Assembly: GCA_964654285.1 (NCBI GenBank)
Contig: CAZZJC010000025.1
Span: 1,046 to 65,045 of the forward strand
DNA: 64,000 bases
Source of the DNA: an uncultured Candidatus Kuenenia sp.
Lineage (GTDB): Bacteria; Planctomycetota; UBA11346
Direction: 5' to 3'
In this document: positions 1 through 64,000 of the stretch, one piece after another
Layout: every line of letters starts with the position of its first letter
Numbering within the stretch: the first letter of the stretch is position 1
Notes under the pieces: model-generated
What the model saw: only the letters and a program-made list of their open reading frames with translations
Databases searched by the model: none
What the model was told of the DNA's origin: nothing
Made by a program: the position numbers and the translations under genes

Positions 1-166
1 GGGGGGGATCCGGTGAACAGGGCGGATCCGAGCGGGTTGGATTGGGTGTGGAAAAATCCTCCCGGAAAATGGATATGGGATGGTAAATTTATGGGCGAAG
101 AAGGTAATAATACTGGGACATGCATATAGTACTTGATTCCCAACAACGACTTACAGGATCCCGCCC

Positions 167-1231
167 ATGACCATCGCCCGCACCAAACTCCTGGATGAGA
201 ACCGTCCGACCTGGGTGCATTGCACCTCCCGGTGCGTGCGGCGGGCGTTCCTGGCGGGCGGGAAGTATGAGCACCGCAAGGCGTGGGTGGCGGAACGGAT
301 GGAAATGCTGGCGAAATGCTTTGCGGTGGAGGTTGCCGGATATGCGGTGATGTCGAACCACCTGCATCTGATCGTGCGCATGGATCCGGCGGCGGTGCAG
401 GCGTGGCCGGCGTTGGAGGTGGCTCGGCGGTGGTTGTCGGTGTATCCGCGCAAGTACCTCAAAGATGGCACGGCGCAGCTGCCCAGCGACGCGGAGATCG
501 CGATGCTGGCCAGCAATGCCTTCAAGGTGGCGTTGTGGCGCAAGCGGCTGGCGAACCTCGGCTGGTTCATGAAGGCGCTCAAGGAACCATTGGCCCGGCG
601 GGCGAATCGCGAAGACGCGTGCAAGGGAACGTTCTGGGAAGGGCGCTTCCATTCGGTGCCGCTGCTGGATCAGCCGGCCCTGATCGCGGCGATGGTGTAT
701 GTCGATCTGAATCCGGTGCGGGCGAAGATGGCGGATCGGCCGGAGACGTCGGATTTCACGGCGGGGCAGCGTCGCATCGTAGCGCGCAACCGCCATGCGG
801 CGGCAACCAGGATCGTCGAGCGTGAACCGGTGAAAGCGGCGGCGCTGCTGGCCAAGGCCGGATTGAATGAGGGTGCCCGCCATGCCGAGGACGGTCTGTG
901 GTTGTGTCCGCTCGCACGCTGCCAGGCGGGAGAGCCGCTGTCGAACCAGCGGATCACCGTCGATGACTACCTGACGCTGCTGGATGCGACCGGGAGGCTG
1001 ATCAAGGCCGGCAAGCGCGGCGCGATCCCGCCTGAACTCGCTCCGATCCTGGCCCGGCTCGACCTGTCGGTGGAATCCTGGCTCGCGACGATGCTGGGCT
1101 GGCGGATGTTCGGATTCAGTTCGGCGCTGGGCCACGCCGCGACGCGATCAGCCGAAGCCGCCCGGCGCGGTTTGCAGTGGATCCGCAACCGGTGCCCGCT
1201 GTTCGCCAAGCGGGACGAAGTTGCAGCATAG
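167..1231 (+). CDS. IS200/IS605-superfamily Y1 (HUH) transposase, RAYT-like
   Basis: 354-aa ORF. HUH motif (VMSNHLHLIVRM) and catalytic-Tyr region (AAMVYVDLNPVRAKMA). Low-GC leader at about 60-166. Confidence 0.8.
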   Translation: MTIARTKLLDENRPTWVHCTSRCVRRAFLAGGKYEHRKAWVAERMEMLAKCFAVEVAGYAVMSNHLHLIVRMDPAAVQAWPALEVARRWLSVYPRKYLKDGTAQLPSDAEIAMLASNAFKVALWRKRLANLGWFMKALKEPLARRANREDACKGTFWEGRFHSVPLLDQPALIAAMVYVDLNPVRAKMADRPETSDFTAGQRRIVARNRHAAATRIVEREPVKAAALLAKAGLNEGARHAEDGLWLCPLARCQAGEPLSNQRITVDDYLTLLDATGRLIKAGKRGAIPPELAPILARLDLSVESWLATMLGWRMFGFSSALGHAATRSAEAARRGLQWIRNRCPLFAKRDEVAA

Positions 1232-1321
1232 GACTTTGCGCATGGTGACCGCCCGGTCCCCGGCCCTGGACGCGCCAGGGGCGACGCGCCCCCGTCACGC
1301 CCAGGGCAAGGCGCCCGGCAC

Positions 1322-1393
1322 GCGGTGCGCCCTCGCTCGCTGATGCTGGCCTTGCGCTCGGCGTCGCTCGCTCGGGGACAGCATTCCCCGCTC
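1322..1393. repeat. Copy 1 of a diverged ~70-nt direct repeat
   Basis: Hand alignment with 1705-1774. Both start GCGGTGC..CCTCGCTCGCT and end (C/T)TCGGGGAC...CCCGCTC. Roughly three quarters identical. Confidence 0.5.
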
Positions 1394-1704
1394 GCGCCCA
1401 TTGCCCGGTCCCAGGCTTTTCGCTGCGCGCATGCAGTTCACAAGTGCGCAGCCGGTTCGGCGCGACGCGCGCCTCACCAGGGCTCCGCGTCATCCGCGCG
1501 GCTGACGCCGTGCGTCAGGCGGCACCGACATGGATGACCAGACATTTCAGGGCATGCATGTTGGTCACCTGTCTTCTTCTGTTCCTCCGGTCCCAGGTTC
1601 CCCTTTCATCCCTGTTCCATTGAGTTTTCCAGAGCCATTCTTCGCGCCTTCGGTGCTGCCCCCAGCATCCGCCCTCGTCACGCCCGGCCCAGGCGGTCCG
1701 GTAT

Positions 1705-1774
1705 GCGGTGCTACCTCGCTCGCTCAGGCAGGTTGCCGCTCGGCTCGCCTGTTCGGGGACGGAGTTGCCCGCTC
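1705..1774. repeat. Copy 2 of a diverged ~70-nt direct repeat
   Basis: See 1322-1393. Same orientation, 383 nt downstream of copy 1. Confidence 0.5.
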
Positions 1775-1951
1775 CATGCTTGGGCCGATCCGAGGCTTGT
1801 CGTAGGCGCCTGGTGCAGTGCGGTGAGCACGCCCCGGCATTGGCCCCTTGGCCATGCCGGGTTTTCCCTGCGGCGAACCAGCAAGCCGGGACCAGCCGGT
1901 GGTTGCCGACGCCGGTTCGGCTGCGGATGCTGGCGGAGGAAGGATGCTGGC

Positions 1952-2644
1952 ATGGAAAAGCTGCGTACCCCGTTCCTGATCATCGCGCTCGGGTGCTGCC
2001 TGGCGGTGGTGGGGGCCGAACTGGCGTCGCCCCTGCTGCTGGGGCTGGATGCTGCCAAGGGGCAGACTCCGCCCGGTGTCGGCATCGGTGCGCTCGCCTT
2101 CCTCGATGTCCTGCTGCTGTTCGTCACCCTGCTCTGCGCGCTGCCCCTGATCCTGCCCGAAAGCATCCACGCCAAGCTGCAGGGCGTCGCGACCCTGGTG
2201 GTCGCCATCCTGGTGATCCTGGCCGGGATCGTCGCGATCTTCGTCTTCCTCGCGAAACTGCTGCTGATGATCGGCCTGCTGCTCGCCATCCCATTCGGCA
2301 CCATCGCCTACTTCATCATGTTCGGGGACTTCGCCACCGGTTCGGCGCAGGCGGTGCTGGGCGGCATCTACGGGGCGAAGCTCGCCTTCTGCGTCTGCCT
2401 GGTCCTGGCGCACCAGCGGTTCCTGCAGAACAAGGGGCTGGTGCTGCTCACGCTCTGCTCGTTATTGGGCAACCTGATCGTCGGCTTCCTGCATGGCCTG
2501 GTACCCGGCTTCCTGGTCAGCATCACCGACGCCATCGCGGCCATCGTGGTGGTGATCATCGCCATCATCTGGGCCATCCTGCTCGCGATCGGCAGCCTGC
2601 CGGCGATCCTCAAGGCTGTGAACGTCAGCAAGAACGTGGGCTGA
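1952..2644 (+). CDS. Polytopic membrane protein, unknown function
   Basis: 230 aa from ATG 1952, preceded by GGAGGAAGG. About six hydrophobic helices. The Arg/Gly-rich upstream part of the 313-aa ORF is not credited. Confidence 0.6.
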   Translation: MEKLRTPFLIIALGCCLAVVGAELASPLLLGLDAAKGQTPPGVGIGALAFLDVLLLFVTLLCALPLILPESIHAKLQGVATLVVAILVILAGIVAIFVFLAKLLLMIGLLLAIPFGTIAYFIMFGDFATGSAQAVLGGIYGAKLAFCVCLVLAHQRFLQNKGLVLLTLCSLLGNLIVGFLHGLVPGFLVSITDAIAAIVVVIIAIIWAILLAIGSLPAILKAVNVSKNVG

Positions 2645-2838
2645 ATTCGCGGGCCATAGCTGGCGGATTGGCGTCAGAAAAAGCCGGGCAATCTCCCAAA
2701 GAACTTCCCTGCTGCGCGGGGTTCCGGCTGCGCCGGAAGAGACGGCTTGGCCGTCCCAAGTTCTTGTTTGTCCGGGGCTGGCCGCCCCCGTAACGCGCCT
2801 CCGGCGCTCCCCCGTGCGCAGCCTGACGGCTGCTCACG

Positions 2839-3078
2839 TCAGAAGGAATGCTTTGCCCTGATTTCCGCAATATGCCGGGCGGTTGATGCGGAATGCTTCG
2901 ATTGCAGGGCTTTGTCGAAGATGCTGGCCAGCACGCGTTTTTCATCCGCGTCGATGACGTTGTCGGCCAGGGCGAGGCCCATCAGGAAATTGATTTCATT
3001 CTCATCCAATCGACCGTCATCGGTAAAGCATTTGATCGAACTCAAGGCCAGGTGCAGGTGGGATTTGATTTGGCTCAT
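2839..3078 (-). CDS. Small TerB-like helical protein
   Basis: 79 aa. GAGGAA Shine-Dalgarno about 7 nt upstream. DGRLDENEINFLMGLALADNVIDADEKRVL resembles TerB/DjlA-N type domains. Weak family call. Confidence 0.5.
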   Translation of the reverse strand: MSQIKSHLHLALSSIKCFTDDGRLDENEINFLMGLALADNVIDADEKRVLASIFDKALQSKHSASTARHIAEIRAKHSF

Positions 3079-3175
3079 GGGGAGGTTCCTCGGTTGGTTG
3101 ACTCATGGTGGGGCGCGGTTTGGGTCCGTCCAGGATCGCGGTCATGCCGGTCATGGCTGCCGGATGCACGCGACG

Positions 3176-4108
3176 CTATTCGATCTTCAGCGTCAGGGCC
3201 GGGCCGGTGGCATTCAGGGTGACGGTTCCGCCACCTTCGTAGACGACCAGGGAATAGCGCTGGGAACCCTGGTCGCGGCGATGGGCGTCGCGGTCGGGGA
3301 AGATGGCGACCGGTTCAGGTGGGGACTTGGCCTTGTCAGGCAGATCGGCCACGAAGGGGGGCAGCATCCGCCAGGTCACCTGGGCGAGGAATTCCTGGGG
3401 AGGGGCGCCCGGGGGCAGGTTTTTCGCCGGTGCCGGAGCGGTGGCAGGTGAGATCAGGTTGAAAGTCAGACGGCGCGAGGTCTTCCCCGGTTCGGGGGCG
3501 ATGCGCAGGGTGACGGCCTGCTTGGGCTTGTCCTGGTCGGGGAAGGTGAATTTCCGCTTGGCGGTATCCAGGTTCGCCCCATCGACGGTGATCTGCTTGA
3601 GGTCGAAGCCGGGCTGGTTGCCGGGAAACTGGAGGTCCACCGTCACCTCGGAGCGGATGGTGCTCAGGGTCGCGGTTCCTCCGGCGCTGGGGAAGGCGAG
3701 TTGCGTGCGCTTGCCTGGGCGGAGATCTTCAGCCGTGCCATCGGGGCGGGCAATCTGCGCCACGACGGCAGTCTCGTCGGCCCCTGCCGTGCTGACCCCG
3801 AGGCTGAGGGTGCGGGTGCGCGCGGGTTTCGCCGCGTCGGGCGCGACCCGCAGGGTCACCACGTTGCCGGGCAGGACGAAGGTGCGCTTGCCGGTGTCCA
3901 GGGTGGCGCCGTCGACGGTGATCTGCTTCAGATCGAATCCGGGCTGGGTCCAGGCCAGGGCGCCATCGATCGCGCCCATGAAGGCCGGCGGTTCGTAGCT
4001 CTCGCCGGCGGCCGGTTTCTTGGCGTCGTGGTTGCGGCTGCCCAGGTACAGGCTGGCGCCCCAGGCGAGGACGAGCAGCACCAGGATGACGATCACCGGC
4101 TTGGGCAT
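3176..4108 (-). CDS. Signal-anchored protein with an internally duplicated module (last large gene of the CIS operon)
   Basis: 310 aa. N-terminal hydrophobic anchor (VIVILVLLVLAWGASLYL). Module QPGFDLKQITVDGAxLDTxKRxF...TLRxAP occurs twice. Start is 12 nt after the stop of the preceding gene. Confidence 0.65.
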   Translation of the reverse strand: MPKPVIVILVLLVLAWGASLYLGSRNHDAKKPAAGESYEPPAFMGAIDGALAWTQPGFDLKQITVDGATLDTGKRTFVLPGNVVTLRVAPDAAKPARTRTLSLGVSTAGADETAVVAQIARPDGTAEDLRPGKRTQLAFPSAGGTATLSTIRSEVTVDLQFPGNQPGFDLKQITVDGANLDTAKRKFTFPDQDKPKQAVTLRIAPEPGKTSRRLTFNLISPATAPAPAKNLPPGAPPQEFLAQVTWRMLPPFVADLPDKAKSPPEPVAIFPDRDAHRRDQGSQRYSLVVYEGGGTVTLNATGPALTLKIE

Positions 4109-4120
4109 GCGGGGCTCGGG

Positions 4121-5164
4121 CTATTTCTTCTGGGGCTGGATCGGAACCGCCACCGGCTGGTCCATGCGCCGGATGGTGCCCTCGGCCACGCCCTGCTGGA
4201 AGGTGCCCATCACCGCCTGGCGTTCGATGGACGACAATTCCCTGGTCAGGCGGCGGTTCACCGTGAGTTTGACCAGCGATTCCTTGTCGACCAGGGTGCC
4301 GGCCGCAGGCACCTGGCCGAGGATGACCCCGTCGGCGATCTTGGGATTGCCGGTGGTGGCGATCGCATAGCGCAGCTGGGACTTCTGCATCTCTGCGTCG
4401 GCTTCCCGCAACGGCCTGCCGGTCAGCGTCGGCACCTTGATCTTGATGTCAGGCGTGCCGACGGGCGGCAGGCCAGGACGCTGGGCGATGATCAGGTTCA
4501 CCAGCTCGCCGGCCTCGACCGTCGCTTCGGCGGCCGGATCCTGGCTGAGGACGGTCTCGTCGTTGTGCGTGGTGTCGGGCTTGTAGTTGATGCTGCCCAC
4601 GCGCAGGGCCGAGGAGCGGATGCGGGTTTCTGCCTCGCTCAACGCCAGGCCCTCCAGCTTCGGCATGGCGAGCTTGGGCGGCGGGGGTGGCGGCGGCGGC
4701 TCCTGCATGGCGAGGATGATCGCGACGGCTCCGCCGACCACGATGATCGCGCCGATCAGGCTGAAGATGATCCAGGCCGGGAAGGGCGGCTTCACCTGCG
4801 CCTCGGGCACGGTCACGCTCAAGGATGGGCTGCGCGCGACATCGCCGTCGGGATTCGCGGTGTTGAGGGCGAGGACGTTGAAGCGGTAGGTGCCCGGAGC
4901 CGGCCGCTGCGCGGCGGAGACGCGCAGCCGGTAGGTGACGCTGTCATTGGTCCGGATGTCGAGTTCGGGCGCCTGGCTGGGCAGCTCGCGGCCGTCCTCG
5001 CTGAGCAGCCGCGCGGTCAGGCCCGGCGTCCCGCCTTCGATCAGGGTGCGCGCGGTCTGGGTGAAGCCGCTGCCGTTGCCGACGCGGATCTCGAACTCCG
5101 CCGTGAGGTCGGGGCCGAGGATGCGGTTGTCCGAGGAGGCGCTGACGGTGAAGGAGGTGGGCAT
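4121..5164 (-). CDS. CIS-associated bitopic membrane protein: Ig-like (CARDB-like) N-domain, TM helix, 2 PASTA repeats
   Basis: 347 aa with no signal peptide. N-domain ends ...PGTYRFNVLALN.... TM helix is WIIFSLIGAIIVVGGAVAIILA, followed by a poly-Pro run. Two PASTA-type repeats (MPKLEGLALSEAETRI...VLSQDPAA and VPTLTGRPLREADAEM...ILGQVPAAGT). Confidence 0.8.
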   Translation of the reverse strand: MPTSFTVSASSDNRILGPDLTAEFEIRVGNGSGFTQTARTLIEGGTPGLTARLLSEDGRELPSQAPELDIRTNDSVTYRLRVSAAQRPAPGTYRFNVLALNTANPDGDVARSPSLSVTVPEAQVKPPFPAWIIFSLIGAIIVVGGAVAIILAMQEPPPPPPPPKLAMPKLEGLALSEAETRIRSSALRVGSINYKPDTTHNDETVLSQDPAAEATVEAGELVNLIIAQRPGLPPVGTPDIKIKVPTLTGRPLREADAEMQKSQLRYAIATTGNPKIADGVILGQVPAAGTLVDKESLVKLTVNRRLTRELSSIERQAVMGTFQQGVAEGTIRRMDQPVAVPIQPQKK

Positions 5165-5227
5165 GGGATTTTGCTCGGGTGGCCGGTGGCAGGTGGGCTG
5201 GCAGGCAGGCGCGATCGCGGTCGGAAC

Positions 5228-7360
5228 CTAGCGGGAGAGGAACCGGATCAACTGGTCCTGGTTCACCCGCTCGATCGGCAGCGCCTGCTCCTGGGGTTGG
5301 CCGTTCCTGAGCGTGTACCGGATCAGCAGTTGCGGCATGTAGATGGGGGGACTCCGACGCAAATCCAGGAATCTTCCATTGCGCAGCTCGAACACGCCGG
5401 TTTCGGTGAGATCGCGTTCCGTCGCGGGCCTGTGATCAGGGGCGGGCCTGCCGGGATGGCCCCGCATGCCGCCGCGTTCGATGAGGGCGAGGATCCGCAG
5501 GTCGTTGTTGAGCGCGAAGCCCTTCTGCTTCCAGATGGCGAAATCAGCCTGGGACAGGGTGAGCGATTCCTTGGTCGAAACCACGTAGCCGTAGAAATGC
5601 GGCAGCCAGCTGCCCACGGGCATCACCTTGATGGTCGTCAGGCCCTCCAGCCGGCCGAGGTCGACGCGGGCGCTGGTGGTGAGTCGATCCGCCGTCCACG
5701 AACCGGTGACGGTGGCGAAGGCGTTGGTGGACTTCAGCGCCCCCTTCACCAGCACCTTGCAGGGCCGGCTCTCGGCGGCGGTGAACAGGGCATAGAGGTG
5801 GTAGGTTCCGGTCTCAACCTTCACGCTGAACTCGTGCGCGGTGCCGCCGAGGACGGAGATCGGCGCCTCGGTGACAGGAATGGGTGGTTGCGCAGTCGCG
5901 ATGAGCTCGCAGGCCTTGATCGGGATGTCCGGTGCCTGGCCGGCGAGGGTCAGCACGATCTTGTCGCTCGCCGCGACGCGGGCCTTCGCGGCCGGCTTCT
6001 GCTCGATCACCGTGCCCGGCGGACTGCCGCTCGCCTGCTCCTGGATGGTGATGTATTCCGGCCCCCAGCCGAGTTCATCCAGCCTGGCCAGGGCCTGCTG
6101 ACGGCTCTTTCCGGTCAGGTCGGGCATGGCGGTCGCCAGGGTGAGGTTGACCAGTCTCGCATCCGGGATCGGAGCGCCCGGCAGGGGGGTCTGGCTGACC
6201 ACCAGATCCGGATCGGCGTCGGACAGTTCGTAGCTGACCTTGCCCGGTTTCAGCTCGGCGGCGGCCAGGCTCGGGGCCACGGCGGCCAGGGGCGCCCCGA
6301 TCACGTTGGGCACTTTGCGCACCACGGTCAGGTTGATCCGTTGGCCGGTGGCTACCACCTGGCGGGGAGCCGGATCCTGATCCGCCACGGTGTTGTTGTC
6401 GCCCAGCGGCGCGTATTTGTAGTCGATGGACCCCTTGGCCAGACCGGCGTCCTGGATCTGCTCCAGCGCCGCGTCGAGGGGCAGGTTGATCAGGCGCGGC
6501 ATGAGGGAATTCGCGGCCACCTTGAGGGCGATGAGCTTGTCGGTCGGCACCCGCGCCCCGGCGGGCGGATCCTGGCTCAGGACCAGGTTCTTGTTCCGGC
6601 TCGGGTCGGGCACCTCGGTGCTCGAGATGTGATCCTCGCGCACGCCGAGCTGCACGAGCAGCCGTTGCGCGTCGCGCAGGGGCAATGCGACCACGCTGGG
6701 CATGGGGCGGGCGAGGATCAGATCGATGGTGCGGGTCGGGGGCAGCGCCGCCCCGGCGGCGGGATTCTGGCCCACCACGGCGTCGGAATCCGCATCCGAC
6801 AACTGGTAGGTGACCGTCCCGAGCCGCAGATGCGCGGCCGCCAGCCTGCTGCTGGCGGTGCTGAAGGGGGATCCGACCAGGCTCGGCACCGTGCGCGACT
6901 GGACGGCGAGGATGAGCGCGGTGGCTCCGCCGAGGACGATCAGGGCCGCCACGGCGGCGAAGATCATCCATGGCTTGAGCGGCATGGGCTGGCTGAGCTG
7001 GCCCACCACCACGCTCAGGGACTGGCTGTGCGCCACGTCGGCATTGGGATTCACCGTGTTCACGGCGAGGACGCTGAACCGGTAGGTGCCGGCTGGCGGC
7101 CGCTGGCGGGCGGCGAGGCGCAGGCGGTAGACGACCTCCTCGTTGGCCCGGATGTCGACCTCGGGGGTCTGGCTCGCCAATGGCGAACCATCGGCGGCGA
7201 GCAGCTGGGCATCGAGTCCCGGGGTGGCGCTCTCGATCAGCGTGCGGGCGGTCTGGGTGAAGCCGCTGGTGTTGGCGATCCGCACCTGGAACTCGGCCGA
7301 CAGATCCGGCCCGAGGGCGATGCTGACGGCGGGGGTGGTGACGGTGAAGGACGTGGGCAT
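5228..7360 (-). CDS. CIS-associated bitopic membrane protein: Ig-like N-domain, TM helix, 5 PASTA repeats, beta-rich CBM-like C-domain
   Basis: 710 aa. N-domain is 77/119 identical (hand alignment) to that of 4121-5164. Five repeats of the type VPxLxG...A...L...L..G.V......V..Q.P.aG. C-terminal ~240 aa contains GTYHLYALFTAAESRPCKVLVKG. Confidence 0.85.
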   Translation of the reverse strand: MPTSFTVTTPAVSIALGPDLSAEFQVRIANTSGFTQTARTLIESATPGLDAQLLAADGSPLASQTPEVDIRANEEVVYRLRLAARQRPPAGTYRFSVLAVNTVNPNADVAHSQSLSVVVGQLSQPMPLKPWMIFAAVAALIVLGGATALILAVQSRTVPSLVGSPFSTASSRLAAAHLRLGTVTYQLSDADSDAVVGQNPAAGAALPPTRTIDLILARPMPSVVALPLRDAQRLLVQLGVREDHISSTEVPDPSRNKNLVLSQDPPAGARVPTDKLIALKVAANSLMPRLINLPLDAALEQIQDAGLAKGSIDYKYAPLGDNNTVADQDPAPRQVVATGQRINLTVVRKVPNVIGAPLAAVAPSLAAAELKPGKVSYELSDADPDLVVSQTPLPGAPIPDARLVNLTLATAMPDLTGKSRQQALARLDELGWGPEYITIQEQASGSPPGTVIEQKPAAKARVAASDKIVLTLAGQAPDIPIKACELIATAQPPIPVTEAPISVLGGTAHEFSVKVETGTYHLYALFTAAESRPCKVLVKGALKSTNAFATVTGSWTADRLTTSARVDLGRLEGLTTIKVMPVGSWLPHFYGYVVSTKESLTLSQADFAIWKQKGFALNNDLRILALIERGGMRGHPGRPAPDHRPATERDLTETGVFELRNGRFLDLRRSPPIYMPQLLIRYTLRNGQPQEQALPIERVNQDQLIRFLSR

Positions 7361-7370
7361 GGGTGCGCTG

Positions 7371-8117
7371 CTATTGGTTGAATTGCCGGGCCGGCGTCGG
7401 CTTGCGCGTGGGCGTCGTCTCGACCGGCTTCACCGGCGTCTTCTCGACCGCCGCCGGCTTGGCGGGGACGGCCTCGGGCCGCGACGCGGTTTCGTGCGGC
7501 GTCGCGGGCGTGCTGGCGGGTTCTGCCTTGGGCGGCTCTCTGCGCGCGGGTTCCGCCGCCGCCGGTTCGGATTTCGCCGGTTCCGGTCTGGCCGGCGCGG
7601 GTTTTTCCTCGCCTGGCGTCCTGGGCGATTCCTTGCTTTCAGGCTTGGCTGGTCCGGCCGGTTTGGCCGGTTCGGCCGGCCGGGTCAGGGCGAACCACAG
7701 CAGGGTGCTGGCGGTGGCGAGCATCAGCACCCCGAGCAGCACCAGCCACCACGGGAAGCCCGGCGGCGGGGGCGCGGCCTGATGCATGGCCGCGACGGTC
7801 ACGGTGATCTCGGGGCCGTTGATCGCCGGTCCGCCTCCGGTCGGGACGAGATCGAGGCGGAAGCGGTAGCCGCCGGCCGCGACCGTCGGCGGCACCGCGA
7901 CCGCGACCAGGCAGATCCCGGTGGTGCCGGCATCGAGCTGCACCGTCGGCGTGGCGGCGGCGAGGGCGCCGGCCAGTTCGCGGTCGAGGGCGACCGGGGT
8001 CGGCGTCACCTGGGCCGGCTCGCCGCCGCGATTGGTCAGGCTGAACACGACCCGCCCGCGCCGGGTGGCCGGATCGAGGTTCAGGCTGACGCTGGCGGTC
8101 TCGGCGAGGACGTTCAT
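7371..8117 (-). CDS. CIS-associated bitopic membrane protein: Ig-like N-domain, TM helix, Pro/Ala/Lys/Glu-rich tail
   Basis: 248 aa. N-domain has the same pattern (...SLTNRGGEPAQV...AAGGYRFRLDLV...). TM helix is WWLVLLGVLMLATASTLLWFAL. About 105 aa of PAKPE-type low complexity follows. 4-nt overlap with the upstream gene. Confidence 0.7.
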   Translation of the reverse strand: MNVLAETASVSLNLDPATRRGRVVFSLTNRGGEPAQVTPTPVALDRELAGALAAATPTVQLDAGTTGICLVAVAVPPTVAAGGYRFRLDLVPTGGGPAINGPEITVTVAAMHQAAPPPPGFPWWLVLLGVLMLATASTLLWFALTRPAEPAKPAGPAKPESKESPRTPGEEKPAPARPEPAKSEPAAAEPARREPPKAEPASTPATPHETASRPEAVPAKPAAVEKTPVKPVETTPTRKPTPARQFNQ

Positions 8118-8632
8118 GCGGCGGCGACCAGCTCGTGGGTGACGTGCGCCGGCTTGGCGAGTTCGATGACGGCCTCCATCAGGGGGCGCTGGCCGGCGCA
8201 GGCGGCGGGATGGCGGATGCAGAGGTGGTGCAGCCGGGGACGGCCATCGGCGCCGAGGTTCTCGGCGATGGCGAAGCCGTCGTGGCCGGTGGCGAGGCGG
8301 AGGAAGCGCAGCATGCCCGAGCGGGTTCCGCGCCAGCGCGCGAGGTCGTGGGCCTGGGCGACCAGTTCGCGCAGCCGGGCGGGATCGGTCACCGCGGCGC
8401 GGTTGCCCAGCGCGGGCAGGAAGCGCGCCAGGTCGACCCAGCGGGCGAGGAATGGGACGAACGATTCCGGGGCGCGACGGGGGTCGAGATATGCATCGAT
8501 GTCGGCCAGGATCCGCTCATCCTTGCGCATCAGTCCGGCCATGACCTCGACCAGGCCGTCGCTGATCGTACCCGGGGTCGCGGTCTGGCTGACCACGGCC
8601 GGCAGCAGCTGGAGGATCTGATCGCGGGTCAT
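8114..8632 (-). CDS. Phage tail protein I-like baseplate wedge protein (Afp12-type N-domain)
   Basis: 172 aa from ATG 8632 (ATGA overlap with the stop of 8629-9222). LLPAVV...DPRRAPESFVPFLARWVDL...ARWRGTRSGMLRFLRLATG matches the tail-protein-I signature. The 269-aa upstream extension is rejected. Confidence 0.8.
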   Translation of the reverse strand: MTRDQILQLLPAVVSQTATPGTISDGLVEVMAGLMRKDERILADIDAYLDPRRAPESFVPFLARWVDLARFLPALGNRAAVTDPARLRELVAQAHDLARWRGTRSGMLRFLRLATGHDGFAIAENLGADGRPRLHHLCIRHPAACAGQRPLMEAVIELAKPAHVTHELVAAA

Positions 8633-9222
8633 GGGGTCGGCCCTTGCGGCTCGTGCGGGGTTGCGGATGGGGCGCCGGAATAGGCTGAGAATTCCGAGTA
8701 TTTCTGCGATCGCCACCAGGCGAAGGCGGCCAGGCCGGCGACCGCGACCGCGGTGGCGAGCAGGACCAGTCCGGGCAGCCAGTCGACGGTGATCATCACC
8801 ACGATGGCCGCGATCGCGAGCAGGGCGGCGCTGTACGACGCCCAGACCCAGGCCGGTCGCACCGGCCAGATCGAACCGGATGCGGCGACCACCAGGGTGA
8901 GGGCCAGGGGCGGGCTGACCCATTCGTTCGGATTGTCGACCCCGACCGCGCGGATCTCACAGGTGTAGGTGCCGGGGGCGAGCTGCTGCGGCAGGTCGAT
9001 GCCCAGCGGCAGGCTGCGGCTGGCGCCGGGATCGAGGATGAACTCTTCACCCGCCAGGCTGAGCCCGCCCGGCGCCAGCGGCGGCAGCGGCCGGAGGTCG
9101 AGGCGCGTGCGCAGCGCGTCGCGGCCATCGTTGGCCACCTGCACCTGCATCTGGCCGCGGCGCAGCCCGGTGAGGGTGATGGAGGTCGAACCTGCGCTCA
9201 GGCGATAGGCGGCAAAAGGCAT
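8629..9222 (-). CDS. CIS-associated membrane protein: Ig-like N-domain plus two-helix hairpin anchor
   Basis: 197 aa. N-domain QVQVANDGRDAL...APGTYTCEIRAVGVDNP has the same pattern as the three downstream paralogues. Two hydrophobic helices. Encoded between the baseplate J and tail protein I genes. Confidence 0.7.
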   Translation of the reverse strand: MPFAAYRLSAGSTSITLTGLRRGQMQVQVANDGRDALRTRLDLRPLPPLAPGGLSLAGEEFILDPGASRSLPLGIDLPQQLAPGTYTCEIRAVGVDNPNEWVSPPLALTLVVAASGSIWPVRPAWVWASYSAALLAIAAIVVMITVDWLPGLVLLATAVAVAGLAAFAWWRSQKYSEFSAYSGAPSATPHEPQGPTP

Positions 9223-9291
9223 GGGGGAGGAAAGTAGGTCCGGGTCGGGCGGGTGGCAATGGTCGACGCGGCAGGCGGTGGCCAGGCGGGT

Positions 9292-12066
9292 TCAGGATTC
9301 CTCGGTGACATCGATGCGGTGGTATCCGGCGCAGAACAGCCAGGTCGGCGGCAGCGGCAGCTTGTCGAGGTAGGTGCGCTGCGAGCAGGCCGAGAAGCGC
9401 AGGCCCTCGCTGGCGCGGAACACCCCTTGCGCGCCTCCGGCCAGCAGGTGCGTCCCGCTGTCGTCGGCGGCGATCGTCTCGACCGGCAGGTGCGTGCCCT
9501 GTTCCGACGTGCTGCGCAGCGGCAGGCCGCAGTCCTGGGCCGAGACGACCCAGGCCGCGTCGGGCTGGCTGAAATCGAAGGCCAGCACGCCCGACCGGTA
9601 CGAGGCGGCATAGACCCGGTTGCCGGCAAAGGTCAGCGCCTTGCAGGTGCCGCCGTTCCAGCCCTTGCTCGCCCAGCGCCAGGCCGGCGGCGGCGGGTTG
9701 CTGCGATCCGCCGGCACGGCGGCGAGCGGCAGTTCGCCGACCAGGGTGCCCTTGCCGGGATCGTTGCCGATCGATGCCAGGCCCGCCCACAGGTGGTAGC
9801 GGTTGCCGGTGGCCTGGACTTCCAGCACGCGGATGTCGAGGTCTTTCAGGCCGATGTGGGTGAAGGAGCCGGTGCGCCCGCCCTGGTAGGAGAGGTAGAC
9901 CCCGCCCAGGGCCTCGGCCGCCACCGCGACCGCGAGCACCCCGCCGTGGCTGGCGGTGGCGACGGCGTAGAAGCGCTGATCCGGCTTCTGGGCGTCGACC
10001 AGGACGAGTTCCGGGATCGCATCGGCGACCGGGGTGAGCGAGATCAGCCCGTGGTCGGAGGCGAGGAAGAGCGTCGGCACACCATCGCGCACGGCCCAGG
10101 CGCCGTCTTCCAGGATGAACGAGGTGCGGCAGGGAGCGCTCCAGGTCTGACCGTAATCCTTGGAGAAATACACGCGGCCGGCGCGGCTTGGGGCGGGCGG
10201 CGCAGGCGGCTTCGCAGCGGCATCCGGCTTCGCTGGCGTGTCCGGCTTCGTCGGGGTCAGGGCCGGAGCCGGCTTGGCGGGATCCGCTTTCGCCGCGTCG
10301 GCCTTGGCGGACTCCAGCCGGGCCGATTCCGCCTTCGCCGGATCGGCCGGCGCGACCGGGGCGGGCACGGTGACGCTGATCGCGGCGACCAGACCGGGCA
10401 CCTGGGGATGCGGGAAGATGCGCAGGATGCGTTCGCCGGGGAAGGTCGTCGCGAGTTCCCAGCCGGCGCCGTCGTTGACCGAGACGAACAGGCGTTCGCC
10501 GCTGCCAGCGTACCAGGTGTGCGGCTTGAAGGAATCCGCCGCCAGGGCGCCGACGTCGGCCGCCGGGGCCTGGTCGACCTCCAGCGCGATGCCCTCGACG
10601 TAGGCGACCCCGGGCACGGCCAGGATGGCGTCGTAGACCTGCGAGGCGCGCAGCGGCGCCCCGAAGTCGCGTCCGGGGGCGCCGTCGCGCGCGAGCGGAT
10701 CGAGGCGGCGGTCGATCGCCGCGCCGACCTTGGCGCGGATCGCATCCGCATCGGTGTGGCGGCGGGTGACCACCCGGGCCGCGACCGCGACCTGCTTGCA
10801 GGGCACCCAGGCGATGCGGATGGCCGAGCCCAGCGGCCGGCATTCGTCGAGCGCCCGCGTCACCGCGTCGAGGGCGGCGTCGGTCTGCAGCGCGGCGATC
10901 TCGGCCCGGGTCGGGCGGCGCGGCGGCCCGGCCGGCGGCCGCGGCACCAGCAGCACGTCGACCGTGCCCGGGTCGCAGCCGGGATAGACCTGCGAACGGG
11001 TGTAGGCCTTGGCCCGGCTGACCAGGTCGCGGCAGCGGTTGACCGCGATCAGCTCGTAGTCGAGCGCGGTCACCGCGCGGCGCAGGGAATAGAACTCGAA
11101 CGGGCCGCGTTCGCTGGCGTTTTCCAGGGATTCCGCCTCGCGTCCGCCGGTCGCCGGCTGCGGGTTGGCGACCGCCAGGCCGCCGACCCCGGGCAGGGGC
11201 CGGACCAGGCGGGTCAGGGATCCGCCGGGCAGGTTGCCGCTCGGGCCGCCGCCGGCGTGGTACCAGAGGCGGATCCGGCGGCCTTCGCCCGGATAGGCCC
11301 CGAGCGCGCTCGCGCGTTCGGCGAGGACGCCGGGATCGGCGGGATCGCGCAGCCGGGCCGAGCCGGGGAAGTACACCCGGCCGAGCTGCCGGTCGACGAT
11401 GCAGGCGCAGGTGTCGGCGCCGAGGTCGGTGAAGTCGTCGACCTCGCGCCAGAGGCGGTAGGTGACGCCGTCCTCCTCGCGCAGGGCCATGCCCTCGCGC
11501 AGCTCCTCGCGCGCGATCTCGACCCCGATCGCGAACGGATCGTCGGCGCCCAGGCGGGCGACGATCGGGGCGCGCTTGGCCTCGACGACCTGGCCCGGCT
11601 TGCCGGTGCCCGTGCCGGCGGCCTCGCTGATCGCGGTGGCGTGGATGGCGCGGATCGTGACCCGGTCGGATCCGGCCGGGATGGTCGCGGCGGTCAGGGT
11701 GGTGAACACCGCCGGCTGGCCGCCGCTCTCGGCGCGGTTGGCGGCGACCTCGGTCCCGGCCGGGATGACCACCGCGGCCGGGGCCGGGGCGGCGAGGCTG
11801 AACACGAGGTCGACCCGCGCCGCCGAGGGCGGATGCAGGCGCAGGCCCAGGAGGCGCAGGAACTCGATGTAGGCCTTCTCCGGCAGCCGGTTGAGCCGGT
11901 AGAGCATGGTCTCGGTCAGGTGCGCGAAGAGCTCGAGCAGCACCACCCCGGGATCCGAGGCCGAGTTCGCGCTCCAGGCGGTGCCGCGCTCGGCGAGGAT
12001 CCGGCGCGCTTCGGCCAGGAGCTGGTCGAAGGTGCGGTCATCGAGATTCGGGACGGGCAGGGACAT
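9292..12066 (-). CDS. Baseplate J-like protein (Afp11-type) fused to an Asp-box beta-propeller-like C-terminal region
   Basis: 924 aa. N-terminus (NLDDRTFDQLLAEARRIL...DPGVVLLELFAHLTETMLYRLNRLPEKAYIEFLRLLG) is typical of phage-tail-region baseplate assembly proteins. C-terminal ~400 aa has Asp-box-like motifs (SVNDGAGW, SKDYGQTW) and a PA-rich insert. Confidence 0.9.
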   Translation of the reverse strand: MSLPVPNLDDRTFDQLLAEARRILAERGTAWSANSASDPGVVLLELFAHLTETMLYRLNRLPEKAYIEFLRLLGLRLHPPSAARVDLVFSLAAPAPAAVVIPAGTEVAANRAESGGQPAVFTTLTAATIPAGSDRVTIRAIHATAISEAAGTGTGKPGQVVEAKRAPIVARLGADDPFAIGVEIAREELREGMALREEDGVTYRLWREVDDFTDLGADTCACIVDRQLGRVYFPGSARLRDPADPGVLAERASALGAYPGEGRRIRLWYHAGGGPSGNLPGGSLTRLVRPLPGVGGLAVANPQPATGGREAESLENASERGPFEFYSLRRAVTALDYELIAVNRCRDLVSRAKAYTRSQVYPGCDPGTVDVLLVPRPPAGPPRRPTRAEIAALQTDAALDAVTRALDECRPLGSAIRIAWVPCKQVAVAARVVTRRHTDADAIRAKVGAAIDRRLDPLARDGAPGRDFGAPLRASQVYDAILAVPGVAYVEGIALEVDQAPAADVGALAADSFKPHTWYAGSGERLFVSVNDGAGWELATTFPGERILRIFPHPQVPGLVAAISVTVPAPVAPADPAKAESARLESAKADAAKADPAKPAPALTPTKPDTPAKPDAAAKPPAPPAPSRAGRVYFSKDYGQTWSAPCRTSFILEDGAWAVRDGVPTLFLASDHGLISLTPVADAIPELVLVDAQKPDQRFYAVATASHGGVLAVAVAAEALGGVYLSYQGGRTGSFTHIGLKDLDIRVLEVQATGNRYHLWAGLASIGNDPGKGTLVGELPLAAVPADRSNPPPPAWRWASKGWNGGTCKALTFAGNRVYAASYRSGVLAFDFSQPDAAWVVSAQDCGLPLRSTSEQGTHLPVETIAADDSGTHLLAGGAQGVFRASEGLRFSACSQRTYLDKLPLPPTWLFCAGYHRIDVTEES

Positions 12067-12114
12067 GGTCGGATCCGTTCGCAGGGGCAGGGCGGGGGCG
12101 GCGGCGGGGGCGGA

Positions 12115-12543
12115 CTAGCGACGGGCTTCGGGCAGGTCGCCGCCGAGATCGACGGCGAAGCGCAGGGCGTGGGTGGAGGCGTTCGCGCGCACCCGGTAGT
12201 CGAGCTGGATCGCGAGCGCCTCGGGGTGGGCGGGATCGGCGCCGGCATCGAGGGCGATGATCTCGACCCGGGGCTCCCAGCGTTCGACCGCCTGGCGGAT
12301 GAAGTGCATCGCCAGCCCGGCGGTGGTGTCGTCGTTGGGCAGGAATGCGAGCCGGCGCAGGTCGCAGCCGTAGTCGGGCCGCATCACCCGTTCGCCCGGC
12401 GTGGTCGACAGCAGCATGAGCAGCGCCTGGCGGATCTCGGCCTCGCCGTCGATCAGCGCCACCGCGCCGAGCGCGCTGGTCTGCGGCCCGCCGGCATGCG
12501 CCGCAGCATCGAGACCCGGAAAGGCGAAGCGCCAGGCGGTCAT
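12115..12543 (-). CDS. GPW/gp25-family baseplate protein
   Basis: 142 aa from ATG 12543. IRQALLMLLSTTPGERVMRPDYGCDL is the gp25 signature. The upstream extension of the 195-aa ORF runs through the repeat element and is rejected. Confidence 0.9.
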   Translation of the reverse strand: MTAWRFAFPGLDAAAHAGGPQTSALGAVALIDGEAEIRQALLMLLSTTPGERVMRPDYGCDLRRLAFLPNDDTTAGLAMHFIRQAVERWEPRVEIIALDAGADPAHPEALAIQLDYRVRANASTHALRFAVDLGGDLPEARR

Positions 12544-12630
12544 GGCAGATAACTCGACACACGGCTCGTTTGCGATCCTAGACCAAACCATGGATCCGTC
12601 TTCAGAACAACGTCTCCCAAGGATGAAATG

Positions 12631-12732
12631 AAAAATCGCAAGTGTGCCCCAGATGCAAGGCGGGAGGAAGGAGTGTGGCAGCGCCACATGACTGACGACC
12701 AACGCCGCAGATGGGGTGCAATTGCGATTTTT
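12631..12732 (-). repeat. 102-nt palindromic A5...T5 element, copy A (MITE-like, possibly a bidirectional terminator-like hairpin)
   Basis: Reverse complement differs from 30796-30897 at 4 of 102 positions (hand alignment). Its ~22-nt termini are inverted repeats of each other. Strand label only records orientation relative to copy B. Confidence 0.85.
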
Positions 12733-12736
12733 CCGA

Positions 12737-13093
12737 TCACTTCTGGCATACGAACCCCTGTCCTGCGTGCTTCACGGTGTATTTCACGGTTCCCGGCGGA
12801 GTGCCGTCGGTCAGGCCGGTCAGGGTGTCGAGGCAGACCGCCTTGCCGTCGACGAAGACCAGGTCGGACCAGCCGCCGGTGACGTTCACCACCGCGGTGC
12901 AGGGCTTGATCGTCATGCCGACGTTGGGGCAGCCGGCGATCGGGCGGCCGATCGGCTGGGTCTGGACCACCACCGCGCGGCCGTCGATGAAGACGAACGA
13001 CTGGCCCGGGATCGGGGACTGGCCGGGGACGATGCCGACGATGCCCATGACATGGGCGCAGCAGACGAGGGCGGAATCGGTGACCACGAGCAT
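12737..13093 (-). CDS. PAAR-like (DUF4280-type) spike-tip protein
   Basis: 118 aa directly downstream of the spike gene (6-nt gap). Cys pattern ...AGCPNVGMTIKPCTAVVNVTGGW...GKAVCLD...HAGQ fits PAAR-like/DUF4280 proteins. Confidence 0.7.
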   Translation of the reverse strand: MLVVTDSALVCCAHVMGIVGIVPGQSPIPGQSFVFIDGRAVVVQTQPIGRPIAGCPNVGMTIKPCTAVVNVTGGWSDLVFVDGKAVCLDTLTGLTDGTPPGTVKYTVKHAGQGFVCQK

Positions 13094-13099
13094 GGCGGC

Positions 13100-14563
13100 T
13101 CAGCCCTTCTCGAAGTCGATGCGCGCGGCGCGCAAGGTGAGGGTCGATCCGGGGGCGTCGAGCAGCAGGTTGCCGGCGGCGTGCAGGCGGACGCCGTCGC
13201 CGGCCAGGGAGAGACGGTGCCCGTCGCGGTGTTCGAGCAGCACCTGGCCGCCTTCGTCGTCGAACCACAGGCGGTGGCCGCCGGGGGCGATCCAGCCGGC
13301 CCGGCGCACGCGGCTGCCGGCCACGGCGGTCTCGGGCTGGCCCGCTTCGCTCCAGAGTCCGCCCAGCACCACGGCGCGGGCGGGATCGCCGCCCAGCGGC
13401 AGGACGAGGACGTGGTCGCCGACCTCGGGCGTCGCCACCAGGCCGCGGCCGGGGCCGGCGACCGGGCAGAGCACCTGCAGCCAGTCGCTCTCGGCCTCAC
13501 CCAGGGCGTCGTAGGTCACGCGCACGCGGGCGAGCCCGTCCGGGTCGGCGACATCGCTCACCCGGCCGATGAAGGCGGTGGCCGGCCGGCCGGGCGCCGG
13601 CGCATTCGGCAGGGCGGTGTCGAAGCGGACGCGGTAGCCGCCGGCGTCGATGGTGTGCTCGGCGTGCATCACCGTCCAGGTGCCGCCGAGATCGGCGGGC
13701 ACCCCGCGCAGGTCGAGCCGTGCCGCCGGGGCGATGCGGGTGTCGCCCACCGCGGTGCCCCAGAGGGTCGCCGCCGCCGCCGCGCGGCGGTCGAGCGCGG
13801 CCTGGGCCAGGGCCTCGGCCTGATCCGAGTCCTCGACCACCAGTCCGGCCAGGGCGAGCGCGGTCGTGGCCGCCGGTTCGCCGGCGATGGCGCGCGGCAG
13901 GCGCGGGCTGGCGGCGCTGCCGGCACGGGTCACGGCGCGGAACGGATCCCAGCCGGTGGCCGAGGCGCTGGTCGCGCCGGCGGCGGGATGGGTCTCGGCG
14001 TCGAGTTCGATCAGCCCTTCGCCCAGGGTGAGGGGGACGGGGTCGCCGTGGCCGCCGGGGCCGACCAGGCGCAGGGTGTCGCCGTCGCCGACGAGCCACA
14101 GGCCGACACGCGCGGCGACCTCGGTCAGCACCGCGAAATCGCTCTCGCCGCGCTGGACGATGCGGGCCCAGCGCGGACCCGGTTCGGCGGTGGCGGCGCT
14201 GAGGCCGTGCGCGCCGGCGAGGCGCTCGGCGAGGTCGCCGGCGGTCATCGCGGCATAGGCGGTGGTCTGGCAACGCCCGCGCAGGCGCTGCAGGGCGTCG
14301 TAGGCGCGCAGGCGGCACTGCCCGGCCTGGCCGGGGCGCAGGCGCCGGTGCACGGCGGCCAGGGTGCCGTTGAAGAGCGGCTTCGCCTGCCCAGCCACGC
14401 CCACCCGCACCTGCGCCTCGGCGCCGGCCTCGACCGCATCGGTGAAGACCAGTTCGCACTGCGCGGGCAGGCCCAGGCACTGCACGACGCGGACCGATTC
14501 CAGCCGCGCGGTGGCCGGGACGCCGTCGAGCTCGACCGTGACCAGCGGGGCCGGCAGGGTCAT
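13100..14563 (-). CDS. gpD/VgrG-like central spike (late control D plus gp5 OB-fold)
   Basis: 487 aa from ATG 14563 (ATGA overlap). FIGRVSDVADPDGLARVRVTYDALGEAESDWLQVLCPVAGPGRGLVATPEVGDHVLV is the classic VgrG/gp5 OB-fold stretch. No C-terminal effector extension. Confidence 0.9.
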   Translation of the reverse strand: MTLPAPLVTVELDGVPATARLESVRVVQCLGLPAQCELVFTDAVEAGAEAQVRVGVAGQAKPLFNGTLAAVHRRLRPGQAGQCRLRAYDALQRLRGRCQTTAYAAMTAGDLAERLAGAHGLSAATAEPGPRWARIVQRGESDFAVLTEVAARVGLWLVGDGDTLRLVGPGGHGDPVPLTLGEGLIELDAETHPAAGATSASATGWDPFRAVTRAGSAASPRLPRAIAGEPAATTALALAGLVVEDSDQAEALAQAALDRRAAAAATLWGTAVGDTRIAPAARLDLRGVPADLGGTWTVMHAEHTIDAGGYRVRFDTALPNAPAPGRPATAFIGRVSDVADPDGLARVRVTYDALGEAESDWLQVLCPVAGPGRGLVATPEVGDHVLVLPLGGDPARAVVLGGLWSEAGQPETAVAGSRVRRAGWIAPGGHRLWFDDEGGQVLLEHRDGHRLSLAGDGVRLHAAGNLLLDAPGSTLTLRAARIDFEKG

Positions 14564-15369
14564 GCGGTCTCCAGCAGGGCGCGGGCGACCGCCTCGGGCG
14601 CGGGCAGGCGCAGCACGGTGCCGCCGGGCAGGGCCTGCGGATCGGCGAGGTCGTTGGCCGCCGCGATGAGCCGCCAGTAGGCGGGGTCGCCGTAGAGCCG
14701 CGCCGCGAGCAGGTCGAGCCGCTCGCTGTCGCCCAGGCGCACGGTGGCGGCGGGTTCCTGGCTGAGCGCCGCGCCGACCGCGACCGCGGCGGCGGGCTCG
14801 GGGGCGGGCGCCACCGGGGCGGCGGTGTTCGGCACCAGGACGCGGAGGAAGCGCAGGCGCAGCCAGGATCGGCGCGGCGCGCCATCGGGAGCGAAACGCT
14901 CCAGCCGCTGCGCCACCGCGGCGACCACCCCGGGCAGGTTCCAGCGTTTGCCCCAGATCACCCGCACCAGCGGCAGTTCGACCCGGCCGGCCTCGTTGCG
15001 TGCGTGCTCGGCGAGGGCGAAGAGGGGGGCGGTGAGCTGGCGCACGTCGACGATCGGGCGGTCGTCGACGCGGGTCGGATCGGGGTCGGACATGCGCCGC
15101 CGTACCGTGTCCTGGTTCCAGCGTTCGTCCGCGACGGTCGCATGCGCGCCGGCGAGGTCGACATCGAAGAGCAGATCGAGCTGCCATTCCGTGCGTCCGC
15201 CTCCGGTCGCCGCGAGCGGCGCGTCGGCGGCGTCGCCCGGTTCAGCGGCCGAGATGCCCGGCTCGCGTGTCGCGAGGCCCGCCCAGCGGCGGATCTCCAG
15301 CGACTCCGGGTTGAGCAGGCACGGGATGCGGCTGCCGGTCGATTCGACCAGGATGATCACGCGTTCCAT
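14560..15369 (-). CDS. Tube-initiator-like protein with C-terminal LysM (gpX/Afp7-type)
   Basis: 269 aa. N-terminus (ILVESTGSRIPCLLNPESLEIRR) is typical of CIS tube-fold proteins. C-terminal LysM (VRLGDSERLDLLAARLYGDPAYWRLIAAANDLADPQALPGGTVLRLP). Confidence 0.85.
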   Translation of the reverse strand: MERVIILVESTGSRIPCLLNPESLEIRRWAGLATREPGISAAEPGDAADAPLAATGGGRTEWQLDLLFDVDLAGAHATVADERWNQDTVRRRMSDPDPTRVDDRPIVDVRQLTAPLFALAEHARNEAGRVELPLVRVIWGKRWNLPGVVAAVAQRLERFAPDGAPRRSWLRLRFLRVLVPNTAAPVAPAPEPAAAVAVGAALSQEPAATVRLGDSERLDLLAARLYGDPAYWRLIAAANDLADPQALPGGTVLRLPAPEAVARALLETA

Positions 15370-16568
15370 GGTTCACCTGCCTGTTCCTGGCGCAGCCGCG
15401 CGCGGTGCTCGGCGGCGAAGGGATCCGCCGCGACGGGCGCGGGATCGGCGGGAGGGAGCTCCGGCCAGCGGGAAGGGGGCATGGGCGGAGCGGGATGCTC
15501 GGGAATGGTCAGGGCAGGCCAGGGGGACGGCGCCTCAACGCCCGGTCTTCCTGGGAGCGCCGGCGTCCCGCCGGCCGGATCGACGGACGCCGGAGGATGC
15601 CACCGGCCTGATTTCGCGTCGACCTGCGGGCCGGGAGCGGACGGGGCGGATCGCTCGGGCCTGGTGGATCCGGGGGTGTGGGACGGGAACGGTCCGGATC
15701 GGGCGGGGGCGGTACCGGTGGACTGGTCAGGCTGGCGCCTGGCGGTCGCGGGGTCGTGGGATGGGGCTGGTTCGGGCTGGGCGGGGCTCGTGGATCGGTC
15801 GGGCTGGTGCCTGGCGCTCCCTGGATCGCGGGACGGAGTTGGTTTCCGCAGGCTGCCGGCGGGGATCTCTTCGACGAGCGAACGGATGACGACCGGGCGA
15901 CGTTCACGTCGGGGCGGTACGACCGGGTCTGCCTTCCCTGGGACGGCCGGTTTCCAACCGGCAGGCAGCACGGGAGATTCCGTCTCACGGACCGGATCCG
16001 CCTTCCCTGGGACCGCCGGTGTCCAACCGGCAGGCAGCACGGAAGACCCTGATGGATCCACGTTGTCCGGATGCGCCTTCCCAGGGACCGCCGGTGTCCA
16101 ACCGGCAGGCACCGCGGGAGATTCCTCAGTCGGGATCGCTCTGACGCGGACGGGCTTTCCCCGGTGGACGTTGCTGACAGCGGGTTGCCATGGCGCGGAG
16201 GATGGGTTTCCAGCCCGCTTGGCTGGGGTGGTCGGCGGCGGCGGGCGGCGAACGGTTGCTTCGCCTGCCGGTTGCACACCGGTGGTCCCAGGACGGGCAC
16301 CTGCCGGTTGCACACCGGTGGTCCCAGGACGGGCATCCGGGGTCGGGGAATCCACCGGCTGTTCCCCTCGGCGTCCGGTCAATGCCAGCCAATGCGCCGG
16401 TGGCGGGGGCGGATAGACGTCGGGAAACGGCGGGGCGCGCTCAGGTTCGACGGCCTCAGGCGTGAGATCGCGTTCCAGCGCCACGAGCACCGCCCCGGTC
16501 CACGCGTGGACCGGGGCGACGAGGCGGACCAGGGTTCTGGCCAGGAAACGGCGCAGGGGGGCCGTCAT
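15357..16568 (-). CDS. Proline-rich tandem-repeat protein at the tape-measure position
   Basis: 403 aa. Starts 4 nt after the tube stop and overlaps the next gene by 13 nt. Repeats ARPGTTGVQPAG x2, PAGW(T/K)PAVPGKA(H/D)P x3, AR(H/R)QPD(R/Q)ST x2. Function inferred from position only. Confidence 0.6.
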   Translation of the reverse strand: MTAPLRRFLARTLVRLVAPVHAWTGAVLVALERDLTPEAVEPERAPPFPDVYPPPPPAHWLALTGRRGEQPVDSPTPDARPGTTGVQPAGARPGTTGVQPAGEATVRRPPPPTTPAKRAGNPSSAPWQPAVSNVHRGKPVRVRAIPTEESPAVPAGWTPAVPGKAHPDNVDPSGSSVLPAGWTPAVPGKADPVRETESPVLPAGWKPAVPGKADPVVPPRRERRPVVIRSLVEEIPAGSLRKPTPSRDPGSARHQPDRSTSPAQPEPAPSHDPATARRQPDQSTGTAPARSGPFPSHTPGSTRPERSAPSAPGPQVDAKSGRWHPPASVDPAGGTPALPGRPGVEAPSPWPALTIPEHPAPPMPPSRWPELPPADPAPVAADPFAAEHRARLRQEQAGEPWNA

Positions 16569-16572
16569 CGGC

Positions 16573-17028
16573 TCAGGCGCTGGCGCTGCCTTCGCTCACC
16601 TCGCGTTCGAGGTGGTCGAAGGCGATGCTCACGCTTTCGATCGCGACGGTGTTGGCGAGGCCATCCATCGGCTGGGCGCGCCAGCGGCTCGGCCAGGCCT
16701 CGTACAGGTTCCAGCGCACCTCGCGGCCGCTGCGCTGCGGATCGAGCAGGGCGATGGTCAGGTTCTGCTTGTAGCTGTCGGCGGACAGGGCCGCCTCGAA
16801 CCAGCGCCAGAGGTCGAGCGAGGTCGAGACGCCGTACCACAGTTCGAGTTCGGCATAGTCGACCCGGCCGCGCAGCTTGCGCACATGTTCGGAGCCGCCT
16901 TCGCGGTAGGCGATCGGCTCGATCCGGGCTTCGAGCCCGGTGATCGAGGTGAAATAGCCCTTGGCCTCGTTGCCGATGCGCAGGGCGAAGTTGTAGGAAC
17001 GGAACGGTTCGTTGCGGGGATCGGGCAT
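16573..17028 (-). CDS. Contractile-tail tube protein (T4 gp19 / Afp1-type)
   Basis: 151 aa. FRSYNFALRIGNEAKGYFTSITGLEARIEPIAYREGG is the conserved tube signature. Confidence 0.9.
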   Translation of the reverse strand: MPDPRNEPFRSYNFALRIGNEAKGYFTSITGLEARIEPIAYREGGSEHVRKLRGRVDYAELELWYGVSTSLDLWRWFEAALSADSYKQNLTIALLDPQRSGREVRWNLYEAWPSRWRAQPMDGLANTVAIESVSIAFDHLEREVSEGSASA

Positions 17029-17047
17029 GGGTGGCTTTCGTTGGGGA

Positions 17048-18307
17048 TTACTGGTGCTGCGCCTGGCCGGCGCTCTGGCTGATGCGGAAGATCACGAACT
17101 CGGCCGGGCGGATCACCGACAGGCCGACGAGGGTCACGACCTGGCCGGCCTGGATGACCTCCTCGGTGTTGGTGTCGGCATCGCATTTGACGAAGAACGC
17201 CTGTTCCGGCGTATCGCCGCGCAGCTGCCCCTGGGACCAGAGCAGGCGCAGGAAGCCGCTGATGTCGCGCCGGATCGCGTTCCACAGCGGTTCGTGGTTG
17301 GCCTCGAAGACGATCCAGCGGGTGTTCTCGCGGATCGACTTCTCGACCATGCTGACGAAGCGGCGCACCGGCACGTAGCGGTATTCGCTCGCCTCGTCGT
17401 CCAACGTGCGCGCGCCCCAGACCAGGATGCCCTGCTTGCTGAACGAGCGGATGATGTTCACCCCGCGCGGGTTCAGGCTGCCCTGGTCCTGGTCGTTGAG
17501 CTTGTGCACGACGCCGACCGCGCCGCGCAGGGTCTCATTCGCCGGGGCCTTGTGCACGCCGCGCACCGCGTCGGTGCGGGCGTAGACGCCGGCGAGGTGG
17601 CCGGAGGGGAACGCGGTGATGACGGTCGCGGGCGCGGCCTGTCCCGGCGCCGGACGGTGGAATTCCTTGAGCGGATCGTCGACCAGGATGGCCGGATAGT
17701 AGAACGCGCCGTAGCCGCCCTTGGAATTGCGCGGCCGCAGCCCCGTCTTGGCGGGAGCGGTCTCATCCTGGTCCTTCTTCTTGCGACCGCCGCCTTCGGC
17801 CACCGCCTCGCCGACTTCGCGCAGGGCGCCGAGATCGACAGGTTCCTTGGGCGGATCGAGGATGGCGACGCGGTCGCCGAGATTCTCGCAATGGGTGAGC
17901 AGCGCCTCGTAGTCGGCCGGGGCGATGCGGCCCGGCGCGGCGACGATGGCGACCTCGTCCTCGCGCGCGATGAGGTCGAGACCTTGGGCCAGGGTGCCCT
18001 GCTCGCCGAGGTTCACCACGAAGCAGCGGCCGCCGAGGTTGTCGAAGAAGCCGCGCACCGCGAGGGCGAGGTCGGTGGGATCGTTCTCACCCGCGGCTTC
18101 GCCCACGAATTCGCGGACGAACTGCATCCACGAGGTGATCGCCACGGCCTGCAGGCGGACCTGGCCGGAGGCGGTGGTGGTGACGTGGGCGCGCTTGCTC
18201 GGCGCGAGGCCGATGAAGGCGGCGGTGCGGGTGCCGACCGCCTGGATCGGGTGCGTGCCGGAGGAGACCTCCTCCACGTACACGCCAGGGTAAAGGTATT
18301 CAGGCAT
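17048..18307 (-). CDS. Contractile-tail sheath protein
   Basis: 419 aa. N-terminus YLYPGVYVEEVSSGTHPIQAVGTRTAAFIG and C-terminal RRDISGFLRLLWSQGQLRG are typical sheath motifs. GGAGA about 7 nt upstream of the ATG. Confidence 0.92.
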   Translation of the reverse strand: MPEYLYPGVYVEEVSSGTHPIQAVGTRTAAFIGLAPSKRAHVTTTASGQVRLQAVAITSWMQFVREFVGEAAGENDPTDLALAVRGFFDNLGGRCFVVNLGEQGTLAQGLDLIAREDEVAIVAAPGRIAPADYEALLTHCENLGDRVAILDPPKEPVDLGALREVGEAVAEGGGRKKKDQDETAPAKTGLRPRNSKGGYGAFYYPAILVDDPLKEFHRPAPGQAAPATVITAFPSGHLAGVYARTDAVRGVHKAPANETLRGAVGVVHKLNDQDQGSLNPRGVNIIRSFSKQGILVWGARTLDDEASEYRYVPVRRFVSMVEKSIRENTRWIVFEANHEPLWNAIRRDISGFLRLLWSQGQLRGDTPEQAFFVKCDADTNTEEVIQAGQVVTLVGLSVIRPAEFVIFRISQSAGQAQHQ

Positions 18308-18364
18308 CGGGATCTCCGGGGTTGGGATGCGGGTTGGGGGTGAGGGGAATGGAGAGTGGAGCGT

Positions 18365-19084
18365 TCACGGATCCGGAACGGTCAGATCGAGCCGCGTCGG
18401 CAGCGGATCCGGCAGGTCGAGCGGGACGAGGCGCCCGCGCACGTCGGCGGTCAGGCGGGTCGGCGCGGGAACGCCCGCGAACGACAGGGTGAAGCCGCCG
18501 TCGTGGCCGGTGCGCACCGGCTCGCCCGCCCCGGAGACCGGAACACCCACCAGCGGATGCCCGGCGGCGGTGCGCAGCCGGCCGTGGATCTGCCGGCGCG
18601 TGGCCTGGTGCAGGACGAGCGGTTCGAGGACGATGCCGGGCAGCGGATCCGGCCGGGCGCGCAGGACGAGCAGGCGCAGGCCGAGCGCAGGCAGCGGCGG
18701 CAGCCCGTGCGCCTGCCACCAGGCGGGTGGCGGGGTCTCGGGATCGGGTTCGCTGCTCTCGGGCAGGACGGGTTTGCCGGCCTGGAGCGCGAAGGCGAGT
18801 TCGCCCAGCCGGTCGTGGGCGGCGGGGTCGGTGCCGCGCGCAGCCAGGACGAAGTGGGCCTGGATGGCGAGGGGCGGCCGGGCGCCCGGACCGCCCAGGC
18901 GCGGTGGCGCGGTCGAGAGGCCGCGCAGCAGGCAGAGCAATCCGGCGCTGCCGGATTCGGCGCCGGTCGCCACCGCGCAGCCGGGAACGACGCCGCCCAT
19001 CCAGGCCACGATCTGCCGGGTGGCCTCGCCCAGCGTGCTGGGCGGTCCAGGTGGACCCGGCGGATTGACGGCAGCCTTGGGCAT
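18365..19084 (-). CDS. DUF4255 (Pvc16/Afp16-type) cap/terminator-like protein with CarboxypepD_reg-like C-domain
   Basis: 239 aa from ATG 19084 (an alternative GTG lies at 19150). PLAIQAHFVLAARGTDPAAHDRLGELAFALQAGKPVL fits the DUF4255 core. C-terminus is GRLRTAAGHPLVGVPVSG...GGFTLSF. Confidence 0.72.
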   Translation of the reverse strand: MPKAAVNPPGPPGPPSTLGEATRQIVAWMGGVVPGCAVATGAESGSAGLLCLLRGLSTAPPRLGGPGARPPLAIQAHFVLAARGTDPAAHDRLGELAFALQAGKPVLPESSEPDPETPPPAWWQAHGLPPLPALGLRLLVLRARPDPLPGIVLEPLVLHQATRRQIHGRLRTAAGHPLVGVPVSGAGEPVRTGHDGGFTLSFAGVPAPTRLTADVRGRLVPLDLPDPLPTRLDLTVPDP

Positions 19085-19105
19085 CGGGCGCTCGATTCGC
19101 TGGCG

Positions 19106-19121
19106 TGGCAATATCGTTGCA
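19106..19121 (+). promoter_or_regulatory. Sigma-54-type -24/-12 promoter-like motif
   Basis: TGGCAA-N5-TTGCA with consensus spacing (TGGCAC-N5-TTGCW). Lies in the divergent intergenic region, about 215 nt upstream of ATG 19339. Single-motif call that could be chance. Confidence 0.3.
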
Positions 19122-19338
19122 GGTGATTCTGAGCGACGACCCAGGGGCACCAGAGACGATCGCGGGGGAACATGGAAGCCGAGCTTTGCGTTTCAAGTCC
19201 GGCTTCCCAAACGTCCGACCTTGTCGGCAAATGGTTGCACTTTCTCCCCCGCCCCCTCATGGTGCCGCACTCTGTAGGTGGCGTTTCAGACCCGCGACCG
19301 TTCTTGCCCCCATTCATCCTCGTCGTGCGAGCCGCTGC

Positions 19339-22300
19339 ATGAACCCACGTCTTCCCTGGTATTTCTGGGTGATCCTGAGCGTTATCCTGCTCGGGCTGTC
19401 GGCCCTGATCGGGGGCTGCACCGAGGGTCGCGCGGTGACCGTGAGCGCCAGCCGCACGGGCGGGGTGACCACCTATACCACGGTCGCGGGCGTGGTCGCG
19501 CCGGCGGCCGTTCCGGCGCCCGCCGCTGCGAGTGCTTCGGTCAACCATATCCGTGCAGGAATGACGGTGGTGATCAGTGGTTTCACGGATGCGACCCTGA
19601 ACGGGACGTTCACGGTGACGGGTCCGCCGGCGGGTGTCGCAGCCCCGGCGCTGGGCCAGTTCACGGTGGCCCAGAGCGGCCCGAACACGGCCCCGGCGGC
19701 GACCGGCAGCGTCCTCGTCCAGGGTTCGGTCGGAGGCCGTATCGGCGAGGCGATGATCCTCGGCCTGTTCGGCGCGTGGCTCTCGGCCGGCTTCGTCTGG
19801 CTGCTGCTGCGCTGGGGGAATTACCGGCCGTGGACCGGGGCGGTGATCGGCTTCGCGTTCTTCCTCTCGCCGCTGTGGATCGTGCTGGAGCTGGGCTGGT
19901 GGATCGCCGGGCGCATCGCCGGACGCGACTGGCGCTTCCATGCCACGCCGCTCGCACTGGTGCTGCTCGCGCTGACGGTCGGCTGGTACGCCGGCACCCA
20001 GGACGGCACCTGGCGCATCCGCACCTGGAACGTGCTCTGGCAGATGCCGATCGACCACACCTGGGGCCTCTCGGGCACCACCAACGCGGCGCTGGTCAAG
20101 CTGGTCAATGGGCCGGATGAGCACGTCAAACCCGAATACGCCGCGCCGATGTCGGTGGCCGGGCGCACCGACTACCACCAGTACGTCAACGGCTTCGCGA
20201 TCGCGCCGACGGCGGTGTTCACCCAGGGCATGACGATGAGCAACCAGGCCGGCATCAGCCTGGGCGGCACCATCACCGGCGACGGCAACCCCAATCCGCT
20301 GTCGACGCACGAAGAACAGCACATCCTGCAAAACCGCATCTTCGGGCCGCTGTTCACCTCGACCTACCTGGGCTGGATGGGAGTGACCCTGCTGCCGTCG
20401 GTGCTGGCGGGCGGTGGAGCCGGCAACCTGGCCGGTGGCATCATGGCCTGGACCTACGCCAACAATCCGTTCGAGGTCTGGGGCTACACCACCGGAGGCA
20501 GTCCGACCGGCCTGGTCGGTACTCCGGGCACGGCCGCTCTGCTGTGGGCCAGTCCGCTCACCGGTCTTGCGACCTGGACCGCCGGCCCGGTGGTGTTCTT
20601 CACTCTGCTGCTGCTCTTCGGGCTGCTGACGATGATCGTCGCCATCCTGAGCGCGTGGTGGCCCGGCCGGGCGCGCTGGTGGGCGGTCTTCGGTGAGGGC
20701 GGCGGCTGCGGCCTCCTGCGCTACCTGCTCCTGGGCGGCAACCTCGCGGCGAATACCGGGTTGACCATCGCCCTCTGGACGGCCTCGCCGGCCATGGGCG
20801 TGGTCGGCCTCATCGGCACGGTGCTGACGCTCCTCGCCTGGTTCCCGGTCATCGCCGGCAGCCGCATCGGCCACAACCTGATCGGCTGCGCCAACCTGCT
20901 CGCCCCCACGGCGCAGCTGGCGACGGTGCTGGGGCTGGTGGCGTTGCTGCTCGGCCTGATCGGGGTGCCGATCGGCTGGCTCTGCCGCCTGCGTTCCGAT
21001 CCGGCCGACCCCAACTGCCGGGAACCTGCTGCGACACCGAATTGGGATGGGTCGTCAGGCCCCAGCCTGCCCACCTGCGTCGGCGGCCTGGCGCTGGACC
21101 GCCCGACACCGATGTCCGCGTTCTTCGCCTTCGACCGCCTGCGCGGCCGGGCCGGCCCGCTGCGGCTGGTCGTGGTCGGCACCTGGCTTTCGCGCCTGCA
21201 TCCGGTCGGGGTGTCGTTCGGCCTGCTGACCTTCCTGAATCCGGACCGACTGCTGCCCGACGATTCCATGCCCGAGGCCGACGACCGCTTCCTCGCCGGT
21301 CTCTGCCTGAACAACGCCGCGTATGGATTCTGGCAGTACGCCCGCTTCTTTGATATGGGCCAGCCCGGATTCCCGGATCCCCGGCGCGATGCGGACCAGA
21401 CCCCGGTGCTGACCCGCTCCTTCTGGGATCTGCTGGCGGAAAGCGCGGTTCCGGTCGGCACCCGCAGCACCACCGCGCTCAACCAGGAGCCCGAGCGTCC
21501 GCGCCTGCCGCAATGGGGCGATGCGCCGGGGGCGGACCGCTTCGAGCATGCACCGCTGGTGGCCGGGGTGCTGTTCTCGGCCTTCTGGCTCATCCTCATC
21601 GCCGCCTTCGCGACCTGGGGCTGGCCGGGGGTGCCCGATTCCTGCGTCGCGACCAACACCTGCTACAGCGAGAAGCACCCGCTGCCGCCCGGCACCGTGG
21701 TCCCCGCGCCCTGGACCGGCACGGGTTGGGCCGCCGACGGCATCAAGCAGCCGTCGAACACCTGGTCCGACCTCGCCTATGTCATCTTCGGCCTGGTCAT
21801 CCTCTGGCAGGCCGGGCGCGACCGCCGCCGGGCCGGTTCGGGCGGCGAACCGCCGGCGAATCCGATGCTGGAACCGTCGTTCTTCGCGATCAGCTATGGC
21901 TTCATCACCATCTTCCTCGGCTTCGGCAGCATGCTCTTCCATGCCTCGCTCACCGCCTGGGGCGGGTACTGCGACAACCTGTCGATGTACCTGTGGACGT
22001 CGTGGCTGATCGCCTACGACATCACCCGCCTGAACCAGGCCGAACGGCGCGGCTGGTCGCTCGGGCTGTTCGCCCTGGTCTTCACCCCGCTCATCCTGAT
22101 CACCTGCCTGATCCGCGCCCTGGTGCCGGAGAGCAGCCTGATCATCTTCACCGTGCTGGTCGTGACCGCCATCGCCATCGGGGTCTGGATGATCAATCTG
22201 CGCCAGGCCGGCGGAGTGGTGCGCGAACCGCATGCGACGGTGTGGAAGGCCAGCTTCCTGTCCTGGATCTGGGCCGGCCTGGGCGTCTTCGTCGGGGCGT

Positions 22301-22581
22301 TCGCGACCTGGAACCTGTCCTCGGATGGTCGGCCGCTGAGCGATCCCGACAGCTACTTCCAGGGCCATGCGTTCTGGCACATCGGCGGCGCGTTCACCGC
22401 CTTCGCGGTGTGGCTCAACCTGCGCAGCGAGACCACGGCCATGAACCCGCCCGCGATCAGCGTCGGCGGGGTCTTCCGCGACCTGCTCATGGGTTTCCTC
22501 GGCACGCTCGCCCGCCTGCCGCAGCTCATCTTCTGGGGCCTGATCCCGTTGACGCTCTTCCTGATCTTCCACCTCATCTGA
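19339..22581 (+). CDS. Giant polytopic membrane (lipo)protein: beta-rich N-domain, HExxH region, C-terminal alkaline-ceramidase/CREST-like 7TM domain
   Basis: 1080 aa from ATG 19339. Signal/lipobox-like VILLGLSALIGGC. HEEQHILQN (HExxHxxQ). C-terminal motifs KQPSNTWSDLAY, GSMLFHASLTAWGGYCDNLSMY and GHAFWHIGGAF match ceramidase-family conserved positions. Confidence 0.75.
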   Translation: MNPRLPWYFWVILSVILLGLSALIGGCTEGRAVTVSASRTGGVTTYTTVAGVVAPAAVPAPAAASASVNHIRAGMTVVISGFTDATLNGTFTVTGPPAGVAAPALGQFTVAQSGPNTAPAATGSVLVQGSVGGRIGEAMILGLFGAWLSAGFVWLLLRWGNYRPWTGAVIGFAFFLSPLWIVLELGWWIAGRIAGRDWRFHATPLALVLLALTVGWYAGTQDGTWRIRTWNVLWQMPIDHTWGLSGTTNAALVKLVNGPDEHVKPEYAAPMSVAGRTDYHQYVNGFAIAPTAVFTQGMTMSNQAGISLGGTITGDGNPNPLSTHEEQHILQNRIFGPLFTSTYLGWMGVTLLPSVLAGGGAGNLAGGIMAWTYANNPFEVWGYTTGGSPTGLVGTPGTAALLWASPLTGLATWTAGPVVFFTLLLLFGLLTMIVAILSAWWPGRARWWAVFGEGGGCGLLRYLLLGGNLAANTGLTIALWTASPAMGVVGLIGTVLTLLAWFPVIAGSRIGHNLIGCANLLAPTAQLATVLGLVALLLGLIGVPIGWLCRLRSDPADPNCREPAATPNWDGSSGPSLPTCVGGLALDRPTPMSAFFAFDRLRGRAGPLRLVVVGTWLSRLHPVGVSFGLLTFLNPDRLLPDDSMPEADDRFLAGLCLNNAAYGFWQYARFFDMGQPGFPDPRRDADQTPVLTRSFWDLLAESAVPVGTRSTTALNQEPERPRLPQWGDAPGADRFEHAPLVAGVLFSAFWLILIAAFATWGWPGVPDSCVATNTCYSEKHPLPPGTVVPAPWTGTGWAADGIKQPSNTWSDLAYVIFGLVILWQAGRDRRRAGSGGEPPANPMLEPSFFAISYGFITIFLGFGSMLFHASLTAWGGYCDNLSMYLWTSWLIAYDITRLNQAERRGWSLGLFALVFTPLILITCLIRALVPESSLIIFTVLVVTAIAIGVWMINLRQAGGVVREPHATVWKASFLSWIWAGLGVFVGAFATWNLSSDGRPLSDPDSYFQGHAFWHIGGAFTAFAVWLNLRSETTAMNPPAISVGGVFRDLLMGFLGTLARLPQLIFWGLIPLTLFLIFHLI

Positions 22582-22601
22582 CCGCAAGGAACCAGACCCC
22601 C

Positions 22602-24338
22602 ATGCCGACCCGTCCTCATTCCCGGTCCCCACGCCCGGCCCTGACCTGGATCGTGCCCGCCCTCGCCGCCCTCGCCCTCGCCGGGTGCGGGCGCGAGCAC
22701 GTCAAGTTCGGTCCGACCCTGGAAGGCGAGACCGACCGCATGGACCTGCTCGACATCCCGACCATCCACTCGATCGGCGAGTCGACGATCCTGACCTTCG
22801 AGCCGGGCAAGCCGCTGGAGATCAAGATCCTCGGCAACGATCTCAACGATCCCGACCTGTCGTGGAACATCTCGATCAACGGCATCGCCCCGCTGCACGC
22901 GGGCGACGATTATGTCCTGCGCCGCAACACCAAGGCGACGGCCGACATCAAGGCGAAGGAGTTCGGCGAGGATCCCCTCGCCCTGGTGCTGAAGCCCGAT
23001 TACGTCAACCGCGTCCGCTCCGGCGATCCCCTGACCGTCACCGTCCAGGTCGCCAACAACCGCCTCGCCCGACGCTATCTGGGGGTCAACGACAACATCA
23101 AGGCGATCCAGGACAAGATCGCGCAGCTGCGCATCCTGCGCGCCGACATCCAGGGCTGGATCCTGGAGGCCCAGGAGGCCGAGGCGAAGAATCCCTCGCC
23201 GACGAAGCCCGGCCCCGCGAACGCGCTGAAGATCAGCGAACCGGCGCTCGCCGCCTTGCGCCTGCGCCTGCTGCGCGCTCTGCAGCCGATCTCGGCCGAG
23301 TTGTCGAGCATCCATGAGGCCACCGTCGACGGTCGCGACACCCTGACCCAGGTTCTCGCCGACCTGCGCCAGATCGATGTCGGCTCTGCGGATTTCCCGC
23401 AGCAGTACGAACGCATGGAGCAGCACCTGGTCAAGCTGCGCAGCATCTTCAAGGATTTCCTGCGCACCAACGTCAGCGTCTCGCCGATCGTCGCCTCGGC
23501 TTCGCGCCATTTCCTGCTCATATCGGCCGAGGACTACCGCCGGCGCTTCCTGGGGTCGGTCGTGCCGCTCAACGAGATCAGCGCCTTCCCCCTGCCGGAC
23601 GAGCAGGCGCGGCGCATCTTCGGCCCGGTGGTCGCCGAGCAGTTCTTCGTGGTCGCGTTGTCGATCAGCAACTTCAGCGGCCAGGACCGTCTGATCGACA
23701 CCGGCATGATCAAGGCTTCCGGCCGGGCGTTGATCTGTCCTCCCTCCGACGCGAGCCTGGGCGGGCCGGTCTTCAACTACACGGTGCCGATCGAGGTCGT
23801 GCCGCAGAGCGTGGAGCAGGTCTACACCCTGGTCAGCGACACCAAGTCGGCGCAGTCGCGCGAATGGGTGTTCCGTTCGCTCGAATTCGCCGGCGCCCTC
23901 GCCACCGCCACCGTGGTCGCGTTCAAGCCCGAGGTCGACCTGATCAAGGGCATGGCGATGTTCGCCGGGGTCGCGCTGCCGGGCGCCAAGGCGCTCTGGC
24001 CCGATGACGTGCCGGGCTACCAGCGCAACATCATCGCCTTCGGCATGCCGGATCTGGTGAAGATCAACGGCAAGAGCACGGTCGGCCACAAGGTGCTGTT
24101 CTTTTCCAAGGAGAAGCTCCAGCTCATGGTCTCGGACCCGATGCAGTTCGGGTTCCGCAAGGGCAACGAGGTGCACCACCCCGAGCAGTACGTCATCCAG
24201 CTCGCCTTCGACAGCCTGATGGTGACCTTCGACAACATCACCACCCCGGTCAAGGCGGGTGACGCGGCCGGCCCGTCGGCCCCTGCCGCCGTCCCCGCTC
24301 CTGCCCCCGCCAGTCTGCCGAGGGCCGCCGCGCCGTGA
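22602..24338 (+). CDS. Lipoprotein, unknown function
   Basis: 578 aa from ATG 22602 (AAGGA upstream). Lipobox LALAGC. The upstream part of the 941-aa ORF overlaps the preceding gene and is rejected. Confidence 0.7.
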   Translation: MPTRPHSRSPRPALTWIVPALAALALAGCGREHVKFGPTLEGETDRMDLLDIPTIHSIGESTILTFEPGKPLEIKILGNDLNDPDLSWNISINGIAPLHAGDDYVLRRNTKATADIKAKEFGEDPLALVLKPDYVNRVRSGDPLTVTVQVANNRLARRYLGVNDNIKAIQDKIAQLRILRADIQGWILEAQEAEAKNPSPTKPGPANALKISEPALAALRLRLLRALQPISAELSSIHEATVDGRDTLTQVLADLRQIDVGSADFPQQYERMEQHLVKLRSIFKDFLRTNVSVSPIVASASRHFLLISAEDYRRRFLGSVVPLNEISAFPLPDEQARRIFGPVVAEQFFVVALSISNFSGQDRLIDTGMIKASGRALICPPSDASLGGPVFNYTVPIEVVPQSVEQVYTLVSDTKSAQSREWVFRSLEFAGALATATVVAFKPEVDLIKGMAMFAGVALPGAKALWPDDVPGYQRNIIAFGMPDLVKINGKSTVGHKVLFFSKEKLQLMVSDPMQFGFRKGNEVHHPEQYVIQLAFDSLMVTFDNITTPVKAGDAAGPSAPAAVPAPAPASLPRAAAP

Positions 24339-26209
24339 CCGGCGGTTCAAGCGCGGCCGCGATGGAGGGCGACCACGCCGCCATCCTCGAACGGCTGCTC
24401 GCGGACGGCATCCTCAAGCAATGCCGCTACAGCGCCCTGGCGCGGCTGCTGCCGCACCTGCGCCTGCGCACCTGCGTCGTGGGCGAGCACCTCTTCGCGG
24501 TCGAGGCCCCGGCCGACCACCTGTTCCTGGTGGTCTCCGGCCGGGTCGAACTGGTCACCCCGCTCGGCCGGCGCCATGTGGTCAAGGCCGGCGGCCGGGT
24601 GGGCGACGAGGCCGGCACCGAGGTCCGCCACTACCTGGCCACCGCCGAGGCGACCGAACCGCTGACGGTCGTCAGCATTCCTCGGGAAAAACTGCGCGAG
24701 GCGCTGATCCCGACGCCGGAGGTGCAGGCGGAATTCTCGCTGGCGATCATGCGGACCTTCAGCGGCGAGGCGGTCGCGGTCAAATCGACCAGCGCGATCC
24801 GTCGCGCCGCCGCGCGGGTGCCGGCGTCGATCGCCTTCGGCTGGCTGCTCACCGCGCTGGCGCCCCCGGCGATCTGGTATGCAGCATCCAGCGCCGGGCT
24901 GCAGCATGATGCCGCCCTTTTCTGCGGCATCTTCAGCGCCGCCGTGCTGATGTGGATCTTCAAGCTGGCCGACGAGTACGTGCCCGGGCTGTTCGTCCTG
25001 CTGGCCGCCATCTGCGTCGGCATGGCGCCGGCCAAGGTGGTGTTCTCGGGCTTCGCCTCCGACGGCTTCTTCATGGCCATGAGCATCCTCGGGCTGGGCA
25101 CGGTGATCATCGCCTCCGGCCTGAGCTACCGCGCCAGCCTGCTGCTCCTGCGCTGGCTGCCCCGCAACCAGATCGGCCTGCATACCGGGCTGATCGGCAT
25201 GGGCACCCTGCTGACCCCGATCCTGCCCACCGCGAACGGGCGGGTCGCGCTGATGGCCCCGATCCTCAATGATCTGGTCGAGGTCCTGCGCCTGAAGCCG
25301 GGCGGCAAGGTCGCGAACCACCTGGCGGTCGCGACCTTCACCGGGGCGACGTTGTTCTCGGGCATGTTCCTCACCAGCAAATCGGTGAATTTCGTGGTCT
25401 TCGGCATGATGTCGACCCAGATGCAGGAGCAGTACCAATGGGTCGGCTGGCTGGTCGCGTCAGCCGCGGTCGGCCTGGCGATGCTGCTGGCCTATGTCCT
25501 GCTGGTCGTGCTGTTCTTCCGCAACCGCGAACCGGTGGCGGTCTCGTGCCAGATGGTGGCGGCGCAGCTGCGGCTGCTCGGGCCGCTGAAGCAGCGCGAA
25601 TGGGCGGCGATCGCCGGCATCGTGCTGTTCGTCCTCGGCATCATCTCCTTCTCGGCGCATGCGATCCCGCCGCCGTGGATCGGTCTGACCATCCTCTATG
25701 GCCTGCTGCTGTGCGGCAGCCTGACGAAGAAGGAGTTCCGGCAGCAGGTCGACTGGCCATTCCTGGTCTACCTGGCGACCATCGTCGGCATCGTCGGGCT
25801 GATCAATGCGGTCGGGCTGGATGCCCTCATCGCCAGGCACCTGGCGGCGGTCGGCACCTCGATGCGGACCGACTTCGCCGGCTTCATCCTGGTCCTCGCC
25901 GCGCTCACCTTCGTGCTGCGCCTGGCCATGCCGATCAACGCCACGATCGTGATCCTGGCGGCGGTCTTCCTGCCCCTGGCCGACCATGCCGGCATCAACC
26001 AGTGGGTGGTTGGCTTCATCATCCTGGTCCTGGGCGAGATGTGGATGTTCCCGTACCAGTGCTCGTACTACCTCCAGTTCCAGGAATTGACGGTGAAGGA
26101 CGCCTACACCGAAGCGACCTTCCTGCGCTTCAACCTGCTCATCAACGTGGTCAAGATCGCGGCCATCTACGCCTCGATCCCGTTCTGGAAGCTGTTGGGG
26201 CTGCTGTGA
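24335..26209 (+). CDS. Cyclic-nucleotide-binding domain fused to SLC13/DASS-type anion permease
   Basis: 624 aa. GTG start overlaps the upstream stop (GTGA); an alternative ATG lies at 24362. N-terminal cNMP-binding-like beta-roll (GEHLFAVEAPADHLFLVVSGRVELV). Then a polytopic permease (LLTPILPTANGRVALMAPIL). Confidence 0.78.
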   Translation: MTGGSSAAAMEGDHAAILERLLADGILKQCRYSALARLLPHLRLRTCVVGEHLFAVEAPADHLFLVVSGRVELVTPLGRRHVVKAGGRVGDEAGTEVRHYLATAEATEPLTVVSIPREKLREALIPTPEVQAEFSLAIMRTFSGEAVAVKSTSAIRRAAARVPASIAFGWLLTALAPPAIWYAASSAGLQHDAALFCGIFSAAVLMWIFKLADEYVPGLFVLLAAICVGMAPAKVVFSGFASDGFFMAMSILGLGTVIIASGLSYRASLLLLRWLPRNQIGLHTGLIGMGTLLTPILPTANGRVALMAPILNDLVEVLRLKPGGKVANHLAVATFTGATLFSGMFLTSKSVNFVVFGMMSTQMQEQYQWVGWLVASAAVGLAMLLAYVLLVVLFFRNREPVAVSCQMVAAQLRLLGPLKQREWAAIAGIVLFVLGIISFSAHAIPPPWIGLTILYGLLLCGSLTKKEFRQQVDWPFLVYLATIVGIVGLINAVGLDALIARHLAAVGTSMRTDFAGFILVLAALTFVLRLAMPINATIVILAAVFLPLADHAGINQWVVGFIILVLGEMWMFPYQCSYYLQFQELTVKDAYTEATFLRFNLLINVVKIAAIYASIPFWKLLGLL

Positions 26210-27240
26210 TGAGACTCCTGCGCAACCTCGCGATCATCCTCTTCGCCCTCGAAGTCGCGACGATGGTGGTCTGGACCAACCTCACCAAGCCCCGGCTGCT
26301 CATCCTGCACAGCTATTCCACCGATTATAACTGGGTGCAGGGGGTCAATCAGGGCATCCGCCGCGGTCTGGGCCAGGCCGGCGACTGGAACGTGCGCTGG
26401 CATTATCTCGACACCAAGCGCCATCCCTGGCCCGAGCACAAGGCCAACGCCGGGATCGCCGCCTGCCGGCTGATCGATCTCTGGCGACCCGATGCGGTCT
26501 TGGCGATCGATGATGACGCCCAGGCGTTCGTCGCCAGAAGGTACACCGATCGGCCCGGGATCAGCATGGTCTTCGCCGGGGTGAACAACGAACGGGCGGA
26601 TTATGGCTACGACCGCGCCGCCAACGTCACCGGCATCCTTGAGCGCCTGCCGTTGGCGGCGCTCAAGGACGCGCTGCTCATCCTGGCGGCGAACCGGCCC
26701 CGCACCGGGCCCGTGCGGGTGGCGTTCCTGGGTGATCGCTCCGAGACCGTGGCGGGGGATGCCCGCTGGGTCCAGGCGCACGACTGGGCGCCGTTGGCCC
26801 TGGTCGACACCGTCCTGGTCGACGATCTCGATGCCTGGAACCAGGCCGTCGACCGCCTGTCCGCCACGGCGGACTTCATCGTGACCTCGAACTACCGTCG
26901 CATCGCGCAGAAGACCGGCAGCAAGGAACTGGTGCCCGCAGCGGATCTGATCGCGCAGACCTGCCAACGCTCGCGCATCCCGCTCATCGGCACCAACGCG
27001 TTCTTCGTCGACGATGGCGGCATGCTCGCCATCGCCACCTCGCCGCTGGAACAAGGCGAGGTGGCCCTCGGCATGGCCCGGCAGATCCTGGATCAGCATC
27101 ACCTGGCCAAGGACATCCCGGTGCAGCACACCAGGGATTTCGTCGTGGCGCTCAGCCTCTCCCGGCTGAAGGCTTCCGGTCTGGTCCTGCCCCGCATCTA
27201 TGAGGCCACGGCGCGGGCGAGCGGGCATTTCCGCGAGTGA
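26209..27240 (+). CDS. Membrane-anchored ABC-type substrate-binding-like protein (ABC_sub_bind family), orphan
   Basis: 343 aa. The ATG overlaps the upstream TGA by 1 nt. LLILHSYSTDYNWVQGVNQGI...ANVTGILERLP pattern. No cognate permease or ATPase adjacent. Confidence 0.7.
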   Translation: MRLLRNLAIILFALEVATMVVWTNLTKPRLLILHSYSTDYNWVQGVNQGIRRGLGQAGDWNVRWHYLDTKRHPWPEHKANAGIAACRLIDLWRPDAVLAIDDDAQAFVARRYTDRPGISMVFAGVNNERADYGYDRAANVTGILERLPLAALKDALLILAANRPRTGPVRVAFLGDRSETVAGDARWVQAHDWAPLALVDTVLVDDLDAWNQAVDRLSATADFIVTSNYRRIAQKTGSKELVPAADLIAQTCQRSRIPLIGTNAFFVDDGGMLAIATSPLEQGEVALGMARQILDQHHLAKDIPVQHTRDFVVALSLSRLKASGLVLPRIYEATARASGHFRE

Positions 27241-27430
27241 TCGGGGCGCCCACCCAAGAACCCGCCGCAATCGGTAACAGCACCGTCGATGGCCACAGGG
27301 AACGCAAAGGCCACCAATCGCCATCCCATGTGATCCATGTGCTCACTGTGGCCATCCCCCCCTGCGCTTCCCTGCGCGAGTGATTAGGCAGGGTCTTGCG
27401 GACCGGCCGTCGATCCCATGCTGCGCACCC

Positions 27431-27601
27431 GTCCAGGTTCCCCCGCTCAGCGGGGGCGAAGAGGGAAGCCGGTGGGGGCGATAGCCCGAATCCGGCGCGG
27501 ACCCGCCACTGTAACCGGGGACCGTCGGCGAGGCCACTGCACGGTAACGTGTGGGAAGGCGCCGGACGGGATGAACCGGAAGTCAGGAGACCTGCCTGGA
27601 C
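27431..27601 (+). promoter_or_regulatory. Cobalamin (B12) riboswitch
   Basis: P1 helix GTCCAGG (27431-27437) / CCTGGAC (27595-27601). Conserved cores AGGGAAGCCGGTG, AATCCGGCGCGGACCCGCCACTGTAA and GCCACTG...GGGAAGGC. B12 box GAAGTCAGGAGACCTGCC. Lies upstream of the TonB-dependent receptor. Confidence 0.88.
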
Positions 27602-27768
27602 CTGTCGACGCGGCCCTCGGGGATGGGCACGGTCGGACGCAGGCATCCGCCTGCCCCGCCGTGTTTGTTCGCGATGGCCGGTCGGCTGGATGACCGCGAG
27701 CGTGGTGCTCGCGGCATCACCACCCGAGCGCCTCGCCAGGGAACGGACCCTGGCCGGCAGGAGCCATC

Positions 27769-29757
27769 ATGGCCTCCGTCATCCGCAGCATCCCCCGCAT
27801 CTCCACCCACCACCTCGTCCCGACGCTGGCCCTCATCGCCGCCGCCGGGTCCGGTGTCTGCCCGCACCTGAGCGCGGGCGAAGCCGAGCCGGCCCGCGTC
27901 GCCACGCCCGCTGCAGCCGCGTCGTCGTCGATCATCGTCACCGCCGACCGCGCCCCGAGCGATCTCGGCCGCACCACCGCCACGGTGGATGTCGTCACCC
28001 GCGACGATCTGCGCCAGGACGGCACGCCGGCCCAGGCCATCCAGGCGATCAGCACGCTGCCCGGCATCGATGTCTTCCGCACCGGGGGCGGCATGGCGGG
28101 AGCGACCACCTTCCGCCTGCGCGGCGCCGACAATCACGACACCGCCATCCTGCTCGACGGCATCCCGCTCCACGATCCGACCGCCACCCAGTCGCAGCCG
28201 AATCCGGTGCTCCTCACCGGGGCCGGCCTCGATCGCATCGAGGTGGTCAAGGGCGCGCAGAGCGGCCTGTATGGCTCGTCCGCCGTCGCCGGTGTGGTCA
28301 ACCTCGTCGGCGCCCGTCCGACCGCGACGAACCAGGGCCGCGCCCTGGTCGAATACGGATCCTTCAACTCGTCGCGCGGGCTGGTCGAGGCCACCGGTCC
28401 GCTCAGCAGGACGGTGGGCTACGCCCTCACCGTGGAGGGGCTGAACAGCCAGGGCTATTCGGCCAAGACCGACCAGGGATCGAAGGGCGATCCACGCGGC
28501 CACGAGGACGACGCCTGGCGGCGCGGCAGCCTCGACGGCCGGATCGAGTGGTCGCCCAGCGCCGACCTCAAGGTGTACGCGGCCCTGCGCACCGTGGCCT
28601 CGCGCAGCGAGTACGACGATTATTCGGCGAATTTCGACGACGCTCCGCTCTACCAGGTCGACCACCTGAACCGGGTGTCGGCCGGGGCCGAGGGCCAGGC
28701 CGGCCAGCGCCGCTCCGGCGCGACGCAGCGCGATCTCTGGTACGCGGTCGATGCCGCGCTCACCACCACCGGGCATGACTACGCCGGCTCGGCCTACGAC
28801 AGCCGCTACGAGGGCGATGAGCAGTACGTCTCGGCCCGCACGCGCTGGTTCGGCTTCGGCGATGTCGTGGTCGGCGGCGGCATCGACTGGCGGCGTTCGG
28901 CCATGCGCTACACCGCCGGCGACGACTTCGGCAACTTCCATGCCCAGGACTCGAACACCGGCGTCTACGCCCAGCTGTCCTGGAGCGACGCGCTCAATGA
29001 GCTGACCGGCACCGTGCGCGAGGATTTCCACAGCCGCGACGGCGACGCCACCACCTGGCGCCTGGGCGCGGCGCGCTGGGCCTGGGACAAGCGGATGAAG
29101 CTGCACGCTTCGGCGGCGACCGGCTTCCGCGCGCCCAGCGTCTATGAACTGCATGCGCCGGACTTCTTCGGCAGCCCGGTCGGCAATCCATCGCTGACGC
29201 CGCAGCGCAACGTGTCCTACGATGCCGGGCACGAGACCGAGCTCGCGCCCGGGCTCAGCCTGAGCAACGTGTACTTCCGCACCGAATGGAGCTCGGCCAT
29301 CGCCTACGACTGGACCAAGGGCTATTACAACGCGCCTGGCGGCCGCTGGGTGCAGGGGGTCGAGAACGCCCTCGCCTTCCAGCCGGCCGGGGATCCCCTG
29401 CGGCTGCGCCTGTTCTGGACCATGCAGGAGAGCAACGACGGCACCGGCCACGAGGTCATGCACACCCCGCGTCAGAGCGGCGGCGCGGTGGCGGGCTGGC
29501 GCTGGGCCAAGACCTCGCTTGATGTCACCGTGCGCCACGTCGGGTCGCGCTTCGCGAGCGACGGGAACCAGAACCGGCTCGACAGCTACACCACCGTCGC
29601 CGCCCGCGTCGCCTGGCAGGTCAAAACCTGGCTCGAACTCTCGCTGCGCGGCGAGAACCTGACCGACGCGCGCTATGTGCCGCAGCGCGATTCCAACGCC
29701 AACGAATACACCCACATGCCTCCGGCGGTGTTCGCCGCCGCCGCGGCGACCTGGTGA
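27769..29757 (+). CDS. btuB: TonB-dependent outer-membrane receptor, cobalamin-type
   Basis: 662 aa. Signal peptide. Plug motifs (IIVTADR, DVVTRDDL, LPGIDV, FRLRGADNHDTAILLDGIPL, IEVVKGAQSGLYGSSAVAGVVNLV). C-terminal aromatic residue (W). Riboswitch-controlled. Confidence 0.85.
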   Translation: MASVIRSIPRISTHHLVPTLALIAAAGSGVCPHLSAGEAEPARVATPAAAASSSIIVTADRAPSDLGRTTATVDVVTRDDLRQDGTPAQAIQAISTLPGIDVFRTGGGMAGATTFRLRGADNHDTAILLDGIPLHDPTATQSQPNPVLLTGAGLDRIEVVKGAQSGLYGSSAVAGVVNLVGARPTATNQGRALVEYGSFNSSRGLVEATGPLSRTVGYALTVEGLNSQGYSAKTDQGSKGDPRGHEDDAWRRGSLDGRIEWSPSADLKVYAALRTVASRSEYDDYSANFDDAPLYQVDHLNRVSAGAEGQAGQRRSGATQRDLWYAVDAALTTTGHDYAGSAYDSRYEGDEQYVSARTRWFGFGDVVVGGGIDWRRSAMRYTAGDDFGNFHAQDSNTGVYAQLSWSDALNELTGTVREDFHSRDGDATTWRLGAARWAWDKRMKLHASAATGFRAPSVYELHAPDFFGSPVGNPSLTPQRNVSYDAGHETELAPGLSLSNVYFRTEWSSAIAYDWTKGYYNAPGGRWVQGVENALAFQPAGDPLRLRLFWTMQESNDGTGHEVMHTPRQSGGAVAGWRWAKTSLDVTVRHVGSRFASDGNQNRLDSYTTVAARVAWQVKTWLELSLRGENLTDARYVPQRDSNANEYTHMPPAVFAAAAATW

Positions 29758-29765
29758 GGTGACGC

Positions 29766-30791
29766 GTGCGACCCGCCGTCCTCATTCTCGGGCTCATCGT
29801 CCTGCTCGCGCTGGGCATCGCGGCGGGTCTGGTGGTGGGGGCGGCGGGACTCAGCGACGCATCGACCCGCGCGATGCTGCTCGAACTGCGCGCCCTGCGC
29901 ATCGCCTCGGCGGCGTTCGCCGGCGCCGCCCTGGCGGTGGCCGGGGTGCTCGCGCAGGGCCTGTTCCGCAATCCGCTCGCGAGCCCCGATGTGCTCGGCA
30001 CAACGGCCGGAGCGGCCCTGGGCGGGCAGCTCGTCATCCTCTTCCTTACCAGCATCGGCAGCGCCGTGGCCCTGCCGGTGTGGCTCGCCCCGGAGATGGC
30101 CCTGCCGGTCGGCTGCCTGATCGGCGGCCTGGCCACCCTCGCGGCGCTGATGGCGCTGGCGCGATCGACCACGCGCCTCGGCGAGGGAATGGTCGCGGTG
30201 CTGCTCGCCGGATTCGTGATCAATGCCGCGATCCTGAGCATTTCCGCCCTGGTCACCACCCTGACCCGGGGCGATTGGGCGCTCGGCCGGGCGCTGATGG
30301 AATTCAGCCTGGGCGGACTCGGCGGCAAGGGCCGCACGCACCTGGTGCTGGCCGCGCCGCTGGTCGTGCTCGGGATCATCGCCGCCCTGGCCTGGAGCCG
30401 CGTGCTCGATCTGCTCCTCAGTGGCGAGGACGAGGCCGGCGCCCTGGGCGTCGACGTGCGTCGCGCCCGCCGCTGGATCCTGGTCTGGACGGCGCTGTTG
30501 ACCGCTGCGGCGGTATCGCTCGGCGGGGGCGTCGCCTTCGTCGGATTGGTGGTGCCGCATGCCCTGCGCGGCCTGGTCGGCCCCGGCCACCGCCGCCTGG
30601 TGCCGCTCGCGGCGATCGGCGGAGCCGCCTTCCTGGTCTGGTGCGATGTCGGGGCGCGTGGTCTGCCGCTGGTCGCCGGCAGCAGCATGCGGGACCAGGC
30701 CGAGGTCCCCCTGGGCGTGATCACCGGCCTGATCGGGGCCCCGCTGTTCCTGCTGCTGCTCATCCGCACGCGTCGCGAGGGGCTGGTATGA
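29766..30791 (+). CDS. FecCD-family ABC permease (BtuC/HmuU-like)
   Basis: 341 aa, GTG start. LRIASAAFAGAALAVAGVLAQGLFRNPLASPDVLG is the FecCD signature. Confidence 0.9.
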   Translation: MRPAVLILGLIVLLALGIAAGLVVGAAGLSDASTRAMLLELRALRIASAAFAGAALAVAGVLAQGLFRNPLASPDVLGTTAGAALGGQLVILFLTSIGSAVALPVWLAPEMALPVGCLIGGLATLAALMALARSTTRLGEGMVAVLLAGFVINAAILSISALVTTLTRGDWALGRALMEFSLGGLGGKGRTHLVLAAPLVVLGIIAALAWSRVLDLLLSGEDEAGALGVDVRRARRWILVWTALLTAAAVSLGGGVAFVGLVVPHALRGLVGPGHRRLVPLAAIGGAAFLVWCDVGARGLPLVAGSSMRDQAEVPLGVITGLIGAPLFLLLLIRTRREGLV

Positions 30792-30795
30792 ACTT

Positions 30796-30897
30796 AAAAA
30801 TCGCAATTGCACCCCATCTGCGGCGTTGGTCGTCGGTCATGTGGCGCTGCCACACTCCCTCCTCCCGCCTTGCATATGGGGCGCACTTGCGATTTTT
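30796..30897 (+). repeat. 102-nt palindromic A5...T5 element, copy B
   Basis: 98/102 identical to the reverse complement of 12631-12732. Sits in a 198-nt gap between the permease and ATPase genes, followed by about 90 nt of lower-GC sequence. Confidence 0.85.
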
Positions 30898-30989
30898 GCC
30901 GGCAATTTTCAGGTACCGATCGGAAATTTATCAGTCCGTTTACCAGAGCCTGCTTGTTAAAAACATGAGGCTCATGTGCGAGATCTAGT

Positions 30990-31778
30990 ATGAACGCGCC
31001 CTGCGCAGCGCTGCGCGCCGACCAATTGACGGTCGACCACCTCGACGTGCGTCGCGGGCCGTGCCTGGTGGTCCGTGATGCCGGCTTCACCGCCCTCGCC
31101 GGCCAGGTGACGGCGTTGATCGGCCCCAACGGCGCCGGCAAGTCGACCGTGCTCAAGGCGGTGCTCGGCCTGCTGCCATCGACCGGGAGGATCGAACTCG
31201 ACGGGGCCGACCTGCGCCGCCTGCCGGCCGATCGCCGCGCCCGCCTGATCGGCTACATCCCCCAGCGCAGCCAGCTCTCGGCCGCACTGCGGGTCGCGGA
31301 GGTCGTGGCGATGGGTCGCTTCGCCCATGTCGGCCCGTTGGGCCGGCTTTCGTCCGCCGATGCCTGCGCCGTCGACCAGGCGTTGGCCGACGCCGACGCC
31401 ATGCACCTGGCGAAACGCGCCTTCTGCGACCTGTCGGCGGGTGAACAGCAGCGCGTGCTGGTCGCACGGGCCCTGGCCGGCGGATCCGGCGCCGTGCTGA
31501 TGGATGAGCCCACGGCGGCGCTCGATGTCGGCCATGTGCTGGCCTTCGAGGAGCTTCTGCGCCGACTCGCGGATTCGGGCCGGGTCGTCGTGGTCGTCCT
31601 GCATCAGCTTGACGAGGTGCGCCGGGTCGCCGATCGCGCCGTGCTGTTCGCCCGCGGCCGGGTCGAGGCGGCGGGGTCGACCGCGGAAGTGCTCGATGCC
31701 GGCCACCTGCGCCGCGTCTTCGGGGTCGAACCGGTGCCTGGTGCCGGACTGGGTTTCCGTCGGGCGGCAGCACCATGA
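30990..31778 (+). CDS. ABC transporter ATP-binding protein (BtuD/FecE-like)
   Basis: 262 aa. Walker A GPNGAGKST, signature LSAGEQQRV, Walker B VLMDEPT. Confidence 0.9.
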   Translation: MNAPCAALRADQLTVDHLDVRRGPCLVVRDAGFTALAGQVTALIGPNGAGKSTVLKAVLGLLPSTGRIELDGADLRRLPADRRARLIGYIPQRSQLSAALRVAEVVAMGRFAHVGPLGRLSSADACAVDQALADADAMHLAKRAFCDLSAGEQQRVLVARALAGGSGAVLMDEPTAALDVGHVLAFEELLRRLADSGRVVVVVLHQLDEVRRVADRAVLFARGRVEAAGSTAEVLDAGHLRRVFGVEPVPGAGLGFRRAAAP

Positions 31779-32749
31779 ACCGGACCGATCTGATCAACAC
31801 CGCCGCGATCCTCCTCGCCCTGGCCGGATCCGTGGCCGGCGTCGCCTGGCTGCGGCAGCCTCCGCCGATGGTCTCCGTCGCGGCGCCGACGACCGCCGCC
31901 TCCCTGCGCTGGACGATCCTGCCGGATGGTGGCCGCGCCCTGCCCGATGCGCGCGGCGTGCTGGTGCCGGCGCGGGATTACCGCCGCATCGCCAGCCTGT
32001 CGCTGGCCAGCGATCTGCTGCTGGTCGAACTGCTCCCGCATGGTCGGCATGTCGCCGCCAGCGCGTTCTCCTTCGGTCGTGCCAACTGGCGGCTTGAAGG
32101 GCTGCCGCGCCTCGATGGCCTGAAGGATGTCGAGCGGCTGATCGCGCTCAAACCGGATCTGGTCGTGGCCACGGTATTCGCAGGCGAAGAGGCGCAGGCG
32201 GCGCGCCTGCGCGAGGCCGGCATCATGGTCTGGGATCTCGGTCCGATGCGCGGGCGTGCCACCCTGGAACGCACCGCGATCGAGGTCTCGGCCCTGCTCA
32301 ACAATGAGGATCTCGGCCGGCGCTGGGCCGCGTCCTTCGCTCGGCGCCTGGATGCGGTCGCCAGCGCCCTGCCGGCGACCGCGAAGCGCAAGCGGGCGGT
32401 GTGGCTGATGCCGATCATGGACAAGCTCTACGGCGGCACCAAGGGCACGAGCTACCACGATGTGCTGACCAGCGCCGGGCTGATCGATGCGGCGGCGGAA
32501 CGCTACCGCGACTGGCCCGACTACGCTCCCGAACACCTCATCGCCATGGATCCCGATGTGCTGATCGTCGCCTCCGACAAGGCCGCGGTCCTGCGCCGGA
32601 TGCCGGGCCTGGCCGGTCTGCGCGCCGTGCGCGATCCCGACGGGATCATCGAGATCCCGTCCGACCTCGCCGACGTGCCCGGACCGCCGATGCTCGAAGC
32701 CGCCGAGGAGCTCTTCGCCCGCGCCTACGGCCGCCCTTCGTCTCGGTGA
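31775..32749 (+). CDS. Periplasmic binding protein (BtuF/FhuD class)
   Basis: 324 aa. ATGA overlap with the ATPase stop. LKPDLVVATVFAGEEAQAARLREAGIMVWDLG is typical of Peripla_BP_2 proteins. Confidence 0.8.
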   Translation: MNRTDLINTAAILLALAGSVAGVAWLRQPPPMVSVAAPTTAASLRWTILPDGGRALPDARGVLVPARDYRRIASLSLASDLLLVELLPHGRHVAASAFSFGRANWRLEGLPRLDGLKDVERLIALKPDLVVATVFAGEEAQAARLREAGIMVWDLGPMRGRATLERTAIEVSALLNNEDLGRRWAASFARRLDAVASALPATAKRKRAVWLMPIMDKLYGGTKGTSYHDVLTSAGLIDAAAERYRDWPDYAPEHLIAMDPDVLIVASDKAAVLRRMPGLAGLRAVRDPDGIIEIPSDLADVPGPPMLEAAEELFARAYGRPSSR

Positions 32750-32883
32750 GTGCGCCATCCGCACCCGCCGGTACGGCGCGATCCGCCGGGATCCGCCGGC
32801 AACCAGCGGCTTGCCGCTGGCGGATCCCCGCTAGCCTCTACCAGGCCCGGACGCGCATGCTCCGGGTTTTTCGTGTACCTTGA

Positions 32884-34344
32884 TTGCGGAACCACATGCC
32901 GGCCACGAAGACGAAGCAGCCCCGCTCCTCCACCCCTGCGGCAAAAGCGGCTAAGAGGCCGTTGCAGCCAAAGAAACAGGTCGCAGCCAAGACCGCAGCC
33001 AAGACCCCGGTCAAGGCGACGAAAGGGACGGCGAAGGTGAAGGCTCCGGCCGCGCCTGCGCGCTCCACCGCGCGCTCGCGCGTCGTGCTCGGCCTGCAAT
33101 GGGGCGATGAGGGCAAGGGCAAGGTCATCGACCTGCTCGCCAAGGAATCGGAGGTCGTGGTGCGCTGCCAGGGCGGCGCCAACGCCGGGCACACCGTCGT
33201 CGTGGGCGGGCGCAAGACGGTGCTCCACCTGCTGCCGTCCGGCGTACTGCACCAGGGTGCGGCCTGCGTGATCGGCAACGGCGTGGTGCTCGACCCGATC
33301 GCGCTCTGCCAGGAGCTCGATGAGCTCGCCGCTGGCGGCTGCGAAGCCGCGCCGCGCCTGCGCATCAGCGACCGGGCGCATCTGGTGCTGCCGGCGCACA
33401 AGGCGCTCGACGCCGCGATCGAAGCCGCCAAGGGCGCGAGCAAGGTCGGCACCACCCTGCGCGGCATCGGCCCGTGCTACATCGACAAGGTCGCGCGCAC
33501 CGGCCTGCGCGCCGGCGACCTGCGCAATCTGGCCACCTTCGAACGCAAGGCGCGCGATCTGTTCGCGAGCGCCAACCGCCAGATCACCACCCTGCACGGC
33601 GGTGCGGCGATCGAGGTCGAATCGGCGATGGGGCCCCTCATGCAGGCCTGCCGGCGCATCGCGCCGCTGGTCAGCGACACCGCCGCCTTCCTGCACCAGG
33701 CCGCACGCGATGGCAGCCGCTTCCTCTTCGAGGGTGCCCAGGGCGTGCTGCTGGATGTCGACTTCGGAACCTACCCGTTCGTCACGTCATCGAACACCGG
33801 CATCGGCGGCGTGATCACCGGATCCGGCCTGTCGCACAAGCATTTCGACGAGGTCATCGGGGTGGTGAAGGCGTATTCCACCCGCGTCGGCAGCGGGCCG
33901 TTCCCGGTCGAGCTGCTCGACGCCACCGGCGAGGCCCTGCGCCAGCGCGGGCGCGAATTCGGCGCCACCACCGGCCGGCCGCGCCGCTGCGGCTGGCTCG
34001 ATCTCGTCGCGGTCGGCTTCGCCTGCCGCCTGAACGGCGTCGACCGCATCGCCCTGACCAAGCTCGACATCCTGACCGGTGAGCGGGAAGTGCCGATCTG
34101 CGTCGATTACGAGGTCGAGGGCGAACGTCTGGGCACCGTGCCTGCGCGCCTGGAAGACCTCGCCCGCGCCAAGCCGGTGTGGGAGATCCTGCCCGGCTGG
34201 AGCGAATCGCTCGCCGCCTGCCGCACCCTGGCCGACCTGCCCAGGCAGGCCCGGTGCTACATCGAGACCATCGAATCGCGCCTGGAAGTCCCGGTGGGCT
34301 GGATCGGGGTGGGGCCCGGTCGTGACGAGATCATCGTCGCATGA
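32884..34344 (+). CDS. purA: Adenylosuccinate synthetase with ~65-aa Lys/Ala/Pro-rich N-terminal extension
   Basis: 486 aa. QWGDEGKGKVIDLL, GGANAGHTV and GTTLRGIGPCY motifs. The extension start is uncertain. Confidence 0.93.
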   Translation: MRNHMPATKTKQPRSSTPAAKAAKRPLQPKKQVAAKTAAKTPVKATKGTAKVKAPAAPARSTARSRVVLGLQWGDEGKGKVIDLLAKESEVVVRCQGGANAGHTVVVGGRKTVLHLLPSGVLHQGAACVIGNGVVLDPIALCQELDELAAGGCEAAPRLRISDRAHLVLPAHKALDAAIEAAKGASKVGTTLRGIGPCYIDKVARTGLRAGDLRNLATFERKARDLFASANRQITTLHGGAAIEVESAMGPLMQACRRIAPLVSDTAAFLHQAARDGSRFLFEGAQGVLLDVDFGTYPFVTSSNTGIGGVITGSGLSHKHFDEVIGVVKAYSTRVGSGPFPVELLDATGEALRQRGREFGATTGRPRRCGWLDLVAVGFACRLNGVDRIALTKLDILTGEREVPICVDYEVEGERLGTVPARLEDLARAKPVWEILPGWSESLAACRTLADLPRQARCYIETIESRLEVPVGWIGVGPGRDEIIVA

Positions 34345-35111
34345 ACGTGCCGGCCGCCTCGTTGTCGCCCGCCGCCACCGATTCGGCCCTGCGTTCGGCC
34401 GGGCTCGATGCGGCCCGGCTGCCACGCCACGTCGGCATCATCATGGACGGCAACGGCCGCTGGGCGACCGGTCGCGGCTGGGAACGGGTGCGCGGGCATC
34501 GCCTTGGCGCCGAGGCCGTGCGCACGGTCACCACCGCCGCCGCCCGGCTGGGGATCGCGCGCCTCACCCTGTATGCGTTCTCGTCCGAGAACTGGACCCG
34601 GCCGCAACGCGAAATCGACGTGTTGATGCATCTTCTCCGCGACTTCCTGCGTAATGAAGAATCGACCCTGCATGCCAGCCAGATCCGCCTGGCGGCGATC
34701 GGCCAGCTCGACCGCCTGCCCACGCCGGTGCTGAAGGAGCTCAACCGCGTCCGCAGCGCCACCGCCGGGCATGCCCGGATGGTGCTCAGCCTGGCGATCA
34801 GCTACGGCGGTCGGGATGAACTGGTCGATGCCTGCCGCCGCATCGCTGCCCGCGCCAAGGCGGGCGAGATCGACCCCACCGCGATCGATGCCGGTACGGT
34901 GCAGGATCATCTCTACGCCCCCGACGGCGGCGATCTCGACCTGGTCATCCGCACCGCCGGCGAGCAGCGCCTGTCGAATTTCATGCCCTGGCAGTCGGTC
35001 TACGCCGAATACGTCTCCAGCCAGGCGCTCTGGCCCGACTTCGGCGAAGCCGACTTCATCGGCTGCCTGCGCGAGTACCAGCGGCGGGAACGCCGCTTCG
35101 GCGGGCTCTGA
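34341..35111 (+). CDS. uppS: Di-trans,poly-cis-undecaprenyl-diphosphate synthase
   Basis: 256 aa. HVGIIMDGNGRWA, LTLYAFSSENWTRP and IRTAGEQRLSNFMPWQ motifs. ATGA overlap with the purA stop. Confidence 0.93.
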   Translation: MNVPAASLSPAATDSALRSAGLDAARLPRHVGIIMDGNGRWATGRGWERVRGHRLGAEAVRTVTTAAARLGIARLTLYAFSSENWTRPQREIDVLMHLLRDFLRNEESTLHASQIRLAAIGQLDRLPTPVLKELNRVRSATAGHARMVLSLAISYGGRDELVDACRRIAARAKAGEIDPTAIDAGTVQDHLYAPDGGDLDLVIRTAGEQRLSNFMPWQSVYAEYVSSQALWPDFGEADFIGCLREYQRRERRFGGL

Positions 35112-35144
35112 GCCATCCCAGTGCGGCCGATTCCGGTCCGGGCC

Positions 35145-36623
35145 TTAGACCCCGGCGGGAACCGCCAGGACACGCGCCTCCGGCAGGCGGCTCCGCCCGG
35201 CCCAGAACCGGCGTCGGGTCAGTTCGACCAGGGGATGCCAGACCGCATGTACCAGGCGATGGCGGATGAGCGCCGACCAGAGTGGATTGCTGCGCTTGTA
35301 GAGCAGCGCCATCGCCAGGTAGGGCAGCACCGCGCGCGGGTCATCCGGGCGGCGGCGCAGGATCGACGCCAGCGAGAACATCCGCCGGTAGCACCAGGCG
35401 TAACCCGCCTCCAGCTCCTCCGGCGTCATGCGGGCCGGGCGGAAGACGCAGTGGGCGGTGTCGTAGCGTTGCCAGTCCCGGGTGAGGATCCGTCCGGCCG
35501 CGTCCAGGCGTCGGAACAACGGGGTGCCCGGATACGGCGTGAGGATGTGGAAGGTGGCGCATTCCAGGCGGACCGCCTCGCACCAAGCCAGGGTCCGTGC
35601 GAAGATGGAGGTGTCGTCCCCGTCGAACCCGAACACGAAGCTGGCGTTCACCTGGATGCCATGGCGGTGGAACATCCGCACCCGGCGGGCGTATTCCCCG
35701 GCTGGCGGCGTGCGCTTGCCGGCGCGGCGCAGGTTGCCGTCGCCCAGGCTTTCGAAGCCGATGAAGACCCCGGTGCAACCGGCCGCCGCCATCGCCGCGA
35801 CCGCGTCCTCGCGATCGGTCACATCGAGGGTGACCGCCGCGCTCCAGATCCGTCGCAGGGGGCGCAGCGCGGTGCAGAGGTCGATGAGGTGGTCGGGGTC
35901 GGAACCGAGGTTGTTGTCGGTGAACACCCCATATGGCTCTCCGGTCGCGGCGAATTCCGCCGCGACCTCGCGTGGATCGCGTACCCGCCAGGGCATGCGC
36001 ACTCCTGCCGTCGACAGGTAGCAGAAGTCACAACGGTTCCGGCAGCCGTTGGTGGCGTTGAGGCTGGCGGTCGTGAGGTAGCTGGCCTTCGGCAGCAGGT
36101 CGCGTCGCGGCGGGACCGCCGCCAGCTCCTGCCAGGCGCCGTCATAACGCCGTCGCAGGCGTCCGGCCGCGAGGTCAGCGAGGACGGTCGGCCAGATGGA
36201 GGCCCCATTGCCGAGCACCACCGCATCGGCGTGCGCCGCGGCCTCATCGGTGCAGGCCGAGACATGCGGTCCACCGAAGATCACGGTCGTGCCGCGTTGC
36301 CGGAGCCAGCGCGCCAGTTCATATGCCCGCTTGGCGAACGTCAGGTGCACCGTGATCCCGGCCACGCGCGGCGGCGGATCGGCGGGCGGCGGTCCCTGGA
36401 GCAGGTTCTCATCCCAGATTCGCACCGACCAGTCCGGCGGAGTGACGCCGGCGAGGCTGCTCAAAGCCAGCGTCGGGGTCAGCACGTGCTTGCCCAGGCT
36501 GGCGCGGGCATCCTTGCGGTAGAACGGATTGATGAGCAGGACCGAGCGTTCAGCGCGGGGATGGCGAGGCTCGCCAGCAGATAAGGCTGGCGCCACGCGG
36601 AAGGGCGGCGGGAGCGCAGGCAT
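35145..36623 (-). CDS. B12-binding radical SAM protein (DUF4070-type C-terminus)
   Basis: 492 aa from ATG 36623 (1 nt after the upstream stop). CRNRCDFC is a CxxxCxxC cluster. N-terminal B12-binding-like region (GITVHLTFAKRAYELARWLRQRGTTVIFGGPHVS). Confidence 0.82.
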   Translation of the reverse strand: MPALPPPFRVAPALSAGEPRHPRAERSVLLINPFYRKDARASLGKHVLTPTLALSSLAGVTPPDWSVRIWDENLLQGPPPADPPPRVAGITVHLTFAKRAYELARWLRQRGTTVIFGGPHVSACTDEAAAHADAVVLGNGASIWPTVLADLAAGRLRRRYDGAWQELAAVPPRRDLLPKASYLTTASLNATNGCRNRCDFCYLSTAGVRMPWRVRDPREVAAEFAATGEPYGVFTDNNLGSDPDHLIDLCTALRPLRRIWSAAVTLDVTDREDAVAAMAAAGCTGVFIGFESLGDGNLRRAGKRTPPAGEYARRVRMFHRHGIQVNASFVFGFDGDDTSIFARTLAWCEAVRLECATFHILTPYPGTPLFRRLDAAGRILTRDWQRYDTAHCVFRPARMTPEELEAGYAWCYRRMFSLASILRRRPDDPRAVLPYLAMALLYKRSNPLWSALIRHRLVHAVWHPLVELTRRRFWAGRSRLPEARVLAVPAGV

Positions 36624-36624
36624 G

Positions 36625-38085
36625 TCAGGGCCGGAATCCGACCGCCCGGGCCCGGACCACGGTCCAGGCACGGCAGTCCAGCAGGGCCACCGCGAATCGA
36701 CGCTGCACGCGATCCGCCGCGTTGCGCGCGGCGTGGCGCACGGACGAGCGCAAGGGTTCATCGTCCGGGCCGGTTCCATAGGCCAGGGTTTTCAAGGCGG
36801 GCAGGGCGCCCGGCCCCAGGGATGCCAGGTAGTCGAGATCGATCGCGGCGCCGTGCCCGGCCTGGTGCCGCTCCACATTGCCCCACGCGACCAGTCCATC
36901 CCAGTCGATCCAGGCGCAGCCCAGCAGCACCAGGGCGGTCAAGCCGGCGTTGAGGTCCAGCAGCCAGCCGTTGCTGCGTCTGAGGGCGATGCGTAGCGCG
37001 ATCAGGCCCAGGCCACCGGCGACCAGGAGCATCCAGATCGCGGCGGCACAGCGCCAAAGCGTGAAGCCATAGGCGTCGACGTACAGGTGCAGGCGCCACC
37101 ACGACGAGGCCATCAGCACCACGGTCTGCGCGAGCCAGATCCAGACCAGGATCCGCGCCAGCCGTTGCCGCTCTGCCGCACCGCCGGGCCGGAAGGCGAG
37201 CAGCACCACCACCCCTGCGACCAGGGCGGCAGCGAGGAGCGGATAGGCGCCCCGATGCGCGTACTCGGCCCAGGTCATCCCGGCCGGCAGGCCTGCTCCG
37301 CCCCACAGGTAGACCGCGTCCATGCCGGTCTGGAGGAGGAACAGCGCATTGGCCACCAGCAGCACCCGCACGGTCATCGGCACCTGGTCCGGTTGCCGCG
37401 CAGGCGGAAGGGCGAGCGAGGTGAACCGGGCGCGGTACGGCAGCAGCCTGCCCCGGAGCAGGAACCAGCCCAGGCCAGCGAGCACGAGCCAGAAACCGAT
37501 GCGCAGCGGATCCGGCAGGGTGCACAGGATGTTCCAGACGCGTTCCCAGGCGATCCCCAGCCATTGCGCGAGCACCGGATTGGCGAGGCCGAAGATGGCC
37601 AGGAACACCGCTCCGATGCCGAGTGCCGGGAGCCACAGCGACCAGCCAGGTCCAGGCGGGGGGGCATGCCGACGCAGCCAGCGGCCGGCCAGGCCCTGGT
37701 CCTGGAACGGCCGGGTCAGGGCGATCGCGGTGAGGGTCAACGCATCGACTGCGACCTGGGCTGCGTCACTGGTGCCGGTACGACCGATGCGCACCAGCAT
37801 CAGGAGGAATGCCAGCGCGAGCAGGAGCGGCAGCACGCCGACATCGTACACGCAACTGAGGGCCGCCGTGCCCAGGCCCAGTGACGCGAGAACGCCCTGC
37901 GGTTGCCGCAGGACGTGCGGCCAGCGCCAGGCAACCATGGCTGCGGCACCCAGGCAGACCGCTCCCGCCGACCAGCCGGGGTCGCAGCCCCAGAGCAGGA
38001 TGTCGGCAGCGGTGATCGCGCCCAGGGTTGCGAGGATGAAGGTGGGACCACGTCGCCACCAGGGGGTGAAGGGATGGTTATGCAT
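36625..38085 (-). CDS. Polytopic membrane protein (DUF4153/DUF4173-like)
   Basis: 486 aa from ATG 38085 (GGAGGA 8 nt upstream); a GTG alternative lies at 38100. About 10 or more hydrophobic helices. The family call is tentative. Confidence 0.6.
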   Translation of the reverse strand: MHNHPFTPWWRRGPTFILATLGAITAADILLWGCDPGWSAGAVCLGAAAMVAWRWPHVLRQPQGVLASLGLGTAALSCVYDVGVLPLLLALAFLLMLVRIGRTGTSDAAQVAVDALTLTAIALTRPFQDQGLAGRWLRRHAPPPGPGWSLWLPALGIGAVFLAIFGLANPVLAQWLGIAWERVWNILCTLPDPLRIGFWLVLAGLGWFLLRGRLLPYRARFTSLALPPARQPDQVPMTVRVLLVANALFLLQTGMDAVYLWGGAGLPAGMTWAEYAHRGAYPLLAAALVAGVVVLLAFRPGGAAERQRLARILVWIWLAQTVVLMASSWWRLHLYVDAYGFTLWRCAAAIWMLLVAGGLGLIALRIALRRSNGWLLDLNAGLTALVLLGCAWIDWDGLVAWGNVERHQAGHGAAIDLDYLASLGPGALPALKTLAYGTGPDDEPLRSSVRHAARNAADRVQRRFAVALLDCRAWTVVRARAVGFRP

Positions 38086-38171
38086 GGTCGGGTCCTCCAC
38101 CGGCCATGCTGCGGCTGAGCATGGGCTGGGTGTGGGCGTCCGGTGAAGCGGAGGTGAAGTCGGACCGGACT

Positions 38172-39692
38172 TCAGGGATCGATCGCGAGCCGGCCCGGCA
38201 GCAGAAGGCGCGCCTCGGCCCCGCCGTCGGGATGATTGCCGATCATGAACCGGCCCCCGTGCTGGCTGGCGACCTCGCGCACGATGGCAAGACCCAGGCC
38301 GCTCCCCTTGCGCCCGGTCACAGGATGGGCCAGGGAGAAGAACCGTTCGCCCAGGCGGTCGAGCGCGAAAGCCGGGATTCCAGGGCCCCGATCGCGCACC
38401 GTGCAGGCGATCCGTCCATCAGCGACGGAGAAGGCGCACGTCACCGGCGAACCGGCCGGGGCGAAGGCGAGGGCGTTGCGCAGCAGGTTGTCGCAGGCGA
38501 GCCGGATCAGGAAGCGGTCGCCCACCAGCAGCAAGCCGGAGGCGCTGGAAAAATCCAGCGTGATCTGTTGCCGTTCCGCCTGGGTTGCGTAGGTGGCGCG
38601 GAGCTCGTCGACCAGCGCCGCCACCGCGAACTCGGCGGAATCCAACGGCCGGTCTCGGCGTTCCAGCGCGGCGAGGGTGAGCAGCGCCTCGACCAGGGCC
38701 TGGATGCGGCTGCTCTCGGCCAGCACGTTGGCCACGAAGCGACGGCGTTCCTCGTCCGGCATCCGGCCGGCGGCATTCCGGGGTGGTCGATCAGCGTCCT
38801 CAGCCAGCAATTCACCCGCAGCCCGGATCGAGGCCAGGGGTCCTTTGAGCTCATGCGTCAGATTCTGCACGTACCCCTGGATGTAGGCGCGTCCGTCGAT
38901 TTCGCCGGCGAGACGGGCGAGATCCGCGCCCACCTCCGCGATTTCGCCTGAACCCAGGCGCGGCGGCAAGGGCCGCTTGCCGGCGGCGACCTCGCGCGAC
39001 CAGCGGCGCAGCCGGTGGATCGGCCAGGAGATCCACCAGGTGACCAGGGCCGCCAGGATCGCGCTGGCGCTGGCGACGACCACGCCAGCGCTGATGGCAG
39101 CGGTGCGCGCTGCGGTTTCGAGCGGGATGGTGCTGCCCGCCTCCTTGAAGACGGACAGCACGCCGACCAGGCGCCCGTCCCGGCGCACCGGCGCGGCGAC
39201 GTGCAGCACCGCGCTGTCAGGGTCGCCTGCAACCAGCCGGCTGGCGCGTGCGCCGTATTCGCCGCGCATCGTTCGCAGCACATCGTTCCAGCGTCCGTAG
39301 TCGCGTCCGACCTGGGTCGGATCCGTCGCATGCCAGAGCACCATGCCCTTGGCGTCGGTGAGGTAGGCGCCGAGTTCCAGGCGCATCTTGCGATGGCCGT
39401 AGATCCGTGCGTCCAGATGGCGGGCCTGGGCCGCAGCGAAGATCGCCGCGAGCCGGCGGGTGTCGGGAAGGCCATCCATCGATCCATCCTGCTCGACCGC
39501 CACCGCGAGCAGGTTGGCGGTGTCGATCATCGCCTCCTCGGTCGCCTCCTGATAGCGCTGGCGCAATCCGCGCAGCAACTGATCGGTCAGCAGCCACATG
39601 CCGAGGGCGGTGACCAGCGCCACCGCCAGGGCCAGCTTCAGGCGCAGGCTCGCATTTCCCCACAGGCTCCATGCTCCGCGCGGTTTCACCAT
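38172..39692 (-). CDS. Sensor histidine kinase, CreC-like
   Basis: 506 aa. Two TM helices flank a periplasmic domain. HAMP, then H-box (LTHELKGPLASI), then HATPase (GPGIP...GSGLGLAIV). 7-nt overlap with the regulator gene. Confidence 0.85.
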   Translation of the reverse strand: MVKPRGAWSLWGNASLRLKLALAVALVTALGMWLLTDQLLRGLRQRYQEATEEAMIDTANLLAVAVEQDGSMDGLPDTRRLAAIFAAAQARHLDARIYGHRKMRLELGAYLTDAKGMVLWHATDPTQVGRDYGRWNDVLRTMRGEYGARASRLVAGDPDSAVLHVAAPVRRDGRLVGVLSVFKEAGSTIPLETAARTAAISAGVVVASASAILAALVTWWISWPIHRLRRWSREVAAGKRPLPPRLGSGEIAEVGADLARLAGEIDGRAYIQGYVQNLTHELKGPLASIRAAGELLAEDADRPPRNAAGRMPDEERRRFVANVLAESSRIQALVEALLTLAALERRDRPLDSAEFAVAALVDELRATYATQAERQQITLDFSSASGLLLVGDRFLIRLACDNLLRNALAFAPAGSPVTCAFSVADGRIACTVRDRGPGIPAFALDRLGERFFSLAHPVTGRKGSGLGLAIVREVASQHGGRFMIGNHPDGGAEARLLLPGRLAIDP

Positions 39693-40360
39693 TGCTCCCG
39701 CAGACGGTAGCCTTCACCGCGCACGGTTTCGATCGCCTCGGGTTCAGGGCGGATGGCGCGCAATTTGGCGCGCAGGGTCTTCACATGCGTATCCACGGTG
39801 CGGTCGTTCACCGCGCCGGGATCCTCCCACACCCGGTCGAGGAGCTCCGCGCGCGAGAACACCCGGCCCGGAGCCGACGCCAGCTCGACCAGCAGGCGGA
39901 ACTCATAGCGCGTCAGGTCGAGCGGCTGGCTGAAGAACCGGGCGCGGAAGGCGGCGGCATCGAGCTCGACCGGTCCGGCCGATCCCGTCGGCAGCGTCAT
40001 CGCGCATCGGCGCAGGACGGCCCTGATCCTTGCCACCAGTTCGCGCGGGCTGAACGGCTTGGCCACGTAGTCGTCGGCACCGAGTTCCAGTCCCACCACG
40101 CGGTCGACCTCGGCTGAACGCGCGGTCAGCATCACCACCGGTACGCCGTCGCCCCGGCGCAGGTCCCGCAGCAGGTCGAACCCGCTGCCATCGGGCAGAC
40201 CGGCATCCAGCAGCACCAGGTGCGGCCGCGCCAAGGCCAGACGGGTGCGCGCCGCCGCCAGGGTGGTGACGGCCGTCACCAGGAATCCCTCGGCCTTCAG
40301 GGCATAGCGCAGCGCGTCGACCACCCCGGGCTCGTCCTCGACCACCAGGATCTCGTGCAT
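39686..40360 (-). CDS. OmpR-family response regulator, CreB-like
   Basis: 224 aa from ATG 40360. ILVVEDE, LLDAGLPDGSG, LTARSAEVDRVVGLELGADDYVAKPFSPREL, RVFSRAELLDRVW...DRTVDTHVKTLRAKL. Confidence 0.9.
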   Translation of the reverse strand: MHEILVVEDEPGVVDALRYALKAEGFLVTAVTTLAAARTRLALARPHLVLLDAGLPDGSGFDLLRDLRRGDGVPVVMLTARSAEVDRVVGLELGADDYVAKPFSPRELVARIRAVLRRCAMTLPTGSAGPVELDAAAFRARFFSQPLDLTRYEFRLLVELASAPGRVFSRAELLDRVWEDPGAVNDRTVDTHVKTLRAKLRAIRPEPEAIETVRGEGYRLREQW

Positions 40361-40369
40361 GGGCGCAGG

Positions 40370-40720
40370 ATGGCGGCCATCGGCCCAGGGGAAACGGACA
40401 CGCCGTCGGACGTACCCGACGTTCTGGCCATCGAGGTGGCGAACGCCCTCATCAACGGCATGCGTCAGAAGCGGATCGCCATGTCCGAGATGACCCCTCG
40501 CCTGGAAATGGCCTTGAGGATTCAGGTCAACTGGCATGCCTCGCGGCCCTTGATCCCGCGTGCCGCCGCCATCGCCCTCCAGTACAACCGCCGCCCCTGC
40601 GACGGCGTCTTCATCGCCCTCGCCGAACGGCTGGATTCGGTACGGATCACCGCCGATGCAAAGCTGGTGCGCGGTCTGCACGGCACGCGCCTCGCCCTGC
40701 GGGTCAGGTTGCTGGGCTGA
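40370..40720 (+). pseudogene. N-terminally truncated PIN-domain (VapC-like) remnant
   Basis: 116 aa. PDVLAIEVANAL...CDGVFIALAERLDSVRITADAKL matches the middle and C-terminal PIN pattern (..Ev.nal.. / YDa.YvaLAe....L.T.D..l). The first ~35 aa with the catalytic Asp are missing, and no antitoxin ORF is present. Confidence 0.4.
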
Positions 40721-41132
40721 GCAGCGCCAGGATCTCGGCCGGGATGCGTTTCGGCCGACCGTCGCGGTCGACGGTGGCGACGGTGACGGTGGCGTCGCAG
40801 ATCGGGGTGCCGTCGAGGGTGATCGCGGTGATGAAGGTGACCCGGCTCGGGCCGCATGCCGACGCCGTGGTGGTCAGGAGCATCTCGTCGTCGAAGCGCA
40901 CCGGCCGGCGGTAGCGCACCTGGAGTTCGATCACCGGCATGCCCGTTCCGGTGGCCTCGAGATGGCGGTAGGAATGACCCTGGGCGCGCAACCATTCGAT
41001 GCGGGCTTCTTCGAACCAGTTGATGTACGAACCGTGATGGGCGATGCCCATGACATCGGTCTCGCCGTAGCGTACACGGATGCGGTGCTGGTGCGGCTGG
41101 CCCTGCGGGAAGCCGCCGACGGTGTCGCCCAT
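40704..41132 (-). CDS. 4HBT/YbgC-type acyl-CoA thioesterase
   Basis: 142 aa. HRIRVRYGETDVMGIAHHGSYINWFEEARIEWL is the hotdog thioesterase signature. Starts 3 nt after the nuoN stop. Confidence 0.82.
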   Translation of the reverse strand: MGDTVGGFPQGQPHQHRIRVRYGETDVMGIAHHGSYINWFEEARIEWLRAQGHSYRHLEATGTGMPVIELQVRYRRPVRFDDEMLLTTTASACGPSRVTFITAITLDGTPICDATVTVATVDRDGRPKRIPAEILALLSPAT

Positions 41133-41135
41133 GGC

Positions 41136-42623
41136 CTATTTCACCGCGAGCAGCGTCGCCCCGGCCCAGCCGGGCCAGAGGATCAGCACGACCACAGCCA
41201 CGGCCGCGCCGGCAAGGGTCCAGCGGGCGAGGAGGTCGTCGCCTGGTTCCGGTGCAGGCTTGGCATCGCCGCTCCAGAGCCGGGCGAGCAGGCCGAGGTA
41301 GAATGCGGCGCCGACCAGGGCCGCGACCAGGGCGATGCCGGCGATCCAGATCCAGGATTTCGCCACCAGGCCGGCGAGGACGAGGAACTTGCCGAGGAAG
41401 CCCAGGGAGGGGGGCAGGCCGGCGAAGCTGGCGACGAACACGGTCAGGACCAGGCCGTGGAAAGGTCTGCTGCGGCCGAGGCCGGTCAGGCGCCTGAGGT
41501 CGTCGCCGTCATCCTCGGGCCCGGCCAGGGCGGTGATCGCGGTCATCGCGCCGGCAGTGGCCAGGGCGTAGCCGCCGAGGTAGATCCACAGGCCGGCCAA
41601 GTCGAGTCCGCCCCCCACCGAGGGCAAGGCCAGGGCGAGCAGCATGTAGCCGGCATTGGCCACCGAGCTGAAGGCGATCAGCCGGCGCACCGAGGTCTGC
41701 CGCAGGGCGCTGAACGTCCCGATGATCAGGCTGAGCAGGGCGGCGACGAGCAGCACCGAATTGAGCGGTTGCAGGGCGGCGAGGGCCTCGGCGCTGGGCG
41801 CGAGGGCGGTGTCGAGCCGCAGCGGCGCGCCGCTGATCGGCGTGCCGGACAGGGCGGCGGCAAGATTGAGCCACACCGCGCCCAGGGCGGCGAAGCCGCC
41901 GACCTTGATCACCGCGCCCATGAAGCCGGTGACCGCGATCGGAGCGCCGGTGTAGGCGTCCGGCGACCAGAAATGGAAGGGTACCGCGCCGACCTTGAAG
42001 AGCAGCGCGATGACGATGAGGCCGTGGCCGACCAGATGCAGCCCGCTGCGGCCCGGCAGGGGGGCGGCGCCGAAGGCCGTGGCCCCGGTGGCGCCATAGA
42101 CCAGGGCGGTGCCGTAAAGGAAGACCGCGCTGAAGACCGCGCCCATGACGAAGTACTTGAGCAGGCCCTCGTTCGATTCCGTGCGGTTGCGCCGCAGACC
42201 GACGCAGGCGTAGACCGCGAGGCTGGTGATCTCCAGCGCCACGAAGAGCGCGAGCGCATCCGTCGCCATCACCATCAGCAGCGCGCCAGCGGTGGCGAAC
42301 AGGAACAGCGCATGCGGTTCGCCGCCGGGGAAGCGGTCGCGCGACAGGCTGGATTGCAGGCCTGCGCCCGCGATGAGGGCGGCGGCGAGCACCGCGAGGC
42401 CGAGCCAGCGACGGGCGGGATCGAGGGCGAAGCTGCCGTACAGGTGGCCGTTGCTGGCCAGCGCAAGGGCGGTGCCTGCGGCGAGGATCGTGGCTGCGGC
42501 GATCCAGGGTAGCCAGGCGTGCTTCGCCCGGGTGCCGAGGAAGGGTTCGGCTGCCAAGGTGACGCAGGCCCCGGCAAGGACCAGGATCGCGGGCAGGAGC
42601 AGCAGGAGGTCGGCGGGGGGCAT
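41136..42623 (-). CDS. nuoN: NADH-quinone oxidoreductase subunit N
   Basis: 495 aa from ATG 42623. Antiporter-like polytopic protein in the terminal nuo position. The upstream ORF extension is rejected. Confidence 0.88.
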   Translation of the reverse strand: MPPADLLLLLPAILVLAGACVTLAAEPFLGTRAKHAWLPWIAAATILAAGTALALASNGHLYGSFALDPARRWLGLAVLAAALIAGAGLQSSLSRDRFPGGEPHALFLFATAGALLMVMATDALALFVALEITSLAVYACVGLRRNRTESNEGLLKYFVMGAVFSAVFLYGTALVYGATGATAFGAAPLPGRSGLHLVGHGLIVIALLFKVGAVPFHFWSPDAYTGAPIAVTGFMGAVIKVGGFAALGAVWLNLAAALSGTPISGAPLRLDTALAPSAEALAALQPLNSVLLVAALLSLIIGTFSALRQTSVRRLIAFSSVANAGYMLLALALPSVGGGLDLAGLWIYLGGYALATAGAMTAITALAGPEDDGDDLRRLTGLGRSRPFHGLVLTVFVASFAGLPPSLGFLGKFLVLAGLVAKSWIWIAGIALVAALVGAAFYLGLLARLWSGDAKPAPEPGDDLLARWTLAGAAVAVVVLILWPGWAGATLLAVK

Positions 42624-42627
42624 CAGC

Positions 42628-44250
42628 TCACCGGACGGTTGGGCAGCAGGGCGATGGGGCGGAGGAGGCGGGGGCGGCGGAGGCGGGAGCGTTGGAGGGC
42701 AGGACGACCGCCGGAGGGCGCACCGGGATCGGCCCCGAATCGGATTTTGTGGGCCCAGGATGCCTGGCGCATAAGGCATCGGCCGCGCAGGCCGTCGCCA
42801 CCGGTCCGGCGCTGGACGCGACCGGGGCGGGCCAGAAGCCGAGCACGAGCGAAGCCAGCAGCAGCGGCGCGACCGCGAGCGCCTCGGCCGGACTGGCGTC
42901 GACCAGGCGCGCATCGTTCGCCAGTCCTTTCGGCTGGCGGCCATAGAACCAGCGTTGGACGAGGATCAGCATGTAGGCCGCGCCGAGGATGACCGGCAGG
43001 CCGGCGACCGCCGCAATCCACGGGCTGGTCTTCCAGATTCCGGCGAGGATCTGGAACTCGCCGATGAAGTTGAGCGTGCCCGGCATCGCCGCCGAGGCGA
43101 GCGCGGCGACGACGAAGAGGATGGCCAGGATCGGGGTGCGGTTCGCCAGGCCGCCGAAGTCGTCGACCCCGCAGTTGCCGGTGCGCGATTCCAGGCAGCC
43201 CGCGAGCAGGAACAGCGCGGCCACCGACAGGCCGTGCGCGACCATCAGCACCACCACCCCGGTCAGCGCCGCCGGCTGGAAGGTGAAGACGCCGATCACC
43301 GCCAGGCCGAGATGGCTGAGGCTCGAGAATGCGAGCAGCTTCTTGGCGTCATCCTGCGCCAGGGCGACCAGCGCCCCGCCCACCGTGGCGATGAGTCCGA
43401 GGATGATGAACAGGGTCGCGTAGTCGGCGCTCAGGGCCGGGAAGAACGGCAGCACGAAGCGGATCAGGCCATAGACGCCGAGCTTGGCCATGGCCCCGGC
43501 TAGCAGGACGACGCCGGCGCCAGGGGTTTCCGCGTACATCCGCGCCTGCCAGCCATGCAGGGGCGGCAGCGGCACCTTCACCGCGAAGGCGAGGACGAAG
43601 GCGAGGAACAGCAGGCCCTGCTCCTGGGCGCCAAGCTTGCCGATCGCCGCCGGCAGCAGGGCGATCTCGAGGGTGCCGGTGGCGCGCGCGATCCACCAGA
43701 TCGCGAGCAGCAGCGGCAGCGAGCCGGCCATGGTGTAGAGCACGAAGCTCAGCGCCGCCCCCCGGCGGTCGGCCCCACCGAACATCCAGGTGATCAGCAC
43801 CATCGGGATGAGCATGCCTTCGAAGCAAAGATAGAAGACCACAAGATCGCTGGCGAGAAGCGCGCCGAGCATGAGCGCCTCCATCGCCAGGACGCAGACC
43901 GCGAAGTCGCGCATGCGATCCTTCACCGCTCCGCCCGCGCCCAGCAGCGCGACCGGGGTCAGCCAGACCACCAGCATCGCCAGCCAGGCGTTGAGACCAT
44001 CGGCGGAGAACGCCAGGCGCACCACCGCATCGCCGCCCGGTACGCGGAACCAGGCCCAGGCGGCTTCCGGCACGCTGCCGCCGGCCAGGGCCGGCCACAG
44101 GCCCCAGGTGGCGAGCACCGCGATCGCGGTCGACAGGAACACGCTGAAGCGACGGGCGGTGCCGGCCTGGGAGCCGGTCTCGCTGCCGGCGGTGAACGTG
44201 GTGGCCACGGCGGCGAGGGCGGGAGCGGCGAGGAGGACGAAGGGGCTCAT
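42628..44250 (-). CDS. nuoM: NADH-quinone oxidoreductase subunit M
   Basis: 540 aa. Antiporter-like subunit (AFAVKVPLPPLHGWQ...AGAMAKLGVYGLIRF). Confidence 0.9.
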   Translation of the reverse strand: MSPFVLLAAPALAAVATTFTAGSETGSQAGTARRFSVFLSTAIAVLATWGLWPALAGGSVPEAAWAWFRVPGGDAVVRLAFSADGLNAWLAMLVVWLTPVALLGAGGAVKDRMRDFAVCVLAMEALMLGALLASDLVVFYLCFEGMLIPMVLITWMFGGADRRGAALSFVLYTMAGSLPLLLAIWWIARATGTLEIALLPAAIGKLGAQEQGLLFLAFVLAFAVKVPLPPLHGWQARMYAETPGAGVVLLAGAMAKLGVYGLIRFVLPFFPALSADYATLFIILGLIATVGGALVALAQDDAKKLLAFSSLSHLGLAVIGVFTFQPAALTGVVVLMVAHGLSVAALFLLAGCLESRTGNCGVDDFGGLANRTPILAILFVVAALASAAMPGTLNFIGEFQILAGIWKTSPWIAAVAGLPVILGAAYMLILVQRWFYGRQPKGLANDARLVDASPAEALAVAPLLLASLVLGFWPAPVASSAGPVATACAADALCARHPGPTKSDSGPIPVRPPAVVLPSNAPASAAPASSAPSPCCPTVR

Positions 44251-44261
44251 CGGGGCTCAGC

Positions 44262-46232
44262 TCACTTCAGGTGGAAGAACAGCACGGCGAGGATGGCGAC
44301 CACCCCAGCGAGCGAGAGGGTCAACTGGCTGCGCAGGCGCGACCGCTGGAGCGAGACGTAGCCGTCGGCCAGGAAGCGGGCCGTTCCGCCAGCGGCGGGA
44401 CCGACCAGCGGCAGCAGCGTCAATCCATAGGCGATCATGCTGATCAGGCGCACGGGCAGCACGACGCCAAGATCGTACACCCGGTCGAAGGCGTAGGTCC
44501 ACGCGCCGCCGAAACCGGTCGGAGCGGTGTCGCTGCCATGCGCGGGCACCGCCGCGCTCTGGGGCCGGGTCCAGCGCAGCCAGGCCCACAAACCGCCGGT
44601 GATCGCGGTCAGGGTGCCCATGATCGCGACCACGTAGGCGAGGGTGTGGTTCTCGTCGTGGTCGATATGGAGCCTGACCCGTGCGAGATGCTCGCCGCCG
44701 CCGAGCACGCCGGAGAGGTAGTGTTGGAACCATGCGGCCTGCTCGCCGAAGATGCCCATCCACAGGCAGCCGGCGACGGCGCTGCCGATGGCCAGGATGG
44801 CAAGACTGATCCCCATGGTGATCGGCAGGGCGTGCAGGTCGCCGGCGTGGCGTTCGACCCGAGGCTGGCCCTTGAAGGTGAGCACCAGCATGCGGGTCAT
44901 GTAGATGGCGGTGATCAGCGCGGTGAACACCGCGATGACGCCGACCGCCATGGTCAGCGGATTGCCGGCGAACAGACGCTCCAGGATCAGGTCCTTGGAC
45001 CAGAAGCCGGCGAACGGCGGCAGCCCGATGATCGCCCACCAGCCGATGAGCATCACGATCCAGGTGAACGGCATCAGCTTCGCCAGGCCGCCCATGCGGC
45101 GCATGTCCTGCTCGTGGCCGAGACCGTGGATGACCGCGCCCGACCCCAGGAACAACGTGGCCTTGAAGAAGGCATGGGTGAAGACGTGGAAGATCGCCAC
45201 GGTGTAGGCGCCGCAACCGATCGCCATGAACATGAAGCCGAGCTGGCTCACGGTCGAGTAGGCCAGGGCCTTCTTGATGTCGTGCTGGAACAATCCGGCC
45301 ACCGCGCCGAAGACTGCGGTCAGGCAGCCGACCACCAGGATGACGCTGAGCACGTCCGGGCAGGCGCCGAAGGCGGGGCCGAGGCGGGCGACCAGGTACA
45401 CGCCCGAGGTCACCATGGTCGCGGCGTGGATCAGCGCCGAGACCGGGGTCGGACCCGCCATCGCATCCGGCAGCCAGGTCAGCAGGGGAATCTGCGCGCT
45501 CTTGCCGGTGCAGCCGAGGAACAGCAGCAGACAGGCGGCGGCGAGGGTCGAACCACCGAGCTGGCCGCCGAGCGCGGCCTGGTTGATGCCGACGTAATCC
45601 AGGTGGCCGCAGGCCCAGACCAGGATGAACGCGCCGAGCAGGAAGCCCAGGTCGCCGATGCGGTTCATCACGAACGCCTTGCGCGCCGCGTCGTTGTAGT
45701 CGTCGTTCTGATGCCAGAAGCCGATCAGCAGGTAGGAGCACAGGCCGACGCCTTCCCAGCCGAGGAAGGTCACCACCAGCCCGTCGCCGAGGACGAGGGT
45801 GATCATCGCGAACATGAACAGGTTGAGGTAGGCCATGAAGCGGGCGAAGCCCCGGTCATGCGCCATGTAGCCGATGGAATAGAGGTGGATGAGCGTGCCG
45901 ATGCCGGTGACGAAGAGCAGCATCACCGCGGTCAGGCGGTCGAAGGCGAAGCCGAGCCGGATCGGCACGTCGCCGACCTGGAACCAGGTCCACAGCGACT
46001 GGCTGAGCATCGCCGAGCCGTGCGCATCCTTGGGCGCGTGTTCAAGGGCGAAGGTGCAGATCAGAACCAGGACGAAACTCAGCGCCGGGGCGGCCACGGC
46101 GAGGAACCCGACGATGCCCCGGTTCGGGCCGTCGCTGGTGCGCGACGCCGCCAGCGCCAGGAAGCCGTTGAACACGGCGCCGAGCAACGGCAGGACGGGG
46201 ATGAGCCAGAGCAGATGGGCAGCGGCCGGCAT
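44262..46232 (-). CDS. nuoL: NADH-quinone oxidoreductase subunit L
   Basis: 656 aa. GKSAQIPLLTWLPDAMAGPTPVSALIHAATMVTSGVY is the NuoL/ND5 signature. Confidence 0.92.
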   Translation of the reverse strand: MPAAAHLLWLIPVLPLLGAVFNGFLALAASRTSDGPNRGIVGFLAVAAPALSFVLVLICTFALEHAPKDAHGSAMLSQSLWTWFQVGDVPIRLGFAFDRLTAVMLLFVTGIGTLIHLYSIGYMAHDRGFARFMAYLNLFMFAMITLVLGDGLVVTFLGWEGVGLCSYLLIGFWHQNDDYNDAARKAFVMNRIGDLGFLLGAFILVWACGHLDYVGINQAALGGQLGGSTLAAACLLLFLGCTGKSAQIPLLTWLPDAMAGPTPVSALIHAATMVTSGVYLVARLGPAFGACPDVLSVILVVGCLTAVFGAVAGLFQHDIKKALAYSTVSQLGFMFMAIGCGAYTVAIFHVFTHAFFKATLFLGSGAVIHGLGHEQDMRRMGGLAKLMPFTWIVMLIGWWAIIGLPPFAGFWSKDLILERLFAGNPLTMAVGVIAVFTALITAIYMTRMLVLTFKGQPRVERHAGDLHALPITMGISLAILAIGSAVAGCLWMGIFGEQAAWFQHYLSGVLGGGEHLARVRLHIDHDENHTLAYVVAIMGTLTAITGGLWAWLRWTRPQSAAVPAHGSDTAPTGFGGAWTYAFDRVYDLGVVLPVRLISMIAYGLTLLPLVGPAAGGTARFLADGYVSLQRSRLRSQLTLSLAGVVAILAVLFFHLK

Positions 46233-46236
46233 CGGC

Positions 46237-46551
46237 TTATTCCTTCATCGACGCGTAGGCGTCGGCATCGGCATCGTCGCGCCGGCGGGTGATGCAGATC
46301 ACCATCGCCAGGCCGACGCAGGCCTCGGCGGCGGCGACCGCGATGGTGAAGACCGGCACCAGGCTGCCGATCAGGCTGGCGTCGCCGGGCAGGGTGCGCG
46401 CGAAACCGACCAGGCTGAGGTTCACCGCGTTGAGCATCAGTTCGACGCCCATCAGGATGATGAAGAGGTTGCGCCGGAGCAGCGCCGCCGCGAGGCCGAT
46501 GGCGAAGATCGCGGCGGCCAGCGCCTGGATGGCGACGGGATCAATGCCCAT
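46237..46551 (-). CDS. nuoK: NADH-quinone oxidoreductase subunit K
   Basis: 104 aa from ATG 46551 (11-nt overlap with the nuoJ end). LMGVELMLNAVNL and AAAEACVGLA motifs. Confidence 0.9.
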   Translation of the reverse strand: MGIDPVAIQALAAAIFAIGLAAALLRRNLFIILMGVELMLNAVNLSLVGFARTLPGDASLIGSLVPVFTIAVAAAEACVGLAMVICITRRRDDADADAYASMKE

Positions 46552-47164
46552 GATGCGCGTCCTTTCCGTGCTGGCCGGCCGGTGCGGCCGAACTGCCTGC
46601 CGCGTCGCCAGCCGGATGGTCGGTGCCGCCCGCCTCGGCATCGAGCCGGCGCTTGGCGAGCAGCACCGCACCCACCACCGCGACCAGGAGCAGCACGCCG
46701 ACGAGTTCGAACAGGATGAAATAGCCTTTGCCGGGGGCGAACAGCGCGGTCGCGACCGGTTCGACCCCCGCGCGCACGGCGGCGGCGTCCGGTGCGAGGG
46801 CGGCGTGGTCGTGGCGCACCGTGGCCACGGCGAGCAGCCCGACCAGCACCGGCAGGGAGGCGCCGATCAGCGACAGCTTGTCGAAGCGCGGCAGGACGTG
46901 GTCGCGGGCCTGGTTCAGCACCATGATCACGAACAGCACCAGCATCATCACCGCGCCGGCATAGACGAGCACCTGCAGGACGGCCAGGAAGGGGCTGGCG
47001 AGCAGGGCGTAGATGCCGGCGAGGCTGAGCATGGTGCCGATGAGGCAGATCGCGGCGTTGAGCGGATGGCGGCCGAAGAGGATGCCGAAGGCGCACAGCA
47101 CGGCGGCGGCGGCGAAGCCCCAGAAGTAGATCGCGCCAAGGATGTGGTCGAGAGAGTGCAGCAT
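46541..47164 (-). CDS. nuoJ: NADH-quinone oxidoreductase subunit J
   Basis: 207 aa from ATG 47164. LQVLVYAGAVMMLVLFVIM is a NuoJ motif. His-rich tail. Confidence 0.88.
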   Translation of the reverse strand: MLHSLDHILGAIYFWGFAAAAVLCAFGILFGRHPLNAAICLIGTMLSLAGIYALLASPFLAVLQVLVYAGAVMMLVLFVIMVLNQARDHVLPRFDKLSLIGASLPVLVGLLAVATVRHDHAALAPDAAAVRAGVEPVATALFAPGKGYFILFELVGVLLLVAVVGAVLLAKRRLDAEAGGTDHPAGDAAGSSAAPAGQHGKDAHHGH

Positions 47165-47166
47165 GG

Positions 47167-47775
47167 TCAGTGCCCCTGCCCGTGGCCGGCAGCGGTCGCG
47201 CCAGCCCTGGTTCCGCCATGCAGTTCCGCCAGCGCCTGGGCATTCAGCGTGCCTCCCGGCGCCTTCTGGCTCTGGGTGTCGTCGGCCGGGTAGTCGCTGG
47301 GTTTCCAGTCCATCAGCTTCGCCTTGTCGATCACGAAGTCGGCGCGGTTGTCGCCGACCAGGACGCCGATCTTGGTGTCCATGCGGATGGCGTCGCAGGG
47401 GCAGGCTTCGACGCAGTAGCCGCAGAACACGCACAGCAGGAGGTCGATCTCGAACTTCGCCGGGCGCTTCTCGATGTTCGCGTCCGGCGATTCCTCGGCC
47501 ACGATGTTGATGCAGCGTGCCGGGCAGGCGGTCGAGCACATGTAGCACGCGACGCAGCGCGGGCTGCCGTCGGCCCGCTGCATCAGGCGGTGGCGGGCGC
47601 GGTAGTCGCGCGGCAGGTCGTGGATCTCTTCCGGGTACGAGGTGGTCGGGAAGTGGCCCGGGTCGGTCAGGCTCTGGAAGAGGTGCCCGAAGGTCGTGCG
47701 CAGGCCCTTCATGATCTCGATGACGTAGATCTGCTCCCAGAGACCGGTTTCCGGGCGGGGGATGGTCTTGGCCAT
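47167..47775 (-). CDS. nuoI: NADH-quinone oxidoreductase subunit I
   Basis: 202 aa. Two 4Fe-4S ferredoxin motifs (CVACYMCSTACP, CVFCGYCVEACP). Confidence 0.92.
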   Translation of the reverse strand: MAKTIPRPETGLWEQIYVIEIMKGLRTTFGHLFQSLTDPGHFPTTSYPEEIHDLPRDYRARHRLMQRADGSPRCVACYMCSTACPARCINIVAEESPDANIEKRPAKFEIDLLLCVFCGYCVEACPCDAIRMDTKIGVLVGDNRADFVIDKAKLMDWKPSDYPADDTQSQKAPGGTLNAQALAELHGGTRAGATAAGHGQGH

Positions 47776-47780
47776 GACGG

Positions 47781-49190
47781 TCAGACTCCCTTCACGAGCT
47801 TGGCGATCACGGCGGTGATCACGAGGTTCACCAGGGCGACATTGAGCATGACTTTCCAGCCCAGACCCATGATCTGGTCATAGCGGAAGCGCGGTACCGT
47901 CCAGCGCACCCAGACGAACAGTCCGGCGAGCAGCAGCGCCTTGCCGAGCAGGATGTGGATCTGCAGGATGGCGGTGACGATGTTGACGCTGTTGGGCCAG
48001 ATCGCATCGCCGGCCGCGATGGTGCCGCTGACCGGCTGCGGATGCCAGAGCGCCGCCACTGCGATGCCGAGCGCCAGGGCGCCGAGCGCGGCCAGCGTCA
48101 GCACGGTGGCGTAGAACGAGTATTCGCGCACGCGCTGCGCCGTGTCGGTGGAGTTGCGCTTCGCCCAGTGCGCGCGCCGGCCGAGGATCAGCTTGACCGC
48201 GACGAACAGGCCGAGGGCGGTGATGGTGGTGAAGCCGCAGACCACCAGGGGCAGGTTGGCCTTGAGCCACGCCGTGCCGAAACCGGGGATGGGCAGCAGG
48301 TGGTAGCCGCCCAGGAACAGCGTCGCGACCAGGGTCGAGGCGACCAGGATGTGGAAGTACTCGCCCGACATGAAGAGCATGAAGCGGATGCCGGCGTATT
48401 CGGTGTGGAATCCGCCGACGATCTCGGAATCGCCCTCGGTCACGTCGAATGGCGTGCGGCAGGTTTCAGCGAACATCGAGACCAGGAAGAGCAGGAAGCC
48501 GACCGGCTGGACCACGATGCCCCAGGTGTGATTCGCCTGCCATTCCACGACCTCGGTCAGGCTGAAGCTGCCGACGATGAGGAGCATGCCGAGGATCGCG
48601 AGACCCATGCTGACCTCGTACGAGATCAGCATCGCCGAGGCGCGCATGCCGCCGAGCAGGCTGTACTTCGAGTTCGACGCCCAGGATCCCAGGACGATGC
48701 CGTAGACCGACAGCGACGACAGGGCGAACAGCAGCAGGATGCCGACCTCGGGGGCGAAGATCTGGCCCGACACCGTCTGGCCATAGGCGGTGGTGAACGG
48801 CGCGAACCACGGCAGCACGGCGGTGGCCAGGATGCCGATCACCACCGGGATTATGGGCGCGATCAGGTACCATGGCTTGTTCGCGAACGGCGGGACGAAG
48901 TCCTCCTTGAACAGCCCTTTCACGATGTCGGTGAGGTTGTAGATCAGGCCGAAGGCGCGCAGGCGCAGGCCACCGGCCTCGCCGGTGAAGACGCCCTTCA
49001 CGCTGGACAATTGCAGGTGCAGGCCGGCCCGGTGCGGCCCGATGCGGTCCTGGATGAAGGCGGCGCCGCGGCGTTCCATCACCACCACCAGCGGCAGCAG
49101 CTGGAAGACGATCAGCGGCATCGTGATCGGCAGCAGGATCGCGACGATCTGCGCCAGGTGCGCGCTGGCCCAGGTGAGGCAGCAATCCAT
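47781..49190 (-). CDS. nuoH: NADH-quinone oxidoreductase subunit H (enlarged)
   Basis: 469 aa. MERRGAAFIQDRIGPHRAG, TPFDVTEGDSEIVGGFHTEYAG and RWTVPRFRYDQIMGLGWK motifs. About 110 extra residues with hydrophobic helices precede the last motif. Confidence 0.9.
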   Translation of the reverse strand: MDCCLTWASAHLAQIVAILLPITMPLIVFQLLPLVVVMERRGAAFIQDRIGPHRAGLHLQLSSVKGVFTGEAGGLRLRAFGLIYNLTDIVKGLFKEDFVPPFANKPWYLIAPIIPVVIGILATAVLPWFAPFTTAYGQTVSGQIFAPEVGILLLFALSSLSVYGIVLGSWASNSKYSLLGGMRASAMLISYEVSMGLAILGMLLIVGSFSLTEVVEWQANHTWGIVVQPVGFLLFLVSMFAETCRTPFDVTEGDSEIVGGFHTEYAGIRFMLFMSGEYFHILVASTLVATLFLGGYHLLPIPGFGTAWLKANLPLVVCGFTTITALGLFVAVKLILGRRAHWAKRNSTDTAQRVREYSFYATVLTLAALGALALGIAVAALWHPQPVSGTIAAGDAIWPNSVNIVTAILQIHILLGKALLLAGLFVWVRWTVPRFRYDQIMGLGWKVMLNVALVNLVITAVIAKLVKGV

Positions 49191-49191
49191 G

Positions 49192-50817
49192 TCAGGCGCC
49201 TCCTGCGGTGGCGACGGCGGCGGGCAGGTTCGCGCCCTCGGGGCCGATCGCGCGGTAGCTCAGCCCCGCCAGGCGCGGACTGCGCTTGGCGGCGGCGGCG
49301 AAGGCGGCGGTTTCACCGGTCCAGCCCAGGGAGCCAAGATCCGACACGATGCGCCATGCCGGTTCCAGGTCCGGGCTGGGCAGCACCGGCACCGCCTGCA
49401 TGAGCTGGATCCTATCCTTCCAGTTCACCATCGTGCCACGCACCTCGGCCCAGGCGCGGATGCCGATCGCGATGGTGGCCGCGCGCACGGTCGCATCCTG
49501 CCAGGGGGCCAGGGCGATGCGGGTCGGGATGGCGTTGAGCCTGGCCGCCTTCGCCGCATCCGCGCCCCACAGGTCGTGGCCGAGGGTGAGCAGCACGTCG
49601 AATTCGCCCGTTCGCGCGAGGAGGGTGTCCAGATTGTCGGCGAGACCGAGCAGCGTGAGCCCGGCCCGGTTGGCGACCGGATCGCCGCTGAGCGCGATGC
49701 CGTCCGGCTTGCCGACCGGCAGCCAGGAACCGCTGAAGACTTCAGCCTTGCCGGCGAGGGCGTCGGCGAGCGCGAGCAATGCCGCGTTGTCCTCAAGCGT
49801 CTGATGTCCCGAGGCGACCAGCGCGATGCGCTTGGCGCCGGCGAGCGCCGCCTTCGCCACCGCAAGCGCCTCGGCCAGGGTCGTATCCCGGCCCGCGACG
49901 CGGCCATCGGTCAGGCGGTTCACCGCGAGTTCACGGTAGAGCAGCCGGGTGCGGTTGGAGATCCAGCTCTTGTTGACCTCGGGGTTCCGGCGCGGCATCA
50001 GGCGCCAGATCTTGCCGCCTTCCCCGTTGATGTTGTAGTCGATGGTCAGGTTGGCGCCCAGGGCGTCGCTGGGATCGATGCTGTCCACGCTCTTGAGGTT
50101 CCAGACCCGCTGCTGGAAGCGGAAGTGGTCGCCGGTCAAGGCGCCCACCGGGCAGATGTCGGTGGTGCAGAGATCGTAGGGATGGTCGAGCGGCTTGCCG
50201 GGGAAGGTCGTGATGTAGGCATGGTCGCCGCGCCCGGCGAGGGCGAGCTGGCTGTCCTTGGCCACCTCGTCCATGAAGCGGACGCAGCGCGAGCAGGCGA
50301 TGCAGCGTTCCTGGTCGAGCACCACGGTCGGTCCGAGGTCGATCGCCTTGCCGCCGCGCTCCTGGCCCTTGCCGTCGATGAAGCGGTGGTCGGCGCCGCC
50401 CTTGTACTGCTTGCCGGCCTCATCCGGCAGCCGGCTCTCATGCCGGCCCTGCCCCATGTAGTGTTCCTGCAGGGTGCATTCGCCCGCCTTGTCGCAGATC
50501 GGGCAGTCGAGCGGATGATTGACGAGCAGGAACTCCATCACGCCCTTGCGCGCGAGACGGACGTTGTCCGAGGTCGCCGGCGTGCGGACCTCCATGCCCG
50601 GTGCGACCTGCATGTGGCACGAGATGCCGAAGGCGAAGCCGCGCGGACCCTTCACCTCGACCATGCAGATGCGGCAATTGCCGGCCACGCTGAGGTCGGG
50701 GTGGTAGCAGAACGCCGGCGTGTCGATGCCGTTGGCGCGCAGCGCCTCGATGAGTTGCTGCTTCGGTCTGACCTGAAGCGCGCGGCCATCGACGGTGATG
50801 GTGATGAGATCGGTCAT
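49192..50817 (-). CDS. nuoG: NADH-quinone oxidoreductase subunit G (short form)
   Basis: 541 aa from ATG 50817 (ATGA overlap). N-terminal 2Fe-2S/4Fe-4S motifs (CYHPDLSVAGNCRICMVEV, HPLDCPICDKAGEC, CIACSRCVRF). Confidence 0.9.
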   Translation of the reverse strand: MTDLITITVDGRALQVRPKQQLIEALRANGIDTPAFCYHPDLSVAGNCRICMVEVKGPRGFAFGISCHMQVAPGMEVRTPATSDNVRLARKGVMEFLLVNHPLDCPICDKAGECTLQEHYMGQGRHESRLPDEAGKQYKGGADHRFIDGKGQERGGKAIDLGPTVVLDQERCIACSRCVRFMDEVAKDSQLALAGRGDHAYITTFPGKPLDHPYDLCTTDICPVGALTGDHFRFQQRVWNLKSVDSIDPSDALGANLTIDYNINGEGGKIWRLMPRRNPEVNKSWISNRTRLLYRELAVNRLTDGRVAGRDTTLAEALAVAKAALAGAKRIALVASGHQTLEDNAALLALADALAGKAEVFSGSWLPVGKPDGIALSGDPVANRAGLTLLGLADNLDTLLARTGEFDVLLTLGHDLWGADAAKAARLNAIPTRIALAPWQDATVRAATIAIGIRAWAEVRGTMVNWKDRIQLMQAVPVLPSPDLEPAWRIVSDLGSLGWTGETAAFAAAAKRSPRLAGLSYRAIGPEGANLPAAVATAGGA

Positions 50818-51499
50818 GCGGGGTTGGGCCGGGCTGCGGCAGAGGGCAGGATGGCGATCGCGGTCCGGGCGACCTGTCCCAGGACGATGGGGAAGATGAT
50901 CACAAGCGGGATGTAGACCAGGATTCCGAGATAGGGGATGAATGAGACCACCAGGCAGACGCATAATGCGGTGAACAGTCCGACGCTGACCCGGGCCGTC
51001 ACTCCGCAGTCCTTGGCGGTCCGGTTGAGTTCGACCGCCAGGCCGCGATAGGCGACGAATACCCAGTAGAAATTGAAGAGGGGAATGAAGATGAATCCCA
51101 CGGCCTTGCCTGGGGTGGAGGCGACGCCCTTGCGCTGGACCAGGGTCCAGGCGCGATACAGCAGGATCATCTGGAATACCACCGAGGTGATCCACAAACC
51201 TGAACCGATGAGGGTCAGGATCATCGCGATAAACATCTGGATGAGCAGTCCGGCCGGAAGATCCGGGTTCACCCGCGCATGACCGGACTGTCCAAAGGTT
51301 TTGAACATGCTGAAGAATACGACGAAATAGAGAGCAAGGCCGAGGATCATCACGATGTTGCCCGGCCAGTGGAACCAGGTGAACAGCTTCAGGTTCGACC
51401 GCAACTGCTCTGCCGTCCAGGGAATGGCAGGAGGACGCCATTCGCCGGTCGTATCGACGACGGCGGGAGGGGCGAATACATTGTCCGGAGGCTGGCCGC

Positions 51500-51503
<4 letters not shown>
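50814..51503 (-). CDS. Unknown polytopic membrane protein inserted between nuoF and nuoG
   Basis: 229 aa if the GTG at 51503 is used (GTGA overlap with the nuoF stop); an alternative ATG lies at 51350. 4-5 hydrophobic helices. Visibly lower G+C than its neighbours. Its stop overlaps the nuoG start. Confidence 0.6.
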
Positions 51504-52836
<1,333 letters not shown>

Positions 52837-52840
<4 letters not shown>

Positions 52841-53871
52841 GGCGTGGCTCCTGCGGCCGGAGGGGCGGGCACCGTCGCGGTCGCGATGGCGCTCGGCCGG
52901 CCGGGGCGGGTCTTCTCGTGCGCGATCACGCGGTAGCGCGCGGTCGCTCCGGCGGTCAGCGATTCGCTGAACTTCTGGTCTTTCGGGCCGACCGAGGCGA
53001 CCTCGCGCCAGGTCGCGCCATCATCGCTGCGCTCGACGACCACCTGGGCCGTCAGCGAGGGATCGTTGGCCCAGGTGACGGTGACCGTGGTGCCGTCGAC
53101 CTTGGCGGCGACCTTCAGCGCCGGAGCGGCCGGGAAGTAGTCGGCCGGCAGCGGCTGGGCCGTCGCGCCGGGCGCGCCGGGGTGTCCGGGTGTCGCGAGC
53201 ACCAGATCGCCGAGCGCCGGCCAGTCCTGCACCGATGAACCCGCCTTTCCGGTCGTGCTGCGCTGGGCCTGATCACGCAAGAATGCGATCCAGGCGTCGA
53301 GCACCGCGGGAGTGGGATGGAAGTCGGCCTGCTCGAGATGGGTTTCGCGCAGATCGCCGCCCAGCGGATGCGGTACCGGCCCGATCGCCTGGTCGTCGAT
53401 CATCACCCCCGGGCCGGTGCCGCACAGCGCCAGGCATTCGACCCGGACGAGGGTGAACAGGCCGTCGGCGCTGGTCGCGCGGGTCGGATCGCCGGCGGTG
53501 ACGCCCAGGGTCTTTTCCAGGTGCGCGATCAGGCTTTCCGATCCCTGGATATGGCAGCACATGGTCTGGCAGACCTGGACGAGGTGCCGCCCGGTCGGCC
53601 ACTGCCGGTACATGGTGTAGAACTCGACCACCGCGAAGGCCTGCACCGCGCCGATTTTGGCCACGCCGGCCGCCCACTCGATGGCGACGCGCGGCACCCA
53701 GCCGAACTCCTGCTGCACGAGCCAGAGGACCTGCAGCAGCACCGCCCGCCGCTGGGGGAAGCGCCGCACCAGTTCATCGATCTGCGCCTGGTACGGGGCC
53801 ATGCGCGAGGCCACCGCCGCGACCGTGAGATCGGCGGGCTGGACGGTGGCGGGATTGAAGGCGTGGCTCAT
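52837..53871 (-). CDS. nuoE: NADH-quinone oxidoreductase subunit E with ~170-aa C-terminal extension (Fn3-like end)
   Basis: 344 aa. NuoE core (VQVCQTMCCHIQGSE...RVECLALCGTGPGVMID). The extra tail ends in a beta-rich module (KVDGTTVTVTWANDPSLTAQVVVERSDDGATWREV...ARYRVIA). Confidence 0.9.
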
Positions 53872-53903
53872 GGATCAGGACCGGCCTTTTAAAAAGAAGC
53901 GGT

Positions 53904-55097
53904 TCATCGGTCCAGCTCCCCGGCGATGATGTTGATCGATCCCAGCGCGGCGGCGACGTCGCTGAGCATGGCACCGCGCATCATCGGGCCGAAGGCGGCC
54001 CACTGGGTGAAGCAGGGCGGACGGACCTTGATGCGGTAGGGGTTGGTGCCGCCGTCGCTGACGATGAGGAAGCCGAGTTCGCCGTTGGCGGCCTCAAGCG
54101 AGTCATAGCACTCGCCGGCAGGCGGGCGCACGCCTTCGTAGACCAGCTTGAAGGAATTGATCAGGGCTTCCATGTCGTGGTAGACCTGGCTGCGGCTGGG
54201 CAGGCTCAGGCGCGCATCGCTGGTGTTGATCCTGCCGGGCTTGAGCTTCGCCAGGGCTTGGCGGCAGATCGAGGCCGATTCCAGCATCTCGATCATCCGC
54301 ACCATGATGCGGTCGTAGGTGTCGCCGGTCTGGCCGATCACGGTGTCGAAGGTGTATTCGTCGTAGCCGTAATAAGGCTCATCCTTGCGCAGGTCGCGGT
54401 CGACGCCGCTGGCGCGCAGGCAGGGGCCGGTCCAGCCCCAGGCGATCGCCTGGTCGGCGGTGACGACGCCGATGTCCTTGGTGCGGTCGATGAAGATGCG
54501 ATTCTTCTCGATCAGGCCGCGCACCTCGGCGACGGCGCCCTCGATACGCGGCAGCACGGCGAGGACATCATCGGCGAAGGCCGGATAGACGTCGCGGTAC
54601 ATGCCGCCGATGCGGGTGACGGTGTTGGTCAGGCGGGCGCCGCAGAGCTTTTCCCAGATCTTGTAGACCTCTTCGCGCACGTTGAAGAAGTACCAGAAGT
54701 TGGTCAGGGCGCCGAGATCGACCAGGTTGGCGCAGACGCAGACCAGATGGTCGATGATGCGCGACAGTTCCAGCAGCACCACGCGCACGCGTACGCAGCG
54801 TTCGGGCACGGTGACGCCGAACATGCGTTCCACCGCCTTGCAGAAGGCGATGTTGTTCATCATCGCCGAGCAGTAGTTCAGGCGGTCGGTGTAGGGCAGC
54901 ACCATCTGGTAGGTGCCCTGTTCGATCATCTTCTCGAAGCCGCGATGCAGGTAGCCCATCTCGCAGGCGGCGGCGACGATGGTCTCGCCATCGAGAGCGC
55001 AGTGGGCGCGCAGGGCGCCGTGGGTGGCGGGGTGGCTCGGGCCGACGTTGAGGGTCATCAGCTCGACGAGTTCGCCAGTCGGGGAGATCGCCTTCAT
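53904..55097 (-). CDS. nuoD: NADH-quinone oxidoreductase subunit D
   Basis: 397 aa. LNVGPSHPATHGALR, GYLHRGFEK and RIKVRPPCF motifs. Confidence 0.95.
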   Translation of the reverse strand: MKAISPTGELVELMTLNVGPSHPATHGALRAHCALDGETIVAAACEMGYLHRGFEKMIEQGTYQMVLPYTDRLNYCSAMMNNIAFCKAVERMFGVTVPERCVRVRVVLLELSRIIDHLVCVCANLVDLGALTNFWYFFNVREEVYKIWEKLCGARLTNTVTRIGGMYRDVYPAFADDVLAVLPRIEGAVAEVRGLIEKNRIFIDRTKDIGVVTADQAIAWGWTGPCLRASGVDRDLRKDEPYYGYDEYTFDTVIGQTGDTYDRIMVRMIEMLESASICRQALAKLKPGRINTSDARLSLPSRSQVYHDMEALINSFKLVYEGVRPPAGECYDSLEAANGELGFLIVSDGGTNPYRIKVRPPCFTQWAAFGPMMRGAMLSDVAAALGSINIIAGELDR

Positions 55098-55762
55098 GGC
55101 TTGGCCTCCGCCTTGGGCACGTCGGCCGGGATGCCGTTGCCGGTCGCGCCGCGATCGATGACCTGCCAGCCCTGGGCCATGAGGACGCCTTCCAGCTGAT
55201 CGATCATGGGATCGTTCACCGAGAGTTTCTGCCGCTTCTGGCAGGGATAGTCCTTGCGCAGCGGATGTCCGACGAATTCGTGGTGGTTGAGCAGGCGCTT
55301 GAGGTTCGGATGGCCGCTGAAGACGATGCCGATCTGGTCCCAGGTCTCGCGTTCGGACCAGTCGGCGATCGGGAAGAGGTCGGACAGGGTGGGCACGACG
55401 GCGTCGTCCTCGTCCAGTTCGACCTTGAGGGCGATGCGATGGCGGAAGACGGTGCTCTTGAACAGGTAGGTCACGGCGAAGCGCGCGCCGCGATGGCCGG
55501 GGTAGGCCAGATAGTCGATGCCGGCGACGTCCAGCAGCTGGTTGAAGCGCAGGGCGGGCTCGTCGCGCAGGTGGCGGACGGCGTCGCGCAGGCGGTCGCG
55601 GCCGATGACCAGGGTCAGGTTCCAGCGGTCGCGCGCATCGCGCTTGGCATTGAATTGCTCGATCAGGATCTTTTCCAGCGCGGCGGCATCCAGACCAGGT
55701 TTGATCGGTTCGCGGTGGACGGCGCCTGGGTCGGCGGCGACGGCGTGGGCATCGGCGCTCAT
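55094..55762 (-). CDS. nuoC: NADH-quinone oxidoreductase subunit C
   Basis: 222 aa. DWSERETWDQIGIVFSGHPNLKRLL and GHPLRKDYP motifs. ATGA overlap with nuoD. Confidence 0.92.
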   Translation of the reverse strand: MSADAHAVAADPGAVHREPIKPGLDAAALEKILIEQFNAKRDARDRWNLTLVIGRDRLRDAVRHLRDEPALRFNQLLDVAGIDYLAYPGHRGARFAVTYLFKSTVFRHRIALKVELDEDDAVVPTLSDLFPIADWSERETWDQIGIVFSGHPNLKRLLNHHEFVGHPLRKDYPCQKRQKLSVNDPMIDQLEGVLMAQGWQVIDRGATGNGIPADVPKAEAKP

Positions 55763-55763
55763 A

Positions 55764-56324
55764 TCAAGCCCCCACCGCGATGCGTTCGCGGCGCGGTTCG
55801 GATCCCAGCGCCTGCGACACGCGCAGCGACTCGCGATCGACCTTCTTCTGCAGCTGGACGATGGCTTCCAGAAATGCCTCGGGGCGCGGCGGGCAGCCGG
55901 CGATGTAGATGTCGACGGGGATGATCTCGTCGATGCCGGGCACGGTGCAGTAGCAGTCGTAGAAGCCGCCCGAGGTGGCGCAGGCGCCGGCCGAGATCAC
56001 CCACTTGGGTTCGCACATCTGGTCGTAGATCTGGCGCAGGATCGGGGCCTGCTTGTAGGTGATGGTGCCGGCGATGATGATCACGTCGGCCTGGCGCGGG
56101 CTGAAGCGCACGAGTTCGGCGCCGAAACGCGACAGGTCGTGCATCGAACTCACGGTGCCCATGAACTCGATGGCGCAGCAGGCGGTGCCGAAGGGGAACG
56201 GCCAGAGGCTGTTGCGGCGGCCCCAGTTGATCAGGGCCTCGGCGGTCGAGGTGACCACGGTGTCGCCGAGCAGGTTCTCGGCGCCCTTCTGGTCGGGTCT
56301 GGCAGGAGTGGGCTTGTAGGTCAT
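55764..56324 (-). CDS. nuoB: NADH-quinone oxidoreductase subunit B
   Basis: 186 aa from ATG 56324. LWPFPFGTACCAIE, GACATSGG and GCPPRPEA motifs. Confidence 0.95.
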   Translation of the reverse strand: MTYKPTPARPDQKGAENLLGDTVVTSTAEALINWGRRNSLWPFPFGTACCAIEFMGTVSSMHDLSRFGAELVRFSPRQADVIIIAGTITYKQAPILRQIYDQMCEPKWVISAGACATSGGFYDCYCTVPGIDEIIPVDIYIAGCPPRPEAFLEAIVQLQKKVDRESLRVSQALGSEPRRERIAVGA

Positions 56325-56325
56325 G

Positions 56326-56802
56326 TCAGCGGTCCCAATCCAGGGCGCCCTTGCGGTACAGGTAGAGATAACCGACTTCGAGCAGGACGAGGAAGACGAG
56401 CAGGATGCCGAGCATGCCCCAGCCTGGGGTGCTGAGGTACTTCCAGGCCCAGGCGTAGAGGAAGGCGACTTCGACATCGAAGGCCAGGAACAGCATGGCG
56501 ATGAGGTAGAACTTCACGCTGAACCGGCCGCCGGCATCGCCGACCACGCTCGGCAGGCCGCTTTCGTAGGGCGTCAGCTTGGCCGGATTGGTGTTGGCGG
56601 TGCGGTTCGCCCAGCGGCTGGCGAGACGGTTGAGGATCAGCAGGGCGAGCGGGATGGCGAGGCCGACCAGCACCAGCATGGTGAGCGGGAAGACCTGGTC
56701 GAAGACGCTGGCGCCGCCCGCGGCAGCGCCAGCCGGGCAGGCGCCGCAATCGACCCCGATCAGGGCCGCAAGCGCGGGAAAAGACAGGACGGCAGCGTGC
56801 AT
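56326..56802 (-). CDS. nuoA: NADH-quinone oxidoreductase subunit A
   Basis: 158 aa. YESGLPSVVGDAGGRFSVKFYLIAMLFLAFDVEVAFLY. The start codon is uncertain, because the N-terminus is longer than usual. Confidence 0.85.
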   Translation of the reverse strand: MHAAVLSFPALAALIGVDCGACPAGAAAGGASVFDQVFPLTMLVLVGLAIPLALLILNRLASRWANRTANTNPAKLTPYESGLPSVVGDAGGRFSVKFYLIAMLFLAFDVEVAFLYAWAWKYLSTPGWGMLGILLVFLVLLEVGYLYLYRKGALDWDR

Positions 56803-57082
56803 GCGGGGGTCTCCGACCTCGGTTTTCCGCGCGTGGAGGGGGGCTTATAGGAGCTACTCCGGTTGGCTCCAGGGGAAACCCGCGCGCTTCGACAACGAGC
56901 ATGCGCGGCACGGCCCCGCCATGCTGCATCCACATTGATCGCGGTCATCCCCTATGGCGTGGCCTGGAAAGGCTCGCAGCGGCGCCGCAACGGTGTCGTT
57001 GGGATCAGCGGACCGTGGAACATTGACCCTCATGGCCGGCGACCTAGGGTGCCGCCTCGTCACCGCCGGCTTCGGAGTCGCC

Positions 57083-57757
57083 ATGGCCAAGATCACCATC
57101 GTCTTTGGGACCCAGCCCCAGGGCGAAGTCAACCTCGACAAGCCTTCGATGAAGGTGGGTCGGGCGATGGATTGCGACATCGTCATCGACAACCTCGGCA
57201 TCTCCCGCCACCACTGCACCATCGTCAAGGAGGGTGAGGGCTTCACCCTGGTCGATGGCGGGTCGAACAACGGCACCTACGTCGGCGGGCAGAAGATCGA
57301 TCGCCATCCGCTGAAGAACGGCGATCGCATCGTCCTCGGCAAGCATCATCTGGTGTTCGATGCCATCGGCTACGCCTCGACCAGCGCCAGCCAGGGCAAG
57401 AAGGCCCAGGCGATGGGTGGCGAGATGACCATGTTCGTCGACCAGGCTGCGCTCGCCAAGGCGATGGCCGAAGGCGGCGGCCGTCTGTCGCTGGTGCTCG
57501 TCCAGGGCGGGCGCGAAGTACCGGTACAGCTCCTCAAGGACGAGACCACCATCGGCGCCGCTGCCGACATCCCGGTCAAGGGCTTCCTGGTCAAACCGGT
57601 GCAGGCCAAGGTGATCCGCGCCAATGCGGCGTACCGTCTGGTGTCCTGCGGCGGTTGGCGTGCGGTGCGGCTGAACGGCGCCAAGATCGCCGGCGAGGCC
57701 GCGCTGAAGTCCGGGGACCGGATCGAGATCGCCGGCACCACGATCACCGTGCGATGA
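57083..57757 (+). CDS. Tandem FHA-domain protein
   Basis: 224 aa from ATG 57083 (GGAG upstream). First FHA (MKVGRAMDCDIVIDNLGISRHHCTIV...NNGTYVGGQKI). A second FHA-like module lies at the C-terminus (TTIGAAADIPV...LNGAKI...GDRIEIAGTTITV). Confidence 0.8.
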   Translation: MAKITIVFGTQPQGEVNLDKPSMKVGRAMDCDIVIDNLGISRHHCTIVKEGEGFTLVDGGSNNGTYVGGQKIDRHPLKNGDRIVLGKHHLVFDAIGYASTSASQGKKAQAMGGEMTMFVDQAALAKAMAEGGGRLSLVLVQGGREVPVQLLKDETTIGAAADIPVKGFLVKPVQAKVIRANAAYRLVSCGGWRAVRLNGAKIAGEAALKSGDRIEIAGTTITVR

Positions 57758-58212
57758 AGCCGTCACCGGCCTTGGCCTTGCGCCTGCTGGGTGGTCTAGG
57801 CGCAATCCTGAGCTTTCTCCTGGCTGGTTGCGGTGGACCCGAGCGTTCGGTCGCGCCGCAGCCGATTGCGCCGCCGGCTTTCGCGGCGGAACGCTTCCCC
57901 GACATCCCCATCCCGCCCGGATTCATGCCCGCCCTGGGCGAGGACCAGCTCGCGGTCTCGCTCGGCGGCGGCCAGGTGCGCGCCTTCTCGGCCAGCCTGG
58001 AAAGCCGGCCCGGGACGCAGCCTGATCCGGTGCGCGTCCTGGCTGACCTCCAGCGCGATCTCGAAGCAGCCGGCTGGACGCGCGCCCCGGAAGGTCTGTG
58101 GCGCAAGGGCGGCGAGATCCTGACGATCGACGCTAGACGCAGCGGCGACGCGACCATGCTGCGCATCCTTCTGCGGCCGGCCTCCGCCGCGCCCGCCCCT
58201 GTCCGCCCCTGA
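57754..58212 (+). CDS. Lipoprotein, unknown function
   Basis: 152 aa from ATG 57754 (ATGA overlap with the FHA gene stop). Lipobox LLAGC. Confidence 0.65.
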   Translation: MKPSPALALRLLGGLGAILSFLLAGCGGPERSVAPQPIAPPAFAAERFPDIPIPPGFMPALGEDQLAVSLGGGQVRAFSASLESRPGTQPDPVRVLADLQRDLEAAGWTRAPEGLWRKGGEILTIDARRSGDATMLRILLRPASAAPAPVRP

Positions 58213-58256
58213 GCCGGCCCTGCGCCGGCGCACCTTGCCCACTGGAAACGTCTGCC

Positions 58257-59228
58257 ATGGCCGACCCCGTCAACGACGCCCCGATGACCAGCTATTCCGA
58301 TCCGTTCTACGATCGGATCGACGCGATCTACCAGAGCGTCAAGGCGCGCTGGCCGATCTTCCTGTTCGTCCTCATCCTGGTCGTGGTGATCACGGTGATC
58401 GTCGGCGCGCGCCTGGCGCACCGGCCGGACGCGGCCGGCGCCCACGATTACCACTCGGCACGCCAGGAACCCGACAAGGACAAGCGTCGTGCCGCCCTGG
58501 AGAAGATCGCCACCACCAGCGAATCGCAGGCGTTCCGCGTCATCGCCCTGAACGACCTGGTGCAGGAGGATCTCCAGCGCGACGATCTCGCCGCCGCCCG
58601 CAAGCATGCCGATCAGGCGGTGGAACTCGCCAAGCAGGGTGAGGATCTCAATCTCAAGCTGACCACCCTCAACAGCCTGGGTGCCGTGCAGTTCCAGGCC
58701 GGGGAGTTCGACCAGTCCGCCGCCACCTTCAAGGGCGTGGTCACCCGCGCCGGCTCGCAGCCGAAATTCGCGGCCGAAAAGCTGCATGCGCAGCTCGGTC
58801 AGGCCCAGGCCCTGGTGCGCGCCGGCAAGGTCGAGGATGCCCTTGCCGTGCTCGATCCGCTGCTCAACAAGAGCAGCGCCGGCGCCGAGGAGCTGCTCAA
58901 CCAGGCGCGTGCGTACTACTGGCGGCTCAAGCGCGAACAGGCGGAGGCCAAGCTGCCCAAGCCCAGTCCAGCCCCCAGCGCGGTCAAGCCGGTGGAGCCG
59001 GTCAAGCCGGCCGAACCCGCGAAACCGGTCGAGCCTGTGCAGGCGGCTGAACCGGTGAAACCTGCTGAGCCGGCGAAGTCCGCAGAAACACCGAAACCGG
59101 TGCCGCCGGCGGAAGCGGTCAAGGTTTCCGCCCCGGCGCAGCCAGCCGCTCCAACTCCCGCCGTTCCGGCACCCGCCGCCGATCCGGCGAAGGATGGCGC
59201 TTCCGGCAAGAATCCGATCGGTCGATGA
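58257..59228 (+). CDS. Membrane-anchored TPR-like protein with Pro/Val/Lys/Ala/Glu-rich tail
   Basis: 323 aa. TM helix IFLFVLILVVVITVIVGA. Helical repeat region. The C-terminus has PVKPAEPAK-type tandem repeats. Confidence 0.7.
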   Translation: MADPVNDAPMTSYSDPFYDRIDAIYQSVKARWPIFLFVLILVVVITVIVGARLAHRPDAAGAHDYHSARQEPDKDKRRAALEKIATTSESQAFRVIALNDLVQEDLQRDDLAAARKHADQAVELAKQGEDLNLKLTTLNSLGAVQFQAGEFDQSAATFKGVVTRAGSQPKFAAEKLHAQLGQAQALVRAGKVEDALAVLDPLLNKSSAGAEELLNQARAYYWRLKREQAEAKLPKPSPAPSAVKPVEPVKPAEPAKPVEPVQAAEPVKPAEPAKSAETPKPVPPAEAVKVSAPAQPAAPTPAVPAPAADPAKDGASGKNPIGR

Positions 59229-59339
59229 GCTGACCGGTCTGGGCCATTCCGCCAGCGGCCATCCGCTGCACGGCTTCCGGTTCCCGGCTGATGCACGCCG
59301 ACGGGTTGACGGTGGCGTTGTGTCACCGGTTCGGCGGGT

Positions 59340-59864
59340 ATGTTTCCCAGCATGGACCTCACCCGCCTCATCCGCGACGTGCCCGACTTCCCCAAGCCGG
59401 GCATCACCTTCAAGGACATCACCCCGCTGCTGGGTGACGCCGCCGCGTTCGAGACCGCCATCGCGGCGATGGCGATGCCCTGGCGCGGAAAGGGAATCAC
59501 CAAGGTGATCGGGGTCGAATCGCGCGGGTTCATCCTCGCCCCGCCGATCGCCATGCGCCTCGGTGCCGGCTTCGTGCCGGTGCGCAAGCCCGGCAAGCTG
59601 CCGTGGAAGGCGCTGCGCGAGGAATACGCGCTGGAATACGGCAAGGACGCGGTCGAGATCCACCAGGATGCGGTCGGCCCGGCCGACAAGGTGCTGGTGG
59701 TCGACGACGTGCTCGCCACCGGCGGCACCCTGAAGGCGACCATCAACCTGGCCCGGCGCTGCGGCGCCAATGTGGTCGGGGCGGCGGTCCTGATCGAACT
59801 CGCCTTCCTCGCCGGGGCGGGGCGCCTGAACTGCCATTTCTCCACCGTCTTGCGCTATCCCTGA
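59340..59864 (+). CDS. apt: Adenine phosphoribosyltransferase
   Basis: 174 aa. [21 protein letters not shown] and [13 protein letters not shown] motifs. An alternative ATG lies at 59352. Confidence 0.93.
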
Positions 59865-59901
59865 ACGCCGTCCATCCTCACTTCGCCAAGGCGGCTCATC
59901 C

Positions 59902-60366
59902 ATGCGCAACATCCGTGGCACGCTGATCATCTGCGATCAGGTCTACCAGGACCACTCCGGGAAGTTCATCCTCGCCGGCACCTACACCACCTGGCAGACC
60001 CAGGACGAGGAACTGCGCGTGCATGGCATCCACGCCTACCTGCGCCTGCAGGTCGAGCAGCCGGGCAGCTTCGCCTGCCGGATCGCCATGTCCGACCGCA
60101 TGGCCGCGCCGAACCAGCCGCCGATGGTGCGCATGGACACCGTGCTGCAGATCAGCGAACGCCAGATCCCGGTCTTCGAATGCGCGGTGCATCTGCCCGA
60201 TCTCACGCTGCGCGCGCCTACGCCCAAGGCGCAGCGGGCCCCCGGGTCGGCGCATGGCATCCGCACCCTGGTCACCCTGGAGGTGGGCGACGAGGATGTC
60301 GCGAGCTGCCCGCTCGATTTCATCTTCCTCGGGCCAGCGTCACCTGCCCCGGCTGCCGGCGCATGA
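59902..60366 (+). CDS. Hypothetical protein
   Basis: 154-aa ORF with ordinary composition between apt and the kinase gene. No motif recognised. Confidence 0.5.
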   Translation: MRNIRGTLIICDQVYQDHSGKFILAGTYTTWQTQDEELRVHGIHAYLRLQVEQPGSFACRIAMSDRMAAPNQPPMVRMDTVLQISERQIPVFECAVHLPDLTLRAPTPKAQRAPGSAHGIRTLVTLEVGDEDVASCPLDFIFLGPASPAPAAGA

Positions 60367-60414
60367 AGCCGCGACTTTCGCACTTCCGGCGCGATCTTTC
60401 AGTGGGTTGACGCC

Positions 60415-63400
60415 ATGCAGCCGCCAGGATCCAGCATCGCCTTCTGGCTGCTCGCTCCCCAGGGCGCGGTGCGGCTCACGCCGGGTCGCGATCTGGTGAT
60501 CGGCCGGGGCAGCCATGTCGAGGTGCGGATCGATGACCCCTCGGTGTCGCGCGAGCATTGCCGCCTGCGCTGGGATCGAGAACGGATGTGGCTGGCCGAG
60601 GATCTCGCCAGCTCGAACGGCACCATCGTCGCCGGTCAGCGCATCACCGCGGCCTGGCTGCTCGCGGATGGCCAGGACATCGTCATCGGTGGCCGGACGC
60701 TGACCTTCCGCATCCTCCCCGCCGGGGTTCCGCCGCCGATCCTGCCCGGAGCGGATGAGCGCCAGACCCAGGAGGTCGGCACGCAGCACGGCTTTTCCGG
60801 CGTCTGCAAGGATCTGCATGGGCTGGTCCGGGCGCTCGCCCTCGCGGGCCAGAACGGCCGCCTAGTGCTGGCGAACTCCAACACCCATTGCATCTGGTTC
60901 ATCGATGGGGTGCCGCGCGCCGCGCGCTGCGATGGAGAGCTCGGCATGCCGGCGCTGTTCGCCCTGCTGCGCCGGTCGTTCAAGGACTTCACCTTCGCGC
61001 CGGAAGGCGAACCACCTCCCAACGCCCGCATCGACGGCGATGGCGAGACCATCCTCTTCGCGCTCTACGGCGGCGATCTCATCGCGAACGACGAGCTTGC
61101 CCGCGCCGAGGATCTCCAGCGCCGGCTCCTGGGCCGGCTGCCCGAGATCCCGGGCTGGGATCTCGGCGTGGTCTTCCAGGGCATCGGCCGGGTGAGCGGC
61201 GACTTCTACGATGCCGGCCTGCTCGCCGACGGCCGGTTGATGATGGCCATCGGCGATGTCAGCGGCCACGGGGTGCGGGCGGCGATGCTGGTGGGCGGAC
61301 TGCTGAAGGCCCTGCGTCTGATCCGGGCCAGCGAGTCGGATCCGCGCATCGTCCTCACCCGGCTCAATGACGATCTCCATGCCGATGTCCTGCCCGGCAG
61401 CTTCGCGACCTGCTGCGTAGTCGCCCTGGATCCCGGCACCGGCGCCGGCGAGATCATCCTCGCCGGGCACCATCGGGCGCTGGTGCGCTCGGACAGCGGC
61501 ACGGTGGTCCCCGTCGGCACACCCGGACTCGCCCTCGGCGTCATGAGCGGCGAGGAGTTCCGCAGTTCGCTCCAATCGATACCGATCGCGCTCGAACCCG
61601 GCGACCGCCTCGTGCTGTGCACCGATGGGGCCTTCGAGGCGCGCAATGACACCGGCGAGGAGCTCGGCCAGGAGGGTTTCTCCGACCTGGTCAGCTCCTG
61701 CGCTGCGGAACCGGCCGAGGCCTTCGCCAAGGCGCTTGAAAACGGGGTGCGCGCGCGCAATCCCAGGGTCGACGATGATCTGGCGATCCTGGTGGTGCGC
61801 CGGCTGGTACGGCAGGACGAGGACGACTCGGCGATCCGGACGACCGCGGTCGCGCTGCGCCGACGCCTGGGCGCGACCACCGATACCGCGGCGATCGCAC
61901 TCAAGCTGGCGACCGCGACCGGCCAGCCGCCCGAACCGGTCGCGATCCCCGCCGACCTGCCGATCCGCCGGTTCGGCCCGGGCGGGGATCTGGTCCTGGG
62001 CGAGCACCTGGGCGGCGGCGGCGGTGGCGAGGTGCTCGCCGCGATCCAGCGCGGACTCGACCGTCCGGTCGCGGTGAAGCGGCTGGCGCCGCATCGGCGC
62101 TCCGCCGCCGATCTCGCCAAGTTCATCAGCGAGGCGCGGGTCACCGCCCGCCTCGACCACCCCCACATCGTGCCCATCCACGAACTCGCGAGCGACGGCG
62201 AGGGCGGGATGCTCTACGTCATGAAGCGGCTGCGCGGCCGCAACTGGCTGCAGCGGCTGCGCGGTCTGGATCTCGTGGAAAATCTCGAAGTCCTGCTCAA
62301 GGTCTGCGATGCAGTGGCGTTCGCGCATGAACGCGGAATCGTCCATCGCGATCTGAAGCCGGGCAACATCCTGCTCGGCGACCACGGCGAAGTGCTGGTC
62401 ACCGACTGGGGCCTGGCCGCCTGCGTCCGGCCCGGCAGCGATCTCGCCGGGGTGGCTCCGGCCCCGCGCGATGGCGTCGCCGTCGGCAGTCCCGCCTACA
62501 TGGCCCCCGAGCAGGCCAAGGGCGAAGCCGCCGCGATCGGCACCGCCACCGACGTGTACCTGCTCGGCGGCATGCTCTTCGAGATGATCACCGGGCTGAC
62601 GCCGCACCACGGCACCGACCAGCGATCGTGCATCACCGCGGCGGCTGAGAACCGCATCCAGGAGCCGCCGCCCGGTACGGACGGTCCGCTGCTGGCGATC
62701 GCACGGGCGGCGCTCGCCAGCGAACCGTCGGCGCGTCCGCGCGACGCCGCCGCCTTCCGCGCCCGCCTGCGCGAGCACCTGCGCCACCGCGAAAGCCTGA
62801 TCCTGGCCGAACGCGCCCGCCTGCTGCTGTCCGAGGCCGGGGATTATTCCGCCTGCATCCGCGCGATCGCCGCCTACGAGCAATCGGTGGCATTGTGGGA
62901 ACGGAATGCCCAGGCCCGGCTGGGGCTGAGCGCGGCGCGGGTGACATTCGCCGGGATGGCGCTCGCGCGCGGCGACCTGGATCTCGCCGCCGCCCAGGTC
63001 GACCCCGACGACCCATCGCACCAGGCCCTGGCGGGCCGGATCGCCGACGCCCGCAACCGGCGGGTGGCGCAGGAAAAAGCCGAGGATCGGCTGCGGGTGC
63101 TGGAAGAAAACGTCAAGCGCGATTCGAACCGCATCTGGGAGACCGTCTACACCTACGATCCGGCGGCTGGCCTCACCGACTGGGACGTGATCAGCGGGAC
63201 CGCCGTGGCCGGACCGCAGGGGCTGCGGATGGCCGGGGGCGAGCCGCGCATCGTGCTCCTGCGCCGGCCGATCTCCGGCGATCTGCGCCTCGATTTGGTC
63301 GTCTCCCAACCTGGTCCCGTCGTCAACGACATCACCATCCTGTTCGCCGCCAACCGGCCGGCCGGGAGCAATCTGGAAGCCGCCGTGCGGGCCTTGGAGA

Positions 63401-64000
63401 CCGGCTACCAGTTCAAGTTCGGCGCCTACGACAACACCATGAGTCTCCTGATCCGGGCCGGTCGCCGCATGTGGACCCGACGGATGTCGCCGCTCGTCCC
63501 CGGTCGGCGACTCCGCATCACCATCGAGTGCGTCGACCGCCTGGTGGTGGCGCGCTGCGACGGCGAACTGCTCTGCGCTGAACTCGATCCCGAACCGCTC
63601 CTGGGACGCGGGCACGACTGCATCGGACTGGTCGGATGGCGGGCGGAAAGCGTGGTGGAATCCTTCCGTATCGAACGCCTGGGTCGTTCGGCGGTGGTCA
63701 AGCTCATTGATCTCGCCCGCCGCCACCACCACCGGGGCCGCTGGCAGACCGCCGCCGATCTCTACCACGACGTGATCCGTTCCGCCGCTGAGGAATCCGA
63801 ACGCGTCGAGGCCGAGGCCGCCATGATCCAGGTCGAGGCCGCAGCCAGACTCGGACGCCGTCTGCCGCGCCTACGTTCGCGCCTCACCGCGACCTGGCCG
63901 GGATGCAGCGTCGAGCAACTGGGACCGGCATTGAAGGTCGTCGCCAACGAGCTTGGCGTCACCGATCTTGCACCCCTGGCGCGGTTGCCGGTGGCGACGT
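60415..64000 (+). CDS. Multidomain signalling protein FHA, DUF4388-like, PP2C/SpoIIE phosphatase, Ser/Thr kinase, TPR-like/ConA-like/LRR-like C-region (partial, runs off the window)
   Basis: Frame 1 is open from ATG 60415 to the window end, and is not in the ORF track because no stop is reached. Own translation gives FHA (LVIGRGSHVEVRIDDPSVSREHCRL...SSNGTIV), SpoIIE-type phosphatase (SGDFYDAGLLADGRLMMAIGDVSGHGVRAAML) and kinase (LGGGGGGEV...VAVKRL, HRDLKPGNILL, DWGLA, GSPAYMAPEQ). Confidence 0.85.
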   Translation, partial: MQPPGSSIAFWLLAPQGAVRLTPGRDLVIGRGSHVEVRIDDPSVSREHCRLRWDRERMWLAEDLASSNGTIVAGQRITAAWLLADGQDIVIGGRTLTFRILPAGVPPPILPGADERQTQEVGTQHGFSGVCKDLHGLVRALALAGQNGRLVLANSNTHCIWFIDGVPRAARCDGELGMPALFALLRRSFKDFTFAPEGEPPPNARIDGDGETILFALYGGDLIANDELARAEDLQRRLLGRLPEIPGWDLGVVFQGIGRVSGDFYDAGLLADGRLMMAIGDVSGHGVRAAMLVGGLLKALRLIRASESDPRIVLTRLNDDLHADVLPGSFATCCVVALDPGTGAGEIILAGHHRALVRSDSGTVVPVGTPGLALGVMSGEEFRSSLQSIPIALEPGDRLVLCTDGAFEARNDTGEELGQEGFSDLVSSCAAEPAEAFAKALENGVRARNPRVDDDLAILVVRRLVRQDEDDSAIRTTAVALRRRLGATTDTAAIALKLATATGQPPEPVAIPADLPIRRFGPGGDLVLGEHLGGGGGGEVLAAIQRGLDRPVAVKRLAPHRRSAADLAKFISEARVTARLDHPHIVPIHELASDGEGGMLYVMKRLRGRNWLQRLRGLDLVENLEVLLKVCDAVAFAHERGIVHRDLKPGNILLGDHGEVLVTDWGLAACVRPGSDLAGVAPAPRDGVAVGSPAYMAPEQAKGEAAAIGTATDVYLLGGMLFEMITGLTPHHGTDQRSCITAAAENRIQEPPPGTDGPLLAIARAALASEPSARPRDAAAFRARLREHLRHRESLILAERARLLLSEAGDYSACIRAIAAYEQSVALWERNAQARLGLSAARVTFAGMALARGDLDLAAAQVDPDDPSHQALAGRIADARNRRVAQEKAEDRLRVLEENVKRDSNRIWETVYTYDPAAGLTDWDVISGTAVAGPQGLRMAGGEPRIVLLRRPISGDLRLDLVVSQPGPVVNDITILFAANRPAGSNLEAAVRALETGYQFKFGAYDNTMSLLIRAGRRMWTRRMSPLVPGRRLRITIECVDRLVVARCDGELLCAELDPEPLLGRGHDCIGLVGWRAESVVESFRIERLGRSAVVKLIDLARRHHHRGRWQTAADLYHDVIRSAAEESERVEAEAAMIQVEAAARLGRRLPRLRSRLTATWPGCSVEQLGPALKVVANELGVTDLAPLARLPVAT

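Follow-up and report, generated by a model that had tools for sequence, protein, structure and literature searches.

Can a contractile injection system (CIS) that comes with no ATPase, no fibres and no encoded toxin be a complete machine, and where would such a machine act? The question is raised by a run of genes in an uncultured member of the Planctomycetota, analyzed here in a window of 64,000 nucleotides (64 kb), which is the whole stretch of DNA studied. The preferred answer, to which a probability of roughly 55% is given, is that the genes encode a complete machine of the Streptomyces CIS type (lineage II/IId-like). It would belong to a horizontally spread family, would dock at the envelope, and would be directed at its own producer without a dedicated ATPase, fibres or an encoded toxin.

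Operon Layout and Borders

A first-pass annotation of this DNA had proposed a single minus-strand run with mostly tight junctions, and GC3 phase and open reading frames (ORFs) agree with it (Table 1). Every reading frame is intact, and the 14 junctions have lengths of 57, 19, 4, -13, -4, 6, 193, 48, 69, -4, -4, 10, 63 and 12 nt, nine of them 20 nt or less. The ATGA overlaps reported at 14560-14563, 8629-8632 and 8114-8117 and the 4-nt gap at 16569-16572 proved exact. The order given for the baseplate genes needed correction, as an additional Ig-like/TM gene lies between baseplate J and tail protein I. The 3' border, placed at 3176, probably lies further on: the run appears to continue to a 79-aa ORF, which has no family match, and to a terminator-like hairpin that is faced by a plus-strand hairpin at 2744-2762. 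The genes flanking the 193-nt spacer overlap each other in relatives such as L003. Among the related loci, L003 alone has a homologue of the 310-aa signal-anchored protein, for which no significant family match was found.

Table 1. Features of the operon and the matches on which their assignments are based.
Feature	Position	Strand	Basis or remark
Operon	2839-19084	minus	one gene run (GC3 phase and ORF analysis)
Cap/tail terminator (Cis16/Afp16-like)	18365-19084	minus	divergent Pvc16_N (DUF4255); C-terminal CarboxypepD_reg-like domain
Contractile sheath protein, 419 aa, short form, single	17048-18307	minus	PF04984, PF17482
Inner-tube protein (gp19/Cis1-Cis5 type), 151 aa, single	16573-17028	minus	PF06841, 3.9e-27; TIGR02241, 98 bits, above cut-off
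Pro-rich protein, 22% Pro, 403 aa	15357-16568	minus	tape-measure position
Tube initiator (Cis7/Afp7-like)	14560-15369	minus	CIS_tube PF19266, 1.4e-6; LysM-like Phage_tail_X PF05489, 1.3e-4
Spike, VgrG/gpD and gp5 OB, 487 aa	13100-14563	minus	PF05954; PF04717 (Phage_base_V); NF033848 (VgrG-related), 1.5e-29
Small Cys/His-rich protein, spike-tip candidate (Cis10 position)	12737-13093	minus	
Intergenic spacer, AT-richer, 193 nt	12544-12736	minus	inside operon
Sheath initiator/wedge protein gp25 (Cis9/TssE-like)	12115-12543	minus	PF04965, 3.2e-24; TIGR03357, 7e-9
Baseplate J wedge protein (Cis11/Afp11), 924 aa	9292-12066	minus	PF04865; TIGR02243, 240 bits, above cut-off
Ig-like/TM paralogue 1, 197 aa, two hydrophobic segments	8629-9222	minus	iterated Ig-domain HMM, 1.7e-21; TM prediction
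Cis12-like wedge protein	8114-8632	minus	Tail_P2_I PF09684, 9e-7; TIGR02242, 54.5 bits, above cut-off
Ig-like/TM paralogue 2, 248 aa, Pro/Ala/Lys-rich outer tail	7371-8117	minus	Ig-domain HMM, 1.8e-18
Ig-like/TM paralogue 3, 710 aa	5228-7360	minus	predicted cytoplasmic Ig-like, TM helix, five PASTA repeats, ~200-aa C-terminal region
Ig-like/TM paralogue 4, 347 aa	4121-5164	minus	Ig-like, TM helix, two PASTA repeats; PASTA 2.3e-17; PknB_PASTA_kin 2.4e-17
Signal-anchored protein, 310 aa, internal duplication	3176-4108	minus	not conserved across family
79-aa ORF, probably last gene	2839-3078	minus	called as gene in Logan contig L002
Terminator-like hairpin and T-run	2684-2699	minus	likely operon 3' end

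Structural Components

Most of the gene identities read earlier from the sequence were recovered with Pfam and NCBIfam models. The DUF4255 label of the cap is an exception for the window copy alone, whose match to Pvc16_N is not significant (E = 0.037). It holds at the family level: Pvc16_N was matched by 20 of 22 homologues (best 4e-10), CarboxypepD_reg by all 22, and the family profile leads to S. coelicolor Cis16 (PDB 9GTS; E = 9e-9). The sheath is closest to that of the S. coelicolor CIS (8BKY/9GTP; E = 3.8e-75), followed by the Anabaena tCIS and then by Pvc2 and Afp2/3. Sheath and tube are each encoded once, as had been stated, with no paralogue elsewhere in the 64-kb window. The gap between tube and initiator is filled in every full related locus by one ORF of 330-715 aa, and these ORFs have the motifs GPPAHWL, WPELP and EQRGxxW in common. 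The Pro-rich protein found there has no Pfam, PDB or PHROG match; we infer from its position that it may be the tape measure. The best PDB match of the tube initiator is the LysM protein of 9GTP (E = 2e-6).

The spike carries no C-terminal effector extension. The small protein encoded after it had been called PAAR-like, a label that is tentative: PAAR_motif (0.019) and CIS_spike_tip (0.028) are marginal matches, each in one of 23 family members, and a single-sequence AF2 model reached a pLDDT of 38. The protein is present in all loci, with a mean column identity of 58% and invariant C12, H14, C55 and C65. The baseplate J protein ends in a BNR-type beta-propeller and contains a ~60-aa insert rich in Ala, Pro and Lys. 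Its family profile leads to S. coelicolor Cis11 (9GTP; 5e-94) and, at weak E-values, to BNR-repeat proteins, and it has more than 1000 homologues of about 860 aa. The sole PDB match of the Cis12-like protein is chain E of 9GTP (190 aa), which is covered at nearly full length (E = 5e-5). Homology establishes the cap, sheath, tube, tube initiator, spike, gp25 and the Cis11-like and Cis12-like wedge proteins.

Tail-like genes with distant phage relatives could also be left by a decaying prophage. This origin is highly improbable here, since the frames are intact, the gene order is kept across phyla in unrelated chromosomal contexts, and no capsid, terminase or fibre gene accompanies the run. Moreover, the 860-aa wedge protein has no full-length relative in 2.9 million viral contigs, and PHROG gave no match to the cap, tip, Cis12-like or Pro-rich protein.

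A Family of Loci Without ATPase, Fibres or Toxins

The first-pass annotation had described a CIS without ATPase, fibre, payload or T6SS genes. Indeed, the roughly 50 genes of the window include no domain of an AAA+ ATPase, a fibre or a toxin and no T6SS gene. Because only ~3 kb is visible past the 3' end of the operon, the absence on that side rests on relatives of the locus. Matches were obtained in 419 species-level genomes, and 80 loci from at least seven phyla were fetched, in which the compact gene order recurs in unrelated chromosomal contexts. Within 10 kb, a CIS-type (Afp15-like) ATPase is missing from all 80; a Walker-A scan picked up just two classic AAA+ ORFs, Lon and FtsH, which lie on the strand opposite to the CIS genes. 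All-against-all clustering revealed no further gene family common to the loci, and effector-immunity genes and extended VgrG or tip proteins were found in none of the 80. The operon belongs to a large, apparently uncatalogued family without ATPase, fibres or toxins.

Could this instead be a canonical eCIS with a split locus, its ATPase, fibres and payloads being supplied in trans from other parts of the genome? Split loci have been reported (PMC6899500), the ATPase is functionally required in S. coelicolor (PMC10020575), and the view taken here is confined to a 64-kb window of the genome. A split locus is nevertheless quite unlikely, as so consistent a separation of the ATPase in so many lineages would not be expected of an obligate partner. 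The family also occurs in Archangium, Methylomonas and Verrucosispora, genera in which an eCIS survey scored 0 of 2, 0 of 16 and 0 of 4 genomes as positive, although the surveyed strains are not matched to the loci.

Membrane Proteins With Ig-Like Domains

In 81 of 84 loci, the gene that follows the Cis12-like wedge gene encodes a protein whose N-terminal Ig-like domain is joined to a single TM helix. This bitopic protein is a conserved core component of the CIS family. The operon in the window has four such paralogues, two of them with PASTA repeats. Paralogue 3 matches PASTA over five stretches (1e-52), and its residues 130-346 align with positions 334-562 of PknB_PASTA_kin, the TM and outer part of that model (E = 4e-38). 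In an AF2 model of paralogue 4 (pLDDT 85), residues 5-119 form a beta-sandwich and residues 130-153 a helix; in Foldseek the model retrieved generic Ig-like folds only. The K+R content is higher before than after the TM helix in 64 homologues, with the reverse in nine; the N-terminus is predicted to lie inside and the C-terminus outside. Of the two sides, the cytoplasmic domain is the conserved one, whereas the outer domain is lineage-specific and includes periplasmic types such as PASTA and a TolB-like PD40 propeller. PknB/Stk1-type PASTA Ser/Thr kinases likewise have a single TM helix followed by extracellular PASTA repeats. In place of their kinase domain, however, the CIS proteins carry a ~115-aa Ig-like domain, and their genes lie inside a CIS operon. 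As single-pass membrane proteins with PASTA domains, they could tie the machine to the cell envelope.

Relation to the Streptomyces System

For five components (sheath, Cis11, Cis12, Cis7 and the Cis16 cap), the nearest solved relatives are those of the S. coelicolor CIS (CIS-Sc, eCIS lineage IId; 9GTP, 9GTS, 8BKY). CIS-Sc is cytoplasmic, and its firing requires the bitopic adaptor CisA (PMC12237407). The cap-to-baseplate gene order is common to both systems (PMC12237407; PMC10020575). Both also lack fibres and a recognisable tape-measure family, and in both the gene of a bitopic membrane protein directly follows the baseplate genes. The window CIS differs in missing the Cis15 AAA+ ATPase, in its shorter sheath (534 aa in CIS-Sc), in having one tube gene where CIS-Sc has Cis1a/Cis1b, and in its diderm host. 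In addition, Cis11 measures 860-924 aa with its C-terminal propeller in this family and 652 aa in CIS-Sc. The adaptors are unrelated: CisA combines a disordered N-terminus with a substrate-binding-like C-terminal domain, whereas in the window proteins the cytoplasmic part is a folded Ig-like domain and the outer domains are of the PASTA or, in relatives, the PD40 type. Particles of S. coelicolor are still normal after deletion of the ATPase, but the ATPase is required for biological function (PMC10020575); an ATPase-less system may therefore depend on an ATPase encoded elsewhere.

A Possible Mode of Action

The minimal CIS of the first-pass annotation stands, and its further proposal, action from inside the cell while attached to the inner membrane, has circumstantial support. 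A cell-internal, membrane-docked machine with CisA-like adaptors would be consistent with the conserved Ig-like/TM protein, its predicted topology, the periplasmic-type outer domains and the CisA precedent. Particles would be assembled in the cytoplasm, with a tube length set by the Pro-rich protein with its conserved ends and a spike capped by the small Cys/His protein. The bitopic proteins would serve as adaptors. Their cytoplasmic Ig-like domain would contact the baseplate periphery, possibly at the Cis11 propeller, and their periplasmic domain (PASTA here, as in PknB-type cell-wall sensors) would bind or sense peptidoglycan. The meeting of Ig-like domain and baseplate is a proposed contact, and the generic nature of the Ig-like fold counts against this explanation. 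Docking, a cell-wall signal or both would then trigger a single, non-recycled contraction that may drive the spike into the envelope of the producer itself, or right through it.

The same anchors might also hold a T6SS-like weapon that fires through the envelope into neighbours, with effectors encoded elsewhere. The membrane-anchor architecture, the predicted peptidoglycan-binding periplasmic domains and the spike and candidate tip proteins would suit such a weapon. It is very unlikely, given that a TssJLM-like trans-envelope complex and a ClpV for recycling are missing, as are effector-immunity pairs and extended VgrG or tip proteins across the 80 loci. Self-directed firing triggered by envelope stress is favoured over such an attack because effector-immunity genes are absent from every locus and the closest characterised system brings about cell death under stress. 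This preference is the weakest step of the explanation.

Comparison With Other Contractile Systems

With the eCIS of the Afp/PVC/MAC type, the window CIS shares a core of tube, sheath, Afp7, Afp8, Afp9, Afp11 and a Pvc16_N-type Afp16 cap. It lacks their Afp15 ATPase, Afp13 fibre, Afp14-family tape measure and Afp6, as well as multiple sheath paralogues and DUF4157 or other toxin genes. R-type pyocins and other tailocins are likewise compact systems that make do with one sheath, one tube and no ATPase. Pyocins, however, come with fibres, a lysis cassette and terminators of the phage type, where the window CIS has a Pvc16_N-type cap, and the similarity of the sheath to that of an R-type pyocin is remote (E = 1.9e-8).

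Would a released tailocin- or eCIS-like particle fit the locus as well? Its receptor-binding module would be the baseplate J propeller, replacing fibres, and the membrane proteins would serve release, immunity or an unrelated envelope role. The locus has every part that a free particle needs, terminator cap included; the propeller of roughly 350 aa is conserved family-wide on a peripheral wedge protein; and R-type pyocins function without an ATPase (PMC12210884). A released particle is nonetheless unlikely, if worth serious consideration. A lysis cassette, a holin and an endolysin are all missing from the window, and none of these emerged from the clustering as a family common to the 80 loci. 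Conservation of the Ig-like/TM protein equals that of the structural genes, its gene occupies the fibre/CisA position, and the closest characterised system is a cytoplasmic one (PMC12237407). Taken by itself, a BNR propeller on Cis11 would suit a released particle just as well, as its receptor-binding module.

The membrane-docked reading has parallels in the thylakoid-anchored CIS of Anabaena (PMC8894136) and in T6SS subtype iv, which are eCIS-like and act membrane-attached inside the producer. Both represent another lineage; the sheath matches that of the Anabaena tCIS (PDB 7B5H) with E = 1.8e-53. Anchoring in Anabaena is reportedly achieved through extensions of baseplate proteins and not through separate Ig/TM/PASTA proteins.

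Operon Layout and Components

By homology, the operon encodes a whole machine of the contractile injection system (CIS) type, with cap, sheath-tube, spike and baseplate, identified with Pfam and NCBIfam (see table). It is a single unbroken minus-strand gene run that starts at 19084 and reaches at least 3176, as traced by third-position GC phase and ORF structure in a window of ~70% G+C. The compactness described in the first-pass annotation was reproduced to the nucleotide. ATGA overlaps lie at 14560-14563, 8629-8632 and 8114-8117, a 4-nt gap lies at 16569-16572, and, of 14 junctions, 9 do not exceed 20 nt and the rest measure 48-69 nt apart from one of 193 nt. The count of one sheath and one tube gene, with no paralogue elsewhere in the window, was likewise borne out, as was the divergent gene at the 5' border, which starts near 19369. 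The first-pass gene order lacked one member, encoded at 8629-9222 between baseplate J and tail protein I. At the 3' end, the run converges, as described, with a plus-strand gene for a membrane protein, and two facing terminator-like hairpins mark this border. The run probably extends past the proposed end at 3176 to a 79-aa ORF.

Features of the CIS operon and its 3' border (window positions)
Feature	Position	Strand	Basis or remark
Cap (Afp16/Cis16-like), first gene	18365-19084	minus	Pvc16_N (DUF4255) at family level
Sheath, phage-type, single	17048-18307	minus	PF04984 + PF17482
Tube, gp19 / Afp1/5-type	16573-17028	minus	PF06841 3.9e-27; TIGR02241 above cut-off
Initiator (Afp7)	14560-15369	minus	CIS_tube + LysM-like Phage_tail_X
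Spike (Afp8)	13100-14563	minus	Phage_GPD + Phage_base_V (gpD + gp5-OB)
Tip candidate	12737-13093	minus	Role by position
gp25 (Afp9)	12115-12543	minus	GPW_gp25
Baseplate J (Afp11)	9292-12066	minus	TIGR02243, 240 bits vs cut-off 155.8
Adaptor paralogue	8629-9222	minus	Ig-like domain + TM helix
Cis12-like	8114-8632	minus	Tail_P2_I/TIGR02242
Adaptor paralogue	7371-8117	minus	Ig-like domain + TM helix
Adaptor paralogue	5228-7360	minus	Ig-like domain + TM helix
Adaptor paralogue	4121-5164	minus	Ig-like domain + TM helix
Signal-anchored protein, last large gene of run	3176-4108	minus	Internal duplication
79-aa ORF	2839-3078	minus	Downstream of 3176
Terminator-like hairpin	2744-2762	plus	Facing minus-strand hairpin
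Terminator-like hairpin	2699-2684	minus	3' of 79-aa ORF, facing plus-strand hairpin

Scans for sigma-70 promoters found none at either operon border, a result that is uninformative for a Planctomycetota genome without visible Shine-Dalgarno sites. Operon starts such as 18307, 17028, 12066, 9222 and 5164 lack a Shine-Dalgarno-like purine tract and have C-rich sequence (…CCC/CCG) directly upstream, which suggests that initiation in the source organism may be Shine-Dalgarno-independent. The 193-nt junction is an AT-richer spacer (12544-12736) between the tip-candidate and gp25 genes in an otherwise tightly packed operon. The same two genes overlap in relatives, and the spacer could be an internal promoter or a regulatory insert. 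The signal-anchored protein carries QPGFDLKQITVDGAxLDTxKRxF... twice, matches no known family and has a homologue only in the closest metagenomic locus (L003).

Among the structural components, the sheath (Afp2/3/4-type) has CIS sheaths as its best PDB matches. The first gene had been annotated as DUF4255; on the window copy alone this match is not significant (E = 0.037), and it holds at family level. Pvc16_N is matched by 20 of 22 homologues, all 22 match a CarboxypepD_reg-like domain, and the family profile matches Streptomyces coelicolor Cis16 (PDB 9GTS), so the cap assignment is retained. The tip candidate, annotated in the first pass as PAAR-like, is a small protein of 113-118 aa at the Cis10 position and is highly conserved with invariant Cys and His residues. 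Its matches to PAAR and CIS_spike_tip are marginal at most, PDB and PHROGs gave none, and a single-sequence AF2 model was unusable (pLDDT 38); a role as spike tip is suggested by its position. Baseplate J owes its length of 924 aa to an Ala-, Pro- and Lys-rich insert of ~60 aa located where the C-terminal BNR propeller region begins (window about 10177-10374, residues about 562-634); relatives of 860 aa lack this insert.

The gene between tube and initiator encodes a protein of 403 aa with 22% proline, a composition that accounts for its ambiguous third-position GC signal. In every full related locus this gap is filled by one ORF of 330-715 aa. These ORFs have the motifs GPPAHWL, WPELP and a terminal EQRGxxW in common and differ in their middles. 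Pfam, PDB and PHROGs yielded no match to the Pro-rich protein, even when 21 homologues were scanned. Its position points to a tape-measure-like role. The gene cluster of the cytoplasmic CIS of S. coelicolor (CIS-Sc) has no recognizable tape-measure gene according to its authors (PMC12237407).

A Widespread Family Without an Adjacent ATPase

The window was reported to hold no AAA+ ATPase, tail fibre or payload, and scanning essentially every gene of the 64 kb recovered no AAA+ ATPase, recognizable toxin or fibre, with only ~3 kb visible past the operon 3' end. Is this absence peculiar to one contig? Baseplate J has more than 1000 homologues of ~860 aa, the best of them at only 49% identity, and relatives occur in at least 419 species-level genomes (pattern scan, one genome per species). 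The best 80 loci come from Myxococcota, Actinomycetota (many Micromonospora), Chloroflexota, Acidobacteriota, Planctomycetota, Nitrospirota and Beta-/Gammaproteobacteria. Local phmmer searches found the same order in every full locus: cap, sheath, tube, ~400-aa gene, initiator, spike, tip candidate, gp25, baseplate J and Cis12-like. None of the best 80 has an Afp15-like AAA+ ATPase within 10 kb. When all ORFs of 200 aa or more in the related loci were scanned for a Walker-A motif, only two classic AAA+ proteins emerged, Lon and FtsH, both encoded on the opposite strand, and all-against-all clustering of the loci gave no further gene family common to the phyla. That no ATPase, fibre or payload gene lies beside the operon is thus a property of a large family and not an accident of the window. 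An ATPase encoded in trans is possible; the scans cover the window and the neighborhoods of the related loci.

Several other identities were considered, and those of a prophage remnant and of a type VI secretion system (T6SS) were rejected. A prophage remnant is argued against by two negatives taken together: no full-length relative of the wedge protein (baseplate J) was found in 2.9 million viral contigs, and PHROGs gave no match to the cap, tip, Cis12-like or Pro-rich protein. For an R-type tailocin or prophage tail, no fibre or lysis domains were found in the window genes. The sheath is a single phage-type protein rather than the TssB/TssC pair of a T6SS, and the earlier statement that T6SS parts are missing was upheld, with no TssB/C, TssJLM or ClpV domain in any window gene.

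Putative Membrane Adaptors

Four minus-strand paralogues in the operon, the putative adaptors, have their N-terminal part in common, a domain of ~115 aa with a TM helix directly behind it. In 81 of 84 loci an iterated HMM placed this Ig/TM module right behind the Cis12-like gene; it is always N-terminal and followed by a variable region of 77-640 residues. AF2 gave a confident beta-sandwich plus helix (pLDDT 85) from an alignment of the four window paralogues only. The Foldseek matches are generic Ig/FnIII-like beta-sandwich folds only, with known CIS and T6SS components absent from them. Searching for homologues with the N-terminal 165 aa of an adaptor found none. A profile of the four domain sequences retrieved 735 clusters among 1.84 billion representatives, and in most of them the domain is at residues 1-115. 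Of 99 homologues, 64 have more Lys plus Arg ahead of the helix than behind it and 9 have less, and a KKPFPWW-type motif in front of the helix is conserved.

The outer part is more varied. Five PASTA repeats are present in the 710-aa protein and two in the 347-aa protein, and the TM-plus-PASTA segments align to the TM-plus-extracellular part of PknB-type kinases (4e-38 and 2e-17, respectively). The PknB model is matched at positions 334-562 (TM plus PASTA) only; the window adaptors differ from PknB-type PASTA sensor kinases in having no cytoplasmic Ser/Thr kinase domain, with the Ig-like sandwich at the N-terminus. Relatives have PASTA (25 loci), a TolB-like PD40 propeller or a lineage-specific region as their outer domain. 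Read most economically, the adaptors would be bitopic, N-in and C-out, joining a conserved cytoplasmic domain to an envelope-specific periplasmic module. The PD40 beta-propeller was seen in Chloroflexota adaptors (L023 7595-9259, L026 14440-15819 and L063 4984-6660, the last also with one PASTA repeat), and another locus (L039) has five adaptor paralogues in tandem.

Comparison With Known CIS and a Proposed Mechanism

The eCIS core has been defined as eight components (Chen et al., 2019, PMC6899500). Tube, sheath, Afp7, Afp8, Afp9, Afp11 and, at family level, Afp16 were found here, whereas an Afp15-like AAA+ ATPase was not found in the 64-kb window. CIS-Sc is the top PDB match for five components (sheath 3.8e-75, Cis11 5e-94, Cis12 5e-5, Cis7 2e-6 and Cis16 9e-9), a closeness judged by PDB match (8BKY, 9GTP, 9GTS). 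CIS-Sc, of lineage IId, is cytoplasmic, lacks fibres and causes stress-induced cell death (PMC12237407). Its bitopic membrane adaptor CisA has a cytoplasmic N-terminus with a predicted contact to Cis11 (PMC12237407), and in the present family a predicted bitopic protein is encoded at the corresponding position, downstream of the baseplate genes. The published description of CisA (PMC12237407) sets it apart from the adaptors described here, with their folded Ig-like N-terminal domain and PASTA/PD40 outer domain. The family operon further differs from CIS-Sc in lacking the Cis15 ATPase, in its shorter sheath, in its single tube gene and in the C-terminal BNR propeller of Cis11. Deletion of the ATPase in S. 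coelicolor left particles normal and contractile and abolished the phenotype (PMC10020575). Absence of the ATPase is therefore compatible with assembly.

In the mechanism proposed here, the particle would assemble in the cytoplasm and dock at the inner membrane via the Ig-like domains, the periplasmic domain would bind or sense peptidoglycan, and a single contraction without recycling would follow. Self-directed firing triggered by envelope stress is favored because no effector-immunity genes and no extended spike or tip proteins were found in any locus, because PASTA is a cell-wall-sensing module, and because the nearest relative, CIS-Sc, behaves in this way. Less likely, though possible, are an outward, T6SS-like action and a released particle with the Cis11 propeller as receptor binder. 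The most far-reaching reading is tentative, with a probability of roughly 30%: the family may form a distinct, widespread, ATPase-free CIS class wired to the envelope through receptor-like adaptors (baseplate-binding Ig-like domain plus peptidoglycan-sensing PASTA/PD40 module), such that the state of the wall directly gates firing. If true, diderm and monoderm bacteria alike would carry a built-in puncturing device triggered by envelope damage.

Novelty and Significance

It has been stated that eCIS "invariably" encode an AAA+ ATPase (PMC10020575). Cis15 is among the filters of one metagenome survey (PMC12210884), and another demands at least ten core genes (PMC8213781). With the ATPase used as definition and filter, a family without one is likely to be missed. 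The latter survey reported eCIS-positive genomes in 0 of 2 Archangium, 0 of 16 Methylomonas and 0 of 4 Verrucosispora (PMC8213781); the family occurs in all three, a comparison at the level of genera. Up to 15% of eCIS loci have been reported without some core gene (Chen et al., PMC6899500). The literature on CIS in connection with PASTA, Myxococcus, Planctomycetes or absence of the ATPase, incompletely covered, yielded no description of the family. What is classed as new here is a lineage-II-type CIS without an ATPase and with its own conserved Ig/TM adaptor.

The family is a natural setting in which to test the role of the ATPase. It would also add a second, unrelated case to the CisA principle, the coupling of a cytoplasmic CIS to the membrane by a bitopic adaptor. 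For the trigger of such a CIS, the PknB-like PASTA ectodomain points to muropeptides or cell-wall damage, a concrete and testable candidate, and culturable carriers exist in Myxococcus, Archangium, Micromonospora and Methylomonas.

Genomic Surroundings

The rest of the window is housekeeping in character: purA, uppS, a two-component system, the nuoA-N operon, FHA and kinase genes and a TonB/ABC uptake operon. All named matches of NuoD are Planctomycetes or Planctomycetota MAGs (74-80% identity), which places the source organism, as judged from this protein, among uncultured Planctomycetota. The nuoA-N operon is complete (41136-56802, minus), with two oddities, an unassigned 196-aa ORF (50814-51404) between nuoF and nuoG and a NuoE of 344 aa with a long C-terminal extension.

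A RAYT / IS200-like Y1 transposase gene (167-1231, plus; NF047646 E = 4.6e-10, below cut-off) is found ~2 kb beyond the CIS operon on its 3' side. The divergent neighbor on the other side (19369-22581, plus) encodes 1070 aa, of which the first ~790 residues have no family match and the C-terminal 220 match the membrane ceramidase family (PF05875, 1.4e-15). At 24362-26209 (plus), a cyclic-nucleotide-binding domain is fused N-terminally to a Na+/sulfate (CitMHS/DctM-like) symporter, suggesting a cNMP-gated transporter. A cobalamin riboswitch (27418-27613, plus; Rfam RF00174, 117.7 bits) precedes genes for a TonB-dependent receptor, FecCD permease, ABC ATPase and periplasmic binding protein (27769-32749, plus), and the whole stretch of 27418-32749 looks like a B12-regulated uptake operon. 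Toward the far end, an FHA protein is encoded at 57023-57757, separately from a very large signaling protein (60415-63999, plus, cut by the window end) that combines FHA, PP2C/SpoIIE phosphatase and Ser/Thr kinase domains.

Follow-up and report, generated by a model that had tools for sequence, protein, structure and literature searches.

A CIS-specific family of bitopic membrane proteins provides candidate receptors for the cytoplasmic baseplate

Introduction

[quoted passage not shown] Under stress, the cytoplasmic CIS of the Streptomyces-like lineage kill the cell that makes them, or remodel it. How such a particle finds the membrane and fires is explained by CisA for Streptomyces and some other actinomycetes only. 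CisA (Sco4242) is a bitopic membrane protein of N-in/C-out orientation that is needed for firing and is not a component of the purified particle (Casu et al., 2025, PMC12237407). The cytoplasmic part of CisA is predicted to contact Cis11 (PMC12237407). According to the Roseiflexus study, close cisA homologues are absent from Roseiflexus.

The proteins Sco4256-58 of the Streptomyces type IId CIS combine a conserved Ig-like N-terminus, pilus-chaperone-like by HHpred, with one transmembrane (TM) helix and a C-terminus that varies; in 2023 they were described as CIS 'effectors' (PMC10066040). In the triple mutant ~85% of tube lumens are empty, compared with ~3% in the wild type; the mutant phenocopies deletion of the CIS, and expression of Sco4256-58 is toxic to E. 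coli (Casu et al., 2023, PMC10066040). Such effector behaviour (lumen filling, toxicity and a need in CIS-mediated death) is reported for S. coelicolor only. Vladimirov et al. (2023, PMC10020575) called the same family 'putative toxin', found Sco4256 in three of three particle purifications, and reported homologues in Chloroflexi, Cyanobacteria and Deinococcus. One third of the homologues have pore-forming-lectin-like domains (PMC10020575). The cisA mutant phenotype, and the toxicity of CisA in E. coli, resemble those of Sco4256-58 (PMC12237407). In the 9gtp cryo-EM model the named baseplate proteins are Cis1b, Cis7, Cis8, Cis9, Cis11 and Cis12; Sco4256-58 are not among them (PMC12237407).

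A membrane link of another kind is provided by Cis13 (All3316) of the thylakoid-anchored CIS (tCIS) of Anabaena, which has a baseplate-binding N-terminus and a TM segment at residues 122-154. Deletion of that segment frees the particles, and Cis13 is a constitutive anchor (Weiss et al., 2022, PMC8894136). Similarly, SalCIS stands perpendicular to the inner membrane, and a membrane protein is encoded in its operon. The nearest imaged relatives of the locus described here are the CIS of Roseiflexus, Calidithermus/Deinococcus (Deinococcota) and Streptomyces. In cryo-ET of intact cells, their extended particles are unattached. In this lineage lysis destabilises the extended particles, and none were seen outside cells.

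Results

Organisation of the locus

The genes studied here lie on the minus strand of the window, by which we mean the whole 64-kb stretch of DNA that was analysed. They are listed in Table 1. Four of them, p1 to p4, were originally predicted to encode paralogous membrane proteins, and all four were found with the boundaries and junctions claimed.

Table 1. Baseplate genes, p1 to p4 and the last gene of the operon (positions are those of the window).
Feature	Length (aa)	Position	Strand	Evidence	Parts
Baseplate J (Cis11-like)	924	9292..12066	-	Pfam Baseplate_J, E 5e-15	core aa ~1-555; PAKAD-rich linker; ~300-aa C-terminal extension aa ~626-924 (DNA ~9295-10191)
p4 (between J and I)	197	8629..9222	-	translation; A4 HMM, E 1e-16	ND aa 1-116 (DNA 8875-9222); two-helix hydrophobic hairpin aa ~124-171 (DNA ~8710-8853); short tail
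Tail protein I (Cis12-like)	172	8114..8632	-	Pfam Tail_P2_I, E 9e-7	
p3	248	7371..8117	-	translation; A4 HMM, E 4e-18	ND aa 1-113 (DNA 7779-8117); TM aa ~122-144; ~105-aa P/A/E/K-rich low-complexity tail
p2	710	5228..7360	-	Pfam PASTA, E 1e-52 (5 stretches); A4 HMM, E 3e-17	ND aa 1-124 (DNA 6989-7360); TM aa ~130-153; 5 PASTA aa ~158-480; beta-rich C-terminal domain aa ~481-710
p1	347	4121..5164	-	Pfam PASTA, E 2e-17 (2 stretches); A4 HMM, E 3e-18	ND aa 1-124 (DNA 4793-5164); TM aa ~129-151; poly-Pro linker; 2 PASTA; short tail
Last gene of the operon	310	3176..4108	-	translation	

The J protein matches NCBIfam TIGR02243 (E 4e-71) and Cis11 of PDB 9gtp (E 2e-57), and its C-terminal extension has two Asp-box-like motifs, SVNDGAGW and SKDYGQTW. 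Tail protein I matches chain E (Cis12) of 9gtp (E 5e-5). With the sheath included (E 4e-75), the closest solved CIS is that of S. coelicolor (9gtp/8bky). Judged by these matches to solved structures, the cluster belongs to the Streptomyces-like (IId) CIS lineage. The window also encodes a TonB-dependent receptor. Hence, the host is probably diderm, and is probably no monoderm of the Streptomyces kind.

The stop codon of J is followed by a 69-nt gap to p4. Next, the p4 stop codon and the start codon of tail protein I overlap as ATGA, as do the stop codon of tail protein I and the start of p3. Thus, p4, tail protein I and p3 are translationally coupled. Further downstream, the gaps are 10 nt (p3 to p2), 63 nt (p2 to p1) and 12 nt (p1 to the 310-aa ORF). 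The arrangement recurs at other loci. An orthologue of p4 (P0002), 81% identical, occupies the same position in loci L001 and L002. In L001, the p3 orthologue has 253 aa and the p2 orthologue 571 aa, the latter with a different C-terminal end.

The 310-aa ORF is also kept in L001 and L002 (E 6e-163), with a weak match in locus L021. It starts with a helix that resembles a signal anchor, contains an internally duplicated domain of ~115 aa, and is without the N-terminal domain of p1 to p4. No Pfam model scored above threshold (UB2H was sub-threshold, E 0.0034), and no PHROG or NCBIfam family was found. Its product is possibly a component of the same envelope module.

The shared N-terminal domain

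All four proteins start, from Met1, with an Ig-like domain of ~115 aa, hereafter ND. The two PASTA proteins, p1 and p2, are 62% identical over 129 aa by BLASTP (E 9e-56). Their close likeness had been predicted from a manual alignment with 77 of 119 positions identical; the BLAST count is 80 of 129. Among the remaining pairs, identity is 23-33% (E 8e-4 to 5e-8). We built a family HMM (A4) with the window sequences left out. Within the window this model matched p1 to p4 alone (E 1e-16 to 3e-18). In profile-profile comparison by hhalign, the ND of the window lineage matched that of the family with 99.7% probability (E 1e-25).

As predicted, none of the proteins has a signal peptide. The N-termini are non-hydrophobic and, in an AF2 model of p1 residues 1-155, the first beta-strand already begins at residue 5. 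The model (pLDDT 85) shows a beta-sandwich of ten strands, after which residues 130-154 form a TM helix. A Foldseek search with ND recovered generic Ig-like sandwiches only, including FaeE, CupB2 and RbmA. The same structural neighbours, of which CupB2 and FaeE are pilus chaperones, are listed for Sco4256-58 (PMC10020575, Supplementary Data 5).

The ND of the window proteins goes unassigned by the models of Pfam, NCBIfam and PHROG. Hence, an ND HMM would improve the annotation of many loci. Pfam NPCBM_assoc matched 15 of the 128 family members scanned, where the covered stretch may be any part of the protein. Searched against all PDB chains, the ND profiles had no CIS match at E<=10, in a set that included tCIS 7b5h and from which the sheath chain of that entry was recovered with a sheath query. 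Equally, no resemblance of ND to Cis13, Afp13 or phage fibre families was found by sequence or profile (PDB chains, E<=10; PHROG, E<=0.01).

Membrane topology

Proteins p1, p2 and p3 each have one TM helix; p4 has two adjacent hydrophobic helices, as read from the sequence. The low-complexity tail of p3 is 24% P, 19% A, 13% E and 10% K. Neither p3 nor p4 has any effector-like part. Across the ND family the TM segment is a strongly hydrophobic stretch of 20-23 aa, with KK and PFPWW on its flanks, and is a typical membrane span. Counts of lysine plus arginine favour the N-side of this helix in 61 members, against 26 members that favour the C-side (p = 6e-4).

The TM and PASTA regions of p1 and p2 align, from residue 130, with the NCBIfam model PknB_PASTA_kin (NF033483; E 2e-17 and 4e-38, respectively). 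Model position 334, where the alignment begins, corresponds to the TM helix. Like PknB/Stk1 kinases, therefore, p1 and p2 have a TM helix followed by PASTA repeats, which are extracellular in the kinases. Conversely, the kinase domain is replaced by the Ig-like ND; there is no Pkinase match, and the NF033483 scores of 63 and 132 bits are far under the family cut-off of 450.

Two further observations concern tandem-Ig relatives of the Streptomyces type rather than ND itself. In Deinococcus aquaticus, the gene after J and I encodes Pkinase and FHA domains, a Streptomyces-type Ig module and a TM helix. Hence, that Ig module is cytoplasmic. Sco4256 recovered from the membrane fraction carries Hex3 on Ser317, in the Gly-rich peptide GGGGGGGGESKKPKPPVR (published O-glycosylation). 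The Sco4256 homologue of locus L083 has its Gly-run ~60 residues past the TM helix at 222-240. Thus, Sco4256 is glycosylated past its TM helix in the membrane fraction of the producer, and is therefore inserted N-in/C-out in the producing cell. Taken together, flank charge, the PknB/Stk1 alignment, the Deinococcus fusion and Sco4256 glycosylation indicate that ND is very probably cytoplasmic and the PASTA part outside, as was predicted. The N-in/C-out topology of the ND proteins is thereby supported indirectly.

Distribution of the family

A search with the ND profile returned 1207 cluster representatives (E<=1e-3). Among the best 150 of these, most have ND at residues 1-113, a single TM helix at ~125-145 and then variable sequence. 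Pfam scans of 128 members found PASTA to be the commonest C-terminal domain (50 of 128); the other domains are binding modules (lectin, CBM, propeller), and no toxin or enzyme domain was found in these 128. TA-rich repeats, PT-rich linkers and low-complexity spacers also occur at the C-terminus, as does, in a single member, a lactophage RBP head domain.

Genomes were then scanned with ND motifs as the sole query. This identified 78 loci, in 61 of which J and/or I adjoin the ND gene (61 of the 71 informative loci). The loci fall in at least nine phyla: Chloroflexota, Myxococcota, Acidobacteriota, Planctomycetota, Gemmatimonadota, Cyanobacteria, Proteobacteria, Verrucomicrobiota and Actinomycetota. 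About 14% of the informative loci are orphan ND copies amid housekeeping genes. A separate plasmid search found a Deinococcus sp. locus with the order J-I-hypothetical-ND/PASTA. Hence p1 to p4 belong to a large, uncurated family whose bitopic membrane proteins are specific to CIS loci, and the co-occurrence check that had been suggested with the original prediction supports a CIS-specific module.

Where gene order is visible it is sheath..VgrG-gp25-J-I-ND, with one to six ND genes. Exceptions are L058 and L066, with ND genes before the sheath, and L021, with an ND gene between J and I. The position of p4 between J and I, to which the original prediction had drawn attention, is thus real in the window but is not a rule; it recurs in 1 of 76 other distinct loci. 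Moreover, the L021 protein is an ordinary ND-TM protein with a PASTA-like C-terminal stretch (identified by eye) and not a hairpin. The ND genes occupy the slot of the tail fibre in canonical eCIS and phages, directly after J and I. No fibre-like gene was found, and PHROG tail-fibre families were unmatched (E<=0.01), in line with the replacement of the tail-fibre module that had been proposed. The C-terminal extension of J is present in all 59 J-I-ND loci in which the J core was detected. It is missing from the three loci with the Streptomyces-type protein.

Relationship to Sco4256-58 and other described proteins

The layout of an Ig-like N-terminus without signal peptide, a TM helix and a variable, often carbohydrate-binding C-terminus is shared with Sco4256-58, as is the occurrence in paralogous sets specific to CIS loci. 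The original prediction did not recognise the arrangement from described CIS loci. This is overstated; the Sco4256-58 family, including its Chloroflexi and Cyanobacteria homologues, was published in 2023, as effectors and not as anchors. Hence, this kind of ND-TM protein is partly known already.

At the sequence level the relationship is distant. By hhalign, seven Streptomycetaceae homologues match a mixed ND profile (A6) with 93.7% probability (E 2e-7), the main-family profile (A4) with 64% (E 6e-5) and the window-lineage profile (A2) with 19%. Using phmmer, no direct match between ND and the Sco4256 family rose over noise. Using jackhmmer, the two are joined via generic multi-Ig giant proteins alone. 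The N-region of Sco4256 and ND are probably remote homologues, as judged from these profile comparisons, with Sco4256 in a sister or parent family. The two groups also differ. Streptomycetaceae proteins have a tandem Ig region of ~215 aa and a TM helix at ~220-245, whereas in ND proteins one Ig domain precedes a TM helix at ~125-145. Ricin or lectin C-termini in the Streptomyces family contrast with PASTA in ND proteins, and the ND signature (NPDEDF, KKPFPWWI) is missing from the Streptomycetaceae proteins. At L083, an annotated locus on a Streptomyces plasmid, the gene is found upstream of the sheath gene and on the opposite strand, whereas ND genes follow J and I. The Roseiflexus homologues of Sco4256 are 3-4 genes beyond J, judged by accession order.

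We found no sequence relation between ND and CisA. Like CisA, the window proteins are encoded directly downstream of baseplate genes and are bitopic, N-in/C-out by the indirect evidence above. Conversely, CisA begins with a largely unstructured region that includes a Cys-rich or Zn-ribbon element, whereas the window proteins have a folded Ig-like ND and no Zn_ribbon match. The conserved ~150-aa periplasmic C-terminal domain of CisA is SBP-like or F5/8-type-C-like; its counterpart in the window is PASTA, low-complexity sequence or nothing. The protein in the CisA position of a Streptomyces plasmid matches Zn_ribbon and NADase_transloc/F5_F8_type_C. CisA is single-copy in each locus, whereas ND paralogues number up to six. 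With Cis13, the ND proteins share a gene in the fibre slot, and p4 is similar in size and layout. However, Cis13 belongs to another CIS lineage and is a trimeric, fibre-like triple alpha-helix.

Discussion

We propose, with a probability of about one half, that the ND proteins are membrane-embedded receptors or triggers for the baseplate. We infer that ND would bind the baseplate and take part in triggering. The ND proteins would then be 'inside-out tail fibres', with ND as a common adaptor on the periphery of the cytoplasmic baseplate and the ectodomains tying baseplate contact to the peptidoglycan or envelope. Candidate docking sites are tail protein I (Cis12) and the clade-specific C-terminal extension of J. 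PASTA is a candidate reporter of cell-wall state, as in PknB-type kinases. A shared head with differing ectodomains could feed several inputs, or spacings, onto one docking site. Since related CIS are unattached in intact cells, any docking would be transient. Probably, it is conditional; particles would remain unattached as long as no envelope cue exposed the receptors or clustered them, and upon such a cue the baseplate would engage the membrane and then fire, in parallel to the CisA proposal for Streptomyces.

The original prediction went further, and saw in the paralogues a graded set of inner-membrane anchors fixing the baseplate. As permanent anchors, the paralogues would resemble a T6SS membrane complex or Cis13 of the tCIS. 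Architecture and topology speak for such anchors just as they do for a receptor; moreover, Cis13 does anchor its CIS by a TM helix, and SalCIS stands perpendicular to the inner membrane with a membrane protein in its operon. However, the CIS of Roseiflexus, Deinococcota and Streptomyces float free, so the ND proteins are probably not permanent anchors, and ND matched no PDB chain at E<=10 although tCIS 7b5h was in the search set. We regard permanent anchoring as improbable, and at most conditional docking as plausible. A role as true tail-fibre or receptor-binding proteins of released particles, with PASTA or lectin domains binding a target wall and the helix trimerising or inserting, is very improbable. 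It accords with the fibre slot, with C-termini that bind carbohydrate or peptidoglycan (and, in one member, an RBP head) and with the fibre role that Vladimirov et al. (2023, PMC10020575) proposed by similar reasoning for Sco4242, but it is at odds with a hydrophobic helix that is a typical membrane span, with the PHROG result and with extended particles that are unstable on lysis and were not seen outside cells. Least probable of all, and remote in our estimation, is that these are envelope or cell-wall sensors, mere neighbours of CIS genes without a functional link. Orphan copies exist, and TM plus PASTA is a general cell-wall sensing module; chance proximity is nevertheless hard to reconcile with adjacency to J or I in 61 of the 71 informative loci, spread over at least nine phyla, with start/stop codon overlaps with tail protein I, and with an extension of J that accompanies ND in each of the 59 loci with a detected J core.

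The main alternative is that the ND proteins are CIS effectors or cargo. In this case, ND would serve as a loading or packaging domain, and the TM helix and C-terminus would, once ejected, act on a membrane or on a cell wall. The case is made by the Streptomyces data, namely the mostly empty tubes, CIS-deletion phenocopy and E. coli toxicity associated with Sco4256-58 (PMC10066040), the presence of Sco4256 in purified particles and the pore-forming-lectin-like homologues (PMC10020575), combined with the probable remote homology of ND and the Sco4256 N-region. Conversely, the C-termini of the ND family are led by PASTA and otherwise consist of lectin, CBM, propeller, TA-rich or PT-rich sequence, with no toxin or enzyme domain, and in p3 and p4 nothing effector-like follows ND. 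The ND genes occupy the fibre slot, and their translation is coupled to that of the baseplate wedge genes. Sco4256 itself is glycosylated past its TM helix, N-in/C-out, in the membrane fraction of the producer, and the adaptor CisA has the same mutant phenotype and E. coli toxicity (PMC12237407). We consider the cargo role unlikely. Our more tentative suggestion, which we hold with somewhat less than even confidence, is that ND proteins and Streptomyces Sco4256-58 alike are transmembrane receptors coupling the cytoplasmic CIS to cell-wall state, and not cargo. PASTA or lectin ectodomains would sense envelope damage, and the Ig head would recruit and trigger the baseplate, possibly via the J extension. 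This raises a specific reinterpretation of the published Streptomyces 'effectors'.

If true, this wider receptor proposal would supply the missing trigger or anchor for cytoplasmic CIS that lack CisA, in at least nine phyla. The ND family, defined by one putative docking-type domain, is a concrete candidate for the CIS clade with the J C-terminal extension, and its PASTA ectodomains suggest a link to the state of the peptidoglycan. Carriers include cultured and partly tractable Caulobacter, Ktedonobacter, Deinococcus, Methylomonas and Catellatospora. In some Deinococcus, the module may be wired to a Ser/Thr kinase-FHA pair, with fusions on both the receptor and tail protein I; in D. aquaticus, tail protein I itself carries an FHA domain fusion. 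Such wiring resembles the PpkA-Fha1 threonine-phosphorylation switch of the T6SS.

Four paralogous membrane proteins in a contractile injection system operon

The window carries a single contractile injection system (CIS) operon on the minus strand, between 3.1 and 18.3 kb. The genes are listed in the table. Among solved machines, the cytoplasmic CIS of Streptomyces coelicolor is the nearest (9gtp, Cis11 at 2e-57 and Cis12 at 5e-5; sheath 8bky at 4e-75). Four of the genes, p4, p3, p2 and p1, encode membrane proteins that start with an Ig-like domain of ~115 residues, hereafter ND. As originally predicted, p4 is inserted between the genes for baseplate J (J) and tail protein I (I) with a 4-nt overlap; the overlap, ATGA, holds the stop codon of p4 and the start codon of I. 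The stop of I and the start of p3 are joined in the same way and the remaining gaps are 10–69 nt.

Features of the CIS operon and of its flank
Feature	Position	Strand	Remark
Sheath	17048-18307	-	
gp19-like tube	16573-17028	-	
403-aa ORF	15357-16568	-	between tube gene and CIS_tube/LysM-like gene
CIS_tube/Phage_tail_X protein	14560-15369	-	
VgrG-like spike	within mechanical ORF 13100-15187	-	5' part overlaps preceding gene; true start likely near 14581
gp25	12115-12702	-	
Baseplate J	9292-12066	-	
p4	8629-9222	-	between J and I
Tail protein I	8114-8632	-	
p3	7371-8117	-	after I
p2	5228-7360	-	after p3
p1	4121-5164	-	after p2
Fifth membrane ORF, 310 aa	3176-4108	-	unrelated to ND proteins; operon's last gene
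TonB-dependent receptor (Plug + barrel), ABC ATPase and periplasmic binding protein	27769-29757, 30990-32749	+	receptor adjoins the other two

Two further products of the operon gave no match in Pfam (nothing above threshold for the 310-aa protein), PHROG or NCBIfam. The 403-aa ORF is kept in L001, a metagenomic relative of the window (431 aa there), and its position would suit a length-determining or tape-measure-like protein. The 310-aa protein has a signal-anchor-like N-terminal helix and an internal duplication (QPGFDLKQITVDGA..LD..KR.F). It is kept in L001/L002 and a weak match occurs in another locus, L021.

The N-terminal domain is shared and the C-terminal parts differ

Paralogy of the four proteins was confirmed. 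The p1 and p2 domains are 62% identical over 129 aa and the remaining pairs 23–33% identical (E 8e-4 to 5e-8). An AF2 model of p1 residues 1–155 has a 10-strand beta-sandwich from residue 5, followed by a helix at 130–154 (pLDDT 85). Structural matches in Foldseek were confined to generic Ig-like sandwiches, namely GH123 N-domains, complement MG domains, the pilus chaperones FaeE and CupB2, and RbmA. In p1–p4 the domain was assigned by no Pfam, NCBIfam or PHROG model.

The C-terminal parts are also as first described. There are two PASTA repeats in p1 and five in p2, the p3 tail is rich in P, A, E and K, and p4 has a two-helix hairpin. Neither p3 nor p4 has a functional ectodomain. The domain beyond the five PASTA repeats is wholly unlike between p2 (5231-5920, aa ~481–710; 710 aa) and its close L001 orthologue (11885-13600; 571 aa), which suggests cassette swapping at the distal tip.

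The four proteins are divergent members of a large family

Word-indexed protein searches were nearly blind to this family. With p4 they returned p4 itself and one orthologue, with the p2 N-domain nothing, and with a 22-sequence profile five proteins; an exhaustive HMMER search was needed. A profile of ND alone, run against 1.84 billion cluster representatives, gave 1207 matches at E<=1e-3 and 121 at E<=1e-10. Around 125 of the 150 top matches are proteins of 114–910 aa in which ND runs from Met1 (consensus MPxxFAIT...) to about residue 113. The motif ...KKPFPWWI follows, then one hydrophobic helix at ~125–145 and a variable remainder. The rest of the top 150 are giant secreted multi-Ig proteins, which reflect the generic fold.

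The window proteins are divergent members of this family. Aligned with hhalign, the window-lineage profile matched the main family at 99.7% (E 1e-25). An HMM of the main family, built without the window proteins, matched exactly four ORFs in the 64-kb window, p1–p4, and each single window N-domain retrieved 14–62 ND ORFs in other loci. Among 128 family members, 50 contain PASTA repeats. Other C-termini comprise Laminin_G_3, F5/8 type C, CBM96, B_lectin, Tectonin, PD40/NHL propellers, Big_3_5, META, TA-rich repeats, PT-rich linkers and, in one member, a lactophage RBP head. NPCBM_assoc matched 15 members, the stretch covered not being reported. All C-terminal domains found in the 128 members are of the binding or sensing type, with neither toxin nor enzyme domains among them.

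ND genes adjoin baseplate genes in many phyla

We scanned 185,579 species genomes with two ND motifs only, GVDNPDE[DE] and K[PK]FPWWI, taken from a 10-sequence subset because a 44-sequence alignment had no conserved stretch. This gave 78 loci, on which the CIS proteins of the window and the ND HMMs were mapped. J and/or I adjoin the ND gene in 61 of the 78, and in 61 of the 71 (86%) with at least 3 kb upstream. Where gene order could be seen it was sheath..VgrG-gp25-J-I-ND, with 1–6 ND paralogues in the position after J-I (the fibre slot). The loci belong to Chloroflexota, Myxococcota, Acidobacteriota, Planctomycetota, Gemmatimonadota, Cyanobacteria, Alpha-, Gamma- and Deltaproteobacteria, Verrucomicrobiota and Actinomycetota. 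A separate plasmid search added a Deinococcus sp. plasmid with the order J-I-hypothetical-ND/PASTA.

L058 and L066 depart from this order in having the ND genes ahead of the sheath gene, and L021 in having one between J and I. The metagenomic relative L001/L002, with a p4 81% identical to that of the window, keeps the exact order J-p4-I-p3-PASTA-PASTA-310 aa. The idea of p4 as a conserved 'wedge insert' was rejected: beyond L001/L002, the sole other case is L021, and its gene encodes an ordinary ND-TM protein with, by eye, a PASTA-like C-terminal stretch. In seven loci with a complete 10 kb on either side (L008, L018, L033, L049, L053, L056 and L061), the ND-TM gene has no CIS gene near it. 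Neighbours in the five of these that were scanned include genes for a fatty-acid desaturase, SHMT, Ffh, an Fe-S/FAD oxidoreductase and an NB-ARC/TPR regulator. The genomes of at least two orphan loci also hold a CIS-linked ND copy (L048 with L056; L015 with L033).

The family co-occurs with an extended baseplate J

Whereas Streptomyces Cis11 (652 aa) has no such region, J of the window carries a PAKAD-rich linker and a C-terminal extension of ~300 aa (aa ~626–924; 9295-10191) with the Asp-box-like motifs SVNDGAGW and SKDYGQTW. The extension is present in 59 of 59 loci with a J core detected beside ND genes (E<=7e-30; J genes of L003–L081). It is absent from all three loci encoding a tandem-Ig protein of the Streptomyces type. 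The extension is a clade marker and a candidate docking site, but its co-occurrence with ND genes is confounded by shared ancestry.

Relationship to Sco4256-58

The Streptomyces CIS-locus Ig-TM proteins Sco4256-58 are toxic in E. coli, and in the triple mutant ~85% of tubes are empty and the phenotype matches that of a CIS deletion (Casu et al. 2023, PMC10066040); on these grounds they were published as effectors. Sco4256 was detected in purified particles, and its first domain was shown to resemble pilus chaperones and RbmA (Vladimirov et al. 2023, PMC10020575). BLAST homologues were reported in IId clusters of other actinomycetes, Cyanobacteria, Deinococcus deserti and Chloroflexi, including Roseiflexus arrays (PMC10020575). 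Judged by accession order rather than sequence, the R. castenholzii homologues WP_012121305 and WP_012121306 would lie just beyond J-I, in the ND slot (J, WP_012121309; sheath, WP_012121318).

A tblastn search of plasmids with an actinobacterial ND did not reach Streptomyces, and the Streptomyces proteins were located via the sheath gene. We compared seven homologues from Streptomycetaceae plasmids, whose annotations read 'hydrolase', 'hydrolytic protein' or 'RICIN domain-containing'. The seven have a tandem Ig region and a TM helix at ~220–245, whereas ND proteins have a single Ig domain and a helix at ~125–145. In the annotated Streptomyces-type locus, L083, the gene is upstream of the sheath gene on the opposite strand; ND genes, conversely, occupy the fibre slot. 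A jackhmmer search from the Streptomyces protein reached all ND proteins, but only by drift through giant secreted multi-Ig proteins, and was rejected as evidence of specific homology. Hence, we used hhalign. The first Ig domain of the homologues aligned to ND in the same register, at 93.7% (E 2e-7) with a mixed ND profile, 64% with the main family and 19% with the window lineage. Given these values and the differences in architecture, ND proteins are probably a sister branch of the Sco4256-58 kind rather than a demonstrated member of it. What is new with respect to Sco4256-58 is the single-Ig head, the fibre-slot position, the prevalence of PASTA, the co-occurrence with the J extension and the topology arguments. 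A literature search found no paper combining 'contractile injection system' with 'PASTA domain'.

Topology of ND proteins

Four lines support an N-in/C-out topology, the last two drawn from tandem-Ig relatives of the Streptomyces type and not from ND. ND is folded from Met1 and has no signal peptide, and 61 members have more K+R on the ND side of the TM helix, against 26 with more on the opposite side (p = 6e-4). The TM helix and PASTA repeats of p1 and p2 align to Stk1/PknB kinases exactly from the kinase TM helix onward; PASTA repeats are extracellular in these kinases. On the Deinococcus aquaticus plasmid pDATS01 (L084), the gene after J-I encodes a 1596-aa protein with a Pkinase domain (9–268), an FHA domain (339–393), a Sco4256-type Ig module (427–716, E 1e-31), a TM helix (701–724) and ~870 further residues. 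The Ig module is on the kinase side and therefore cytoplasmic. Finally, Sco4256 isolated from S. coelicolor membranes carries Hex3 on Ser317 in the Gly-rich peptide GGGGGGGGESKKPKPPVR; its homologue in L083 has a Gly-run ~60 residues beyond the TM helix at 222–240. Pmt mannosylation is coupled to export.

Tail protein I of pDATS01 is fused to an N-terminal FHA domain; its gene and the kinase gene together span 9728-15501. The pair of kinase-FHA receptor and FHA-I looks like a threonine-phosphorylation switch wired into the CIS baseplate. The PpkA/Fha1 switch of the T6SS is a parallel.

Receptor or cargo

Our data fit a membrane-embedded receptor for the baseplate, putatively bound by ND, better than a cargo of the tube lumen. 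The genes occupy the fibre slot and are coupled to the wedge genes, the C-terminal domains are of the binding or sensing kind, and two of the four window paralogues lack a functional ectodomain. In addition, insertion into the producer's membrane is demonstrated for the Streptomyces relative, which also co-purifies with particles. That ND proteins are effectors is the less likely reading, to which the empty lumen of the Sco4256-58 triple mutant (PMC10066040) lends weight.

The original prediction took the paralogues for a graded set of inner-membrane anchors with ND as a cytoplasmic baseplate-docking module. Its observation of four paralogues was borne out and considerably widened. The interpretation stands in part; permanent anchoring is contradicted, since extended CIS are unattached in Roseiflexus, two Deinococcota and Streptomyces. 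For this reason we favour a membrane receptor whose putative contact with the baseplate would be conditional, for docking or triggering, as proposed for the Streptomyces membrane adaptor CisA (Sco4242). We put the probability of conditional docking or triggering at roughly one half.

Host cell and flanking genes

With ~70% GC and genes for a TonB-dependent receptor, an ABC importer, PurA and the nuo operon, the window is a chromosomal region of a high-GC organism that is not a Streptomyces. The TonB-dependent receptor indicates that the host is probably a diderm, which would place the PASTA ectodomains in the periplasm. Streptomyces and Deinococcus loci have a Cis16 cap and a Cis15 ATPase beside the sheath gene. 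Conversely, no DUF4255 cap (Cis16) or AAA+ ATPase (Cis15) was recognised there in the window (18365-19150, minus strand, and 18300-24338), and the ORFs tested had zero Pfam matches. Further along, 24335-26209 on the plus strand encodes a cyclic-nucleotide-binding domain fused to a Na/sulfate-type (DASS/CitMHS) transporter.

Follow-up and report, generated by a model that had tools for sequence, protein, structure and literature searches.

Three genes in the 64,000-nucleotide stretch of DNA analysed here (the window), at positions 7371-8117, 5228-7360 and 4121-5164, and more remotely a fourth at 8629-9222, are on balance best explained as encoding bitopic inner-membrane adaptors that would couple a contractile injection system (CIS) to the membrane and the cell wall, as judged from sequence, structure models and analogy with described systems. 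It also appears reasonably probable that, in a compact relative of the Streptomyces CIS, these genes have taken the slot normally held by tail fibres. Four features were observed directly, namely the domain architecture of the proteins, their membership in a baseplate operon, the conservation of the fibre-slot position across phyla, and a pattern of conserved head and variable ectodomain. An earlier note on this DNA had suggested that PASTA ectodomains might link the CIS to the envelope, an idea that is partly borne out by the bitopic anatomy, the shared baseplate operon, and a position retained across many phyla.

By its gene content, the cluster is a phage-tail-like contractile injection system of the Afp/PVC/CIS-Sc type. 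All six CIS core genes (sheath, tube, VgrG-like, gp25, Baseplate_J, and P2_I) lie on the minus strand between 8114 and 18307. The adaptor genes apart, the operon comprises the following genes.

18365..19150 (-): first operon gene, 261 aa, probable cap protein (Cis16/Pvc16-like), from its position and homologs
17048..18307 (-): contractile sheath (Cis2); Pfam Phage_sheath_1 and Phage_sheath_1C
16573..17028 (-): inner tube (Cis1); Pfam Phage_T4_gp19, E=3.9e-27
15357..16568 (-): 403-aa protein; no Pfam match
14560..15369 (-): tube-initiator/LysM protein (Cis7-like); Pfam CIS_tube, E=1.4e-6, and Phage_tail_X, E=1.3e-4
13100..14578 (-): VgrG-like spike (Cis8); Pfam Phage_base_V, E=1.1e-21, and Phage_GPD, E=2.1e-10; start approximate (~14578), taken from the 492-aa ortholog in the gene call of sister locus L120
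12737..13093 (-): 118-aa protein between spike and gp25, kept at this position in 38 loci; no Pfam match
12115..12543 (-): gp25-like baseplate wedge (Cis9), 142 aa; Pfam GPW_gp25, E=3.2e-24; gene call in L001 and L120
9292..12066 (-): Baseplate J-like protein (Cis11), 924 aa, with a long C-terminal extension; Pfam Baseplate_J, E=4.6e-15
8114..8632 (-): Tail_P2_I-like baseplate protein (Cis12), 172 aa; Pfam Tail_P2_I, E=2.3e-6; gene call in L001
3176..4108 (-): last operon gene, with an N-terminal TM/signal anchor and a tandemly duplicated ~150-aa domain, from sequence

Comparison with solved chains placed the sheath closest to 8bky/9gtp (E=3.8e-75; 9GTP is the S. coelicolor CIS model), with the Anabaena chain 7b5h at 1.8e-53, and Cis11 matched the S. 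coelicolor Cis11 chain 9gtp_1K with E=1.9e-57. The window Cis11 has 38 relatives in genomes, the nearest only ~48% identical. The first gene product gave no Pfam match; its homologs occupy the same position in 16 related loci, and the Nitrosomonas counterpart matches Pvc16_N (E=5e-7). The sister locus (431 aa) and Nitrosomonas locus L027 (478 aa) each have a gene of similar size in the place of 15357-16568; a PAAR-like or spike-plug role for the 12737-13093 product is a guess. The product of the last gene (310 aa) has single-copy homologs of 170-190 aa that flank an adaptor-type gene in many related loci, and is a second conserved envelope accessory; its sole Pfam match was a sub-threshold UB2H (E=0.003). 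Genes of the adaptor region overlap or are spaced 10-63 bp apart downstream of Cis11/Cis12, with no minus-strand terminator-like site within 3176-8300.

The earlier note had placed its PASTA reading frames in a CIS operon of a diderm host, which the Pfam-assigned CIS genes and a TonB-dependent receptor at 27769-29757 uphold; the DNA of this host is high in GC. It had also listed the LysM domain of 14560-15369 alongside the PASTA repeats. In the Anabaena CIS structure, the Cis7 LysM binds the tube to baseplate proteins (PMC8894136). The LysM here is of this structural Cis7 type, a standard baseplate part, and therefore provides no evidence for wall binding.

Profile searches confirmed the five PASTA repeats reported in 5228-7360 and the two in 4121-5164. 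Pfam PF03793 (PASTA; gathering threshold 23.2 bits) matched the 710-aa product of the former, minus strand, in five stretches (E=1e-52, 176.4 bits) and the 347-aa product of the latter, also minus strand, in two (E=2.3e-17, 63.1 bits). In the 710-aa protein, a locally built PASTA HMM bounded the repeats at residues 158-214, 220-279, 287-345, 350-407, and 412-471; in the 347-aa protein they lie at 167-224 and 244-301. No other Pfam family scored above threshold in either protein. The reported lack of kinase and transpeptidase domains likewise held, with no Pfam match to Pkinase and none to a transpeptidase or PBP-dimer family at E<=1. NCBIfam NF033483 (PknB_PASTA_kin) scored 131.8 and 63.2 bits, matching model positions 334-562/499, the PASTA part only, and neither protein reached its whole-protein cut-off of 450 bits. 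The best solved PASTA matches were PknB solution structures (2kui, E=6e-8).

The adaptor genes and the parts of their products are as follows.

6986..7360 (-): Ig-like beta-sandwich head of the 710-aa protein (residues 1-125); AF2 model, predicted cytoplasmic
6902..6970 (-): single TM helix of the 710-aa protein (residues ~131-153); Kyte-Doolittle 19-residue mean 2.59
5942..6895 (-): five tandem PASTA repeats of the 710-aa protein (residues 156-473); Pfam, predicted periplasmic
5231..5941 (-): orphan C-terminal cassette of the 710-aa protein (residues 474-710); no Pfam match, no homolog
4121..5164 (-): Ig-like head, TM (~132-150), poly-Pro linker, two PASTA repeats, and short tail (347 aa); Pfam, hydropathy
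7371..8117 (-): Ig-like head, TM (~125-143), and Pro/Ala/Lys-rich tail (248 aa); Ig-head HMM, E=1.6e-28, hydropathy
8629..9222 (-): divergent fourth Ig-like-head paralog, 197 aa, no ectodomain; Ig-head HMM, E=2.9e-19

An Ig-like head of ~120 aa followed by a TM helix is common to three or four genes in a row. This anatomy and the tail-fibre-slot position had both escaped the earlier note. The head of the 710-aa protein was modelled by AF2 with a pLDDT of 95.2 and ten beta strands (alignment of 32 sequences), and is 59% identical to that of the 347-aa protein. Its top 50 Foldseek matches were generic Ig-like, MG, or MSP folds only, with no CIS chain among them, and what head profiles A1 and A3 matched among solved structures was due to chance or to the TM alone (e.g. 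an integrin TM helix), again without a CIS chain. Neither sequence nor fold thus gave a link to Cis13 or any other CIS chain, which counts against contact between head and baseplate. The TM segment of the 710-aa protein is a helix across 130-149 in the AF2 model. No folded ectodomain follows the TM in the 7371-8117 product. In the 8629-9222 product, two adjacent hydrophobic segments were seen by eye, of which the hydropathy scan scored one.

The adaptor proteins are predicted to be bitopic with an N-in/C-out topology. Flanking K+R counts are 1.96 on the N side vs 1.55 on the C side, a weak charge bias, so that the topology rests on the absence of a signal peptide, none being found in the 710-aa protein, and on the nature of the ectodomains; those of the family are typical extracytoplasmic modules, which supports C-out. 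A holin-type lysis-cassette reading of these single-TM genes was also considered and rejected, as 120-aa folded heads and PASTA arrays do not fit it and conservation tracks the baseplate genes.

Beyond the repeats, the earlier note had described a ~240-aa C-terminal domain resembling carbohydrate-binding modules (CBMs). The region is present and residues 474-710 (~237 aa) look coding, with a GC3 of 0.865. Their GC content is 65.5%, compared with 70.2% for the rest of the gene. The likeness to CBMs found no support: no CBM or other Pfam family matched the cassette even at E<=10 and no homolog was found among 5.8 billion proteins, and the CBM idea was dropped on these grounds. The only structure model of the cassette, from a full-length AF2 run without alignment, is unreliable (pLDDT 34). 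In the sister locus, an unrelated 98 aa stands in place of the cassette between flanking DNA that is 81-83% identical. Swapping of the C-terminal tip would be less usual in a wall anchor than in receptor-binding fibres, and counts against an adaptor function.

Heads of this type define a larger protein family, here termed Ig-TM-X. A word-indexed search with the head alignment found only the window and its sister; the family was revealed by an exhaustive HMMER search (E<=1e-3), which yielded 712 cluster representatives. The three window proteins match the family HMM with E=5e-37, 1e-38, and 3e-28. The family signature comprises an N-terminal beta-sandwich of ~120 aa, marked by a GxYxF(R)L strand and an NPDEDY-like loop, and a TM segment started by (F)PWW. 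This segment has ~20 hydrophobic residues, with FPWW as its aromatic belt, and is flanked by lysines on the N side. Exactly one TM was predicted in 142/148 members, at a median position of residue 126. PASTA was the commonest ectodomain (59/140); others included PD40, PKD, Big, CBM96, SBP, and thioredoxin domains, and Pro/Thr linkers.

Genomic context was examined from both directions. Among loci seeded with Cis11, a head-family gene was present <=4 kb downstream in 31/33 informative cases, directly after Cis11/Cis12. These loci span ~10 phyla, including Acidobacteriota, Proteobacteria, Cyanobacteria, Planctomycetota, Chloroflexota, and Actinomycetota, and 30 of their 36 head proteins carry PASTA, with repeat numbers of 0-4. 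The gap to Cis12 is often 0-25 bp across the ~10 phyla, and the other flanks differ. Cultured carriers in the clade are Nitrosomonas, Methylomonas, Halospina, and Actinopolymorpha, among others. PASTA, which the earlier note called uncommon in diderms, is no peculiarity here but the rule for this CIS lineage, cultured Nitrosomonas and Methylomonas included. In a metagenome scan seeded with a tighter head alignment (A5), a P2_I, J, or gp25 gene was located upstream on the same strand, often within 0-100 bp, in 40/63 informative loci. The remaining 23/63 (~37%) showed no CIS genes; in five of them the upstream sequence extends over the whole 10 kb and the neighbours are unrelated. CIS loci are therefore not the only setting of the family. 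Operon flanks also differ between the window and the sister locus, and the adaptor genes stay with the CIS in both.

Paralogs within a locus are 62-83% identical in the Ig head and 13-33% identical in the ectodomain, which would be expected if the head attached to a single common partner while the distal part diversified. A search of 2.9 million viral contigs gave just one match to the head, weak and partial; on this sequence comparison, it is not a phage fibre module. Ig-TM-X is apparently a widespread, undescribed family of single-pass membrane proteins in the tail-fibre slot of one CIS lineage.

Taken as membrane adaptors, the proteins would be arranged with the N-terminal Ig-like head in the cytoplasm, where it may dock on the baseplate periphery (Cis11/Cis12), while the single TM helix would fix the baseplate at the cytoplasmic membrane. 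The ectodomain would extend into the periplasm as five PASTA repeats with a swappable tip, as two PASTA repeats, or as a Pro/Ala-rich spacer. By analogy with other PASTA proteins, the repeats may bind peptidoglycan or its precursors, in which case the CIS would be tied to and positioned on the wall much as the TagL/TssL domains do for the T6SS, with possible effects on CIS assembly or firing. Peptidoglycan binding is not universal among PASTA domains, and we know of no diagnostic sequence motif for their ligand binding. One window paralog and several relatives are without PASTA, and wall binding cannot therefore be the sole role of the family.

Whether such coupling is constitutive separates this reading from one in which the proteins act as a checkpoint; the two overlap and differ only in whether the coupling is conditional. 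The checkpoint reading takes up the suggestion of the earlier note that signals of wall damage could fire the CIS. PASTA would then detect muropeptides, lipid II, or wall damage, adaptor oligomerisation would change, and free cytoplasmic CIS would be recruited and contract, resulting in suicide, abortive infection, or regulated lysis. We regard this as possible, if rather unlikely. The precedent that makes such a role conceivable is Streptomyces CisA, which is needed for contraction and stress-induced death, is absent from the purified particle, and has a periplasmic domain proposed as a sensor (PMC12237407); the nearest solved sheath and Cis11 are from this same system. PknB PASTA domains are described as binding specific muropeptides and as required for PknB localisation (PMC3145798), and the ectodomains of the Ig-TM-X family are diverse and sensor-like, including a solute-binding-protein domain as in CisA. 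Caspase-like neighbours, a TPR-CHAT gene after the Nitrosomonas locus and a WD40-caspase gene by an orphan member, hint at a cell-death context, but these are two anecdotes. Furthermore, a well-folded head that is near-identical among paralogs of a locus suits a stable structural contact better than does the disordered N-terminus of CisA.

The proteins might instead be true tail fibres of a released extracellular CIS, with the head on the baseplate, the helix serving trimerisation or target insertion, and the PASTA repeats and tip binding a target wall or surface after lysis of the producer. The genes do sit in the fibre slot, and a conserved N-terminus, variable distal part, and swapped C-terminal cassette form the classic receptor-binding-protein pattern. 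A second, unrelated CIS locus (L002) encodes in its fibre slot a TM-less 10-PASTA protein with a weak tail-fibre-network N-terminus, indicating that PASTA arrays can act as soluble CIS fibres. In the proteins considered here, however, the helix is a textbook TM segment found once in nearly all members, and a fibre inserted in the membrane would have to be extracted before it could leave with a released particle. Solute-binding and thioredoxin ectodomains, like the Pro/Thr linkers, suggest proteins that reside in the envelope, a Pfam scan of the operon showed no lysis cassette, and a catalogue of eCIS receptor-binding domains makes no mention of PASTA or transmembrane fibres (PMC12923769). A fibre function is considered improbable. 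Still more improbable is that the Ig-TM-PASTA proteins perform a wall task of their own, such as in growth or division, and are co-inherited with CIS islands with no physical or functional link. The share of head-seeded loci lacking CIS genes would be consistent with this, as would their varied neighbours, among them an N-acetylmuramoyl-L-alanine amidase and a Ser/Thr kinase. It is opposed by the position right after Cis12, kept in so many phyla despite differing flanks, by the joint movement of adaptor genes and CIS between window and sister locus, and by head conservation among in-locus paralogs.

The mode of contact between a CIS and a membrane decides its role, be it as a released eCIS, through T6SS-like anchoring, a thylakoid tie, or suicide firing, and up to now the adaptor behind each mode, specific to its lineage, has been discovered organism by organism (Cis13, CisA, Hbor_38620). 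An Ig-like head and TM in the fibre slot would provide a sequence signature predicting membrane coupling for a whole CIS clade. If correct, no earlier adaptor of this kind would have had an ectodomain whose ligand class is known, and the signal or structure read by the CIS would become directly testable. PASTA would also gain a setting outside kinases and PBPs, and one that is common in diderms. The openly searchable literature yielded no paper that connects PASTA with a CIS. A broader proposal, which is speculative and which we consider unlikely, is that Ig-TM-PASTA adaptors mark an unrecognised, phylum-spanning class of envelope-coupled CIS in which wall state, read by PASTA in the diderm periplasm or monoderm wall zone, sets where and when a CisA-type cytoplasmic CIS docks and fires. 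Such a CIS would be a wall-damage-gated suicide, abortive-infection, or T6SS-like device, and paralogs with different ectodomains and swappable tips would supply several inputs for one machine.

Among known systems, CisA (SCO4242) of the S. coelicolor cytoplasmic CIS (type IId) is bitopic: its N-terminus lies in the cytoplasm, and a single TM leads to a C-terminal domain that is folded and extracytoplasmic (PMC12237407), a topology that is predicted for the proteins here. It occupies the same slot downstream of the baseplate genes, in the system whose sheath and Cis11 are the nearest solved relatives of those in the window. In contrast, its N-terminus of ~285 aa is largely unstructured rather than a compact ~120-aa Ig-like sandwich, its ectodomain is solute-binding-like rather than PASTA, and the window differs further in having three or four paralogs per locus and a diderm host. 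No homology to CisA is evident from domain content, and CisA is set apart by its published description (PMC12237407). Cis13 (All3316) of the thylakoid-anchored Anabaena CIS is also encoded in the fibre slot after Cis12, and has a small N-terminal baseplate-binding domain and a TM at aa 122-154, deletion of which frees the particles (PMC8894136); the corresponding segments here are at 131-153, 132-150, and 125-143. Cis13 has no described domain beyond its TM and inserts in the thylakoid, whereas the PASTA proteins carry a large ectodomain after the TM; moreover, the TM of Cis13 was detected by the authors of that study in filamentous cyanobacteria alone (PMC8894136), while the Ig-TM family occurs in many phyla.

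The resemblance to TagL/TssL is a functional analogy only. In the T6SS, an inner-membrane protein binds peptidoglycan through its periplasmic domain, attaches a contractile machine to the wall in this way, and is needed for function (PMC13584744). TagL, however, has three TM and an OmpA/Pal/MotB domain (PF00691) and docks on TssL of the TssJLM membrane complex. The window adaptors have one TM and PASTA, with no Pfam match to PF00691 in the PASTA proteins, and are encoded with a phage-like baseplate, with no TssJLM genes among the operon genes scanned. Tandem PASTA repeats after a single TM, predicted here to be extracytoplasmic, are shared with PknB/PrkC/Stk1-type kinases and class B PBPs, from which the window proteins differ in lacking a kinase or transpeptidase domain; with an Ig-like domain as the cytoplasmic part, phosphorylation cannot be their output. 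Finally, Hbor_38620 of the haloarchaeal T6SS-like CIS is a putative anchor with six TM and a ~150-residue cytoplasmic domain, archaeal, encoded upstream of its cluster and without a wall-binding domain. Despite these differences it offers a parallel to the adaptors described here, as a lineage-specific membrane protein of one CIS clade proposed to set a membrane-anchored mode (PMC11566945).

Third-position GC was used for gene picking, as the window is ~69% GC, and a single minus-strand contractile injection system (CIS) operon was delineated, extending from ~19150 down to 3176 with genes that overlap or lie 10-63 bp apart. Its genes as far as Cis12 are:

18365-19150 (-), probable cap, first operon gene
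17048-18307 (-), sheath
16573-17028 (-), tube
between tube and Cis7-like gene (-), 403-aa protein, no role assigned
14560-15369 (-), Cis7-like CIS_tube/LysM protein
after the Cis7-like gene (-), VgrG-like spike
between VgrG-like spike and gp25 (-), conserved 118-aa protein
between the 118-aa protein and Cis11 (-), gp25
9292-12066 (-), Baseplate_J/Cis11
8629-9222 (-), 197-aa protein, between Cis11 and Cis12
8114-8632 (-), P2_I/Cis12

Downstream of Cis12 follow four envelope genes (7371-8117, 5228-7360, 4121-5164 and 3176-4108), and no minus-strand terminator-like site was found within 3176-8300. The nearest solved sheath was 8bky/9gtp (E=3.8e-75), with the Anabaena sheath next (1.8e-53), and the nearest solved chain to Cis11 was 9gtp_1K (E=1.9e-57), 9GTP being the S. 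coelicolor CIS model. Cis11 of the window has 924 aa vs 652 aa in the S. coelicolor chain; residues ~560-924 comprise an Ala/Pro/Lys-rich linker and a C-terminal domain of ~290 aa in which one Asp-box-like motif (SKDYGQTW) occurs, an extension that might be a contact site for the heads of the proteins encoded downstream. The remainder of the window was ordinary chromosome (complex I, purA, uppS, a TonB-dependent receptor and an ABC importer), and the receptor indicates a diderm host, in agreement with the earlier note. The LysM domain at 14560-15369, also listed in that note, is that of Cis7; in the Anabaena CIS structure this domain links tube and baseplate proteins (PMC8894136), and it is no sign of wall binding.

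Divergent from the operon start, 19105-22581(+) encodes a 1158-aa protein whose C-terminal membrane domain belongs to the ceramidase family (PF05875) and whose N-terminal part of ~880 aa is unannotated; as called, this gene and the first operon ORF share ~45 bp, so one of the two gene starts is probably later. The end of the operon is followed closely by a 354-aa ORF (167-1231(+)) with a sub-threshold IS200-like Y1 transposase match (E=1.8e-4) and a gene for a very hydrophobic multi-TM protein (1703-2644(+)), while the sister locus carries other genes (ilvD, GH95) at the same place. The transposase-like ORF, the multi-TM gene and this difference suggest that the CIS cluster resides on a mobile or rearranged segment.

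Pfam searches bore out the five PASTA repeats noticed earlier in 5228-7360 and the two in 4121-5164. The 710-aa product of 5228-7360(-) matched PASTA (PF03793) at E=1e-52 over five stretches and the 347-aa product of 4121-5164(-) at E=2.3e-17 over two; the PASTA observation is real and far beyond chance. A locally built PASTA HMM placed the repeats at residues 158-214, 220-279, 287-345, 350-407 and 412-471 of the former protein and 167-224 and 244-301 of the latter. As the earlier note had stated, both proteins lack a kinase or transpeptidase domain: no such family was found with Pfam, and NCBIfam PknB_PASTA_kin aligned only through its PASTA part, with a score far under the cut-off.

Ahead of the repeats lies an anatomy missing from the earlier note, an Ig-like head and a transmembrane (TM) helix. 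A ~120-aa N-terminal region and one strongly hydrophobic helix are common to the 710-aa, 347-aa and 248-aa (7371-8117(-)) proteins, and no N-terminal signal peptide was found. In an AlphaFold2 model built with a 32-sequence alignment, the head folded as an all-beta, Ig-like sandwich, with a helix after it at residues 130-149 (pLDDT 95.2), and Foldseek returned only generic Ig-like folds for the modelled head. The three ectodomains differ, consisting of a Pro/Ala/Lys-rich tail (248-aa protein), a poly-Pro linker with two PASTA repeats (347-aa protein) and five PASTA repeats with a 237-aa C-terminal region (710-aa protein). A fourth, weaker relative is the 197-aa protein encoded at 8629-9222(-) (E=2.9e-19, head HMM). 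Its gene, an extra one between Cis11 and Cis12, is missing from most related loci, and the protein has almost no ectodomain and apparently two adjacent hydrophobic segments by eye, of which a hydropathy scan scored one (137-155). The product of the last operon gene, 3176-4108(-), begins with a TM or signal anchor and contains two tandem copies of a ~150-aa domain; its sole family match was the PBP1b domain UB2H at a sub-threshold E=0.003. Single-copy homologs of this product (170-190 aa) are encoded beside the Ig-TM gene in many loci, so it is a second conserved envelope accessory.

Within four loci, including the window with its two PASTA proteins, the heads of paralogs were 62-83% identical and the ectodomains 13-33%, the pattern expected of a head that docks on a single common partner and a distal part that diversifies. 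In the sister locus, L120, the gene order is identical to that of the window's CIS operon. As far as residue 473 of the 710-aa protein the two were ~82% identical in nucleotides, and identity resumed at the next gene; in between, exactly after PASTA 5, the C-terminal 237 aa (5231-5941(-)) are replaced by an unrelated 98 aa (L120:11420-11716). GC content was 65.5% in the window's 237-aa segment vs 70.2% in the other part of the gene. No homologs of the 237-aa region were found among 5.8 billion proteins and no Pfam family matched even at E<=10, so its proposed resemblance to carbohydrate-binding modules is unsupported; the region is a swappable orphan cassette. The operon flanks also differ between the two genomes, so the Ig-TM genes move with the CIS.

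An exhaustive search with the head profile recovered 712 cluster representatives at E<=1e-3. Exactly one TM helix was present in 142 of the 148 members listed, at a median residue of 126. Among 140 members scanned with Pfam, 59 contained PASTA and others PD40, PKD/Big, CBM96, solute-binding or thioredoxin modules, or no recognisable domain; 11 matched NPCBM_assoc/NEW3, probably via the head. A Cis11 search of species-representative genomes yielded 38 loci, including Acidobacteriota, Nitrosomonas, Methylomonas, Halospina, Thioalkalivibrio, Desulfobacterota, Planctomycetota, Cyanobacteria, Chloroflexota, Verrucomicrobiota and the actinomycete Actinopolymorpha. Cultured carriers are Nitrosomonas marina (Nm22/Nm71), Methylomonas aurea, Halospina denitrificans and Actinopolymorpha pittospori, among others. 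Downstream sequence was long enough in 33 of the 38 loci, and 31 of them had a head-family gene <=4 kb from Cis11, typically directly after the small Cis12 gene. PASTA was found in 30 of the 36 head-family proteins of these loci, and is thus the norm for this CIS lineage, not an isolated oddity of the window's diderm host. PASTA-bearing proteins there had one to four repeats, which places the five repeats and extra domain of the window at the top of the range.

In the converse search, seeded with a head motif in metagenomes, 40 of 63 informative loci had same-strand P2_I, J or gp25 genes upstream, often at 0-25 bp, and many of these had the whole operon in the same gene order. The other 23 lacked these genes upstream; five of them had the full 10 kb upstream, with unrelated neighbours. 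The Ig-TM family therefore shows strong enrichment at CIS loci without being confined to them. In 2.9 million viral contigs the head was essentially absent. Orphan Ig-TM(-PASTA) genes outside CIS loci (L078:11349-12773, L109:8814-9992) immediately neighbour an N-acetylmuramoyl-L-alanine amidase or Ser/Thr kinase gene, and the family may also have wall-related roles apart from CIS.

A Bryobacteraceae locus (L023:13098-15746), one of two related loci without an Ig-TM gene, has two other genes after Cis12, both for proteins with a signal peptide: the first contains two internal repeats, the second a linker rich in Pro and Lys and, mid-protein, a TM helix of LPWW type. The two may represent an alternative or a permuted form of envelope adaptor. 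In the CIS locus of Nitrosomonas marina, a TPR-CHAT protein (969 aa; L027:15899-18808) is encoded ~1 kb beyond the adaptor genes, and a WD40-caspase (Peptidase_C14) protein (L051:6385-9462) adjoins an orphan Ig-TM-PASTA gene; such caspase-like neighbours may hint at a cell-death link or be coincidence.

We lean, with modest confidence, towards the PASTA/Ig-TM proteins being bitopic adaptors of the inner membrane that occupy the tail-fibre slot, the place after Cis12. The head would be cytoplasmic and seated on the baseplate periphery, the helix would lie in the membrane, and the PASTA repeats would be periplasmic, on peptidoglycan or its precursors. To the observed architecture, operon position, conservation and contrast between conserved head and variable ectodomain, this reading adds a topology (head in, PASTA out) predicted from a 125-aa folded N-terminus without signal peptide and from ectodomains of extracytoplasmic type; the charge bias across the TM helix is weak. 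Head-to-baseplate contact and PASTA-to-wall binding are likewise putative. The coupling may be constitutive, as an anchor, or conditional, as a sensor or checkpoint akin to the peptidoglycan-sensing trigger of the earlier note; we rate the explicitly conditional version as less likely than the adaptor model as such.

The swapped C-terminal tip between the window and L120 would also suit true tail fibres of a released eCIS, as would the TM-less 10-PASTA protein in the fibre slot of an unrelated CIS locus (L002). A textbook TM helix, near-universal in the window's family, and ectodomains of resident-envelope type argue against release of these proteins, and we consider the fibre reading improbable here. 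The L002 protein (L002:10001-13093; 1030 aa, 10 PASTA repeats, no TM helix) has a weak BW3TFN (tail-fibre-network) N-terminus and is encoded after gp25/J/P2_I and a Big_1 protein. PASTA arrays thus occur also as apparently soluble CIS fibres and, together with the window's family, indicate recruitment of PASTA to CIS fibre slots at least twice. A juxtaposition with CIS genes that is conserved across phyla makes it very unlikely that the adaptor candidates are bystander wall proteins co-located with the CIS.

As a kind, membrane adaptors that determine how a CIS acts are already known; the Ig-TM family and its PASTA ectodomain appear undescribed. A literature search, with most subscription journals outside its coverage, found no paper on PASTA in connection with contractile injection systems, eCIS, or particles or baseplates of phage tail-like type, and a catalogue of eCIS receptor-binding domains (PMC12923769) makes no mention of PASTA or transmembrane fibres. 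The Roseiflexus CIS paper goes no further than noting that CisA homologs are absent. CisA, required for contraction and stress-induced death and a proposed Cis11 binder (PMC12237407), resembles the window's adaptors in slot and in topology, predicted in our case, and belongs to the nearest solved CIS. Hbor_38620 is a putative haloarchaeal anchor (PMC11566945). On the wall side, TagL has a periplasmic peptidoglycan-binding domain required for T6SS (PMC13584744), and the PASTA of PknB binds specific muropeptides and is needed for PknB localisation (PMC3145798). In Cis13 of the tCIS, an N-terminal domain binds the baseplate and deletion of the TM helix (aa 122-154) frees the particles; such a TM-bearing fibre-slot protein was reported in filamentous cyanobacteria only (PMC8894136), whereas the analogous Ig-TM design is found here in many phyla.
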